Made by a program: the position numbers and the translations under genes
DNA from: a virus
Virus genome (UHGV): UHGV-0194232
Reading direction: 5' to 3' (one strand)
DNA: 15,734 bases
In this document: one piece after another, positions 1 through 15,734 of the stretch
How positions within the stretch are numbered: position 1 is the first letter of the stretch
How the letters are laid out: every line of letters starts with the position of its first letter
Notes under the pieces: model-generated
Told to the model about the DNA's origin: nothing
What the model saw: only the letters and a program-made list of their open reading frames with translations
Database searches by the model: none

Positions 1-982
1 GAATATTTTTTAATGCTGTCGCCACACCATTCTGGAAACGAAATACATGCTGACCATTCGCATAAACATCCAGAATACCATCACCGTTTTGTTTTATACC
101 TGTATCGTTATCCCCGAAAGCAATTGAGTTACCGCCCAGTGCGTTCTGAACACCGATACCCAGCGCACCATTCACCTGTGAACCACCGCCAACAGACACT
201 TTGTGCGACATGGATATTTCACCCGTCCGCAAATTTATGGTGAACGGACGCAGGGGACCAATATCGCCATTCTCGCCCTGACCTTCACTGGTAGGAATAA
301 GGTGCAGGCACTCTTCCGAACGACGAAAAATCAGACCAAAGGCTTCGTTGAAAATCCTCAGCGCATTAACACCACGGATTTTCAGTTCCCCGCTCATGGT
401 GTCACCATCACGCTGAACGGCATTTTTTGCCTTGTCCACCGTGGGTTTTAATCCGAGGTTTTCAACAGCCTCATCCTTGTCTTCCACATCCGAAAGATTC
501 TTTTTTCGTTGCAGATAGCGTCTGTCTCCGGTTTCCTGAGTAATAATGGCCCTGTCCGGATCAACTTCCAGCACCACGTTTTGTGCGTGCGTCAGCCCAA
601 GAACCAGCGTCAGAATAACTTCCTTGATAACGGAGTCCGTCTGGTCTGGTAAAAAGGTGTCGGGATAACGTCCGTAGGCGATAAGCGTACCTCTGTCGCT
701 GATCATCCCCAGTTCACGAAGGGTTTTACCGGGGTATGATTTACAGTCAATCACAATATCCCCGCTGATGAAACCCTCCTCCACCGCACCGTCGGAAAAG
801 GGTTCCTGCCCGAATGCGCCGTACAACGATGTCATTGCTGCCATTTCATCCGGCGTGGATGGCAATGCCCGCCCGCCCCCGTCACCAAGCAGAACATGCC
901 GGACGGTCACGGTTTGCCCGTTCTGATATGCTGATTCAATTTCTGCCGCGCCAGCTGTCGTCAGGGTTAATCCTGATGCCAT
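1..982 (-). CDS. H: Tail fibre protein, P2 gpH-like; partial (N-terminal 327 codons, 3' end lies beyond the left edge of the window)
   Basis: Not in the ORF track because it has no in-window stop. Manual minus-strand translation from ATG at 982..980 gives MASGLTLTTAGAAEIESAYQNGQTVTVRHVLLGDGGG... and, at the window edge, ...ALGGNSIAFGDNDTGIKQNGDGILDVYANGQHVFRFQNGVATALKNI. Both stretches match recalled P2 gpH (N-terminal TTAGAAKLA...MAVGDGGG; internal ALGGSSIVLGDNDTGFKQNGDGILDVYANSQRVFRFQNGVAIAFKNIQ). A GAGGTG Shine-Dalgarno lies about 10 nt upstream of the ATG. Confidence 0.8.
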   Translation of the reverse strand, partial: MASGLTLTTAGAAEIESAYQNGQTVTVRHVLLGDGGGRALPSTPDEMAAMTSLYGAFGQEPFSDGAVEEGFISGDIVIDCKSYPGKTLRELGMISDRGTLIAYGRYPDTFLPDQTDSVIKEVILTLVLGLTHAQNVVLEVDPDRAIITQETGDRRYLQRKKNLSDVEDKDEAVENLGLKPTVDKAKNAVQRDGDTMSGELKIRGVNALRIFNEAFGLIFRRSEECLHLIPTSEGQGENGDIGPLRPFTINLRTGEISMSHKVSVGGGSQVNGALGIGVQNALGGNSIAFGDNDTGIKQNGDGILDVYANGQHVFRFQNGVATALKNI

Positions 983-1004
983 GATTCGTTTCACCTCGTA
1001 AAAA

Positions 1005-3416
1005 TCAGTCCGTCAGCTGCGGACAGTCATAAAACGTTTCTGATACTGATGCCGGGGACGGAAACTTCGTCATAAACGTCGACCGGCTTCCTGTCACCCG
1101 GTGGCAGTTTTTGAACAACGCGCTCAGGTTACAGCCTGCCGGGAATTTCTCTGTGAAAATATCGTTAATATCCATCTCCAGCGAATTACAGCCTGTAAAT
1201 GTGGCCATCAGGGAAATTGCGCTGGTTTGCGGAGCAATCAGGCCAGTCGGGATCCGGCGCAGCGCCACACACCCCTGAAACATTTTTTCCGGGTCGTTGA
1301 TCCTGCTTCCGGCAAACAACACCTCCTGAATTTCCTCCAGCGAAGCGCAGGACGCAAACAACATCCAGGTTCTGGTCAGACTGTTGCATCCGGCAAGCAT
1401 ATCGTCCGGCAGACGGCGAAGGGCTCTGCACCCCTTGAATGTCCCGACCATCGCTTTCAGCGAACGACACCCAGAAAGCATCCCGCCCCCGATACTCTCC
1501 AGCGACAGACAACCATCAAAAAGGTAATTGCACTGTTCGAGACGTACTGCATCCGCCAGCAGATTTTTCCCTGCTTTAACCAGATTTGTACACCCGCAAA
1601 ATACCGTCATACACGACGTCAGGTTTCTGGCGTTCATGAAAACAGCCTCTCCCACCGAAACCAGTGATGTACAGTTCTCAAAACACCGGTCAATCACCTT
1701 GCATTCCGGCAAACCGGCTAACAGGCGATCAGGTATATACTGCAACCCTGTACAACCACGAAACGTCATGGATAAGTTGCCAATACGATTTTTTATTCCG
1801 TCAAAATATCCCGCAGGCAACAGAGTGAGCCCACTGCATGACTCAAATGTCCGGTTAAAGGTTACCTGTAGCCGGTTTTCCCCTTCCCCCGGCAACAGTT
1901 CCGGCAGTTCCGACAGGGACTGACAGTTATAAAACGCCTCCGAAAGCGATGTTATTCTGCGGGTGGGGATACGCGGTGCCACGGCAAGTCGTTTGCAGCC
2001 ATAGAACGCCGATGTCAGACTTTCCAGATTTTCTGCCGGCTCCAGTAATCCCGCCGGCACTTCCGTCAGGGCTGCGCAGCCATAAAACAACTGAGAAAAA
2101 TTTGTCGCCATGCGGGCGGACAAAAACATCCCCTCCGGCACCACCGTCAGCCGGGTACAGCCATAAAACACGGCGTAAAACGACGTCACTGACGGGCAGC
2201 CGGCAAACAGATTTTCCGGCAAATCCGTCAGCGCAGTACAGCCACGAAACGCACGTGCAAACGTGGTGACCTTTTCCAGAGTGTCAAACGCCCCTGCATG
2301 AATTTTTCGCAGCGCATTCTGCGTGTTGGCAAATCCTTCCATACTGGTGCGGGTGCCACTGATTTCGATAATCTCAAGCAATGAACAGGTTACCGGTGAC
2401 GTACTTCGGTAGAACATCAGGCTTTCACAGTTCCTGACCGTCAGCGTCACTTCCTCCCCTGACGTCAGGGGGCGGGTGGCCATGACTGAATTCCCTGAAA
2501 TCGTGTAATCCCTGCCTGCCACACCATCGCCGTAATCAATGGTAAAATCGGTGTCTCTGCTGTCATCGATTAAGAACAGCGGTCTGCTCACACTGTCAAT
2601 GCGCACCACAACACGGGCTACCGCCACCACTTTTACAGCCAGCGTGGCAGCCACCCCGTTTGACGTCATGACACTCACTGTTGTGGCTCCGCACTGCCTG
2701 GCGGTCAGGGTGATGACATCGCCATCAACCTGTATATCAGCCACACGCTCGTCTGCCAGGTGGACAGTGAAGGAGCGGTCTTCGGCGATTAGTGGCAATA
2801 TCGTCACCTGTACGGACGCCGTTTCACCGGGTGCCAGTTGCACACTGTCCGGCGACAACAGGATCTGTGATGGCATGATTTTATTTTTCAGTTTTTCCGT
2901 CGCCGTCACATAACCATAACCATATCCGTTCCCCCGGCAGTTTCCATAAACGTGAATACTGAACCAGCTGCGCAGATTTTTGGCCCGTAGTACGGCATGT
3001 TTCAAATCCTGGTGGTCGCTCATCAGAACCGGCAGATCCTTCTGCTCCACATTCAGCCGGAAGGTATAAGGATCTCCCGGTGGCGTCTGCTCATACCACT
3101 CCACAATCTGCGACCGGAACGGACTGTCTGCCAGGGATTCATTCAGTGCGGCTTTTGTTCCCCTGTGACGATGGATATAGGCAGCACGTTTTATCGCTGC
3201 CCTTTTTTCCGCCTCTGTCCAGTGCTCATTCCAGGTATCCACTGACATTTCCCAGGCCAGCCATGGCAGCAATTCCGTCGGACATAAATCGGGATTTTTG
3301 ACATAGCGGATCAGACAGACCGCGATTTCCGCCAGCATATCACCGGCGGTACTGTCCACCACCCGCTCTGCCCGGCTGGCGCTGACCGGTAGTATGCTTC
3401 TGATTTTGTCATTCAT
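1005..3416 (-). CDS. I: Baseplate wedge protein, P2 gpI-like N-terminal domain fused to a C-terminal Ig-like domain plus BspA-type leucine-rich repeats (803 aa)
   Basis: ORF 1005..3416, ATG at 3416 overlapping the gpJ stop (ATGAATGA). The N-terminal ~175 aa align with recalled P2 gpI (NPDLCPTELLPWLAWEMSVDTW vs NPDTCPANLLPWLAWAFSVDRW; PPGDPYTFRL vs DPPGTFRL). Residues ~180-260 look like a bacterial Ig-like fold (LAPGETASVQVTILP...TVSVMTSNGVAATLAVKV). Residues ~340-803 carry about 20 repeats of an F-x-G-C-x-x-L-x-x-hP motif (AFRGCTALTDLP, VFYGCTRLTVVP, LFYGCAALTEVP, AFYGCKRLAVAP, AFYNCQSLSELP, TFRGCTGLQYIP ...). Confidence 0.85.
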   Translation of the reverse strand: MNDKIRSILPVSASRAERVVDSTAGDMLAEIAVCLIRYVKNPDLCPTELLPWLAWEMSVDTWNEHWTEAEKRAAIKRAAYIHRHRGTKAALNESLADSPFRSQIVEWYEQTPPGDPYTFRLNVEQKDLPVLMSDHQDLKHAVLRAKNLRSWFSIHVYGNCRGNGYGYGYVTATEKLKNKIMPSQILLSPDSVQLAPGETASVQVTILPLIAEDRSFTVHLADERVADIQVDGDVITLTARQCGATTVSVMTSNGVAATLAVKVVAVARVVVRIDSVSRPLFLIDDSRDTDFTIDYGDGVAGRDYTISGNSVMATRPLTSGEEVTLTVRNCESLMFYRSTSPVTCSLLEIIEISGTRTSMEGFANTQNALRKIHAGAFDTLEKVTTFARAFRGCTALTDLPENLFAGCPSVTSFYAVFYGCTRLTVVPEGMFLSARMATNFSQLFYGCAALTEVPAGLLEPAENLESLTSAFYGCKRLAVAPRIPTRRITSLSEAFYNCQSLSELPELLPGEGENRLQVTFNRTFESCSGLTLLPAGYFDGIKNRIGNLSMTFRGCTGLQYIPDRLLAGLPECKVIDRCFENCTSLVSVGEAVFMNARNLTSCMTVFCGCTNLVKAGKNLLADAVRLEQCNYLFDGCLSLESIGGGMLSGCRSLKAMVGTFKGCRALRRLPDDMLAGCNSLTRTWMLFASCASLEEIQEVLFAGSRINDPEKMFQGCVALRRIPTGLIAPQTSAISLMATFTGCNSLEMDINDIFTEKFPAGCNLSALFKNCHRVTGSRSTFMTKFPSPASVSETFYDCPQLTD

Positions 3417-4323
3417 CGGTTGTCTCCACCTTGTTCAGTGTGACTGAGCGACACCATGGAGCCTGCCCCATCACCGGAACAATATCACTGGCCGGCGATT
3501 TCAGTGCCACCGTAATCACCCCCGTCTGATGCAGGGCTCCGTCCATACCTGAGCAGGACGCCACAGAGCCAATCCGGTGCACACTGTCAGTGTAGGCCTG
3601 CAGCGCCTGGCGGGCATTTTTCATCACCAGTTCACCATCCAGCCCGTAGGGAATATGGATATCCGCCACCACATCGTAGGGAATAATTTCTGCCGCACGG
3701 ACGCTGACAAAATCCGTCAGGGGTCGAATTTCATCATCATTGACTGACGCCGCCACCTTATCCAGCAGGGGTTGTGATGCCGTACCATTTCCTGTACGCG
3801 CTAACACATAAAGAAAAACACGCCCTTCCTGTGAATGCGTTTCCGGTCCGTAGGCTTTCACATCCAGCACATCAGGATCGGCACTCTGTGCAAAATAGTG
3901 GTATGCGTTTCTCGCGCCTGCGGTGCTGAGTCGTGCCCATGACAACTGAATACGTTCGCGAAAAGCGTCATCATCTTCATACACCGCAGGCGTGGGCGGA
4001 ATAGTGCTGTCATCTGCCGGGGTAATCACCAGACGTTGCACCTGAAAATTCGCACCAATCTGATCCAGGTCGTTCCTCCGGGCGCTCGCAAGCAATACAC
4101 CCCGGACAGCATCATTGACCTGCTGGCGCATCAGCGCCACCCGAAAAGCCAGTGTCTCTGCCCATTTATACGCCGGATCGGATTCCACCAGGGCCGAAAA
4201 CAACGTGTCCAGCTCCTGATACTTCGCCACTATCTGAGTGACCAGCACAGCTGTGTCCGGCACTTCCACCGCATCCGGTACCGGTATCGCGGACAGATCA
4301 ATGATTGCCTGAGACGTTGCCAA
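3409..4323 (-). CDS. J: Baseplate assembly protein, P2 gpJ-like (304 aa)
   Basis: ORF 3409..4323 aligns over its full length with recalled P2 gpJ (IIDLSAIPVPD vs IIDLNQLPAPD; ITPADDSTIPPTPAV identical block). It starts with TTG at 4323, preceded by GAGGAG at about 7-8 nt; no in-frame ATG is nearby. Confidence 0.9.
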   Translation of the reverse strand: MATSQAIIDLSAIPVPDAVEVPDTAVLVTQIVAKYQELDTLFSALVESDPAYKWAETLAFRVALMRQQVNDAVRGVLLASARRNDLDQIGANFQVQRLVITPADDSTIPPTPAVYEDDDAFRERIQLSWARLSTAGARNAYHYFAQSADPDVLDVKAYGPETHSQEGRVFLYVLARTGNGTASQPLLDKVAASVNDDEIRPLTDFVSVRAAEIIPYDVVADIHIPYGLDGELVMKNARQALQAYTDSVHRIGSVASCSGMDGALHQTGVITVALKSPASDIVPVMGQAPWCRSVTLNKVETTDE

Positions 4324-4654
4324 TTTTTATCTCCTCGAGTCGAATCGTTTCCTGTGTCTCGTTGTTCACCCCAACAAGCGTCAGCCAGGCGCTTCCTTCT
4401 CCTGTCCATGTCACCTCCACCCGCCGGAGGGTCAGGCGGGGTTCCCAGCGCTCAAGGGCGGTTGCCGTTTCACGGACAATCCTCACCCGCGTAAAATCAT
4501 CCTGCGGGTTATCAAGCAGACTGAACAACCTGCTGCCGTATTCCCTGAGAAGTACCCGGCTGCCGACCGGTGTTGATAAAATATCGGTGACGGACTGACG
4601 CAGGTGTTCGTTACCGTGCAGATATCTGCCAGTGGCGGAATCAATACCAATCAT
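4298..4654 (-). CDS. W: Baseplate protein, P2 gpW-like (GPW/gp25 family), 118 aa
   Basis: ORF 4298..4693 contains ILSTPVGSRVLLREYGSRLFSLLD...ERWEPRLTL, matching recalled P2 gpW (ILRTPVGSRVMRRDYGSLLASMID...LKWEPRVTL). ATG at 4654 gives a P2-like length. An alternative GTG at 4693 overlaps the gpV stop (GTGA) but would place the hairpin/T9 tract inside the coding sequence. Confidence 0.75.
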   Translation of the reverse strand: MIGIDSATGRYLHGNEHLRQSVTDILSTPVGSRVLLREYGSRLFSLLDNPQDDFTRVRIVRETATALERWEPRLTLRRVEVTWTGEGSAWLTLVGVNNETQETIRLEEIKIGNVSGNH

Positions 4655-4663
4655 GAAATTTTT

Positions 4664-4690
4664 CCGAAAAAAAAACGCCGGTGCGGCGTT
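4664..4690 (-). terminator. Candidate weak intrinsic terminator or attenuator between gpV and gpW
   Basis: On the minus strand: a short GC hairpin (arms cgccg/cggcg at 4676-4680 and 4684-4688, 3-nt loop, extendable by two A:U pairs) directly followed by a run of 9 U (plus-strand A run 4667-4675). It sits immediately after the gpV stop codon. Confidence 0.4.
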
Positions 4691-5313
4691 CACATTTCCT
4701 GGTTAGGTTTACGGGTGGTTCCCCCGCTGTCGCCAGGGTGATCATGAGTATTATAAATTTCGCGAATTTTACTCATGCTACCGGTTTTGTCGGTGATCTC
4801 CTGTGAGGCACCGATATTGCCCAGAACCTGCGTATCGGCATTAATCTTCGTTTTTCCCTGCACAGTCAGGGTATCCGTGATTTCCACCGGACCGTCAAGC
4901 GTTCCCCTGCCGGTGATTTTATAGCTGCCGCCTTCAGCCAGCGTGATGGACAGGGCATTAGCCTGGCGGTCGTAACGGATCTCCGTTCCGGTATCAAACA
5001 AAATAACATGCTCGTGTTCACTGCCCGCCGGTACCGGAATCGCGTCAATGTTGGCCCCCGGATACACCCGACCATTACGCAGATCGCCCGCCTCCGATAT
5101 CACTGTGACCGCATCTCCTGGTGCCGGGTAATTACTGACCTGCATGTAACGCCCGGACTGCACCTGAATCCATGGCAACGGCGGCGAAAGCACATCTCCG
5201 ATATCCACCCGGACCATCACCGGGCTACCCGGGATCACCTCTTCCACCACGCCGCGACGGACCATGTCCGCCACCCTGCGGCGTAACTCTGCCACTTCAT
5301 CCGCCAGACTCAT
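4690..5313 (-). CDS. V: Baseplate spike / assembly protein, P2 gpV-like (207 aa)
   Basis: C-terminal HDHPGDSGGTTRKP matches recalled P2 gpV HKHPGDSGGTTGSP, and the N-terminal region aligns with the gpV start. ORF track extends to 5607, but the start was chosen at ATG 5313 (MSLADEVAELRRRVADMV) on homology and a GGAGGG Shine-Dalgarno upstream; the longer version would overlap the upstream gene by ~300 nt. Confidence 0.85.
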   Translation of the reverse strand: MSLADEVAELRRRVADMVRRGVVEEVIPGSPVMVRVDIGDVLSPPLPWIQVQSGRYMQVSNYPAPGDAVTVISEAGDLRNGRVYPGANIDAIPVPAGSEHEHVILFDTGTEIRYDRQANALSITLAEGGSYKITGRGTLDGPVEITDTLTVQGKTKINADTQVLGNIGASQEITDKTGSMSKIREIYNTHDHPGDSGGTTRKPNQEM

Positions 5314-5860
5314 CGCCAGTACCCTCCGCTTTCCAGATAAGACGATAATCCTGCACATGCTTTTTACCGGTTTCCGGTACTTTACCCAGCCAGACTTCCT
5401 GTAACGGCACACCTGCCGGAACCGCAAACGGATCTTCGCCGATCGGAATGTCCTGTTCAAAAGAAACACGGAAAACGATGTAGTCGTCCAGCAGCCGGTC
5501 GAAGGTATCCACCTCAGCATCGATAAAAACCGCCGGGTCAACGTTATCCAGCCCGAACGTGGCTCCATCAATCCAGTCAGATAAATCCATCGCCAGACAG
5601 CGGGCAAAAATCTGCGGTTTTGGCACGTTTTCCGTCTTCCCGGCCCGGTCTGTCACCACAAACAGATCGCATTTCAGCGTGACCCGTGTCTGCCCGTCGG
5701 CAAACTGAGCCTTGTCCCATCCGGGTACATCCACAAACACGGCAGGCGTCACCAGTTGCGTCACTTTTTCCGGGTACTCATCGGCATCTTCCACCCAGGG
5801 AATTTGTTTCAGACTGTCAATCACTGCCTGATGCCAGGTTCCCATCATCAATGGTTCCAT
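5297..5860 (-). CDS. Hypothetical virion protein (187 aa), possibly tail-completion / head-tail joining
   Basis: ORF 5297..5863; ATG at 5860 overlaps the upstream gene's TGA in a TGATG arrangement, with AAGGGG/GGAG upstream. Same strand and tight packing within the structural operon. No family recognised with confidence; only a weak resemblance to P2 gpR. The position matches P2 R/S just upstream of V. Confidence 0.55.
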   Translation of the reverse strand: MEPLMMGTWHQAVIDSLKQIPWVEDADEYPEKVTQLVTPAVFVDVPGWDKAQFADGQTRVTLKCDLFVVTDRAGKTENVPKPQIFARCLAMDLSDWIDGATFGLDNVDPAVFIDAEVDTFDRLLDDYIVFRVSFEQDIPIGEDPFAVPAGVPLQEVWLGKVPETGKKHVQDYRLIWKAEGTGDESGG

Positions 5861-6582
5861 CACTCCATCCCCTTAAATACCCGGAATTTCAGTTCATGCT
5901 CAAAATTTTTCAGGATCAGTGCTTCCGCATCCGGAAAAACAAAATCCTCTATACGGTTCAGCATGGCTTCATAAATATCAATTTCTGCTTCGCGCACCCT
6001 ACGTCGTCCGGATGCCTGCCGAACCAGGACAGTCTTACGCCGTGAAATGCGTCCGCTCCGGTTTTCAGACTCAAATTCATTAATGAAAGCCTCTTCACCT
6101 GACCAGGTAGTGACCGGTATTGCCTCTCCGGCAGGTTTAAAACGAATCTCCGGCGCTTTCCTGCGGCGGGAAGCCGGTGCAAAACGCCCCCGTTCATCGC
6201 GCAACTGATGGCGTTCGCCGCGTCGCCCCCCACTGATGCGTCCGCGCAGATCACGTACTTTGATGGCGTTCAGGCCAAACCACACCTTTGCCTCATCAAA
6301 CTCATCGCCATTTCGACGAATGACAAAAGCATTCAGGACACGGTTTTTGATCATTTTCTGGCTGCGTGGCGCAACCTGTTTTTTAAACTCTGCCATGGCC
6401 TTCATCCGCAGTGCGGACGCGGCTCTTTTCAGCGCCACACCCCAGGCTTTACGGATCTGACTTTTTGAACCACCCAGTTTCGCGATAATTTTCAGCACCT
6501 CATCCTCGTCAATATCGACGACGAGGTTTCGTGCCAGCCGTCGCTGCCGGGCACTGCTTCGCTCATGCTCTCTGACTGCCAT
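5860..6582 (-). CDS. Hypothetical virion protein (240 aa), Arg/Gly-rich basic centre
   Basis: ORF 5860..6642; first ATG at 6582 (MAVREHERSS...), which still overlaps the FII 3' end by 20 nt, with only a weak Shine-Dalgarno. Contains a strongly basic segment (RGRISGGRRGERHQLRDERGRFAPASRRRKAPE). No confident homolog recalled. Confidence 0.5.
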   Translation of the reverse strand: MAVREHERSSARQRRLARNLVVDIDEDEVLKIIAKLGGSKSQIRKAWGVALKRAASALRMKAMAEFKKQVAPRSQKMIKNRVLNAFVIRRNGDEFDEAKVWFGLNAIKVRDLRGRISGGRRGERHQLRDERGRFAPASRRRKAPEIRFKPAGEAIPVTTWSGEEAFINEFESENRSGRISRRKTVLVRQASGRRRVREAEIDIYEAMLNRIEDFVFPDAEALILKNFEHELKFRVFKGME

Positions 6583-6967
6583 AACGTTTACTCGGTCGGA
6601 CAGGGGCGGCAGGTGTACTTCTTCCGGGTTCTCCCCGCGCAAGAGTAATGGTAATCACACCATGACCCGCAGTACCCGACTCATCCCAGCCGGGATCGAC
6701 CACCTGGTAGGGTTCGCCGTGGATCATGACCCTGTCATATTTTTTCAGACCGGCGGCCCATGTGCTCCGGGTAAATAACACGGGCGCAGTATCACGAATT
6801 TCGCCACTGCCAGTGTTCATCCCGGTGTTATCTGCCGGGGCATCAAAAACGGCACGGATTTTTCTTTCCGTGCCGCCCGGATATATGCTGATTTCCGTCC
6901 CCATCGTATCCAGGATGATGTTATCCGCATCACTCATGGCCTGATCGAACAGATTATCAAACATCAT
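6563..6967 (-). CDS. FII: Head-tail joining (head completion) protein, lambda gpFII-like
   Basis: N-terminus MMFDNLFDQAMSDAD matches recalled lambda FII MADFDNLFDAAIARAD. Its ATG overlaps the FI stop (TAATG). Confidence 0.8.
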   Translation of the reverse strand: MMFDNLFDQAMSDADNIILDTMGTEISIYPGGTERKIRAVFDAPADNTGMNTGSGEIRDTAPVLFTRSTWAAGLKKYDRVMIHGEPYQVVDPGWDESGTAGHGVITITLARGEPGRSTPAAPVRPSKRYGSQRA

Positions 6968-7332
6968 TACTCCCGAATTTTTTCTGCCAGACCGTCCGCC
7001 AGCAATGCAGGAACTGCGGCCTCATTAACCAGCACAACACTGGAGGCCCGGGCGAACATCAACATTTTTCCCGTCACAGCATCACAGGCTGGCATATGCG
7101 CTGTTTTCAGCATGCGCACCCGGACGAGTCCCCGCTCAGAATGCATCCCGTCGCCGGATACGTCCTTGCCCACCTCTTCCGCCCCTGTATCCTCCGCATC
7201 GAAGCCAGCGGCCTCCTCTTCCCATTCCGCCAGGCGCTGCTCAAGATCGGCTTTTGAACCTGAAATATCTGCTTCACGTCCCAGAATCACTGCCAGTTCC
7301 TGCAAACGTTCAGTCATCTGCTCTTTTGTCAT
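6967..7332 (-). CDS. FI: DNA packaging accessory protein, lambda gpFI-like (121 aa)
   Basis: MTKEQMTERLQELAVILGREADISGSKADLEQRLAEWEEE resembles recalled lambda FI (MTKDELIARLRSLGEQLNRDVSLTGTKEELALRVAELKEE). ATG at 7332 with GGGAGAG upstream. Position matches lambda order between E and FII. Confidence 0.75.
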   Translation of the reverse strand: MTKEQMTERLQELAVILGREADISGSKADLEQRLAEWEEEAAGFDAEDTGAEEVGKDVSGDGMHSERGLVRVRMLKTAHMPACDAVTGKMLMFARASSVVLVNEAAVPALLADGLAEKIRE

Positions 7333-7350
7333 CACATCTCTCCCGTACGC

Positions 7351-7377
7351 TAAAGAAAAAGGCGGGAATATCCCGCC
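7351..7377 (-). terminator. Rho-independent terminator (probably partial) just after the major capsid gene
   Basis: On the minus strand: hairpin ggcggga-ata-tcccgcc (7361-7377, 7-bp GC-rich stem) followed immediately by UUUUUCUUU (plus-strand 7351-7360 taaagaaaaa). It lies 5 nt after the E stop codon, in the E-FI intergenic gap. Confidence 0.6.
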
Positions 7378-7382
7378 CCGTC

Positions 7383-8411
7383 TTATTTCACCTGAACCAC
7401 CACAAACGCGTCAGGATCCGGCAACACCATCAACGGCGCAGACTGCGTCATGGTATATTCGCAACCAGGATCACCCACCTCCAGCCAGTGTTTTGGATAA
7501 CGAATTGCAGAGGTGATCCCTTCACTCAGCGCCTGATTATCCTGAATGGCACCATAACAACGGACGCCTTCCGCCTGAGTATTCCCCAGAATCAGTGTAC
7601 CTTCCGGCAGATAACGCTGTTCATCCCCGTTTTCGTCAACATACGTTGTCTTCGCCACAACAATGGCCAGATCACCGTAATACCCCTTAAAAGAGACCAC
7701 TGAGCCCAGATCTTTCAGCGCGGTTTCCAGTTCCGATTTTGAACCACGACGGGTATCCAGTTTTTCACGGAAAAGCTTAAAGCCATTCAGCATACGCCAG
7801 ACCGTGCCATCCATAATCGCGATATTGATGGTCCCTGAGGCAAAATCGCAGTACGCATCCAGATCGTGCGTTGGATCAAAGGTGTCAGCATTCTGCTGTG
7901 ACCATTCGCGTCCGCCAGCCTGCGTAATGTTATTGACGGCAGAGCGCCCAAAATCCACTTCCACCGTCTCAAACTGTTCCCCGCTCATGGTGTACTTCCC
8001 CTGCAGAACGGCACTGACCGCCTGCATTTCTTCCACCTGCACAATCGCCTGCTCTTCCTGCTTCAGGTTGTCAGTCAGAATACGCAGGCGGCGGTAGGCC
8101 GGGTCATTAAGACGGGCCGGATCTTCCCCCGGCAGACGTTCCACTGCCTGCTGATAATCAAAGCGGTGTTTTGGTTTTACATAACCGGGACGTAACACGC
8201 GGGTTTCACCACCACGGCTGCGCAGCACTTTGCCTGACACCACCGGAGACACATACGCCGCAACCGGTGTTTTGCCGGTAATTTTATCCAGCATGACTTC
8301 CTGAGTATGGAAAGTGATCGTGCGACGAAAGAACAGCTCCAGAAACAGCGCACGAAATTTCACTTTCTGCTCGGTGTACCCGAGTAACTGACGCGTGGTA
8401 AATAACCCCAT
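7383..8411 (-). CDS. E: Major capsid protein, lambda gpE-like (342 aa)
   Basis: Full-length collinear similarity to recalled lambda gpE, including identical blocks AIVQVEEMQAVSAVL, LRPGYVKPKH-type motif, DTRRGSKSELETA and TQSAPLM. Length 342 vs 341 aa in lambda. Confidence 0.95.
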   Translation of the reverse strand: MGLFTTRQLLGYTEQKVKFRALFLELFFRRTITFHTQEVMLDKITGKTPVAAYVSPVVSGKVLRSRGGETRVLRPGYVKPKHRFDYQQAVERLPGEDPARLNDPAYRRLRILTDNLKQEEQAIVQVEEMQAVSAVLQGKYTMSGEQFETVEVDFGRSAVNNITQAGGREWSQQNADTFDPTHDLDAYCDFASGTINIAIMDGTVWRMLNGFKLFREKLDTRRGSKSELETALKDLGSVVSFKGYYGDLAIVVAKTTYVDENGDEQRYLPEGTLILGNTQAEGVRCYGAIQDNQALSEGITSAIRYPKHWLEVGDPGCEYTMTQSAPLMVLPDPDAFVVVQVK

Positions 8412-8434
8412 AATTTATTTTCCTTCAGAAACAC

Positions 8435-8462
8435 AAACGGGCCGCATCGCGACCCGTTTTTT
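8435..8462 (-). terminator. Stem-loop between D and E, terminator-like in both orientations (possible attenuator)
   Basis: Inverted repeat aaacgggccgc/gcgacccgttt (8435-8459) giving roughly an 8-bp stem with one G:U pair. A T6 run follows on the plus strand (8457-8462) and UUUGUGUUUCU follows on the minus strand. Confidence 0.35.
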
Positions 8463-8480
8463 CAGTCAATCACTTCACCA

Positions 8481-8816
8481 TCAGGCGTGGCTGATGGCAC
8501 TTCCCACAAATGCGTTGGCTTTTTTCACCGCATCCACAGAGTCAGGCCAGACCAGCGACTCAGTGGCAAACGTACCGCTTTTGTAGTACGTCAGTGTGGG
8601 TTCTGTTCCGGCAAGCGCCAGAGCCAACACGCCCACTGCCGTTCCGGCTTTCTGACCATCCCATGCCACCAGTTTGCCGGTGGCGTCATCCAGCATCAGT
8701 GGCGTCAGTGCAGGCGTGGCAGCACTGATACCACTGGTGGCTGTTGCGGTATGCGCCGGATCGCTTCCGGCAAAAATATGCACATCCGCGCGCTTTTCTG
8801 TGGTTGTTTTAATCAT
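8481..8816 (-). CDS. D: Head decoration protein, lambda gpD-like (111 aa)
   Basis: [22 protein letters not shown] and YKSGTF motifs are collinear with recalled lambda gpD. AGGAGA Shine-Dalgarno 8 nt upstream of ATG 8816. Confidence 0.95.
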
Positions 8817-8854
8817 TTTTCAGTCTCCTGATTTATCTGAATCACGGATAACGC

Positions 8855-9565
8855 TTACGGCATACTCATCAGCAGATCTTCTTCTCCGTGCCCGGCAGTT
8901 CCGCCTCCGGAAACCGCACTGGCAGCATGCTGTGCCATAAAGCGATCAAAAAGTGTTTCCTGTGACGGTTGCGATGCCGCCGGTGCGGCTGCCAGCAACG
9001 TTTTCGCCTGCGCCACCGTCATTCCCGGTTGTTCTGCCAGTGCCTGTGCAAGTTGCTTGCGCCCTTTCGCCTCCGGCAGCGCCATAATCTGATCGCCGAC
9101 ACTTGGAGAACCGGCAACCGGTGCCGCCGCCAGTAACGTTTTTGCCTGGTCAACGGTCATTCCCGGCTGTTCAGCCAGCGCCTGCGCGAGTTGTTCACGC
9201 CCTTTAGCTTCCGGCAACGCCATAATCTGATCGCCTGTGCCTGCAGCACCGGCAGCAGGGGCTGCCGCCAGAAACGCTTTCGCCTGCTCCACCGTCATCC
9301 CCGGTTGACCTGCCAGCATCTGTGCCAGTTGCTCACGCCCCTTTGCTTCCGGCAGCGCCATAATCTGATCACCCGTGCTGTCAGTACCGGCAACCGGCGC
9401 AGCTGCAAGCAACGTTTTCGCCTGCTCAACCGTCATTCCAGGCTGACCTGCCAGCATTTGCGCCAGTTGCTCGCGCCCTTTCGCCTCCTGACAATTCAGG
9501 ATCCCCATCACGCGCTGATTTTCCTGGGCCACCGCTTCAGCAACGGTGAGATTTTTAACAGTCAT
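8855..9565 (-). CDS. Nu3-like scaffolding protein, in-frame nested within the 3' part of C (236 aa)
   Basis: Internal ATG at 9565 (MTVKNLTVAEAV...) is preceded by a strong AAGGAG Shine-Dalgarno at about 5 nt. By analogy with lambda Nu3, which is translated in-frame from inside C. The region contains the MGILNC and GMTV motifs seen in the lambda C/Nu3 C-terminus. Confidence 0.5.
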   Translation of the reverse strand: MTVKNLTVAEAVAQENQRVMGILNCQEAKGREQLAQMLAGQPGMTVEQAKTLLAAAPVAGTDSTGDQIMALPEAKGREQLAQMLAGQPGMTVEQAKAFLAAAPAAGAAGTGDQIMALPEAKGREQLAQALAEQPGMTVDQAKTLLAAAPVAGSPSVGDQIMALPEAKGRKQLAQALAEQPGMTVAQAKTLLAAAPAASQPSQETLFDRFMAQHAASAVSGGGTAGHGEEDLLMSMP

Positions 9566-10471
9566 TGCATTCTCCTTCGTAACAGAGTCATTCAGTGCAG
9601 AAACCATCACTTCAACGGCATCTGCAGCATTAATCAGTTGATCAGCCAGGCCTGCATCAATGCCTGCCTGACCGTCATAAACGGCAGCCTCAGTATTCAT
9701 CACCGCCTCTGAACTCAGCCCCGTATAAAGCGCCACTTTGTCGACAAACATCCGGCGGGCCTCATCAATACGGCGCTGAAAATCTGCACGCACACCTGCC
9801 GGCAATGCCTGAATACTGTTGCCGTCAACCTTGTGCTGCCCGGAGTAAATCAGCGTGATATCCACCCCTTCCTGTGCCAGTTGTTTCTCGTAACTGGTGT
9901 GCGCCATCATCACACCAATCGAACCAATTTTTGCCGTCTGCGTGACCAGCCGACGCGTACAGGCTGCCGCCAGCAACATGGCGGCTGAACAGGCCATATC
10001 ATTACACAGCGCCCACACGGGCTTCTGTTCCCGCAGGCGGTAAATCATGTCAGCACAGTCAAACGCCCCGGCAGCCTGACCGCCCGGGCTGTCGATATCC
10101 AGCAAAATGCCGCGCACATCCGGATCATTCACCGCCATCTGAAGACGGGCCGTCAGGCCGTCATAGCCTGTCATGCCGGAGTAAGGGCGCAGGGTACCCA
10201 GTTTATGCACCAGCGTGCCGCTCACCGGCAGAATGGCGATGCCATTCTTCACCTGGTAACTCTTTGCCGGACGCTGACCGCCCGCCATATAGTCAGTCAC
10301 AGCCAGTTGCATACCATCAGCATCAAGCTGAACAGCCTGCTGAGGAACGGCAAGGCTGCCGGCCCCCATCTCTTTACCCAGCGCGCAAAAGAAAACCCGC
10401 GCATAGGCGGGTTCCAGTAAAAGCGGCTCATTAAATGCCATGGCGGCAATATGCGATAAATTACGACGCAT
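8855..10471 (-). CDS. C: Prohead protease / minor capsid protein, lambda gpC-like (S49 peptidase family), 538 aa with an expanded repeat-containing C-terminus
   Basis: N-terminal ~300 aa align with recalled lambda gpC (HIAAMAFNEPLLLEPAYARVFFCAL vs HIASMAFNEPLMLEPAYARVFFCAL; VTQTAKIGSIGVMMAH; ITLIYSGQHKVDGN). The ATG at 10471 overlaps the portal stop. It is about 100 aa longer than lambda C because of the tandem repeats. Confidence 0.9.
   Translation of the reverse strand: MRRNLSHIAAMAFNEPLLLEPAYARVFFCALGKEMGAGSLAVPQQAVQLDADGMQLAVTDYMAGGQRPAKSYQVKNGIAILPVSGTLVHKLGTLRPYSGMTGYDGLTARLQMAVNDPDVRGILLDIDSPGGQAAGAFDCADMIYRLREQKPVWALCNDMACSAAMLLAAACTRRLVTQTAKIGSIGVMMAHTSYEKQLAQEGVDITLIYSGQHKVDGNSIQALPAGVRADFQRRIDEARRMFVDKVALYTGLSSEAVMNTEAAVYDGQAGIDAGLADQLINAADAVEVMVSALNDSVTKENAMTVKNLTVAEAVAQENQRVMGILNCQEAKGREQLAQMLAGQPGMTVEQAKTLLAAAPVAGTDSTGDQIMALPEAKGREQLAQMLAGQPGMTVEQAKAFLAAAPAAGAAGTGDQIMALPEAKGREQLAQALAEQPGMTVDQAKTLLAAAPVAGSPSVGDQIMALPEAKGRKQLAQALAEQPGMTVAQAKTLLAAAPAASQPSQETLFDRFMAQHAASAVSGGGTAGHGEEDLLMSMP
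8978..9487 (-). repeat. In-frame tandem repeat, 138-bp unit (46 aa), about 3.7 copies, inside the scaffold domain of C/Nu3
   Basis: Protein unit ALPEAKGREQLAQ(M/A)LA(G/E)QPGMTV(E/D/A)QAK(T/A)(L/F)LAAAP(V/A)AG...GDQIM occurs four times. At DNA level the landmark gccataatctgatc recurs at 9083, 9221 and 9359 (period 138). Copies are about 80% identical by eye. Lambda C has a single copy of the corresponding segment. Confidence 0.85.
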
Positions 10472-12032
10472 CGCCTTTTCCTCCCGTTGTCTGTCGGATC
10501 TGCTGCTGAAACGTATCCTTTATCCAGATGGGGCGGGGAAGACCGGCAGCCTGTCGCTCCTGGCTTTCACGCAGTTGCTGGCGGAAAATCTCCTGATAGT
10601 CATCTCCCATCAGGGCCAGCTCCTTCTCGTATGTACTCAGGCCACCTTCAATACGCATCACCGCCTCCTGCACCTCCTTAAGGCCATCAATCGCCATGCG
10701 GCCGGCACCAATCCACTCGGCACGACACCACCCGGAACGGGCCTCCCAGAATGAGAAACGGGATTTCGGCGGGCGGATCACACCGCGAATAAGGGCTTCC
10801 TCCAGCCAGCAGGCAAACATCTGTGATGCCAGACGGCTGGCCACAAATTTTCGTTTCCCCATAAAATACCGCCACGACTCATTGGCGGATGCCCTGGCAC
10901 TGGAATAACTGACCTGTGAATAATCACGGGAAAGTTGCTCATAGGACACGCCCAGTCCGGCAGCAATGTAACGTAACAGCGCCTTTTCCAGTTCAGAGAA
11001 ACCATTATCCGCATTCTGTGCTGTCTGCAGATTCAGTGAATCCCCCGGATAAAGATGCGGAATACGAACCCCACCCATCTTTACCGTATTGGTGGCGTAA
11101 TAGCGCGCATACCCTTTCATGATGGTGTTCAGGGGATTTTTACCGCCATCTCCCACCCCGGCGATATATTCAAATGCTTTTTCCGAATCCAGTGTGGATT
11201 CAATCGTCGCGGCATACATCGCCCGCACCACCGCCGACTGCAGTTGCGTGGCCTGTAGTGTGTCGAGCATCTTGAGGCGCTCCATCACGGAATAAAACTG
11301 GTTGGCCCCGCGCGTCTGTCCGTCCTCCTGCGGCTGAAACACATGGATCATTCCCGGTCGCCCGGAGGGCAGCGTCGCCGCAATCCGTGTCCAGTTGCTG
11401 ACACCGTAGCCAGGCCAGTCATCGTCCTGAACATGATAAGCCATCGCCTTTCCGTGACGGTTGATTTCCACTCCGGCACGCATAAAACGATCGCCGATGC
11501 CATAACCGGGCGTGCTGACGCGCTTCGGACTGATGGTCTTGAATTTTGTTCTGAATAATGACGTGGATTCCGTATCCCATACGGGCTGGACAAAAATTTC
11601 ACCGTTAAAAGTATGGACCCCCACCCCTTCACGAATAAATTCGGTAAACGAGCGACGCCCTTCCACATCCATCGAACCAAATACCGGATCGCAATATTCC
11701 ATCCACGCCGCCTCCACATCTTCAATAAAGGCATGCGAATCAGCTTCTGACATCCCCAGCCAGCGCCAGTTGGGTCGGTAGCTCAGGCGAAACATGTGAC
11801 CGACGATATGGTCTTTATGAATTTCCACAGCATTTGCGGCAATACCGTTGTTACGGACCAGATCGTCCGCACGGGCGTTACCCAGCTGAATGGAAGGTAA
11901 GAGCGCCACATCAGCACTTTCCGGTGCTGGCAACCATTCAGCCAGTTGCCCACCGAATCCGGAGCCGCCGCCGGAATATCCCATACTCTGCCGCAAAGGT
12001 TGCCCGTGAAGATCCACCAGTCCCCCGCTCAC
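10461..12032 (-). CDS. B: Portal protein, lambda gpB-like (523 aa)
   Basis: Collinear with recalled lambda gpB (GGGSGFGGQL, GNARADDLVRNNG, FRTKFKTISPKR, DGQTRGAN, LRYIAAGLGVSYEQLSR, GRMAIDGLKEVQEAVM). Starts with GTG at 12032, with AGGAG about 8 nt upstream; overlaps the W stop. Confidence 0.95.
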   Translation of the reverse strand: MSGGLVDLHGQPLRQSMGYSGGGSGFGGQLAEWLPAPESADVALLPSIQLGNARADDLVRNNGIAANAVEIHKDHIVGHMFRLSYRPNWRWLGMSEADSHAFIEDVEAAWMEYCDPVFGSMDVEGRRSFTEFIREGVGVHTFNGEIFVQPVWDTESTSLFRTKFKTISPKRVSTPGYGIGDRFMRAGVEINRHGKAMAYHVQDDDWPGYGVSNWTRIAATLPSGRPGMIHVFQPQEDGQTRGANQFYSVMERLKMLDTLQATQLQSAVVRAMYAATIESTLDSEKAFEYIAGVGDGGKNPLNTIMKGYARYYATNTVKMGGVRIPHLYPGDSLNLQTAQNADNGFSELEKALLRYIAAGLGVSYEQLSRDYSQVSYSSARASANESWRYFMGKRKFVASRLASQMFACWLEEALIRGVIRPPKSRFSFWEARSGWCRAEWIGAGRMAIDGLKEVQEAVMRIEGGLSTYEKELALMGDDYQEIFRQQLRESQERQAAGLPRPIWIKDTFQQQIRQTTGGKGDAS

Positions 12033-12238
12033 AGTCGTACTCCTGCAGGGCCACGGCGACGACCGGACATTCCAAGCGCACTTTCAATTTCCTCAATATA
12101 TCGCCGTAATTCATTAATCGTCGCCCGCGAATACTGTATCTGTCGTCCGTTCTTACTGACAGAAGCCACAGCACGCCCGATCATCAGTTCATGCAGCGCC
12201 CGACGCGCTTCGCAAAGCATCTCATGTGTATAAATCAT
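12029..12238 (-). CDS. W: Head-tail connector / DNA stabilisation protein, lambda gpW-like (69 aa)
   Basis: ARRALHELMIGRAVASVSKNGRQIQY...RRRGPAGV matches recalled lambda gpW ([26 protein letters not shown]...RRRGPAGF). ATG at 12238 with GGAGGA 6 nt upstream. Confidence 0.85.
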   Translation of the reverse strand: MIYTHEMLCEARRALHELMIGRAVASVSKNGRQIQYSRATINELRRYIEEIESALGMSGRRRGPAGVRL

Positions 12239-12241
12239 CAC

Positions 12242-14158
12242 TTATCCTCCACTCAGTGCAGCCGCAATTTCTTCCAGACTCATATCATCCTCATCCTGCT
12301 CATCTCTTCGTGCCCGGGCCAGTGCCTCAAGGTCCAGTTGCCATCGTTGAACTGAAATACGCAGGGCAGCATAGGCATATACCAGGCAGTCGAGGGCTTC
12401 ATTGCGTCGCCCTTTTTTATCCCACAGCAGTTTCACCCTGCCATTAACCACCTTCTCCACCAGTTCTTCCGCCACGATTTGACGCGCCTCTTCTTCCGAA
12501 AAAATGTCCGGGTTATCCGGAAAGCGGAAGGTATACGGGGCGGCTTCACTGGCAGAAACCACCGGCAGGGCAAAACGGGCGTACAGCATTTCCTTGACGG
12601 TATCGGAGCCCACCTCACACAAAAACACACCACGCTGGTTACGCTTTTTGGGCATGGTGATCACCGGCTTGCCGTACACCGATGCCCCTTTAATGGGAAG
12701 CACAAAAAAAGTGCCGTGTTTTCTGGAACGCTGATACACAATGTCCTGGTCAATACCACCGGTATCCCAGCAGACACGGGAAATGGAAATTTCAGTACCG
12801 TCAGCATGGCGGTATTTTTTCCGGATCACCGCATCAACACGTTTAAGGGTGTCCTCGTCTTCCGGTCGCCCCATGATAATTTGCTTGTCAATCAGAAAGG
12901 CTTCTTCGCCAGGAGCCCAGCCCCAGACATAAATTTCATAGCGATCTTTCTGGGAGTCGATCCCGGCGGTCAGGTAAACCACCCGCAGGGGAACCTGCGC
13001 GCCATAGTGACAGACCTTTTCCAGCAATAACTCGAAACTCAGCTTTTCTGCCACAGCCTCTTCATAGGGCTCCCCGAGTGTGGTGTTAATAAACGTCTTG
13101 ACGCCGTTCGGATCCTTCAGCGCATCCAGCCAGTCGTAGACAATCTGCACCCAGGTGGTGAACGGACTGTACGCCGTCCAGATGTGGTACGAGATTGAGC
13201 GTGGTGGCGGCATCTCCTCATCACCGGCGCTGTAAAATGTCAGGCCGTCACGCGTCCACATCCCGGTATTGTCACAAATCCAGCGTCCGTCGGTCTGGTC
13301 AAGTTCCGACTGCCGGATCACACAGCCATTATGTTCACACAGGTAATACACCGTTTCCGGTTTACCCTTCTCCCATTTCAGGCCAAACGGCGTCGCATCA
13401 TCGCCAAACTTCAGATACTGGGTCTCCCCGCAATGAGGGCAAGGGACATAAAACCGCATGAAATGCGCAGATTCATTCGTGGCTTTCTCAATCTGGCAGG
13501 AGCCTTTAATTTTTGGCGTTGAGCCGCGTATGGATTTAGGCCATACCGAGCCTTCGATACGTTTATCGCCAAGCAACGTCGGCGAACCTTCTTTTTCCAC
13601 ATCCGGTTCAAACGAGGAGAGTTCGTCATAGCAGACCACATCCACAGATTTTTCACGGTAGTTTTTAGCAGCGGCACCACCCAGGCACCAGAAACCCACG
13701 CCGGAGGAAAAACGCTTCAGGGTGAGTGTATTATCGCGGTGCTTTCTTCCGAACCATGGAGCCAGCTCCAGCAATGCAGGGACATCCCTTATCGTTGGCT
13801 CAACATGAGATTTCATGAAATCTTCTGCAGCAGAATCTGTTGGCTGAAAAAGCAGACTGTTACGGGATTTATGCTCAATAAAATAAGCCTCCACCCCCAA
13901 CAGCATTTTGGTGTAACCAACGCGCGCCGATTTAATCAGATTAACAGTGCGGATCCGGTCATTTCCCATGCTGTTCATAATGGCGATCTGAAACGGCAGT
14001 GTTTCCCATTGCCCGGGGGTATATGAAGACTCTTTCGGCAGATAATAATGTCGATCAGCCCACTGAACTGTCGTCAGTGGAACCGGAATATTGAGAGATA
14101 AAAGCCCTGTGACTATCGCACCGGCTGCATTAGCTGCCTTCTGTGCGTCTGAAATCAT
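12242..14158 (-). CDS. A: Terminase large subunit, lambda gpA-like (638 aa)
   Basis: Extensive collinear identity with recalled lambda gpA ([156 protein letters not shown]). Start chosen at ATG 14158: it has an AGGTGGA Shine-Dalgarno and gives a lambda-like N-terminal length. ATG 14200 (ORF track) has no Shine-Dalgarno. Confidence 0.95.
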
Positions 14159-14678
14159 CAATCCACCTGCCCACGTTTTCACCGGCTTTAGCTGCAACAT
14201 TGGAGGCTTTTGCGATTTCAGTTTTCACCACATCAAGGTGTGACGGTGAAATATCCGGATATTTACGCTGTAATGTCAGCGGCACTCGTACAAGTATTCC
14301 CGAAATCTCCTGAGCCACACGTTGCAGAATGAAGGTAAACAATTCCGTTTCCAGCACCAGCCCTTCTTCGCGGGCATTTTTCAGCTCCTGTGCGTCAGCC
14401 TGTGCTTTTGTGAGCCGGTAGCGTTCATAGTCAATGGTGCCGGGTTGTAAATCTGATTCTGCAGCCGCACGCAAGTCTTCCAGTTCTTTGCGGAGCTTTT
14501 CGTTTTCGATATCTTTTTCCCGCTGCGCATACCACTCAATGGCTTCTGCAGTATTGAACATGGCCTCGATGCCTTTGCCTCCCCCCGACAAAATTCTCAG
14601 CCCCTGACTTTGCCAGCCAGTGATTGTTCTGACATCGCACTCAAAAATCTCCGCCAGTTTCTTTTTGTTAACCTTCAT
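14130..14678 (-). CDS. nu1: Terminase small subunit, lambda gpNu1-like (182 aa)
   Basis: [12 protein letters not shown]...[10 protein letters not shown]...GGGKG...IENEKLR...[28 protein letters not shown] matches recalled lambda Nu1 nearly collinearly. ATG at 14678 with GAGGG about 9 nt upstream. The 3' end overlaps the A start, as in lambda. Confidence 0.95.
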
Positions 14679-14699
14679 GTCACACATCCCTCACAAAAA

Positions 14700-14812
14700 G
14701 AAGAAAGGATCTCAAAACGCTTTTTTCAGCGAAAAATTACCGCTGCCAGATCCTTTCTTTTTTTCAAGAAAATCATATTAAACAACAGGTTAGCCAGAAG
14801 AAGAACGGATCT
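14700..14812 (-). promoter_or_regulatory. cosB-like terminase binding region with three R-type repeats (R1, R2 inverted, R3)
   Basis: agaaaggatct (14702-14712) and its inverted copy agatcctttct (14748-14758), plus agatccgttcttcttc (reverse complement of 14797-14812). These are positioned like lambda R1/R2/R3 (CGTTTCCTTTCT, GAAAGGAAACG, CGTTTCCGTTCTTCTTCG) relative to the Nu1 start. The adjacent 19-mer GCTATTTATGAAAATTTTC (reverse complement of 14824-14842) is identical to lambda sequence just right of cosN, as recalled. Confidence 0.65.
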
Positions 14813-14853
14813 GCTTTTTCCCTGAAAATTTTCATAAATAGCGCGTTTTTGCG

Positions 14854-14865
14854 CGTACGCGTACC
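14854..14865 (-). other. Candidate cosN (predicted 12-nt cohesive end GGTACGCGTACG, minus-strand orientation)
   Basis: A gapless alignment anchored on the conserved GCTATTTATGAAAATTTTC block puts lambda cosN (GGGCGGCGACCT) onto this 12-mer. It is centred on a perfect 10-bp palindrome GTACGCGTAC, consistent with the two-fold symmetry of terminase nicking sites. Distance to the Nu1 ATG is about 180 bp, as in lambda. Confidence 0.4.
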
Positions 14866-15084
14866 CTCGGTGTTTCAGATTCCGGAAAGGACCCGCACAA
14901 ATGGGAGCGTTTATCATTAACATTTACAGATAAGATGACGTACATCATTGAAACGCCATTCAGCCATATACCGGCAGCATTCGTAGTTGCACTCCGTAAC
15001 TCTGCGACTAAGGTTAAAAACATGGCCCTCTTTTGCCACCGGCAAATCTTCAATGGATTTCCCCTGCCGGTTTTTTATTTCTCA

Positions 15085-15123
15085 CATTACAGCAGCCCCT
15101 TAGAGTGAAGGGCTGCTGTAATG
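15085..15123. other. Strong stem-loop (14-bp stem, 11-nt loop) directly 3' of the 130 aa gene
   Basis: cattacagcagccc (15085-15098) pairs with gggctgctgtaatg (15110-15123). A T-run precedes it on the plus strand (15071-15080), but no U-run follows it in either transcript orientation. Confidence 0.5.
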
Positions 15124-15127
15124 CCTG

Positions 15128-15520
15128 TTACTCACGAATCAGGCGAGCACTCTTACTATTCATTTCAATACGCGAATACTGCGGTTTACCATAAATGATG
15201 TCTGTCATTACGAACACCTCACCCGGCTGCAGTTCAACTGCACCTTCCGGTAATTTCATACCAGCAAATACCGGACAGCCCGGATGGCGATCATCTTCTG
15301 TTGCTTCCAGCATTGACTCACCAAACCACGCCGTTGTGGCGCGACCATCAGCAGCCTTGTAGTGGATCAAGTACTGGTTTTCGCCATCCGCATACTGCGC
15401 GCGAGCTTTAACCTCACCCCATTCATCACTGATGCGCATCTCCACCAGTTGTGACAGTTCAAACTTAAACGGAACAGCCACAGCACCAATTACCATTGGT
15501 TTGTCTTCTTTCTTTTCCAT
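15128..15520 (-). CDS. Hypothetical protein (130 aa) at the cos-proximal right end of the phage genome
   Basis: ORF 15128..15571; start chosen at ATG 15520 (MEKKEDKPMVIG...) because of an AGGAG Shine-Dalgarno 7 nt upstream; the upstream ATG at 15571 lacks one. Same strand as all other genes. No homolog recognised. Confidence 0.55.
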   Translation of the reverse strand: MEKKEDKPMVIGAVAVPFKFELSQLVEMRISDEWGEVKARAQYADGENQYLIHYKAADGRATTAWFGESMLEATEDDRHPGCPVFAGMKLPEGAVELQPGEVFVMTDIIYGKPQYSRIEMNSKSARLIRE

Positions 15521-15734
15521 TATCTTCTCCTGATATCGAAGCCCGTCACCGCCCCGGGCGCTGATCAACATTTGAGTTTTCGCGGCGACAGAAAGAATTT
15601 ATTTTATTGAGTAGCCACAAACACAGAATTTCATGCTTTCCGGACGCCGGCGCATCCTTCATTTTTCAGCAAAATATTCTGCTCTTACAGGCGATCAGTT
15701 CTGCATACACTGCCGAACACCGTCGACAATTTCA

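Follow-up and report, generated by a model that had tools for sequence, protein, structure and literature searches.

Gene content of the window and its lambda-type half

The window, by which we mean the whole 15,734-nt stretch of virus genome UHGV-0194232 analyzed here, carries 16 intact genes, all on the minus strand and densely packed, with intergenic spacings of -29 to +69 nt. They run in the order Nu1-A-W-B-C-D-E-FI-FII, followed by genes for a Z-like protein and a tail terminator and then by P2-like V-W-J-I-H. The first nine had been annotated at first pass as collinear homologs of lambda genes, and this was borne out by BLASTP, in which all nine matched their lambda and phage 21 counterparts in the same order, with amino acid identities of 33-67% to lambda and 28-88% to phage 21. 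Pfam analysis of contigs carrying identical genes revealed GpA, gpW, Phage_portal_2, S49, HDPD, and Phage_cap_E domains.

A cos region is predicted at 14700..14870 (minus strand), comprising a candidate cosN near 14855-14867, with the palindrome GTACGCGTAC, and a cosB-like block downstream. Alignment showed that this region shares the blocks CGCTATTTATGAAAATTTT and CCGTTCTTCTTC with the left ends of lambda and phage 21. A search for the lambda 12-nt cohesive-end sequence GGGCGGCGACCT, allowing 2 mismatches, found no copy, and we treat the cos nick positions as putative. Nu1 (14130..14678), the 182-aa terminase small subunit, is 88% identical to its phage 21 counterpart and 52% identical to that of lambda; its start codon is the one chosen among the ORF starts. 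The gene for the 638-aa terminase large subunit, A (12242..14158; 82% to phage 21 and 65% to lambda), encodes GpA_ATPase and GpA_nuclease domains, as detected by Pfam on an identical gene.

The head genes proper include those for the 523-aa portal protein, B (10461..12032; 73% to phage 21 and 62% to lambda; Pfam Phage_portal_2), and the 538-aa S49 prohead protease/scaffold, C (8855..10471; 60% to phage 21 and 54% to lambda; Peptidase_S49). A 138-nt (46-aa) tandem repeat is present in C in 3.7 copies, at 8980-9488. The 111-aa head decoration protein, D (8481..8816), is 76% identical to that of phage 21 and 60% identical to that of lambda, with a Pfam HDPD match, and the 342-aa major capsid protein, E (7383..8411; Phage_cap_E), is 83% and 59% identical, respectively.

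The remaining head genes are less similar to those of phage 21. Head W (12029..12238), which encodes a 69-aa head-tail adaptor of the Ad1 type (phrog_75, E 1e-29), shows only 48% amino acid identity to both lambda W and phage 21 W. It has no nucleotide similarity to phage 21, whereas the adjoining A and B genes align at 72-82%; head W forms a divergent island inside the head module. The 121-aa DNA-packaging chaperone, FI (6967..7332; Pfam Packaging_FI, PF14000, E 4.9e-14), is 38% identical to that of phage 21 by BLASTP and 40% identical to that of lambda over the N-terminal 40 aa only, and nucleotide similarity to phage 21 stops within FI, at 7214. The 133-aa head closure protein (Hc1), FII (6563..6964; Pfam Phage_attach, PF05354, E 1.6e-12; phrog_82, E 3e-29), is 33% identical to that of lambda and 28% identical to that of phage 21 by BLASTP. 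Its best identity to any FII among 50,697 phage records was at most 35%, and we regard it as a divergent allele. The break in the module had been placed at the boundary between FII and the tail genes; this placement has to be revised, in that nucleotide similarity to phage 21 is lost at W and again from mid-FI onward instead.

Two genes between FII and V

Two genes described at first pass as unknowns follow FII. The first (5860..6582, minus strand) encodes a basic 240-aa protein (pI 10.9; phrog_27, E 4e-26), predicted to be a gpZ-like tail completion (Neck1) protein, and the second (5297..5860, minus strand) encodes an acidic 187-aa protein (pI 4.2; phrog_1072), predicted to be a tail terminator of the PA0615 collar family. 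This basic/acidic charge pattern matches that of the Z/U and S/R pairs. The FII, Z-like, terminator, and V ORFs overlap by 20, 1, and 17 nt in turn, the terminator gene overlapping its neighbors by 1 nt and, in the case of V, by 17 nt.

These three overlaps span what would be the junction if the window combined parts of two unrelated prophages, the head region of a lambdoid siphovirus and a P2-like tail region, brought side by side by an insertion accident. The only point in favor of such an accident is that the best-known relatives of the halves differ. Neither an integrase nor an attachment site nor a P2 head gene lies between or near the halves, and the identical arrangement is found in isolated phages; the synteny effectively refutes this explanation, which we find scarcely credible.

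By BLASTP and Pfam, neither the Z-like protein nor the terminator could be matched with lambda Z/U or P2 R/S, and hhalign comparison of both family alignments with single sequences found nothing for lambda Z, P2 S, or P2 R. A weak N-terminal match between the terminator family and lambda U (hhalign, E 0.001, probability 22%) is suggestive only. Pfam assigned neither protein to the gpR (PF06891) or gpS (PF05069) family. PF06891 was matched by 0 of 134 terminator-family members, and some members matched Pfam Phage_Mu_Gp37 or Phage_tail_terminator. When a profile of the family (134 sequences, A3) was compared with PDB sequences by hmmsearch, it matched chain 6u5f_A ("Collar PA0615") over the full length with an E value of 3.8e-34, profile positions 2-170 aligning with chain residues 1-164; with a smaller, 8-sequence profile, the PA0615 match was found at E 0.0014. 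An exhaustive search of representatives placed 350 of them in the family, including the pyocin collar, and a word-indexed protein search gave 9 relatives. An AlphaFold2 monomer of the terminator based on an 8-sequence alignment had a pLDDT of 42, and the predicted fold is taken solely from sequence-profile homology. In a preprint on the cryo-EM of P2, the terminator gpR is described as homologous to tailocin cap proteins and is compared with the R2-pyocin collar PA0615 (10.64898/2026.09.14.750843).

The Z-like protein has no direct Pfam Minor_tail_Z match. Among its family members, one matched Minor_tail_Z marginally (E 0.021), and a transitive link was obtained through Wolbachia phage WO: the family HMM matched a WO protein (E 7e-5), which itself matched Minor_tail_Z with an E value of 4.7e-12. 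Comparison of the Z-like profile with PDB sequences gave spurious matches only. The 90%-identity cluster of this protein has 1,223 members, and among 40 that were read, all 27 named ones are called "hypothetical protein."

These analyses suggest that the two proteins are ordinary neck proteins, namely, a gpZ-like tail completion protein and a tail terminator. The first-pass view that the genes after FII are not lambda-like holds insofar as no BLASTP or Pfam match to Z/U exists, but the genes are not orphans. Likewise, the proposal that they act as adaptors is right about their place at the head-tail interface but not about novelty, both belonging to widespread families (phrog_27 and the PA0615 collar). 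Functional names are thereby supplied for two proteins that are "hypothetical" in public databases. In addition, the terminator is tied to the R2-pyocin collar, the one family member whose structure has been solved, which provides a structural template for the possible docking of a lambda-type FII on a contractile tail.

The same proteins bear on the notion that the locus is a recent chimera, in which a lambda head was recombined onto a P2 tail and the heterologous FII-tail interface was bridged by two novel, lineage-specific adaptors. Such an origin would fit their lack of BLASTP or Pfam similarity to lambda Z/U and P2 R/S, and W (48%) and FII (28%) resemble their phage 21 counterparts far less than do the head genes around them (60-88%), as expected of a remodeled neck. 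However, membership of both proteins in widespread families, 350 representatives in the case of the terminator, argues against lineage-specific adaptors, and the same FII/Z-like/terminator/V block, with the terminator homolog directly upstream of V, is present in Hafnia phage yong2, Citrobacter phage Chris1, Vibrio phage Valp1, and WO. Identity to Valp1 is 34-49% for the head genes and 28-49% for the tail genes, and this similar divergence fits codescent of the whole module. We therefore regard a recent chimera as very unlikely.

P2-type tail genes within and beyond the window

The presence of P2-like V, W, J, I, and H genes in P2 order, as annotated at first pass, was confirmed by BLASTP to P2 and by Pfam, with the additions that I is an 803-aa fusion and that H is cut at the left edge. 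The 207-aa baseplate spike, V (4690..5313, minus strand, as are all genes of this half), shares 27% identity with P2 gpV along its whole length (E 9e-18) and matches phrog_9992. Baseplate W (4298..4654) encodes a 118-aa gp25-like wedge protein/sheath initiator that is 39% identical to P2 gpW and has a Pfam GPW_gp25 domain. The 35-nt gap between V and baseplate W holds a terminator-like hairpin. The 304-aa baseplate wedge protein J (3409..4323) is 40% identical to P2 gpJ (E 2e-63; Pfam Baseplate_J).

I (1005..3416) encodes a wedge protein fused to an Ig-like (Big_2) domain and a BspA-type LRR. Pfam analysis placed Tail_P2_I at residues 9-149 (E 1.6e-35) and Big_2 at residues 185-255, together with LRR_5, and BLASTP gave 41% identity to P2 I in the N-terminal domain only. 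The Ig-LRR extension varies between strains; the protein is 196 aa long in one sister prophage and 861 aa in another. In P2-like phages of Klebsiella, the long "tail protein I" shares 32% identity with the extension. H (1..982), a tail-collar fiber protein, begins at 982 and is cut by the left edge, leaving its N-terminal 327 aa in the window; it aligns in part with P2 gpH, at 42% identity, and in an identical contig it is 475 aa long with a Pfam Phage_tail_fib match.

Sheath, tube, and tape-measure genes had been predicted beyond the left edge, and a tail fiber assembly gene had been named as another gene to look for there. All are present in contig L009, which is 99.97% identical to window positions 1-13416 and carries H, a fiber chaperone, sheath, tube, a chaperone, a 550-aa tape measure, U, X, and D. 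The P2 homologs in this contig, which are 22-46% identical to their P2 counterparts, are X, V, W, J, I, H, G, FI, FII, U, and D.

At least 80% of the window is present in 48 of 5,426 complete Escherichia coli genomes (approximately 1%), and proteins more than 99% identical recur across many independent assemblies. One further copy (contig L011) has a truncated FII and an altered chaperone/sheath region, and it follows from the disrupted genes in some copies that individual prophages of this type can be defective. The frameshifts or truncations in some copies would also be expected if the locus were a defective remnant or a domesticated tailocin-like element whose genes are kept without an infectious phage. 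Such prophages do occupy known cryptic-prophage hot spots, for example beside truncated ydfJ, and the terminator family also serves headless R-pyocins. A degenerate remnant would be indicated by absent tail genes and by disruption of V, W, J, I, and H; we found the window genes intact and the tail genes present in L009. Moreover, the 16 genes are tightly coupled and include a complete head and packaging set that would be superfluous for a tailocin; a cos-like site is present; Q, lysis, and replication genes are kept in sister prophages; and the recurrence of nearly identical proteins in independent assemblies also points away from decay. A remnant or tailocin-like element is thus unlikely.

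Proposed assembly and comparison with known phages

The window most probably comes from an E. coli prophage, a lambdoid temperate myovirus with a lambda-type head, a P2-type contractile tail, and an ordinary neck, and would span two thirds of its late (virion) operon, on the promoter-proximal side. The identities, order, and intactness of the genes and the full set of tail genes are read from the sequences, that of L009 included, and from these we infer protein-protein contacts, ring stoichiometry, regulation, and particle morphology. The Nu1/A terminase, of the lambda cos type, would package DNA into a lambda-type head in which B is the portal, C the protease/scaffold, D the decoration protein, and E the capsid protein, FI serving as packaging chaperone; head W (Ad1) and FII (Hc1) would then close the filled head. 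Tails would be assembled separately on a P2-type baseplate made of the V spike, the W, J, and I wedge proteins, and H fibers, with tube, sheath, tape measure, U, X, and D supplied from just past the left edge. The acidic PA0615-family terminator is predicted to form a ring capping tube and sheath, the basic gpZ-like protein to complete the head-proximal end of the tail, and FII to dock on the terminator when head and tail are joined. The neck would then be an ordinary Ad1-Hc1-Neck1-terminator set, like W-FII-Z-U of lambda, and only the distal tail would be of the contractile P2 type.

Expression probably depends on a lambdoid Q-antiterminated late transcript and not on P2-type Ogr-dependent promoters. 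The late operon recurs in sister E. coli prophages, which also have an antiterminator Q and lysis genes and lack an annotated Ogr, and a tblastn search with P2 ogr found no match in a 49-kb sister prophage region that has Q; in the window's own genome, the regulatory region lies outside the window.

A further reading, possible but doubtful, is that a small coadapted cassette (W, FII, the Z-like protein, and the terminator) sets head-tail compatibility, and that the Ig-LRR extension of I may be a second, swappable receptor-binding device on the P2-type baseplate. If so, the cassette would let a head close to that of phage 21 (Nu1-E, 60-88%) work on a contractile tail, and specificity-determining W and FII alleles would explain why only these two form divergence islands in the conserved head module. 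The W/FII divergence and the facultative extension of gpI are modest, testable leads on head-tail joining specificity and host range. Otherwise, the analysis is mainly clarifying, in that the striking placement of a lambda head on a P2 tail is already established among phages.

Indeed, this combination is a known, long-established architecture and not a new chimera; its age is indicated by the same gene order in Valp1 and WO. The description of the locus as a mosaic is apt in that a lambda-type head/packaging module is joined to a P2-type baseplate/fiber cassette, but the junction is not new, the order A-W-B-C-D-E-(FI)-FII-Z-like-terminator-V-W-J-I being kept in both phages. A literature search pairing a lambda-like head with a P2-like tail returned no match.

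Valp1, which belongs with the VP882/phiHAP-1/VHML-type (Hapunavirus-like) telomere phages, has the same virion order from the small terminase through U, X, and D: terminases, Ad1 (W), portal, protease, a gene at the D position, capsid E, a gene at the FI position, Hc1 (FII), Neck1, the terminator homolog, V, W, J, I, fiber, sheath, tube, chaperone, tape measure, U, X, and D. By electron microscopy, Valp1 has the contractile tail of a myovirus (PMC11054321). According to Lavigne et al. (PMC2771037), the tail operons V and F are all that HAP1-like phages have in common with P2. Phages of this type are linear-plasmid prophages with protelomerase and ParAB, and they have an extra PAAR gene and a small gene between V and W. 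In contrast, the E. coli prophage is integrated and lambdoid, carries a Q antiterminator, RusA, and hok, and has Nu1-E genes much closer to those of coliphage 21.

WO (proposed Symbioviridae) has the same order of gpA, gpW, a lambda-family portal, gpC, gpD, capsid, an FII-like protein (Phage_attach), Minor_tail_Z, a homolog of the terminator, V, W, J, and I. Its head, connector/baseplate, tail fiber, and tail modules have been described relative to lambda, P2, T4, and Mu (PMC9203015). It differs in having a PAAR gene after V, serine recombinase integration, a eukaryotic association module, and a tail module apart from the baseplate module, and its identities are much lower (24-46%).

Relative to lambda and phage 21, the genes from Nu1 to FII are collinear, most head genes are 60-88% identical to those of phage 21, and the putative cos region aligns with theirs; W, the FI C terminus, and FII are divergent alleles here. 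The roles of Z and U would be filled by the next two genes, and the lambda/21 tail V-G-T-H-M-L-K-I-J is replaced by a contractile P2-type tail. Relative to P2 (Peduoviridae), V-W-J-I-H-G and FI-FII...U-D are kept in P2 order. Searches of the window-identical contig and a sister prophage with P2 Q, P, O, N, M, adaptor L, R, and S gave no tblastn match at E ≤ 1e-3. The P2 neck consists of portal-gpL-gpR (10.64898/2026.09.14.750843). Here, W and FII stand in place of gpL, and X lies between U and D.

Nakayama et al. reportedly described in 2000 a pyocin gene order of collar-V-W-J-I-H-G-sheath-tube-chaperone-tape measure-U-X-D, and this cassette order matches the tail of the E. coli prophage. In the R2-type pyocin of Pseudomonas aeruginosa (PA0615-PA0628), the collar PA0615 (6u5f) is a full-length homolog of the terminator. 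PA0615-PA0628 form the R-pyocin structural cassette, in which PA0622 is the sheath (PMC11871291). Unlike the prophage, the R2 pyocin is without a head, FII, and Z-like gene, and the terminator described here must also offer a head-binding face. Among isolated phages, yong2 and Chris1 come closest for FII, the Z-like gene, the terminator, and V (31-63%), as well as for W, J, and I. The early region of yong2 is lambdoid too (cI, cII, RusA, and an antiterminator). Both differ from the E. coli element in having a protease-capsid fusion rather than C-D-E and in carrying the sheath-to-D genes between V and W.

Head genes and their similarity to phage 21

All genes in the window lie in a single unbroken string on the minus strand. 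The 16 intact genes are spaced at -29 to +69 nt, and none contains an internal stop; start codons were selected to agree with those annotated on identical contigs. Nine of them (14678 to 6563) follow the lambda order Nu1-A-W-B-C-D-E-FI-FII. Their products share 33 to 65% amino acid identity with lambda by BLASTP (FI is alike over its first 40 residues only), and the Pfam and PHROG calls are consistent with lambda-type head identities. The head proteins are closer to those of coliphage 21 than to those of lambda, with amino acid identities of 88% (Nu1), 82% (A), 48% (lambda-type W), 73% (B), 60% (C), 76% (D), 83% (E), 38% (FI), and 28% (FII). The top phage nucleotide matches were likewise phage 21-like heads, at approximately 77%.

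Several local features of this region were noted. Gene C carries a 138-nt tandem repeat (8980-9488; 3.7 copies, 80% matches) encoding approximately four copies of a 46-aa unit (…ALPEAKGREQLAQMLAGQPGMTVEQAKTLLAAAP…) in the stretch equivalent to the Nu3 scaffold of lambda. At 538 aa, C is longer than its counterparts in lambda (439 aa) and phage 21 (501 aa). Strong terminator-like hairpins are present on the coding strand in the D-E gap (8435-8459) and just after E (7359-7379), the latter upstream of the position (7214) where the similarity of FI to phage 21 stops. The putative cos region upstream of Nu1 is homologous to that of lambda and phage 21. Within it, a candidate cosN (14855-14867), which includes the perfect 10-bp palindrome GTACGCGTAC, is unlike the cohesive end of either phage, and the cosB-like blocks alongside are conserved. 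A minus-strand 147-aa open reading frame between the lysis region and cos (15128-15571) belongs to phrog_1935 (unknown function; E value of 1e-66); a hairpin comes after it, at about 15090-15120.

Nucleotide similarity to phage 21 spans 12300-14554, 9420-11973, and 7214-8810; it misses W (12029-12238) and stops about 40 codons into FI. Two islands, W and 6563-7214 (the FI C terminus plus FII), thus lack such similarity, and the head module around them is 72 to 82% identical to phage 21. The FI-FII region had no nucleotide match among 50,697 phage records, and its FII shares no more than 35% identity with that of any phage. Since W is skipped and FII has diverged, both are divergent alleles inside a phage 21-like head. 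W and FII, stacked on each other, complete the head where it leads to the tail. Phage 21 and lambda, which have a common tail, are 65% identical in FII and 97 to 99% identical in Z and U. This pattern suggests that W and FII may have co-adapted with the myovirus terminator. However, W is only about 50% identical even between lambda and phage 21.

The two genes between FII and V

Neither of the two genes following FII, which the first-pass annotation had left as unknown adaptor candidates, gave a BLASTP or Pfam match to lambda Z/U or P2 R/S. The first (gene 1; 5860-6582, 240 aa) was assigned to PHROG 27, "tail completion or Neck1 protein" (E value of 4e-26). The protein at the equivalent position in Wolbachia phage WO is a true member of Pfam Minor_tail_Z (gpZ; E value of 4.7e-12) and was matched by an HMM of the gene 1 family with an E value of 7e-5 (database size set to 10,000). 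The ortholog in Vibrio phage Valp1 is 28% identical and scores slightly under the Minor_tail_Z threshold. The pI of the gene 1 product is 10.9 (lambda Z, 12.0; P2 S, 10.5). From the PHROG assignment and this transitive evidence, we conclude that gene 1 encodes a putative tail-completion protein equivalent to Z (or S).

The second gene (gene 2; 5297-5860, 187 aa) falls in PHROG 1072, a family without an assigned function. Searching exhaustively with a profile gave 350 cluster representatives. A profile of 134 of them had a single match among solved proteins, to the R2-pyocin collar PA0615 (6u5f), over its full length with an E value of 3.8e-34, and a few family members match Pfam Phage_Mu_Gp37 and Phage_tail_terminator. 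A 2026 cryo-EM preprint on P2 (10.64898/2026.09.14.750843) names gpR as the P2 tail terminator, describes it as homologous to the tailocin cap protein, and compares it with PA0615. The pI of the gene 2 product is 4.2 (lambda U, 4.1; P2 R, 4.5). We conclude that gene 2 encodes the predicted tail terminator, equivalent to U (or R). With genes 1 and 2 as Z/U equivalents, functional collinearity with lambda would run two genes past FII, and we conclude that the P2-type genes begin at V. What the analysis newly provides is names for two "hypothetical" proteins and the position of the real divergence.

Baseplate genes and the tail genes beyond the left edge

Downstream of the head half, V, W, J, I, and H occur in P2 order, with 27, 39, 40, 41 (I; N-terminal domain only), and 42% (H; part of its length) identity to P2. 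H starts at 982 and leaves the window at the left edge. BLASTP, Pfam, and PHROG analyses thus confirmed the proposed succession of lambda-type head genes and P2-like baseplate genes. The description of I as P2-like held for its Tail_P2_I domain and failed for its size: it is an 803-aa protein in which a Big_2 Ig-like domain and leucine-rich repeats of the BspA type are fused to this domain.

The C-terminal extension of I (gene at 1005-3416, minus strand), comprising these Big_2 and repeat domains, is approximately 650 aa long. I is 196 aa in one sister prophage and 861 aa in that of Escherichia coli strain 401651, whose extension does not align with that of the window at the nucleotide level. 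The window's extension shares 32% identity with a 1,008-aa "tail protein I" from P2-like phages of Klebsiella; the leucine-rich repeats within it resemble tail proteins from Phapecoctavirus and from jumbo phages of Klebsiella. The extension may serve as a second, exchangeable module for receptor binding. Between V and W, a terminator-like hairpin (4655-4691; 8-bp stem, then a T-run) takes up the 35-nt gap, at the exact spot where Hafnia phage yong2 and Citrobacter phage Chris1 carry the sheath-to-D genes as an insertion; the hairpin may mark the edge of a module or act as an attenuator.

Contig L009 (NCBI assembly GCA_018567765.1), 99.97% identical to window positions 1-13416, continues beyond the left edge. 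It encodes H (475 aa), a Caudo_TAP fibre chaperone, sheath (491 aa), tube (172 aa), a Phage_TAC_7 chaperone, a tape-measure-sized protein (550 aa), and gpU, gpX, and gpD. The contractile-tail gene set anticipated there is therefore present and complete on this contig. The refuting outcome proposed with the prediction, missing sheath or tube genes alongside disrupted or unexpressed baseplate genes, was not observed. Homology to P2 was detected for X, V, W, J, I, H, G, FI, FII, U, and D; none was detected when P2 Q, P, O, N, M, L, R, S, E, T, and ogr were sought. After gpD, L009 carries a second fibre-like gene (20382-21815; 477 aa, Pfam phage_tail_N), behind which sister contigs such as L008 have a 63-aa open reading frame. 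This fibre-like gene is absent from the strain 401651 prophage and encodes 608 aa in E. coli strain C012.

Sister prophages in complete E. coli genomes (93 to 96% identity) carry this late operon too, preceded by lambdoid genes for Q, RusA, and lysis. At least 80% of the window is present in 48 of 5,426 complete E. coli genomes, some copies in other genomes are decayed, and the exact 803-aa I was found on at least 24 public contigs.

Proposed assembly and relationship to known systems

In the pathway that we infer, Nu1 and A would cut cos and package into a B/C/D/E head, which lambda-type W and FII would close. The tail would assemble independently on a V/W/J/I baseplate with H fibres; a PA0615-family ring would terminate it, and the basic Z-like protein would sit at the proximal tube end. 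Joining would occur through FII-terminator contact. Transcription probably falls within a Q-antiterminated lambdoid late operon, because the genes are tightly packed, Q lies upstream in the sister prophages, and no ogr homolog was detected.

Valp1, a telomere phage with a contractile tail by electron microscopy (PMC11054321), has the same order in its head genes (terminase, W, lambda-family portal, protease, D-position gene, capsid, [FI], FII), its neck and baseplate genes (Z-like protein, terminator, V, W, J, I, fibre), and its distal tail genes (sheath, tube, tape measure, U, X, D). WO also has this order, but its tail module lies apart from the baseplate module (PMC9203015). Divergence from Valp1 is about equal for head (34 to 49% identity) and tail (28 to 49% identity) proteins, consistent with common descent of the entire virion module. 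The FII/Z-like/terminator/V block recurs in yong2 and Chris1, where, in contrast, another capsid type adjoins it and the sheath-to-D genes follow V. The architecture is therefore known and widespread. The first-pass annotation's mosaic thus does not extend to the overall order, which is old and common to Valp1 and WO; mosaicism is local and finer grained, relative to phage 21.

The element is outside Peduoviridae, because P2 head genes, adaptor L, R/S, and Ogr were tested for and are absent, and it is not a lambda-like siphovirus either. By its genes, it groups with the temperate myoviruses combining a lambda-type head with a P2-type tail. HAP1-like phages have only the V and F tail operons in common with P2 (Lavigne et al., PMC2771037).

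The tail cassette of the prophage opens with a homolog of PA0615, and X is placed between U and D. The R2-pyocin cassette PA0615-PA0628, as reported by Nakayama and colleagues in 2000, matches this arrangement. The limits of the pyocin cassette are PA0615-PA0628 (PMC11871291). A PA0615-type terminator and X between U and D are common to the prophage lineage and R-type pyocins and are not found in P2 itself. This hints that R-pyocins may derive from the tail-module type of this prophage lineage rather than from a P2-like phage proper.

Follow-up and report, generated by a model that had tools for sequence, protein, structure and literature searches.

A P2-type baseplate subunit gpI extended by an Ig-like domain and a leucine-rich-repeat solenoid, a candidate exchangeable adhesion arm

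Introduction

The best described relatives of the gene presented here are gpI of phage P2 and the pyocin subunit Tri2, which end at about 176-177 aa. The gene shares with them the full domain and a position between gpJ (with an 8-nt overlap) and a fibre gene, but its product, hereafter gpI-LRR, adds 627 residues that comprise an immunoglobulin (Ig)-like domain, a further β-domain and a leucine-rich-repeat (LRR) array. In E217, the baseplate has six triplexes, in each of which an I-like subunit joins two J-like ones and docks the fibre (PMC10329688). E217 gp45, of the PF11041 family, is larger than P2 gpI and resembles gpI-LRR in its role class and in being encoded between Baseplate_J and the fibre gene; with 504 aa, however, it is itself devoid of an LRR, and the PF11041 core has no detectable sequence similarity to the Tail_P2_I core.

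The added LRR array has its counterparts elsewhere, namely in the BspA-type LRR_5, DUF285 and PARCEL proteins, with which it has in common amphipathic repeats of ~26-27 aa, the signature F-x-G-C-x-x-L, the fold of PDB entry 4gt6 and a horizontally mobile distribution. These are surface proteins and lipoproteins of bacteria and protists with secretion signals, whereas gpI-LRR is a virion protein assembled in the cytoplasm and ends in its array. The DNA encoding PARCEL repeats is marked by dyad symmetry (Roske et al., 2010; PMC2996958). A further comparison is offered by modular receptor-binding proteins (RBPs) such as P2 gpH, lambda Stf and the tailspikes, which like gpI-LRR show a drop of identity from anchor to tip, exchange of cassettes at a domain boundary and reuse of distal modules. 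In these RBPs the anchor is a fibre shaft and the distal part a trimeric β-helix or fibre, while in gpI-LRR the anchor is a wedge subunit and the distal part an LRR-type solenoid, which is probably a monomeric arm. Mentions of phage-tail LRR, BspA or DUF285 proteins in the literature were found at the level of annotation, with no functional study among them, and the combination of gpI with an Ig/LRR arm appears to be a widespread design that is apparently unstudied.

The Locus and Its Neighbours

The window, which is the whole analyzed stretch of 15,734 nt from the virus genome UHGV-0194232, an E. coli prophage, carries gpI-LRR on the minus strand (Table 1), a correction to the sequence-only reading of this DNA. 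The gene follows directly after gpJ and precedes the fibre gene, corresponding to the V-W-J-I-H order of P2-type phages, and its overlap with gpJ suggests translational coupling. It was also confirmed that a conventional gpH-type fibre adjoins: the tail-collar fibre gene directly downstream starts with an ATG at 982-980, 22 nt past the LRR stop and preceded by GAGGTGA, and leaves the window, its product having 475 aa in full-length relatives. These relatives encode a second fibre-like gene after gpD, besides the gpH-type fibre. The loci of Klebsiella homologues and E217-like contigs differ in that a small companion ORF of 70 aa (phrog_11426) lies ahead of the fibre gene, an ORF that neither the window nor its close relatives contain. 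The whole window was scanned for Rfam families and tRNAs, with no match.

Table 1. Features of the gpI-LRR locus, in window coordinates.
Feature	Coordinates	Strand	Details and evidence
gpI-Ig-β-LRR fusion gene	1005..3416	minus	ATG 3416-3414, stop TGA 1007-1005; 803 aa
gpJ (Baseplate_J) gene	3409..4323	minus	final 8 nt overlap the gpI-LRR start (GATGAATGA)
Conventional tail-collar fibre gene, gpH-like, 5' part	1..982	minus	PF12571 Phage_tail_fib
gpI/Tri2 baseplate-triplex core, aa 1-176	2889..3416	minus	Tail_P2_I, TIGR01634, Tri2 structure
Big_2 Ig-like domain, aa ~184-263	2628..2867	minus	Pfam Big_2, profile and Foldseek matches, AF2 pLDDT >90
Second all-β domain, aa ~266-352	2361..2621	minus	near-invariant D-Y-G-D-G motif
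LRR solenoid, aa ~355-803	1008..2354	minus	LRR_5, periodicity, Foldseek, AF2 pLDDT >90
1,927-nt cassette: Ig, β, LRR, intergenic region and first fibre-gene codons	965..2891	minus	blastn breakpoints 2892 and 964

Domain Architecture of the Fusion Protein

A gpI-like N-terminus reaching to residue ~175 had been recognized from the sequence alone, and a complete core is indeed present. Pfam Tail_P2_I (PF09684) is matched over its full length (model positions 1-139 of 139) by aa 9-149, with an E-value of 1.6e-35 and 122.5 bits against a cutoff of 20.6, and the NCBIfam equivalog tail_P2_I (TIGR01634) scores 95.9 bits against a cutoff of 30.05. The core also matches pyocin R2 Tri2, PA0619 (PDB 6u5b_0), by profile (E 4.8e-19) and by Foldseek (E 4.8e-4, 27% identity), while the AF2 confidence for it is moderate (pLDDT 55-68). 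NCBIfam CIS12_fam reached only 23.6 bits against a cutoff of 860 and covered only aa 37-95. In the alignment, the core is collinear with plain gpI proteins of 193-196 aa as far as "...GYGYVTATEK", and these relatives are 92-95% identical in the core region, with their stop lying ~20 codons past the junction. A typical gpI is a single domain of ~176-200 aa; because of its 803 aa, as compared to 193-196 in the plain relatives, gpI-LRR is to be regarded as an extended variant rather than as a typical member. ORF analysis of the window bears out that the core runs into the Ig and LRR parts without a stop, the ORF being continuous and free of internal interruptions, and no signal or lipoprotein sequence is present, as the N-terminus is the gpI core.

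Both families that had been expected in residues 170-803, Big_2 and LRR_5, score above their cutoffs. Pfam Big_2 (PF02368) matches aa 185-255 with 25.7 bits against 22.8, and the model shows an Ig β-sandwich, in agreement with the Big_2-like domain described in the sequence-only reading. The nearest solved relatives are the C-terminal Ig domain of lambda gpV (2l04, E 3.4e-11), with a Foldseek TM-score of 0.79 when normalized to the target, and a protein of phage SU10 (7z47_G). A second β-domain lies between Ig and LRR, which was missing from the earlier annotation, and no family and no solved fold matched it. CBM56 was considered as a candidate on the basis of a two-domain profile and Foldseek match to the Big_2-CBM56 structure 7quz and was rejected, as a focused profile aligned the Big_2 part only.

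The remaining part of the protein is a solenoid. An N-cap without Cys (aa 355-389) precedes 15 units, 24-29 aa long with a mode of 27, and a partial unit of 9 aa ends the array; the unit consensus is F1-x-G3-C4-x-x-L7-x-x-h10-P11-x-x-h14-h15-x-x-h18-x-x-L21-x-x-h24-x-x-h27. Self-identity at a lag of 27 aa amounts to 0.205 (z = 12.2, 500 shuffles), with a z of 8.0 at lag 54 and a weak half-period of 13-14 aa (z 2.3-3.3); the same autocorrelation test gave no 27-aa signal for aa 1-352. Of the 31 cysteines, 26 fall within aa 341-803, one at position 4 of every unit. Pfam LRR_5 (PF13306) exceeds its cutoff of 27.7 by a small margin in the whole protein (30.7 bits), with no single stretch being significant, and reaches 34.9 bits on the isolated array. 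The best PDB match of the model in Foldseek is the BspA-type LRR protein 4gt6 (E 5e-7), the TM-scores being low because the query is a multi-domain protein; profile matches of the solenoid comprise 4fs7, 4gt6, 4h09 and TpLRR 6mlx, and the AF2 pLDDT is >90 across aa 180-803. The BspA/LRR_5 assignment of the repeat array thus stands on LRR_5 and 4gt6, but the count of ~20 repeats that had come with it is to be replaced by about 16 coils of 27 aa.

The relation to PARCEL repeats is closer in homologues than in the protein itself, for which TIGR02167 yields 28.3 bits, below the cutoff of 30, while two homologues exceed it (P0022 with 47.5 and P0046 with 45.7 bits). Similarly, DUF285 is above its cutoff in P0022, P0044 and P0046 and was not reported for the 803-aa query. 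Amphipathic tandem units, which in PARCEL have a length of ~25-26 aa, are found with a period of 27 aa and with conserved hydrophobic and variable hydrophilic positions; the variable, hydrophilic positions lie beside both short strands of each coil, and the scaffold positions are kept between orthologues. PARCEL-type dyad symmetry is absent from the DNA of the ORF, in which three short, distant inverted repeats were the only ones found.

At the DNA level, the repeat-encoding region had been described as degenerate-repetitive, with recurring gccataaaaca/gccacgaaacg segments that might drive recombinational length change. The first part holds, since the motif occurs eight times as compared to 2.8 expected, with six copies in the array and four at 81-nt spacing, and it is the reverse complement of the F-Y/R-G-C codons. 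As a driver of length variation, however, such repeats are too weak and too short: copies span 11-13 nt, longer matches are 63-79% identical, TRF detected no tandem array within the ORF, and the autocorrelation at a lag of 81 nt (0.35 as compared to ~0.27) is a codon-level echo of the protein motif. Moreover, alleles with LRR identities down to 56% keep exactly 803 aa.

Distribution and Module Reuse

The family is common in prophages of Klebsiella, E. coli and Salmonella, where its annotation is nothing beyond "phage tail protein I." Full-length fusions of 546-1,049 aa were identified in E. coli, E. albertii, Salmonella, Klebsiella and Trabulsiella, and a scan with a degenerate FTIDYGDG DNA pattern found 48 IMG/VR contigs with genes of this type. 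The Klebsiella-prophage form is abundant, two clusters comprising 1,551 and 877 sequences. The E. coli form is rare: among 5,426 complete genomes, blastn found a related extension in one. The phage collection gave no megablast match at the DNA level, and tblastn was required to reach homologues. Protein gp35 of Klebsiella phage ST16-OXA48phi5.4 (Peduoviridae, Reipivirus; NC_049450) is a true homologue with the same four-part architecture and 38% identity over 97% of the length, but with 1,008 aa it has extra coils and other variable residues; the E. coli protein WP_446907434.1, of an 861-aa type, is likewise a four-part homologue (55-56% identity) that differs by more coils and in its variable residues.

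The module is also found on unrelated anchors. On an E217-like metagenomic contig, Big_2, β and LRR follow a DUF2612/Phage_Wedge1 N-terminus (P0044), encoded after Baseplate_J and before the fibre gene, and a Phapecoctavirus tail protein encoded within the tail-fibre gene cluster ends in Big_2 and LRR. The statement that LRRs are not a standard phage receptor-binding fold is true of characterized RBPs, but solenoids of the BspA/PARCEL type turn up in many phage proteomes, and lytic coliphages have them in tail proteins. Other gpI homologues bear extensions with a ConA-like lectin domain (Laminin_G_3), and of the best 150 cluster representatives, 19 have a length of at least 380 aa. Sequence comparison shows the gpI C-terminus as a general fusion point for putative binding modules of LRR, Ig and ConA-like lectin type.

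Divergence, Selection and Cassette Exchange

Among E. coli alleles, identity falls from 93-100% in the core to 41-73% in Ig and β and 30-56% in the LRR, and the same gradient is seen in 36 distinct Klebsiella-type proteins (97.9, 87.1 and 72.2%), in which the per-site entropy climbs from about 0.05 to 0.7-0.9 bits. Such a gradient from a conserved anchor to a divergent tip is, as judged from sequence, a pattern typical of RBP genes, and gpI-LRR combines a conserved virion anchor with a divergent, exchangeable distal domain, as this class does. The dN/dS ratios are 0.01-0.08 for the core, 0.25 for Ig and β and 0.22-0.32 for the LRR, hence the extension changes at several times the rate of the core, yet under purifying selection. 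In an allele of 99% identity, nonsynonymous and synonymous codon changes are distributed 1:19 in the core and 9:9 in the extension (Fisher p = 0.0025). For an allele of 69% identity, dS is 0.31 in the core as compared to 1.8 in the LRR, which points to a separate history of the cassette.

The cassette is present, absent or replaced among prophages with otherwise near-identical gpJ and fibre genes. In the E. coli A10 prophage, which has a plain gpI of 196 aa, 77 nt were found by blastn in place of the 1,927-nt cassette, while gpJ (96.7%), the fibre (95.3%) and the chaperone (89%) are highly similar to those of the phage. Since this is a clean indel of 1,927 versus 77 nt on a near-identical tail module, the extension is an add-on and not a replacement. 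In 73 of 75 E. coli records, the megablast breakpoint lies at query position 1888, which is position 2892 of the window. A frameshift or assembly join had been suspected near nt 2890; this point instead coincides with the domain boundary and the recombination breakpoint, and the DNA is identical across four contigs.

A Candidate Adhesion Arm and the Alternatives

On balance, and by a modest preponderance of the comparative evidence, gpI-LRR is best read as a P2-type gpI/Tri2 subunit with an accessory, exchangeable adhesion arm. By analogy with pyocin R2 Tri2 and E217 gp45, the core would be inserted once per wedge, which would place six arms at the edge of the baseplate, projecting next to the points where the six fibres attach. 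The Ig domain and the second β-domain would serve as a stalk, and the solenoid would expose a hydrophilic face whose residues vary (unit positions 2, 8-9, 19-20, 22-23 and 25-26), carried by a ladder of invariant hydrophobic and Cys residues. This face may bind a strain-variable structure of the bacterial surface, such as a polysaccharide or an outer-membrane protein. Next to the gpH-type fibre, the arm would then contribute avidity or a different way of making first contact, which would tune adsorption and host range. Since the subunit proposed to relay the pulling of the fibres to the triplex carries the arm covalently, binding by the arm could also aid the triggering of contraction, but such a contribution is speculative. 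The earlier proposal, an additional adhesin or host-range determinant mounted on the baseplate, is thus supported in part, on the comparative basis of the divergence gradient, presence and absence of the cassette, module reuse and variable hydrophilic positions. Several observations speak against an adhesin. The overall dN/dS is <1 and so gives no sign of positive selection, and relaxed constraint on a decorative domain could explain the divergence. Characterized myovirus RBPs are trimeric fibres or spikes, whereas each wedge would bear a single, monomeric arm. Furthermore, the phage already carries a gpH-type fibre, to which full-length relatives add another fibre-like gene, so that a third binder may be superfluous, and the E. 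coli form is rare, as noted above.

Whether the gene is an artefact or a decaying fusion, arising from an assembly join or as a pseudogene by loss of the gpI stop in front of a once-separate LRR gene, has to be considered, as the stop of plain gpI lies just past the junction in relatives and the breakpoint falls exactly on the domain boundary. This is extremely improbable and can be regarded as effectively refuted: at least 24 contigs, obtained from different samples and in several cases from gut metagenomes, encode the identical 803-aa protein in a J-I-H-chaperone-sheath-tube context and always flanked by gpJ and the conventional tail-fibre gene; the DNA of the whole gene is identical in all four independent contigs compared; and the full-length fusions in several genera and in IMG/VR, the dN/dS of 0.22-0.32 and the confidently modelled extension all argue against decay. 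A genuine gene could, however, serve a different purpose. The Ig domain and the BspA-type solenoid may act as a non-specific stickiness module that binds mucin, extracellular matrix or environmental glycans instead of one particular receptor on bacteria, holding virions in gut mucus, as has been proposed for Ig-like decorations of the capsid, and raising encounters. The Big_2 domain is nearest to the C-terminal Ig of lambda gpV, a class generally seen as weak accessory carbohydrate binders; some carrier contigs derive from the gut, host-associated bacteria use BspA-type LRR proteins as surface adhesins, 4gt6 itself being a cell-surface protein of a gut commensal, and the cassette is dispensable. 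The high diversity of solenoid alleles within one host species, and also in Klebsiella, nevertheless fits an arms race with bacterial surfaces better, and the arm is located on the baseplate by the fibres, while decorations of this kind are usually found on the capsid or tail tube, so that this role is considered unlikely.

Slightly less probable still is a structural or regulatory elaboration of the baseplate without external ligand, in which the arm would steady the periphery or position the fibres and would be comparable to the extra domains of T4 gp7, the enlarged E217 gp45 or Cis12/Afp12 of extracellular contractile injection systems. Elsewhere, as in E217, I-like and gp7-like subunits have become larger without being RBPs, the core has its faint, far sub-threshold similarity to CIS12_fam, LRRs are generic scaffolds for protein-protein interaction, and the overall dN/dS is <1. 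The near-identical tail module of A10, however, works without the arm, which is hence not structurally required; internal partners with 95% (fibre) and 97% (gpJ) identity would not explain a solenoid identity of 30-56%; and the Ig and LRR module is found on unrelated anchors in phages with other baseplates. A bolder version of the adhesion arm, of about the same low probability as the structural role, is that the LRR arm is a fibre-independent sensor wired to the contraction trigger, with six monomeric arms that initiate or license sheath contraction. Given the BspA-type fold, the ligand of the arm may also be non-bacterial, namely mucin or epithelium.

Implications

If the sensor reading were true, contractile tails would possess a receptor-binding device of a new class, monomeric and of the solenoid type, and tailocins a ready handle for their retargeting. 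Should the arm prove to be an adhesin, a second, cassette-like specificity determinant would exist in P2-type phages and tailocins, one that is missed by host-range prediction and RBP catalogues because it is annotated merely as "phage tail protein I." As the gpI-LRR form is abundant in Klebsiella prophages, this bears on phage therapy against Klebsiella. An adhesin role would moreover provide a concrete function and a tractable assay system for LRR solenoids of the BspA/PARCEL type, a large and functionally obscure class of repeats.

Gene content and phage type

All substantial genes of the window lie on the minus strand, where a lambda-type head module is followed by a P2-type baseplate module (see the table of features). 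The DNA comes from an E. coli prophage. Databases list a protein identical to the gpI-Ig-beta-LRR fusion as "phage tail protein I [Escherichia coli]", and megablast found this gpI type in 74 of the 5,426 complete genomes of E. coli. The ATG of the fusion gene and the 3' end of gpJ share 8 nt, while the fibre gene begins 22 nt past the fusion's TGA and extends beyond the window. In full-length relatives, the fibre gene (475 aa) is followed by genes for a Caudo_TAP chaperone, sheath, tube, tape measure, gpU, gpX, gpD and a second fibre-like protein, hence the phage has two fibre genes besides the LRR arm. In the full-length relative L007, this second gene (20377-21810; 477 aa, PF08400 phage_tail_N) follows gpD, which places it beyond the left edge of the window. 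The window and L007 represent a hybrid prophage, with lambda-type head and packaging genes (Nu1, A, W, B, C, D, E, FI, FII-like) and a P2-type contractile tail, in which the baseplate genes precede those for sheath and tube.

Two ORFs called mechanically from TTG starts are too long: the gpV-like PHROG match starts at aa 99 of the first, for which related contigs annotate a 207-aa gene, and the second (260 aa) is called as 240 aa in relatives. Upstream of Nu1, GC content falls to 0.44 in what is plausibly a cos/packaging-side intergenic region; a 147-aa ORF there has no match in Pfam. The S49 protease/scaffold gene contains a tandem repeat that codes for a 46-aa protein repeat (…ALPEAKGREQLAQMLAGQPGMTVEQAKTLLAAAPVAG…) in the scaffold-like C-terminal part; unlike the LRR array, this is a genuine DNA-level repeat, and its copy number could vary.

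Features of the window (nt positions; empty cells, no entry)
Feature	Position	Strand	Remark
Low-GC region	14501-15571		GC 0.44
147-aa ORF	15128-15571	-	
Nu1	14130-14687	-	
Terminase A	12242-14200	-	
gpW (lambda-type head module)		-	listed between terminase A and portal
Portal	10461-12032	-	
S49 protease/scaffold	8855-10471	-	
Tandem repeat in S49 gene	8980-9488	-	138 nt x 3.7 copies, 80% matches
Decoration protein D	8481-8816	-	
Major capsid protein E	7383-8411	-	
FI, then FII-like attachment protein		-	after E in head module
Overlong ORF call	5860-6642	-	TTG start
gpV-like spike	within 4690-5607	-	overlong ORF call, TTG start
gpW/gp25	4298-4693	-	
gpJ	3409-4323	-	
gpI-Ig-beta-LRR	1005-3416	-	ATG start, 803 codons, no internal stops
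Tail-collar fibre (ATG)	982-980	-	preceded by Shine-Dalgarno-like GAGGTGA

Domain architecture of the fusion protein

The sequence-only reading, in which a gpI-like N-terminus runs on without a stop into Big_2 and LRR_5 domains, is borne out by the 803-codon ORF and by profile searches. In Pfam, Tail_P2_I is covered over the whole model at aa 9-149 (E 1.6e-35), Big_2 exceeds its threshold at aa 185-255 and LRR_5 does so marginally, and NCBIfam names the core a tail_P2_I equivalog. The family profile matches the solved pyocin R2 triplex protein Tri2 (PA0619, 6u5b; E 4.8e-19), as well as the lambda gpV Ig domain and structures of BspA-type LRRs (4fs7, 4gt6, 4h09, TpLRR); the core is a genuine gpI/Tri2 domain. 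AlphaFold2 with 43 homologues gave a mean pLDDT of 86.9, with values above 90 for aa 180-803 and of 55-68 for the core, as expected of a subunit whose fold forms against a pair of gpJ chains. Alignment with plain gpI, the form that lacks the arm, places the end of the core at ~aa 176 ("...GYGYVTATEK") in both forms, after which plain gpI has ~20 more residues and a stop, while the extended form enters the Ig domain directly. The whole protein is not small and single-domain like typical gpI, and is therefore an extended gpI variant.

The LRR array repeats every 27 aa (z is 12.2 for lag 27 and 8.0 for lag 54; the half-period is only weak). In register, it resolves into an N-cap without Cys, 15 units that measure 24-29 aa each and a last one of 9 aa, so that the ~20 repeats counted earlier become ~16 coils, each with a pair of very short strands. 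Every unit has a Cys at position 4, which belongs to the buried scaffold as do F1, L7 and L21, and we infer that the "cysteine-rich" character reflects the Cys ladder of the BspA/DUF285 consensus rather than disulfide chemistry. Scaffold positions (1, 3, 4, 7, 10, 11, 14, 15, 18, 21 and 24) are hydrophobic, Gly or Pro and are kept between orthologues; positions 2, 8-9, 19-20, 22-23 and 25-26, on either side of the two strands in a coil, carry hydrophilic residues with a conservation of only 10-40%. This pattern points to a variable surface on a fixed solenoid, as described for DUF285-type repeats in the PARCEL paper (PMC2996958). The array is a member of the BspA-LRR_5/DUF285/PARCEL supergroup; it misses TIGR02167 by 1.7 bits, while its Klebsiella homologues pass, and BFVD holds many uncultured-phage "BspA / 26-residue repeat" proteins of the same fold. 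In contrast to PARCEL proteins (PMC2996958), the array lacks DNA dyad symmetry and membrane targeting.

A repeated DNA motif, proposed earlier as a driver of length variation, is real (8 matches against 2.8 expected, four at exact 81-nt spacing) and reads, on the opposite strand, as the codons for F-Y/R-G-C. No evidence of repeat-driven length variation was seen: beyond 13 nt, repeat copies share only 63-79% identity, TRF reported no tandem array in the gene, and an orthologue with only 56% LRR identity matches the 803-aa length exactly and needs no gaps in the alignment. At lag 81, the DNA has a self-identity of 0.35 (background ~0.27). Family lengths span 546-1,049 aa, with the differences falling between deeply diverged alleles.

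Integrity, divergence and reuse of the arm

That the fusion is an artefact or a pseudogene is effectively excluded. Assemblies of genomes and gut metagenomes contain the identical 803-aa protein on at least 24 contigs, with an unvarying gene context, and the 2,412-nt gene equals the window sequence exactly in all four contigs compared; the reading frame is also intact in a 99% allele (39 nt differences) and a 69% allele (715 nt). Nei-Gojobori dN/dS is 0.01-0.08 for the core, 0.25 for Ig+beta and 0.22-0.32 for the LRR, which identifies the extension as selected coding sequence under several-fold weaker constraint than the core. In the 99% allele, nonsynonymous to synonymous codon changes number 1:19 in the core and 9:9 in the extension (Fisher p = 0.0025).

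The alleles of E. coli prophages share 93-100% identity in the core, 41-73% in Ig+beta and 30-56% in the solenoid. The 36 distinct Klebsiella-type proteins of ~1,008 aa, drawn from protein matches and IMG/VR contigs, have mean pairwise identities of 97.9, 87.1 and 72.2% for the same regions, and their per-site entropy climbs along the chain from ~0.05 to 0.7-0.9 bits. The prophage of the same type in E. coli A10 has a gpI of 196 aa, and its gpJ (96.7%), fibre (95.3%, full length) and chaperone (89%) closely match those of the window phage, so that the arm is an add-on beside an unchanged conventional fibre. DNA homology stops at 2892 and restarts at 964, leaving 1,927 nt in the window against 77 nt in A10, and the same breakpoint recurs in 73 of the 75 E. 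coli records that match.

The Big_2 + beta + LRR module also occurs on a DUF2612/Phage_Wedge1 (PF11041) N-terminus in an E217/Pam3-like baseplate cluster, where the gene stands straight after Baseplate_J and ahead of the fibre gene. Related Big_2 + LRR domains form the C-terminus, behind an RCC1-like propeller, of an 890-aa Phapecoctavirus tail protein in a tail-fibre gene cluster. This protein is gp231 of the lytic coliphage Escherichia phage ukendt (L004 3895-6567), encoded directly downstream of the genes for a tail fibre and a colanic-acid-degrading protein. Among 1.84 billion cluster representatives scanned, 3,273 proteins matched the gpI core; 19 of the best 150 have at least 380 aa. Some long homologues (P0357, P0359) end in a ConA-like lectin/glucanase domain (Laminin_G_3), others in Big_2 only or in unassigned modules, and gpI thus appears to be a fusion platform for C-terminal modules. 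A conserved ORF of 70-74 aa (phrog_11426), which may encode a chaperone or adaptor, separates the fibre gene from the LRR-bearing wedge gene in Klebsiella phage ST16-OXA48phi5.4 (L003 9003-9215) and an E217-like contig (L005 11448-11672), and is absent in the window and its close E. coli relatives.

Proposed role of the arm

In solved baseplates, each of the six triplexes is made up of two J-like chains and one I-like chain; in E217, the fibre docks on the I-like subunit, which was proposed to relay fibre pulling to the triplex (PMC10329688). By analogy, and by homology to pyocin Tri2, the gpI core would sit at the I-like position, one per wedge, so that six arms would project from the baseplate rim, adjoining the fibres; in each, the two beta domains would form a stalk and the ~16-coil solenoid a binding surface. 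A purely structural or fibre-handling elaboration is improbable as an account of the arm, and non-specific adherence to mucus or glycans, though slightly better placed, is also unlikely. The main evidence on function is comparative: the divergence gradient, the presence or absence of the cassette, the reuse of the module, the other extensions fused to gpI and the variable hydrophilic positions within the units. On balance, it suggests that the arm is probably an exchangeable accessory adhesin directed at a bacterial surface structure that varies among strains, and that it would tune adsorption and host range; the remaining probability falls to functions outside those considered here.

RefSeq and GenBank already hold the sequence family as "phage tail protein I", with fragments as "leucine-rich repeat protein", and one member, of 1,008 aa, is gp35 of Klebsiella phage ST16-OXA48phi5.4, a Reipivirus classified by ICTV. 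No experiment or paper on arm function was found in the searched literature, and, as far as that literature shows, the fusion of an LRR-type solenoid to a triplex I-subunit, the cassette-like polymorphism of the family and its RBP-like evolutionary signature are undescribed. The protein would be classed with the modular phage adhesins/RBPs. As a principle, an LRR arm is no great surprise. The case is concrete, widespread and open to testing, and bears on host-range prediction for Klebsiella and E. coli phages and on tailocin retargeting.

Follow-up and report, generated by a model that had tools for sequence, protein, structure and literature searches.

A putative gpZ-family tail completion protein and a putative R2 pyocin collar-type tail terminator at the head-tail junction of an Escherichia coli prophage

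To our knowledge, the tail completion protein gpZ of phage lambda has never been visible in lambda maps. Among the proteins to which it can be compared, 80alpha gp51 caps the DNA end within the neck (PMC11661146) and SPP1 gp16.1 is required for routing the DNA into the cell (PMC11099176). The location of tail completion proteins (TCPs) is disputed, T5 p143 lying on the side of the tail tip (PMC11784142), and none of the myophage neck structures shows a TCP (PMC11784142, PMC11661146). As for tail terminators, in myophages and in contractile injection systems their C-terminus is extended and pairs with the sheath (PMC11915804). Proteins of both kinds are considered here for a junction found in the window, that is, the whole stretch of 15,734 nucleotides of virus genome UHGV-0194232 that was analysed. 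The host of the two genes in question, ORF-A and ORF-B, is an E. coli prophage, a temperate myophage, and the features of the locus are the following.

4690-5313, minus strand: gpV-type baseplate spike gene (PHROG 9992 "baseplate assembly protein", E=1.5e-24)
5297-5860, minus strand: ORF-B, 187 aa, pI 4.25, probable tail terminator in the family of the R2 pyocin collar PA0615
5300-5440, minus strand: C-terminal extension of ORF-B (residues about 141-187), reaching past the 131 aa of lambda gpU
5860-6582, minus strand: ORF-A, 240 aa, pI 10.94, probable gpZ-like tail completion protein
6148-6252, minus strand: Arg-rich core of ORF-A, residues 111-145, with 11 Arg and 5 Gly in 35 residues
6563-6967, minus strand: FII-type head-closure (stopper) gene (Pfam Phage_attach, E=1.6e-12; PHROG 82 "head closure Hc1")
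12029-12241, minus strand: gpW-type head-tail adaptor gene (Pfam gpW, E=2e-23)

An earlier note, made from the DNA letters alone, had reported two reading frames, both of which lie on the minus strand, one encoding 240 aa and the other an acidic protein of 187 aa, and had placed them between FII and V. Both points hold, the gene upstream of the pair being recognized by Pfam as Phage_attach and the one downstream by PHROG as a baseplate assembly protein. The latter, which has a weak, sub-threshold match to Pfam Phage_base_V and whose homologue is named "baseplate assembly protein V" in RefSeq, opens the P2-type tail block, and its ATG overlaps the end of ORF-B. On the head side, the portal matches Pfam Phage_portal_2 (E=9e-95) and the gpW-type adaptor completes a lambda-type neck composed of portal, W and FII, in which the FII-type stopper is presumed to be the docking partner of ORF-B. 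The lambda-like gene order runs beyond FII through the gpZ-like gene, and ORF-B occupies the position of gpU.

ORF-A and ORF-B are genuine genes under strong purifying selection, with dN/dS values of 0.086 and 0.084, respectively, against a 93.5%-identical E. coli copy; an antisense ORF at 5686-6045 gives 3.7 in the same comparison. ORF-A is read from ATG 6582, in a frame that stays open up to TTG 6642, and the 20 nt by which this ATG overlaps the FII gene (stop at 6563-6565), already pointed out in the earlier note, are confirmed. The start is backed by RefSeq annotation and by the conservation of the N-terminus, which extends down to a Salmonella homologue of 65% identity. ORF-B starts at ATG 5860, which overlaps the TGA of ORF-A in an ATGA junction and has a Shine-Dalgarno-like aaggggatggagtg directly 5' of it; Met1 is conserved and Pro3 invariant throughout the family, and the RefSeq start lies four codons downstream. 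Two other candidate starts, TTG 6642 for ORF-A and Met5 for ORF-B, are disfavoured by the N-termini of homologues. In the RefSeq E. coli genomes examined, both products are named "hypothetical protein", and NCBIfam assigns neither to any family. Searching a phage collection by megablast with the region returned zero matches, and a direct sequence search of the PDB with both proteins gave nothing useful, only a chance match to a transporter.

The profile evidence supports ORF-A as a divergent TCP (TCP/Ne1) of the gpZ family. The protein matches PHROG 27 ("tail completion or Neck1") with E=4e-26, and lambda gpZ falls in the same PHROG (E=3e-69). In Pfam, ORF-A has no family at E<=0.1 and hence lies below the gathering threshold of Minor_tail_Z (PF06763), and its close-family profile alone leaves lambda gpZ undetected, so that the link between ORF-A and gpZ is transitive. 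Run against 1.8 billion representative proteins, the ORF-A family profile, A3, returned 193 relatives. Minor_tail_Z is matched at E<=0.001 by 45 of the 115 aligned relatives, lambda gpZ among them, and its Pfam cut-off is exceeded by 5/9 relatives examined individually; P0059, for instance, is found by A3 with E=2.7e-35 and scores 34 bits with Minor_tail_Z against a cut-off of 23.9. Furthermore, when lambda gpZ was withheld from a second-round profile, that profile gave it 43.4 bits, compared with 9.9 for the highest-scoring of 2,000 shuffles. The absence of a confident match to lambda Z or U, as claimed earlier, stands in sequence for U, which resembles ORF-B at the level of fold only, but not for Z. 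When both family alignments were compared by hhalign with the single sequences of P2 gpR, P2 gpS and lambda gpZ, the probability was below 1%, in what is a weak test, one side being a single sequence. Searches of the PDB with the ORF-A family profile yielded only spurious matches (designed repeat proteins and a ribosomal protein), and lambda gpZ itself is absent from the PDB.

The position of the gene agrees with the family assignment. In the window, ORF-A follows the FII-type head-closure gene and precedes the terminator gene, and at another locus (L060) a Pfam-positive Minor_tail_Z fills the same slot, in the order FII, Z, collar homologue (109 bits) and V-W-J-I. This Minor_tail_Z protein is short (193 aa) and stands beside the collar homologue and V-W-J-I-sheath, which rules out a division into long, insert-bearing TCPs for contractile tails and short, Pfam-positive ones for lambda-like flexible tails.

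ORF-A contains 37 Arg in total. Its centre, described earlier as extremely Arg/Gly-rich, is strongly enriched in Arg (11/35), but its Gly content is only moderate (5/35). The Arg-rich core belongs to a central stretch of low prediction confidence, residues about 105-200 (5983-6270), where ORF-A carries insertions that shorter gpZ relatives lack: in gpZ-like sequences of <=200 aa, column occupancy is near zero at ORF-A residues about 120-129, 133-145, 168-171 and 176-179. In the alignment, the Arg-rich insert of lambda gpZ (lsrrrrrkkgqrssl) falls at the same loop as that of ORF-A, and the Arg-rich centre is, as judged from sequence, an enlarged form of the basic loop that gpZ has at the same place. 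A TCP would be expected to have long helices at both ends, with an apical loop or beta region between them. For ORF-A, the structural model predicts helices at residues 40-69 and 195-237 with pLDDT of 80-93 and a middle of about 50, and these helical ends with a low-confidence middle may correspond to the arrangement reported for 80alpha gp51 and for predicted gpZ (PMC11661146). Of the Foldseek check proposed in the earlier note, the part concerning ORF-B leads to terminators, as detailed below, but for ORF-A it retrieved nothing significant in the PDB and only weak matches in BFVD (best E=0.039; HK97 gp10-like at E about 0.7-1.5), an outcome better explained, in our view, by the poorly modelled centre than by a novel fold.

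ORF-B has no match in Pfam, its PHROG (1072) is labelled "unknown function", and its family, which has no Pfam model, comprises 78 database relatives, all unnamed. The family profile A5, built from 24 sequences, matches PDB chain 6u5f_A, "Collar PA0615", with E=5.4e-21 (78 bits), profile positions 3-171 aligning with chain residues 4-165 of 171; a first, narrower profile gave E=8e-5. The ORF-B model, of moderate confidence (pLDDT 62.8, pTM 0.60), retrieves the same chain as its best Foldseek match (E=5e-7, TM 0.58/0.64), followed by the terminators A-1(L) gp7, that of Mu, T5 p142 and lambda gpU, and its significant matches are tail terminators only. Under the A5 profile, lambda gpU scores 4.5 bits, a value that shuffled controls also reach. 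Profile and model together support ORF-B as a probable tail terminator homologous to the R2 pyocin collar. Its C-terminal extension aligns with the C-terminus of PA0615, including a conserved LG-x-P-x-x-G-x-x-H-x-x-DY motif, and this arm, modelled at low confidence, is a candidate for sheath binding. The neck, tail-terminator or tail-completion roles that the earlier note had suggested from position are borne out by the membership of ORF-A in the gpZ family (PHROG 27) and by the homology of ORF-B to PA0615.

The block formed by FII, a gpZ-like gene, a collar-like gene and V is found in phage isolates of Hafnia, Vibrio, Burkholderia and E. coli, in the Wolbachia phage WO and in some 40 prophages of Pseudomonas, and in the loci examined the ORF-B-type gene is always directly upstream of V. 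Phages carrying the pair are Wolbachia phage WO, Hafnia phage yong2, Citrobacter phage Chris1, Vibrio phage Valp1, Burkholderia phage vB_HM795 and Escherichia phage vB_EcoM-569R10, with identities between ORF-B and its homologues of 23% to 53%. In every named phage whose flanks were read, the tail-completion gene and the ORF-B homologue are adjacent and directly upstream of V, and yong2 and Valp1 also have an annotated FII-type gene upstream of the two; Chris1 is counted here for having both proteins. The gene neighbouring the ORF-B homologue of WO is annotated "minor tail protein Z", and the homologue in WOcauB1 is described as "similar to hypothetical protein of Pseudomonas aeruginosa". The bridge between a lambda head and a P2-type tail envisaged earlier is supported as such, but it is not peculiar to the prophage of the window, the block being old and widespread.

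The Pseudomonas loci, which were found using the PA0615 sequence (taken from the profile alignment) as query, allow the two genes to be considered apart. A gpZ-like gene lies immediately upstream of the PA0615 relative in 41/43 loci, and lambda-type terminase and portal genes are present further upstream in nearly all of those 41. One exception is the pyocin locus (L015), which is devoid of a gpZ-like gene, terminase and portal; in the other (L055), the collar match is only partial. Since the pyocin locus has neither the gpZ-like gene nor the head genes and nearly all of its relatives have both, the TCP appears to be tied to the head or to the DNA, and not to tail structure.

Family membership, gene order, selection and distribution were shown for both proteins, and fold class for ORF-B only. 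With a probability of roughly 0.85, we consider that ORF-A and ORF-B constitute the tail-side half of the neck of a myophage that joins a lambda-type head to a P2-type contractile tail. By homology with PA0615 and other terminators, ORF-B most likely forms a hexameric ring, which would cap the last ring of the tube, anchor the last ring of the sheath through its C-terminal extension, and offer a surface that receives the FII ring of the filled head. ORF-A, by analogy with gpZ, SPP1 gp16.1 and 80alpha gp51, most likely joins the tail late and would occupy the neck channel as one copy or a small number of copies, where it would serve productive head-tail joining, or the correct positioning and exit of DNA, and not the building of the tail. 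It is on homology and analogy of this kind that we infer the stoichiometry, virion location, binding partners and mutant phenotypes of both proteins. More tentatively, and with the odds somewhat against it, ORF-A could be a long-form TCP whose enlarged Arg-rich apex, in the neck of a phage with a contractile tail, clamps the cos end of the DNA. If so, the fact that the R-type pyocin in particular has lost its gpZ-like gene, when about 40 related prophages of Pseudomonas retain theirs, would show that the TCP class works only at the DNA/head interface, and would also suggest that R-type pyocins descend from the lambda-head/P2-tail lineage and not from P2 proper.

The earlier idea that the basic ORF-A protein might be DNA-associated fits present knowledge of TCPs, and because the tail-completion model already includes contact with DNA, DNA binding competes with that model only if it is unrelated to the neck. 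Taken in this strict form, as a DNA-binding or ejected internal protein that has no role in neck assembly and whose basic centre is a nucleic-acid-binding tract, the proposal would account for the very high pI, the Arg-rich tracts and the low-confidence, possibly disordered centre of the model. It is nevertheless extremely improbable, given that both the N- and the C-terminal parts of ORF-A show profile-level homology to the gpZ family and that its slot between FII and the terminator is constant across many genera. It is also improbable that ORF-A is a TCP by descent that resides outside the neck, with a single copy placed on the baseplate or the tip of the tail. T5 p143, which belongs to the Ne1/TCP class, has been placed as a monomer on the tail-tip side, and TCPs are absent from all myophage neck maps, but the T5 authors doubt that p143 typifies other tail completion proteins (PMC11784142). 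Moreover, gpZ-type predicted structures resemble 80alpha gp51, which lies in the neck touching both the DNA and the tape measure protein (PMC11661146), and in the Pseudomonas loci an ORF-A-type gene is retained only where heads are present.

We regard it as very improbable that ORF-A forms an external sheath terminator ring, along the lines proposed for P2 gpS and T4 gp15, and that ORF-B caps the tube only. The R2 pyocin, whose locus has no counterpart of ORF-A, has the PA0615 collar as its sole cap; the neck map of the P2 virion contains the portal, gpL and gpR only, and it is gpR that binds the sheath (bioRxiv 10.64898/2026.09.14.750843); and the gpZ family, to which ORF-A belongs, also serves non-contractile tails that have no sheath. 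The proposal draws on a review that reads P2 gpS mutants as longer-sheathed and names gpS the sheath terminator (PMC11784142), and on the features that ORF-A and gpS have in common, both being basic, adjoining the terminator gene and carrying the PHROG label "tail completion or Neck1"; similarity between the two proteins was, however, not detected by hhalign or by HMMs scored against shuffled controls.

The link to a solved structure, that of PA0615, allows the whole ORF-B family to be named tail terminators, and the clade of ORF-A can be named gpZ-type tail completion proteins. The junction of such lambda-head/P2-tail hybrids follows a lambda-style order (W, FII, Z), which closes with a terminator of the pyocin type. 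What is filled is an annotation gap, with further members of known protein kinds, which will not surprise phage structural biologists. The genes of the neck block travel together among Enterobacterales, Vibrio, Burkholderia, Pseudomonas and Wolbachia, and the pyocin, in which the collar is retained and the completion protein is absent, offers a natural experiment that bears on TCP function.

Among the described systems, P2 also has an acidic terminator and a basic completion protein ahead of V-W-J-I-H-G, and the pairing of a basic with an acidic protein is reflected in the pI values of lambda Z/U (12.0/4.05) and P2 S/R (10.5/4.5). The earlier note found no match to P2 R/S, and we agree: gpR and gpS do not rise above shuffled controls with the ORF-B and ORF-A HMMs, the window's proteins have no Pfam match to P2_Phage_GpR or Phage_tail_S, and hhalign stays below 1%. 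The P2 proteins belong to PHROGs 65 and 26, and the ORF-B/ORF-A pair to 1072 and 27; the order in P2 is R and then S, whereas in the window the completion protein precedes the terminator. In addition, P2 gpR docks on the adaptor gpL and does so with no FII-type stopper (bioRxiv 10.64898/2026.09.14.750843). The gpU-type terminators share with ORF-B an acidic character and a gene placed after that of the tail completion protein, and lambda gpU, Mu gpK (gp37), T5 p142 and A-1(L) gp7 share its fold class (Foldseek E of 7e-7 to 1e-4), although they have no sequence-level similarity to it under the A5 profile; compared with gpU, ORF-B has about 55 additional residues, located at the C-terminus.

Lambda gpZ resembles ORF-A in its PHROG (27), in its slot after FII and before the terminator, in being strongly basic and in having an Arg-rich loop at the matching position. 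It is shorter, with 192 aa against 240 aa, and identical to ORF-A in 27/157 columns of the profile-guided alignment. Unlike gpZ, ORF-A has about 35-45 additional, mostly basic, central residues, and it serves a contractile tail where lambda gpZ serves a flexible one. The named phages with the pair have their ORF-B homologues annotated as hypothetical, and their head types vary, several of them using a ClpP-capsid fusion and not the lambda C/D/E set. As for PA0615 (PDB 6u5f, 6u5j), the pyocin to which it belongs is headless, so that its collar has neither an FII partner nor an adjoining tail completion gene, and identity to ORF-B is about 19-20% in the structural alignment. The two proteins are nonetheless of similar size (171 aa and 187 aa), their homology spans the full length, and the genes of both immediately precede the V spike gene of a P2-type tail cluster.

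Every real gene in the window lies on the minus strand, and they are listed here in 5' to 3' order on that strand.

Genes of the window (coordinates, strand, product)
14130-14687, minus, Nu1, the first in this order
12242-14200, minus, gpA terminase
12029-12241, minus, gpW
10461-12032, minus, lambda-family portal
8855-10471, minus, S49 protease
8481-8816, minus, head decoration protein D
7383-8411, minus, major capsid protein E
6967-7335, minus, FI
6563-6967, minus, FII
5860-6582, minus, ORF-A (240 aa)
5297-5860, minus, ORF-B (187 aa)
4690-5313, minus, V
4298-4693, minus, W
3409-4323, minus, J
1005-3416, minus, long gpI fusion
running off the left end, minus, gpH-like fiber, start only

The window is an E. 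coli prophage region. Matches at 93-98.5% identity to the 1,286-base segment spanning ORF-A and ORF-B occur, always on the chromosome, in 78 of 5,426 complete E. coli genomes, and in the best of these the genes downstream of I (fiber, fiber assembly, sheath, tube, chaperone, tape measure, U, X, and D) form a P2-type tail. The gene content on either side therefore places ORF-A and ORF-B at the boundary of the head and tail modules, where P2 has gpR and gpS.

Several other features of this region were observed. A 147-aa ORF upstream of Nu1 (15128-15571, minus strand) has no Pfam family, and the prophage of E. coli 401651 (L001) carries a 130-aa hypothetical protein at the corresponding place. 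The FII protein has 134 aa, against 117 in lambda; its Pfam domain stops near residue 98, and its basic, Pro-rich C-terminal tail (EPGRSTPAAPVRPSKRYGSQRA; 6563-6640, minus strand) is the part overlapped by the start of ORF-A. The gpI-type baseplate protein (1005-3416, minus strand) reaches 803 aa, against 176 in P2, because its Tail_P2_I domain is joined to BspA-type leucine-rich repeats and a Big_2 Ig-like domain. It matches PHROG 9915, a group of unknown function (E=6e-247), and may provide the baseplate with a second module for receptor binding. In the E. coli 401651 prophage (L001 7636-9408), the tail gene X is placed between U and D, presumably as in the R2 pyocin cluster; in P2 (L002 1510-1713) it adjoins L, the gene for capsid completion, and is upstream of the lysis genes. 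The same E. coli prophage adjoins a truncated ydfJ and a DinI-like remnant, with hokD near its other end (L001 5897-7317 and 40886-41041); these flanks presumably resemble the K-12 Qin prophage site, of which it may be an intact occupant.

The coordinates and lengths of ORF-A and ORF-B, the 20-nt overlap with FII, and the basic and acidic character of the two proteins are all as the earlier note described them, and of the extreme Arg/Gly-richness that it saw in the center of ORF-A, the arginine holds and the glycine is only moderately enriched. Both genes are under purifying selection, with dN/dS values of 0.086 (ORF-A) and 0.084 (ORF-B) against a 93.5%-identical copy. An antisense ORF overlapping both (5686-6045, plus strand, 119 aa) gave a dN/dS of 3.7 against that copy, and is thus not coding. 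ORF-A probably starts at ATG 6582, since a Salmonella homologue of 65% identity shares its N-terminus and RefSeq annotates this start too. For ORF-B the likely start is ATG 5860, which is preceded by a good Shine-Dalgarno sequence and overlaps the ORF-A stop as ATGA; in the family Met1 is conserved and Pro3 invariant. The RefSeq homologue begins at Met5 and has 183 aa (window 5848-5860; L001 20001-20552; L010, a further related locus, 1501-2052), probably four codons too late, given the conserved Met1 and Pro3, the strong Shine-Dalgarno sequence, and the ATGA overlap.

By its sequence, ORF-A belongs to the gpZ family of tail completion proteins, in which it is new and divergent. It had no Pfam match, but almost its entire length matched PHROG 27 ("tail completion or Neck1"; E=4e-26), a group to which lambda gpZ also belongs (E=3e-69). 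A profile of 20 homologues found 193 matches among 1.8 billion representative proteins; Pfam Minor_tail_Z is matched by 45 of the 115 aligned full-length relatives, lambda gpZ among them, and some strong profile matches clear Pfam's own cut-off, such as P0059 (profile E=2.7e-35; 34 bits against a cut-off of 23.9). Lambda gpZ itself was undetected by the close-family profile alone, and scored 43.4 bits with a profile of the enlarged set built without it (best of 2,000 shuffles, 9.9 bits). The homology to gpZ is therefore real, though transitive. Compared with gpZ-like proteins no longer than 200 aa, ORF-A carries insertions at about residues 120-129, 133-145, 168-171, and 176-179, and at the same loop lambda gpZ bears an Arg-rich insert of its own. 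The predicted model, whose terminal helices are long and confident and whose central part is poorly predicted, agrees with the terminal helices and apical loop or beta domain described for 80alpha gp51 and the predicted gpZ structure (PMC11661146); fold searches with it gave nothing significant, so the structural argument is one of secondary structure only.

ORF-B, a tail terminator, belongs to the family of PA0615, the R2 pyocin collar. It has no match in Pfam or NCBIfam, its PHROG (1072) is without function, and its 78 database relatives are all unnamed, none with a Pfam domain. A profile built from nine close relatives matched PA0615 in the C-terminal half (E=8e-5), and when it was widened with tblastn relatives from Vibrio phage Valp1, Burkholderia phage vB_HM795, Escherichia phage vB_EcoM-569R10, and Wolbachia phage WO, the match became full-length (E=5.4e-21, 78 bits). 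PA0615 was also the best Foldseek match (E=5e-7) of the AlphaFold model, which is of moderate confidence (pLDDT 62.8), and next in rank were terminators from cyanophage A-1(L), Mu, T5, and lambda (gpU); by sequence, the family profile did not detect gpU, Mu gpK, or P2 gpR. Lambda gpU has 131 aa against the 187 of ORF-B, whose surplus is C-terminal and aligns with the C-terminus of PA0615. Such an extended C-terminus occurs in terminators of myophages and contractile injection systems, where it pairs with the sheath (PMC11915804), and P2 gpR similarly has both the adaptor and the uppermost sheath subunit as binding partners (bioRxiv 10.64898/2026.09.14.750843).

The suggestion that the two proteins have neck, terminator, or completion roles was therefore correct, ORF-A falling in the gpZ family and ORF-B in the PA0615 collar/terminator family, while their uncharacterized status reflects an annotation gap and no biological novelty. 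A ring of ORF-B would most plausibly bridge the lambda-type head and the P2-type tail, one face docking FII and the other capping tube and sheath. This bridging arrangement is ancient and widespread, and not specific to the present prophage. The block of FII, completion protein, collar homologue, and V recurs in many places, among them a metagenomic contig and a Rouxiella prophage whose head is of another type. In Hafnia phage yong2 (L009 6925-17479), sheath, tube, chaperone, tape measure, U, X, and D come directly after V, and W, J, I, and the fiber only after D, so that the block stays whole although the other tail genes are rearranged; in Rouxiella (L005 9661-15244), unrelated reverse-strand genes, including a dCMP deaminase, lie between V and sheath/tube. 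The core of completion protein, collar, and V is kept in the Vibrio, Burkholderia, and E. coli phages and in WO, among whose records an FII-type gene is annotated upstream in Vibrio only. The gene beside the collar homologue of WO is annotated "minor tail protein Z", and at a further locus (L060) a Pfam-positive Minor_tail_Z completion protein has a neighbor scoring 109 bits on the collar profile.

A basic completion protein paired with an acidic terminator is the norm, with pI values of 10.9 and 4.25 for ORF-A and ORF-B, 12.0 and 4.05 for lambda Z and U, and 10.5 and 4.5 for P2 S and R; the window has the lambda order, completion protein then terminator, whereas P2 has R then S. A scan with PA0615, one genome per species, gave 44 loci, nearly all from Pseudomonas, and among the 43 longer than 5 kb a gpZ-like gene lies immediately upstream of the collar homologue in 41. 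Nearly all of these 41 carry terminase and portal genes of lambda type farther upstream, and V-W-J-I on the downstream side, usually with sheath and tube after it. These relatives (Pseudomonas L017-L058) sit in what look like full prophages. The exceptions are the R-pyocin locus (L015, 80% identical to PA0615), without gpZ-like gene, terminase, or portal, and L055, with a partial collar match only and likewise no gpZ-like gene. The gene contents of L015 and the other loci therefore mean that the tailocin retained its terminator when the head and the completion protein were lost, which suggests that R-type pyocins derive from this lambda-head/P2-tail hybrid lineage. That loss argues that the completion protein acts where head and DNA meet and not in building the tail. 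Lambda particles without gpZ look normal and are non-infectious. The location of tail completion proteins may vary, T5 p143 being at the tail tip, and none is seen in any myophage map (PMC11784142). A role at the head/DNA interface fits the published findings on lambda gpZ, on SPP1 gp16.1, which has roles in head-tail joining and DNA routing (PMC11099176), and on 80alpha gp51, which caps the DNA end and binds the N-termini of the tape measure (PMC11661146).

Follow-up and report, generated by a model that had tools for sequence, protein, structure and literature searches.

Scaffold proteins are among the least understood components of phage head assembly. In phage lambda, a protease-scaffold gene (gpC/gpNu3) lies between the portal gene B and the D/E genes and holds the scaffold as an in-frame nested gene. 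Lambda Nu3 shares its C-terminus with gpC, is degraded by this protease, and binds both gpE and itself in two-hybrid assays (PMC3224144). Our literature and database searches found neither a structure nor a mapped contact surface for lambda Nu3. At the sequence level, lambda carries a single copy of a conserved module (ENSRIMGILNCEEAHGREEQARVLAETPGMTVKTARRILAAAP), preceded by a low-complexity spacer of about 40 aa and followed by a tail of the type LDRLM...DLLNTPV. A second described system is the head operon of phage 21 (GenBank M81255), where the annotation gives gene 6 as a nested ORF that has a ribosome-binding site of its own, and places in it the repeat regions 'Tri1 box', 'Tri box' and 'Tri3 box', marked as 'function unknown; putative'. 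The nested scaffolding protein was retained in the complete phage 21 genome of 2022 (OL657228). A full-text literature search found no open-access paper on these repeats, and the sole prior art that we located is the feature table of M81255. Functional analogues, namely P22 gp8, phi29 gp7 and herpesvirus UL26/UL26.5, touch the coat protein through helical or helix-turn-helix elements, and the herpesvirus pair is also a nested protease/scaffold gene pair (PMC11565965). None of them shows a detectable similarity in sequence or fold to the locus described below. To our knowledge, each of these scaffolds uses a single coat-binding element, with no tandem array.

The window analysed here, a whole stretch of 15,734 nucleotides from virus genome UHGV-0194232, belongs to a lambda-like E. 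coli prophage. It contains a gene that joins a gpC-like S49 prohead protease to a scaffold domain, in which the module occurs four times (Table 1). The kind of repeat is already known, since it was first annotated in 1993 in phage 21, and what is new is a four-copy member with one unit more; the Tri box annotation predates the first-pass annotation of this DNA, which missed it. The protein shows a Pfam match to Peptidase_S49 (PF01343) at aa 146-290 (E 1.7e-33), a PHROGs match over the full protein to phrog_53 (head maturation protease, 6e-219), and a match of its protease to SppA structures in a sequence search of the PDB (1.5e-16). Four stretches of its C-terminal part match phrog_8399 ('head scaffolding protein'). 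In a full-length alignment with lambda gpC, phage 21 gp5 and their relatives, residues S162, H213 and K214 are invariant, and S162 aligns with the serine of the lambda NCSAG motif, which we take to be the lambda catalytic Ser166. The neighbouring genes encode a lambda-type portal and homologues of gpD and gpE, and the window also encodes Nu1, FI and a head-tail attachment protein (Phage_attach). The S49 domain, the neighbours and the full-length alignment together identify the gene as a gpC/Nu3 homologue, as had been proposed from the letters of the sequence. It is otherwise an ordinary phage structural gene, common in enterobacterial prophages and named in RefSeq only 'S49 family peptidase'. 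E. coli 503025 carries a prophage that is 98.9% identical to the window over this gene. Several weak Pfam matches of the repeat region (T2SSK, Bac_DNA_binding, DUF732 and others) were rejected as noise, because their scores are summed across the four repeats and no single stretch passes the threshold alone.

Table 1. Coordinates of the features discussed in the text (window positions; protein spans refer to the 538-aa protein)
Feature	Position	Strand	Span (aa)	Remarks
Tail_P2_I fused to Ig-like and LRR regions	1005-3416	-		P2-type baseplate
Baseplate_J	3409-4323	-		P2-type baseplate
gpW/gp25	4298-4693	-		P2-type baseplate
Major capsid protein, gpE type	7383-8411	-		Phage_cap_E, 7e-65
Decoration protein, gpD type	8481-8816	-		HDPD, 2e-23
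gpC-like S49 prohead protease fused to scaffold domain	8855-10471	-		538 aa, 56 kDa; ORF and translation, Pfam, PHROGs
Nested in-frame scaffold ORF (Nu3 / phage 21 gp6 equivalent)	8855-9565	-		Predicted product of 236 aa, 23,963 Da, pI 4.9
Unrepeated C-terminal tail	8858-8956	-	506-538	Conserved LFDRFM helix and terminal DLLMSMP; aligns with lambda ALDRLM...DLLNTPV and with phage 21
Repeat unit 4	8957-9094	-	460-505	DQIMALPEAKGRKQLAQALAEQPGMTVAQAKTLLAAAPAASQPSQE
Repeat unit 3	9095-9232	-	414-459	DQIMALPEAKGREQLAQALAEQPGMTVDQAKTLLAAAPVAGSPSVG
Repeat unit 2	9233-9370	-	368-413	DQIMALPEAKGREQLAQMLAGQPGMTVEQAKAFLAAAPAAGAAGTG
Repeat unit 1	9371-9508	-	322-367	MGILNCQEAKGREQLAQMLAGQPGMTVEQAKTLLAAAPVAGTDSTG; first helix extends upstream into ENQRVMGIL
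Shine-Dalgarno AAGGAG	9572-9577	-		6 nt upstream of the internal ATG at 9565-9563
Portal protein	10461-12032	-		Phage_portal_2, 9e-95

The repeat array and the putative nested start

Tandem Repeats Finder detected a single strong tandem array in the window, at 8980-9488, with a period of 138, 3.7 copies, 80% matches, no indels and a score of 598. The protein register resolves it into four in-frame units of 138 bp (46 aa) that extend over 8957-9508, and the unit profile also matches the 538-aa protein four times. The first-pass annotation had described such a four-fold, in-frame amplification of a 46-aa module, with limits (8978-9487) that fall about 20 bases short at each end of those given by the protein register. 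The expected periodicity of 138 bp is present, since the self-identity of the repeat region reaches 0.746 at a shift of 138 bases and 0.714 at 276, as compared to a mean of 0.27 and a maximum of 0.384 at the remaining lags, and never exceeded 0.424 in 1000 codon shuffles. The tandem repeat is thus real and well above chance. In pairwise comparisons, the four units are 65-78% identical in DNA and 65-85% in protein, and they follow the consensus DQIMALPEAKGREQLAQxLAxQPGMTVxQAKTLLAAAP plus a linker of 8 aa made of Ala, Gly, Ser, Thr and Pro.

Phage 21 gp5/gp6 resembles the locus in its gene position, its S49 domain (about 74% nucleotide and 68% amino-acid identity) and its tandem modules of about 46 aa followed by an FxxFM...LMxMP tail, whereas it has three units instead of four, and these are more diverged from each other (52-61% identity between cores, against 81-94% in the window). 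A one-to-one correspondence between the units of both phages was not found: all four units of the window are closest to Tri1 (65-81%), followed by Tri2 (58-65%) and Tri3 (52-61%), and therefore the array is not simply a Tri1-Tri2-Tri3 with one unit added. Within this sub-lineage, the cores of all the units are 81-97% identical to each other, and the array was rebuilt or homogenised in it. In the case of lambda, the single module stands against the four copies here, as was noticed at the outset, and the low-complexity spacer that precedes it is missing in the window.

AlphaFold2 models of the full protein (mean pLDDT 63, pTM 0.41) and of the 236-aa product (mean pLDDT 71, pTM 0.27) agree in building each unit from a short helix (DQIMAL) and two further helices of 8-10 residues linked by a GQPGMT loop, with block-mean pLDDT values of about 70-83 for the units and from below 50 to about 65 for the linkers. 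In the model of the 236-aa product, the tail forms helices at H202-213 and H229-232. The low pTM is what would be expected of beads that move independently, and we infer from these models that each unit would be a small helical bead on flexible linkers. A search of the PDB by sequence found no relative of the scaffold part, with one chance-level match to an ATP synthase delta subunit. Foldseek found no match at or below 0.001 in the PDB (best E 0.59), and its best match in BFVD (E 0.36) was itself a prohead protease; similarity to the coat-binding helix-turn-helix of P22 or phi29 was not found in either database, which is a weak negative given the moderate confidence of the model and the very small size of the domains.

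The nested ORF would start at an internal ATG preceded by a Shine-Dalgarno motif (minus-strand sequence around the start: ACGAAGGAGAATGCAATG). The AAGGAG, the ATG at 9565 and the length of 236 aa are as they had been described in the first-pass annotation, and the use of this ATG as a start is plausible, the product being deduced from the sequence. In the alignment, no more than two residues separate it from the annotated start of phage 21 gene 6, which also has its own Shine-Dalgarno. A purine run of this type and the ATG are kept in phage 21 (GGAGG), in prophages of E. coli (L004), Trabulsiella (L007) and Providencia (L008), and in the L085 (CAGGAG) and L087 (CAGGAGG) relatives, where the residues encoded at the start differ (KENAM, RGGTM, TGGTM, KEDKM, QENTM and QEETM for phage 21, L004, L007, L008, L085 and L087, respectively). 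A Shine-Dalgarno-like motif followed by ATG also occurs in all 79 scorable IMG/VR relatives (79/79). The preservation of these two elements across differing codons supports a real start. The predicted scaffold, which would begin with MTVKNLT and weigh 23,832 Da once the initiator Met is lost, would consist of repeats to about 80%.

In lambda, the position homologous to the start in the window is M309, where an AGGAGG lies 4 nt from the ATG and the product would be of 131 aa, whereas Nu3 is annotated in J02459 from M239 (201 aa), with a poor Shine-Dalgarno. PHROGs contains scaffold families of both 131 and 201 positions. The comparison favours M309 of lambda, and not the M239 of J02459, as the homologue of the nested start in this clade.

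Copy number, age of the array and selection

Among the species-representative genomes, a single module is found in lambda and in relatives from Enterobacter, Kluyvera, Klebsiella, Serratia, Vibrio, Photobacterium, Pseudomonas, Marinobacter and others, and three modules in the phage 21-type prophages of E. coli, Shigella, E. albertii, Trabulsiella and Providencia. A search of 1.84 billion representative proteins with the unit profile gave 410 proteins at E <= 0.001; nearly all of the 150 matches listed are single-copy, with the module near the C-terminus of longer proteins (about 400-550 aa). One copy is the ancestral and usual state, with three in the phage 21-type enterobacterial lineage and four in this sub-lineage. 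Among the closest relatives, the commonest state is three copies and not one, a point that the first-pass annotation missed. In the best 120 protein clusters, there are 74 with three copies and 41 with four, together with two clusters with two, two with five and one with six; in the best 80 IMG/VR loci, the three-copy form accounts for 64, with 13 loci of four copies, two of two and one of five. The comparison of related prophages that had been proposed at the start thus revealed a range of 2-6 copies among the enterobacterial relatives.

The three-copy homologues, from prophages of Salmonella, Shigella, E. albertii, Trabulsiella and Providencia, are much more frequent than any other multi-copy form. 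They have the same architecture as the window (for example P0063, with 507 aa and found in 178 contigs), and differ from it in having one unit fewer and in units that are more diverged from each other. Four-copy proteins are also present in Citrobacter, Salmonella, E. albertii and E. marmotae, and the four-copy clusters among the best 120 include some with 826, 470 and 153 member sequences. A few proteins with unusual arrangements were observed as well: P0044 (657 aa) repeats a block of about 150 aa that takes in the end of the protease domain, P0041 (610 aa) bears the database name 'baseplate assembly protein V', and in P0207 and P0175 a lambda gpC is joined to a tape-measure fragment or to tail protein L. 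These four are probably artefacts of assembly or gene calling.

A different arrangement occurs in a prophage of Pseudomonas sp. GM18 (L076, 4892-5563), where the S49 protease has only 287 aa and is followed by a separate, very acidic ORF of 224 aa, which ends with a degenerate module (RERARCAAIFGSRYAARNPVLAANLAFGTSMTRQQALNVLRDTP) and a WDRAM tail and precedes the gpD and gpE homologues. The module is discernible by eye, with a domain E of 36, that is, without statistical support. This ORF looks like an unfused version of the scaffold. A tblastn association test, in which the module seemed confined to loci with gpE-type capsids, was dropped as insensitive, because it had missed this degenerate module: the supposedly 'module-less' Pseudomonas locus has gpD and gpE together with it.

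Several relatives carry near-perfect repeats. In the 584-aa protein of STEC313, which has five units, two are 96% identical in DNA; in P0040, units 1 and 2 do not differ in protein sequence; and L098 contains five units, three of them identical in protein, while L102, of the same lineage, has two. Such repeats, together with the presence of 2, 5 or 6 copies in close relatives, indicate that the arrays expand and contract, presumably through unequal recombination.

The perfect repeats of L098 and units 2 and 3 of L087 (96% identical) also lend some ground to the idea that arrays of this kind might be miscounted by assemblers, and that the one in the window was created by the assembly or arose very recently by slippage, and has no biological significance. 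We give this explanation practically no credit. The units of the window differ at 22-35% of their bases, so that reads cannot be collapsed or expanded across them, and as many as 105 of the 5,426 complete E. coli genomes contain the 711-bp scaffold region, colinear, of equal length and 86-99% identical, so that the array is not a product of assembly. In the prophage L085, about 87% identical to the window, each unit of the window is closest to the unit at the same position (83-88%), and the four-unit array is therefore older than the split between both. The units thus retain their orthology, one by one, between prophages of only 86-88% identity. The first-pass annotation had argued from the divergence of the copies against a recent duplication or an artefact, and this view is borne out by the array in the complete genomes and by the synonymous divergence between copies: in the 31-aa core (EAKGRE...LAAAP), comparisons between units gave dS values of 0.6-1.6, with dN of 0.03-0.12 and dN/dS of 0.02-0.17. 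The four-copy state has been retained across lineages with dS of about 0.6, and is long-lived despite occasional gain or loss of units.

The third codon position accounts for most of the differences between units (for example, 8/7/23 and 6/7/24 at the first, second and third positions), and this excess points to selection on the protein. A function of the repeats at the DNA level was rejected on these grounds and because CII-type (TTGYN6TTGY), promoter-like and terminator-like sites, which were looked for within the repeats, were not found. In the comparison of orthologues with L085, dN/dS was 0.08 in the cores, as compared to 0.09 in the protease domain and 0.30 in the linkers. Purifying selection on each 31-aa core thus equals that on the protease domain. 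The linkers, which vary freely between units, drift and evolve three to four times faster than the cores. These values bear on the possibility that the array is a tolerated filler, a disordered and soon-degraded region where duplications are neutral, as would be in keeping with the variable number of copies among relatives and with the title of Medina et al. 2011 (cited in PMC11922011), which describes lambda gpNu3 as intrinsically disordered. Neutral duplications fit poorly with the constraint on the cores, seen between copies as well as between orthologues, and with the four-copy state kept across such diverged lineages, and we regard this explanation as very improbable. In the same comparison with L085, the dS of the repeat cores (0.64) was about 2.5 times that of the protease domain of the same gene (0.25; window 8957-9508 for the repeats). 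This excess could come from gene conversion between units, from a mosaic exchange involving the scaffold segment, or from selection for recoding that stabilises the array.

Possible role of the modules in head assembly

The reading that we consider probable is that the four Nu3-type modules of this gpC-like S49 protease, old and selected, constitute a multivalent assembly element of the nested scaffold, whose copies bear on valency and not on shell geometry. The process would start with the internal Shine-Dalgarno and ATG giving rise to the 236-aa scaffold, whereas the scaffold domain of the full-length protein would place the protease inside the procapsid. The array would offer several equivalent contact sites per chain, to which either the gpE-type coat or further scaffold chains would bind, and after assembly the gpC-like protease would degrade the scaffold, as in lambda. 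What can still be recognised of the scaffold in distant relatives is the module, together with the short FDRFM-type tail, and the module therefore probably serves as a contact, either with the gpE-type coat or between scaffolds. An alternative candidate for the coat-binding site is the unrepeated tail (FDRFM...LLMSMP), as the cases of P2 gpO and the herpesvirus scaffolds would suggest. In any case, four copies may not be required, since relatives with two copies exist.

Additional copies would change the valency of the scaffold and leave the geometry of the shell unaltered. The opposite possibility, that the copy number acts as a ruler, with more units producing a longer scaffold and a larger or differently shaped procapsid, follows a suggestion of the first-pass annotation, for which we found no support. 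Scaffold proteins affect shell size in other systems, such as Sid in P2/P4 and 80alpha/SaPI1, and the scaffold is longer here (236 aa) than in lambda (131-201 aa), but neither genome sizes nor coat gene lengths follow the number of copies: phage 21, with three, has a genome of 42.9 kb, and lambda, with one, of 48.5 kb; the coat gene measures 1029 bp in four- and five-copy relatives alike, and its product has 342 aa here and 341 aa in lambda. Moreover, close relatives with 2, 4 and 5 copies are near-identical in their unit, linker and tail sequences. A ruler thus seems to us highly unlikely.

A further possibility, compatible with a contact role, is that the units are processing cassettes, with docking or cleavage sites for the S49 protease that would release peptides of about 5 kDa able to leave the shell. 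Each unit ends in AAAP followed by small residues, resembling the preference of SppA-type (S49) peptidases for small residues. Among ten profile matches sampled with Pfam, the module accompanies an S49 head-protease domain in seven, the other three giving no Pfam match, and the degradation of lambda Nu3 by gpC (PMC3224144) goes in the same direction. Nevertheless, the Pseudomonas relative has its module in a scaffold ORF separate from the protease, a cleavage site alone would not account for a near-invariant helical core of 31 aa, and we know of no described cleavage sites of gpC. We rate the cassettes as an unlikely explanation, though a less remote one than the ruler or the filler.

Beyond the multivalent element proposed for this locus, a more general and tentative scenario, which we rather doubt, is that all lambda-type (gpE-family) head scaffolds contact the coat, or bridge to each other, through this module, and that repeated changes in enterobacterial prophages have taken its valency from 1 to as many as 6. 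The copy number would then be a dial for the scaffold-to-coat stoichiometry and for the kinetics of assembly, and the strong synonymous divergence between units whose proteins are nearly identical would be due in part to selection against recombinational collapse. The natural series of 1, 2, 3, 4, 5 and 6 copies of the module on otherwise similar heads could be used to probe both its binding partner and the effect of valency.

Tail genes and lambda-like contigs

Downstream of the lambda-type head genes, the window contains P2-type baseplate genes (1005-4693, minus strand; Table 1). The close four-copy relatives L002 and L085 have instead tail genes of the lambda-type siphovirus kind, such as gpU, and in the case of L002 also G, T, the tape measure and L. 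One head module is thus found joined to two different tail types.

A last observation concerns a group of sequences that the contig scan could not distinguish from lambda (L016, L017, L019-L021 and L023-L026), with equal match length, about 54% identity to the query and a single module. They lie on short contigs from assemblies labelled as Neobacillus, Akkermansia (a MAG), Chromatium, Kitasatospora, Shewanella, Pseudomonas, Oceanobacillus and Leeuwenhoekiella, with a coverage of about 1 to 10 where the contig name states it, and they look like contamination with lambda control DNA.

Follow-up and report, generated by a model that had tools for sequence, protein, structure and literature searches.

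The cos site of phage lambda is the textbook model for how a viral terminase recognizes and cuts DNA. The window analysed here (15 734 nt, the whole stretch taken from viral genome UHGV-0194232) includes a region that a first-pass annotation, made from the sequence, had described as a lambda-like cos with altered R sites and a cohesive end unlike that of lambda. The locus raises the question of whether this is a genuine cos site and, if so, to which terminase specificity it belongs and how its unusual cohesive end is to be understood.

Layout of the cos site

Read on the minus strand, the elements follow the order found in lambda: cosQ, cosN, I2, R3, an I1-like site, an inverted R2, R1, TerS and TerL (bp numbers below count from the predicted left end). 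A cosQ-like heptamer, GGGTCCT, to which the role of packaging-termination element was assigned, lies at 14888–14894 and is followed by the cosN 12-mer at 14854–14865, which was placed by alignment to lambda, phage 21 and Gifsy-1 and is predicted to give the cohesive end 5'-GGTACGCGTACG. Next come CGCAAAAACGC and then the 19-mer GCTATTTATGAAAATTTTC (14824–14842) in the AT-rich I2 spacer between cosN and cosB, a segment that has been described before (PMC4856287). As had been noted before, this 19-mer is that of lambda; it aligns with lambda bp 24–42 (14842 to 14824 in the window) with no mismatch.

The R sites were located by motif match and position. R3 is AGATCCGTTCTT (14801–14812, bp 54–65), the G variant, R2 is AGATCCTTTCTT at 14748–14759 on the plus strand, in the opposite orientation to R3 and R1, and R1 is again AGATCCTTTCTT at 14701–14712 on the minus strand. 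Between R3 and R2, an I1-like IHF site, TAACCTGTTGTTT (14780–14792, bp 74–86), departs from YAANNNNTTGATW at one position. The ATG of TerS lies at 14678 (bp 188), compared to bp 191 in lambda and bp 189 in phage 21. The motif AGATCCKTTCTT common to the R sites occurs exactly three times in the 15.7 kb window, all at cos, where 0.12 copies would be expected, and three copies were reached in none of 200 shuffles of the window. R3 differs from R2 and R1 at a single G/T position, which is the same position as in lambda.

The spacing also follows that of lambda. R3 occupies bp 54–63 in both, and the IHF-like site starts at bp 74 in the window as it does in lambda and phage 21, an offset of 0 bp, while R2 (bp 109–118; 110–119 in lambda), R1 (bp 154–163; 156–165 in lambda) and the TerS start are displaced by 1–3 bp. 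The corresponding coordinates are R3 54, I1 74, R1 154 and TerS start 189 in phage 21, the GenBank record of which annotates the same series of sites with I1 at the equivalent place, and R3 54, R2 110 and R1 155 in Gifsy-1. The earlier claims of a lambda-like architecture and of three R-type repeats placed as in lambda cosB hence stand, the repeats being offset by 0–2 bp and far more numerous than chance would give.

The window thus has a cosQ upstream of cosN, the R3, IHF, inverted R2 and R1 series at a fixed distance from cosN, within 0–2 bp of lambda, and a Nu1-family TerS about 190 bp from the left end with a gpA-family TerL after it, and the locus is a genuine lambda-type cos. With lambda it shares architecture, spacing, the cosQ heptamer, the I2 19-mer, the G/T difference in R3 and a partial dyad symmetry whose centre is at bp 6|7; it differs in the left flank (AG, CG in lambda), the distance from cosQ to the predicted left end (22 nt, compared to 23 nt in lambda, phage 21 and Gifsy-1), the cohesive end, the R-core and the recognition helix. 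In place of the canonical cosN, with a left half starting GGGC and CG at both nicks, the window has GAG/GGTACG...ACG/CG, the slashes marking the nicks. The cosQ heptamer itself is nearly invariant, with a pairwise difference of 0 in a set of E. coli-type loci and 0.015 in a set of Gifsy-1-type loci, one of which has GGGGCCT as cosQ.

A 65 aa ORF (14726–14923, minus strand) runs across the site, and the corresponding region is annotated as a CDS for an 'NU1-like protein' in one GenBank record (KU052038). However, relatives lack the start codon and have stops or frameshifts in the frame, six E. coli genomes annotated in RefSeq have no gene called there, and the pattern of conservation fits DNA sites, not codons. 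The ORF is not conserved in relatives and the reading of the region as coding for a small protein, to which we attach a negligible probability, was rejected.

Terminase and head genes

The small terminase gene (TerS, 14130–14678, minus strand) encodes a 182 aa protein of the Nu1 family (Pfam PF07471, E = 4.7e-85) and the large terminase gene (TerL, 12242–14158, minus strand) encodes a gpA-family ATPase and endonuclease (Pfam PF05876 and PF20454) that is predicted to nick cosN. They belong to a packaging and head module, also on the minus strand, with gpW, a lambda-family portal, an S49 protease/scaffold, a gpD-like decoration protein, a gpE-like capsid protein and FI, and all of these genes are intact.

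Phage 21 has the closest characterized terminase. TerS shares 88 % identity with phage 21 gp1 and 52 % with lambda Nu1, and TerL shares 82 % with phage 21 gp2 and 65 % with lambda gpA; the C-terminal part of TerS, which binds TerL, hardly differs from its phage 21 counterpart, and the positions of the cos elements, including I1 at bp 74, agree. However, 17 of the 22 differences between TerS and phage 21 gp1, counted on the alignment, fall within residues 1–55, the winged-HTH DNA-binding domain. The N-terminal winged HTH is of the type found with AGATCC cosB sites in Gifsy-1 and E. coli and the protein becomes phage 21-like from about residue 46, and at the DNA level the match to phage 21 starts only at window position 14543. 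Among structures in the PDB, the domain matches 7LXS, 1J9I and 7LWR. The closest, 7LXS, is the Gifsy-1 domain, and over the residues in common it is identical to the TerS N-terminus of the Gifsy-type loci; the phage 21 domain is represented by 7LWR and the lambda domain by 7LW0 and 1J9I. Because the TerS differences are clustered in residues 1–55 and the phage 21 DNA match begins at 14543, the locus is a phage 21-type terminase that has had its DNA-binding domain swapped along with the neighbouring cosB. It represents a natural swap experiment, a phage 21-type terminase with a Gifsy-1-type DNA-binding domain and the cosB to match.

Recognition class of cosB and TerS

In a comparison of approximately 90 loci, R3 core and TerS recognition helix vary in concert and fall into four recognition classes. 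The core CGTTTCC is found with the helix RTIQNWQEQG (lambda class), CRTGTCGG with RTIERWQSQG (phage 21 class), CATGTCAG with RTIDRWQTQG (a further class) and CAGATCC with RT[IV]T[GSAT]WQ[SN]QG, in which Thr20 is always present (Gifsy-1 class, including the window). Six helix variants partner CAGATCC, and in all of them Thr20 is kept and residue 21 is small; there was no case among these loci of AGATCC with a lambda-type or phage 21-type helix.

The altered R-core, AGATCC(T/G)TTCT, had been pointed out previously and the change can now be located precisely, as R3 in the window differs from lambda R3 only at bp 54–56 (AGA versus GTT). The recognition region of TerS is, as also claimed, unlike the lambda RTIQNWQEQG, with Thr20, Gly21 and Ser24 replacing the Gln, Asn and Glu of lambda. 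The window likewise lacks the combination that marks phage 21 specificity, C(G/A)TGTCGG with RTIERWQSQG, and carries CAGATCCG and a different helix; phage 21 differs further in having the canonical cosN, GGGCGGCGACCT. It does have AGATCC(G/T)TTC in R3, R2 and R1 and a helix of the form RT(I/V)T-x-WQSQG (Thr20, a small residue 21 and Ser24), as in the Gifsy-1 class.

Gifsy-1 itself has R3 AGATCCGTTC at bp 54–63, an inverted R2 AGATCCTTTC and a direct R1 with the identical R-core, and a helix of the same Thr20/Ser24 family (RTVTAWQSQG); its cosQ and the order of its elements also agree with the window. Unlike the window, it has the cosN GGGCGGCAGCGT, with the canonical left half, CG flanks and the 23 nt cosQ spacing, and a different I1 region; its TerL is ~83 % identical to that of the window and the first 69 residues of TerS are ~74 % identical. 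The same R-core was found in Gifsy-1 and 51 Gifsy-type loci with the RTVTAWQSQG helix, and a pattern scan recovered 67 IMG/VR prophage contigs that carry the same R3. A similar cos is present in ~169 of 5426 complete E. coli genomes, in prophages exemplified by SerU-LTIIb (KU052038); their cosQ–cosN flanks are the same as in the window, as are the AGATCC cosB and the TerS helix at the loci inspected, and among the genomes listed identity to the window over the cos region is at most 94.4 %. Feiss and colleagues have included Gifsy-1 among the phages with an R3-I1-R2-R1 cosB and have aligned its left end with those of lambda, phage 21 and N15 (PMC9026076, PMC4856287). Hence, the AGATCC R-core is not new, and belongs to a Gifsy-1-type cosB/TerS pair that has already been described.

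Because the R3 core tracks the helix across ~90 loci, with AGATCC always accompanied by Thr20, the covariation supports the earlier suggestion of a co-evolved packaging specificity, the pair being of the known Gifsy-1 type. Genetic work has shown that discrimination between lambda and phage 21 depends on R3 bp 56 and on TerS residues 20 and 24, bp 56 being, by genetic criteria, the contact of residue 24 (PMC9026076). However, lambda TerS binds R sites weakly in vitro (PMC9026076), and sequence logic alone is for this reason insufficient to settle packaging specificity; different R sequences are no guarantee that specificity is exclusive. The R-site and helix differences might even be functionally neutral, leaving the terminase and cosB interchangeable with those of phage 21 or lambda. 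The N15 terminase packages lambda DNA despite sequence differences, discrimination by lambda TerS in vitro is poor, and the 3' half of the R-core, TCCGTTCTT, is common to the window and lambda, all of which would fit such neutrality. We nevertheless find it quite unlikely given the strict covariation of R3 and helix over ~90 loci, in which AGATCC is never joined to a lambda-type or phage 21-type helix, the fact that bp 56 and residues 20 and 24, the known discrimination positions, are among those changed, and the finding that the DNA-binding domain and cosB travel as a single module. The natural four-class table of R sites and helices can guide the engineering of specificity in cosmids and phage-based delivery, and studies of PICI biology.

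Placement of the predicted cohesive end

Nicks are predicted before 14865 in the top strand and after 14854 in the bottom strand, giving a 12 nt end. The 12-mer and a perfect 10 bp palindrome within it, GTACGCGTAC (14855–14864), had been reported in the first-pass annotation and both are present, though its end coordinate of 14866 was not correct and the 12-mer runs from 14865 to 14854. The contention that the predicted end is unlike that of lambda also holds, since 8 of the 12 positions differ, including positions in the left half that is reported to be conserved, and the 12-mer proves to be one allele of a polymorphic cosN family.

R3-bound TerS positions the TerL endonuclease centres, which are of low sequence specificity, and the spacing from cosN to R3 is critical (PMC9026076). 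This distance in the window is the one seen in lambda, phage 21 and Gifsy-1. In each of three groups of loci (E. coli-type, Gifsy-type and canonical) the dyad is best centred after position 6 of the 12-mer, and in the window six of eight symmetric pairs are present about the centre between bp 6 and 7, a partial two-fold symmetry. As the cosN–R3 spacing is unchanged and the dyad centre lies after position 6, a 12 nt 5' cohesive end, GGTACGCGTACG, is a reasonable prediction. The top-strand nick could be off by a base or two because the left flank is AG or GG among members of the window's family, rather than CG, and because the distance to cosQ is 22 nt in place of 23 nt.

A cos that functions with nicks displaced from the aligned positions, leaving an overhang of 11, 13 or 14 nt, would result if, for example, the top strand were nicked after the CG of CACCG/AGGG or the nick were measured from cosQ. 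The left nick context, GAG/GG versus the conserved CG/GGGC, and the shorter cosQ spacing would accommodate this, and a distant lambda-like phage makes 9 nt ends (PMC9303873). It is nonetheless unlikely in our view, as the distance from cosN to R3, which positions the bottom-strand nick, is the same as in lambda, phage 21 and Gifsy-1, the dyad centre follows position 6 of the aligned 12-mer, only positions 3–9 inside it vary, and phage 21, whose TerL shares 82 % identity with that of the window, makes 12 nt ends.

The palindrome is noteworthy only through being centred on the cosN dyad. A 10-mer as close as this to the palindrome is not a rare chance event for the window, arising in 42 of 200 shuffles. 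Pairs 2/11 and 3/10 are already symmetric in most alleles, so that three pairs are left to match, from which we estimate a chance palindrome at about 1 in 64 per allele, and at that rate among ~20 alleles it is unremarkable. The variant GGTACGTGTACG, which is one base off and the closest allele, breaks the palindrome and no other observed allele is palindromic; the idea that it is a selected feature was therefore rejected and it is probably incidental. By computation, two left overhangs could pair over 10 contiguous bp with terminal G·G mismatches at approximately −11.1 kcal/mol, compared to −15.6 kcal/mol for the proper left–right pairing, and such self-pairing would be expected to show in vitro.

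No virion-derived genome with the cosN of the window was found in the phage collection by near, distant and protein searches, where this cosN occurs only in a prophage fragment and in a record with prophage coordinates. The relevant records were SerU-LTIIb (the prophage fragment), Gifsy-1 (the same cosB with another cosN) and vB_EcoM-705R4 (the prophage-coordinate record). IdasGreatGrand, a candidate by the similarity of its TerS, was rejected as it has a phage 21-type cosB and the canonical cosN. Among the loci inspected no contig starts or ends at the 12-mer, most of the IMG/VR matches being prophage cut-outs.

Variation within the cosN family

Loci were gathered by the I2–R3 pattern, by the right flank, by both cosN flanks, or by TerS identity alone. 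Approximately 20 different 12-mers were found within the frame GGGTCCT-22 nt-GG·······ACG-CGCAAAAAC, in which cosQ, the 22 nt spacing, the outer bases GG·······ACG and CGCAAAAAC are fixed and positions 3–9 vary. For loci chosen without regard to cosN or its immediate flanks, the pairwise difference per site is 0.36 at positions 3–9, 0.00 at positions 1–2 and 10–12, and 0.02 over bp 13–28. In contrast, the core is almost invariant in the Gifsy-1-type set, with 0.015 differences per site at positions 3–9. A search of genome contigs with the I2–R3 pattern yielded no match, and a looser scan using the cosN flanks returned nearly all chance matches in unrelated phyla and one Escherichia whittamii locus.

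According to the published rule, the left half of cosN and the CG flanks are conserved, bp 7–12 vary, and the first four bases are common to lambda-like phages (PMC4669245, PMC9303873). The window's family retains G1, G2 and the right-hand CG, varies at positions 3–9 and has lost the left-hand CG, and thus departs from this rule. Such ends will escape annotation and PhageTerm-style tools that rely on a search for GGGCGGCGACCT.

The 12-mer of the window is present in two further loci (L060 and L090) and in six of the seven places encoding an identical TerS, which were picked by TerS identity only and in which it is joined to at least four different upstream flanks. The identical TerS is encoded in 80 blocks of the collection, and assemblies that carry this prophage, such as GCA_029407445.1, lie behind loci L263–L268. 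As the 12-mer recurs with different upstream flanks, we regard GGTACGCGTACG as an established allele, not a private mutation. Most E. coli prophages with the same module carry 12-mers other than that of the window, GGTCTGGGGACG being the commonest. A string search of the searchable literature for the 12-mers returned only unrelated primer matches, and the predicted cohesive end may be a new allele to the extent that the literature can be searched, with prior description possible in a dedicated cosN survey.

Nine different 12-mers adjoin TerLs that are at least 97.8 % identical to that of the window. With at least nine inner sequences beside near-identical TerLs, the outer bases, together with the geometry that TerS imposes, would be all that the nuclease reads. 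Loci that differ at no more than 2 of 88 flanking sites nevertheless differ at 4 of 12 cosN positions, and all four combinations of the alleles at positions 5 and 8 occur among the alleles listed. Based on these two observations, it is conceivable, though we hold it to be doubtful, that in this E. coli prophage lineage the seven inner cohesive-end bases are replaced more quickly than the genome around them, through diversifying selection or through mutation or heteroduplex shuffling specific to cos. Were this true, the sticky end would serve as a compatibility tag, and packaging between the cos sites of co-resident prophages would leave mismatched ends at a cost to fitness; Feiss reportedly found an approximately 4-fold cost for two cohesive-end mismatches. 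If the turnover were adaptive, cohesive-end compatibility would be a barrier between co-resident prophages, and lambda-like prophages and PICIs with one terminase type could be isolated genetically within the same cell.

Evidence that the site is in use

The odd 12-mer could also have arisen by decay, with the cos surviving as a relic of a prophage that is defective. SerU-LTIIb, the named record nearest to the window, is what remains of a truncated prophage, TerL is frameshifted in one E. coli relative, and no virion isolate is known. However, the packaging and head genes of the window are all intact, and TerL shares 98.1 % amino acid identity with that of locus L095 at ~93 % nucleotide identity, which indicates that it is under purifying selection. 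Furthermore, cosQ, the R sites, the spacing and the outer cosN bases are invariant with variation only at positions 3–9, as in a site that is constrained and used, and the 12-mer recurs with different flanks. Decay is hence very unlikely. Taking the architecture, the spacing, the covariation of R3 and helix and the intact genes together, window positions 14701–14894 (minus strand) are probably a working lambda-type cos site of a phage 21-like prophage.

A model for recognition and cutting

By analogy with lambda and phage 21, IHF would bend the DNA at I1, and a TerS dimer would read R3 and R2 over the bend with R1 as an accessory site. The winged-HTH helix, with Thr20, Gly21 and Ser24, would fit the AGATCC R-core as in the Gifsy-1 class, unlike those of lambda or phage 21. 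TerS bound at R3 would then hold a symmetric pair of gpA-type TerL endonucleases over cosN, and nicks made 12 bp apart would leave virion ends predicted to be 5'-GGTACGCGTACG on the left and 5'-CGTACGCGTACC on the right, with the cosQ GGGTCCT presumed to act in packaging termination. We infer the exact nick positions, the actual binding and the in vivo specificity at this cos. Under this model TerL would need only the outer bases G1, G2, A10, C11 and G12 and the flanks, leaving the inner seven free to change; these may change fast in this E. coli lineage, the window carrying one allele among many.

Modularity of cos

The cosQ–cosN module of the window is found with the AGATCC cosB, with a phage 21-type cosB and with no fewer than four further sequences in the place of R3, and conversely the AGATCC cosB is found with the canonical GGGCGGCGACCT at two loci (L020 and L065). 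On this basis, the cosN allele and the cosB specificity reassort independently. There are two exchangeable modules, one made up of cosB and the TerS DNA-binding domain and the other of cosQ and cosN. The cosQ–cosN module also occurs in PICI-like elements, and vB_EcoM-705R4 and its relatives combine the same cosQ–cosN with a TerS that is not of the Nu1 family and a TerL that is 43 % identical to that of the window.

Variation within the cos region

The window's cosQ-cosN module recurs, as CACCGAG GGTCGGTAGACG CGCAAAAAC, in vB_EcoM-705R4 (L098/L100, ON470624.1), about 15 IMG/VR loci and one locus from Escherichia whittamii (L154). In these loci an unrelated leader begins at about bp 21, followed by a non-Nu1 small terminase (phrog_57), and their gpA-family TerL shares only 43% identity with that of the window. 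A single 12-mer is found in all of the copies joined to the phrog_57 leader.

Downstream of the same cosN module, the R3 position is occupied by at least four further sequences, CCATGTCCGGTTTCC, CCACTTCCGGTTTTT, GGGGGTGGTTGTTGTTTAATTG and GGGTACACCACCACC (loci L084-L087, L092, L106, L108, L109, L115-L117, L120, L125, L129 and L132). Most of these lie in front of TerLs that are 90-94% identical to the window TerL, which suggests that further, uncharacterised packaging specificities exist.

Although the E. coli-type and Salmonella Gifsy-1-type lineages share one cosB class, their cosN cores behave differently: the core varies greatly among the E. coli-type loci and hardly at all among the Gifsy-1-type loci. 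In four of the Gifsy-1-type loci (L027, L034, L035 and L045), the TerS reading frame is shifted right after codon 6 (MNVNKKNWLKF...), within the long run of A residues with which the gene opens, and this could reflect either pseudogenisation or a homopolymer sequencing error.

Three loci (L113, L119 and L123) each include two cos sites that face opposite ways and are separated by about 740 bp, with non-canonical 12-mers at both sites (GGTAGCCATACG and GGTACGTGTACG). In L113, where the sites are at 492-521 (+) and 1229-1258 (-) and which was the one locus of the three inspected, a 146-aa winged-HTH ORF that resembles the Rpp proteins of PICIs lies between them. This layout resembles that of EcCICFT073-type PICIs, which are reported to have two cos sites.

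Genes adjacent to cos and the head and tail modules

In the SerU-LTIIb record (L001, KU052038.1), a CDS annotated as 'nu1: NU1-like protein' (record positions 6461-6679) spans cosQ, cosN and cosB; this ORF prediction is almost certainly spurious. Immediately upstream of cos lies a slot that holds the LT-IIb enterotoxin genes in SerU-LTIIb and, in the window, a 147-aa ORF of unknown function (phrog_1935; 15128-15571, minus strand) that has no Pfam match. It is followed by a hairpin with a 12-bp perfect stem (TTACAGCAGCCC...GGGCTGCTGTAA) at about 15087-15121, which was not called by the terminator scan.

The lambda/phage 21-like packaging and head genes (7383-14678) are followed by P2-type tail genes, in which Tail_P2_I, Big_2 and LRR domains are united in one 803-aa protein (1005-3416, minus strand). 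Hence, the window prophage is a lambda-head/contractile-tail hybrid, and the same layout (sheath, tube, baseplate J/W/I) is seen in vB_EcoM-705R4.
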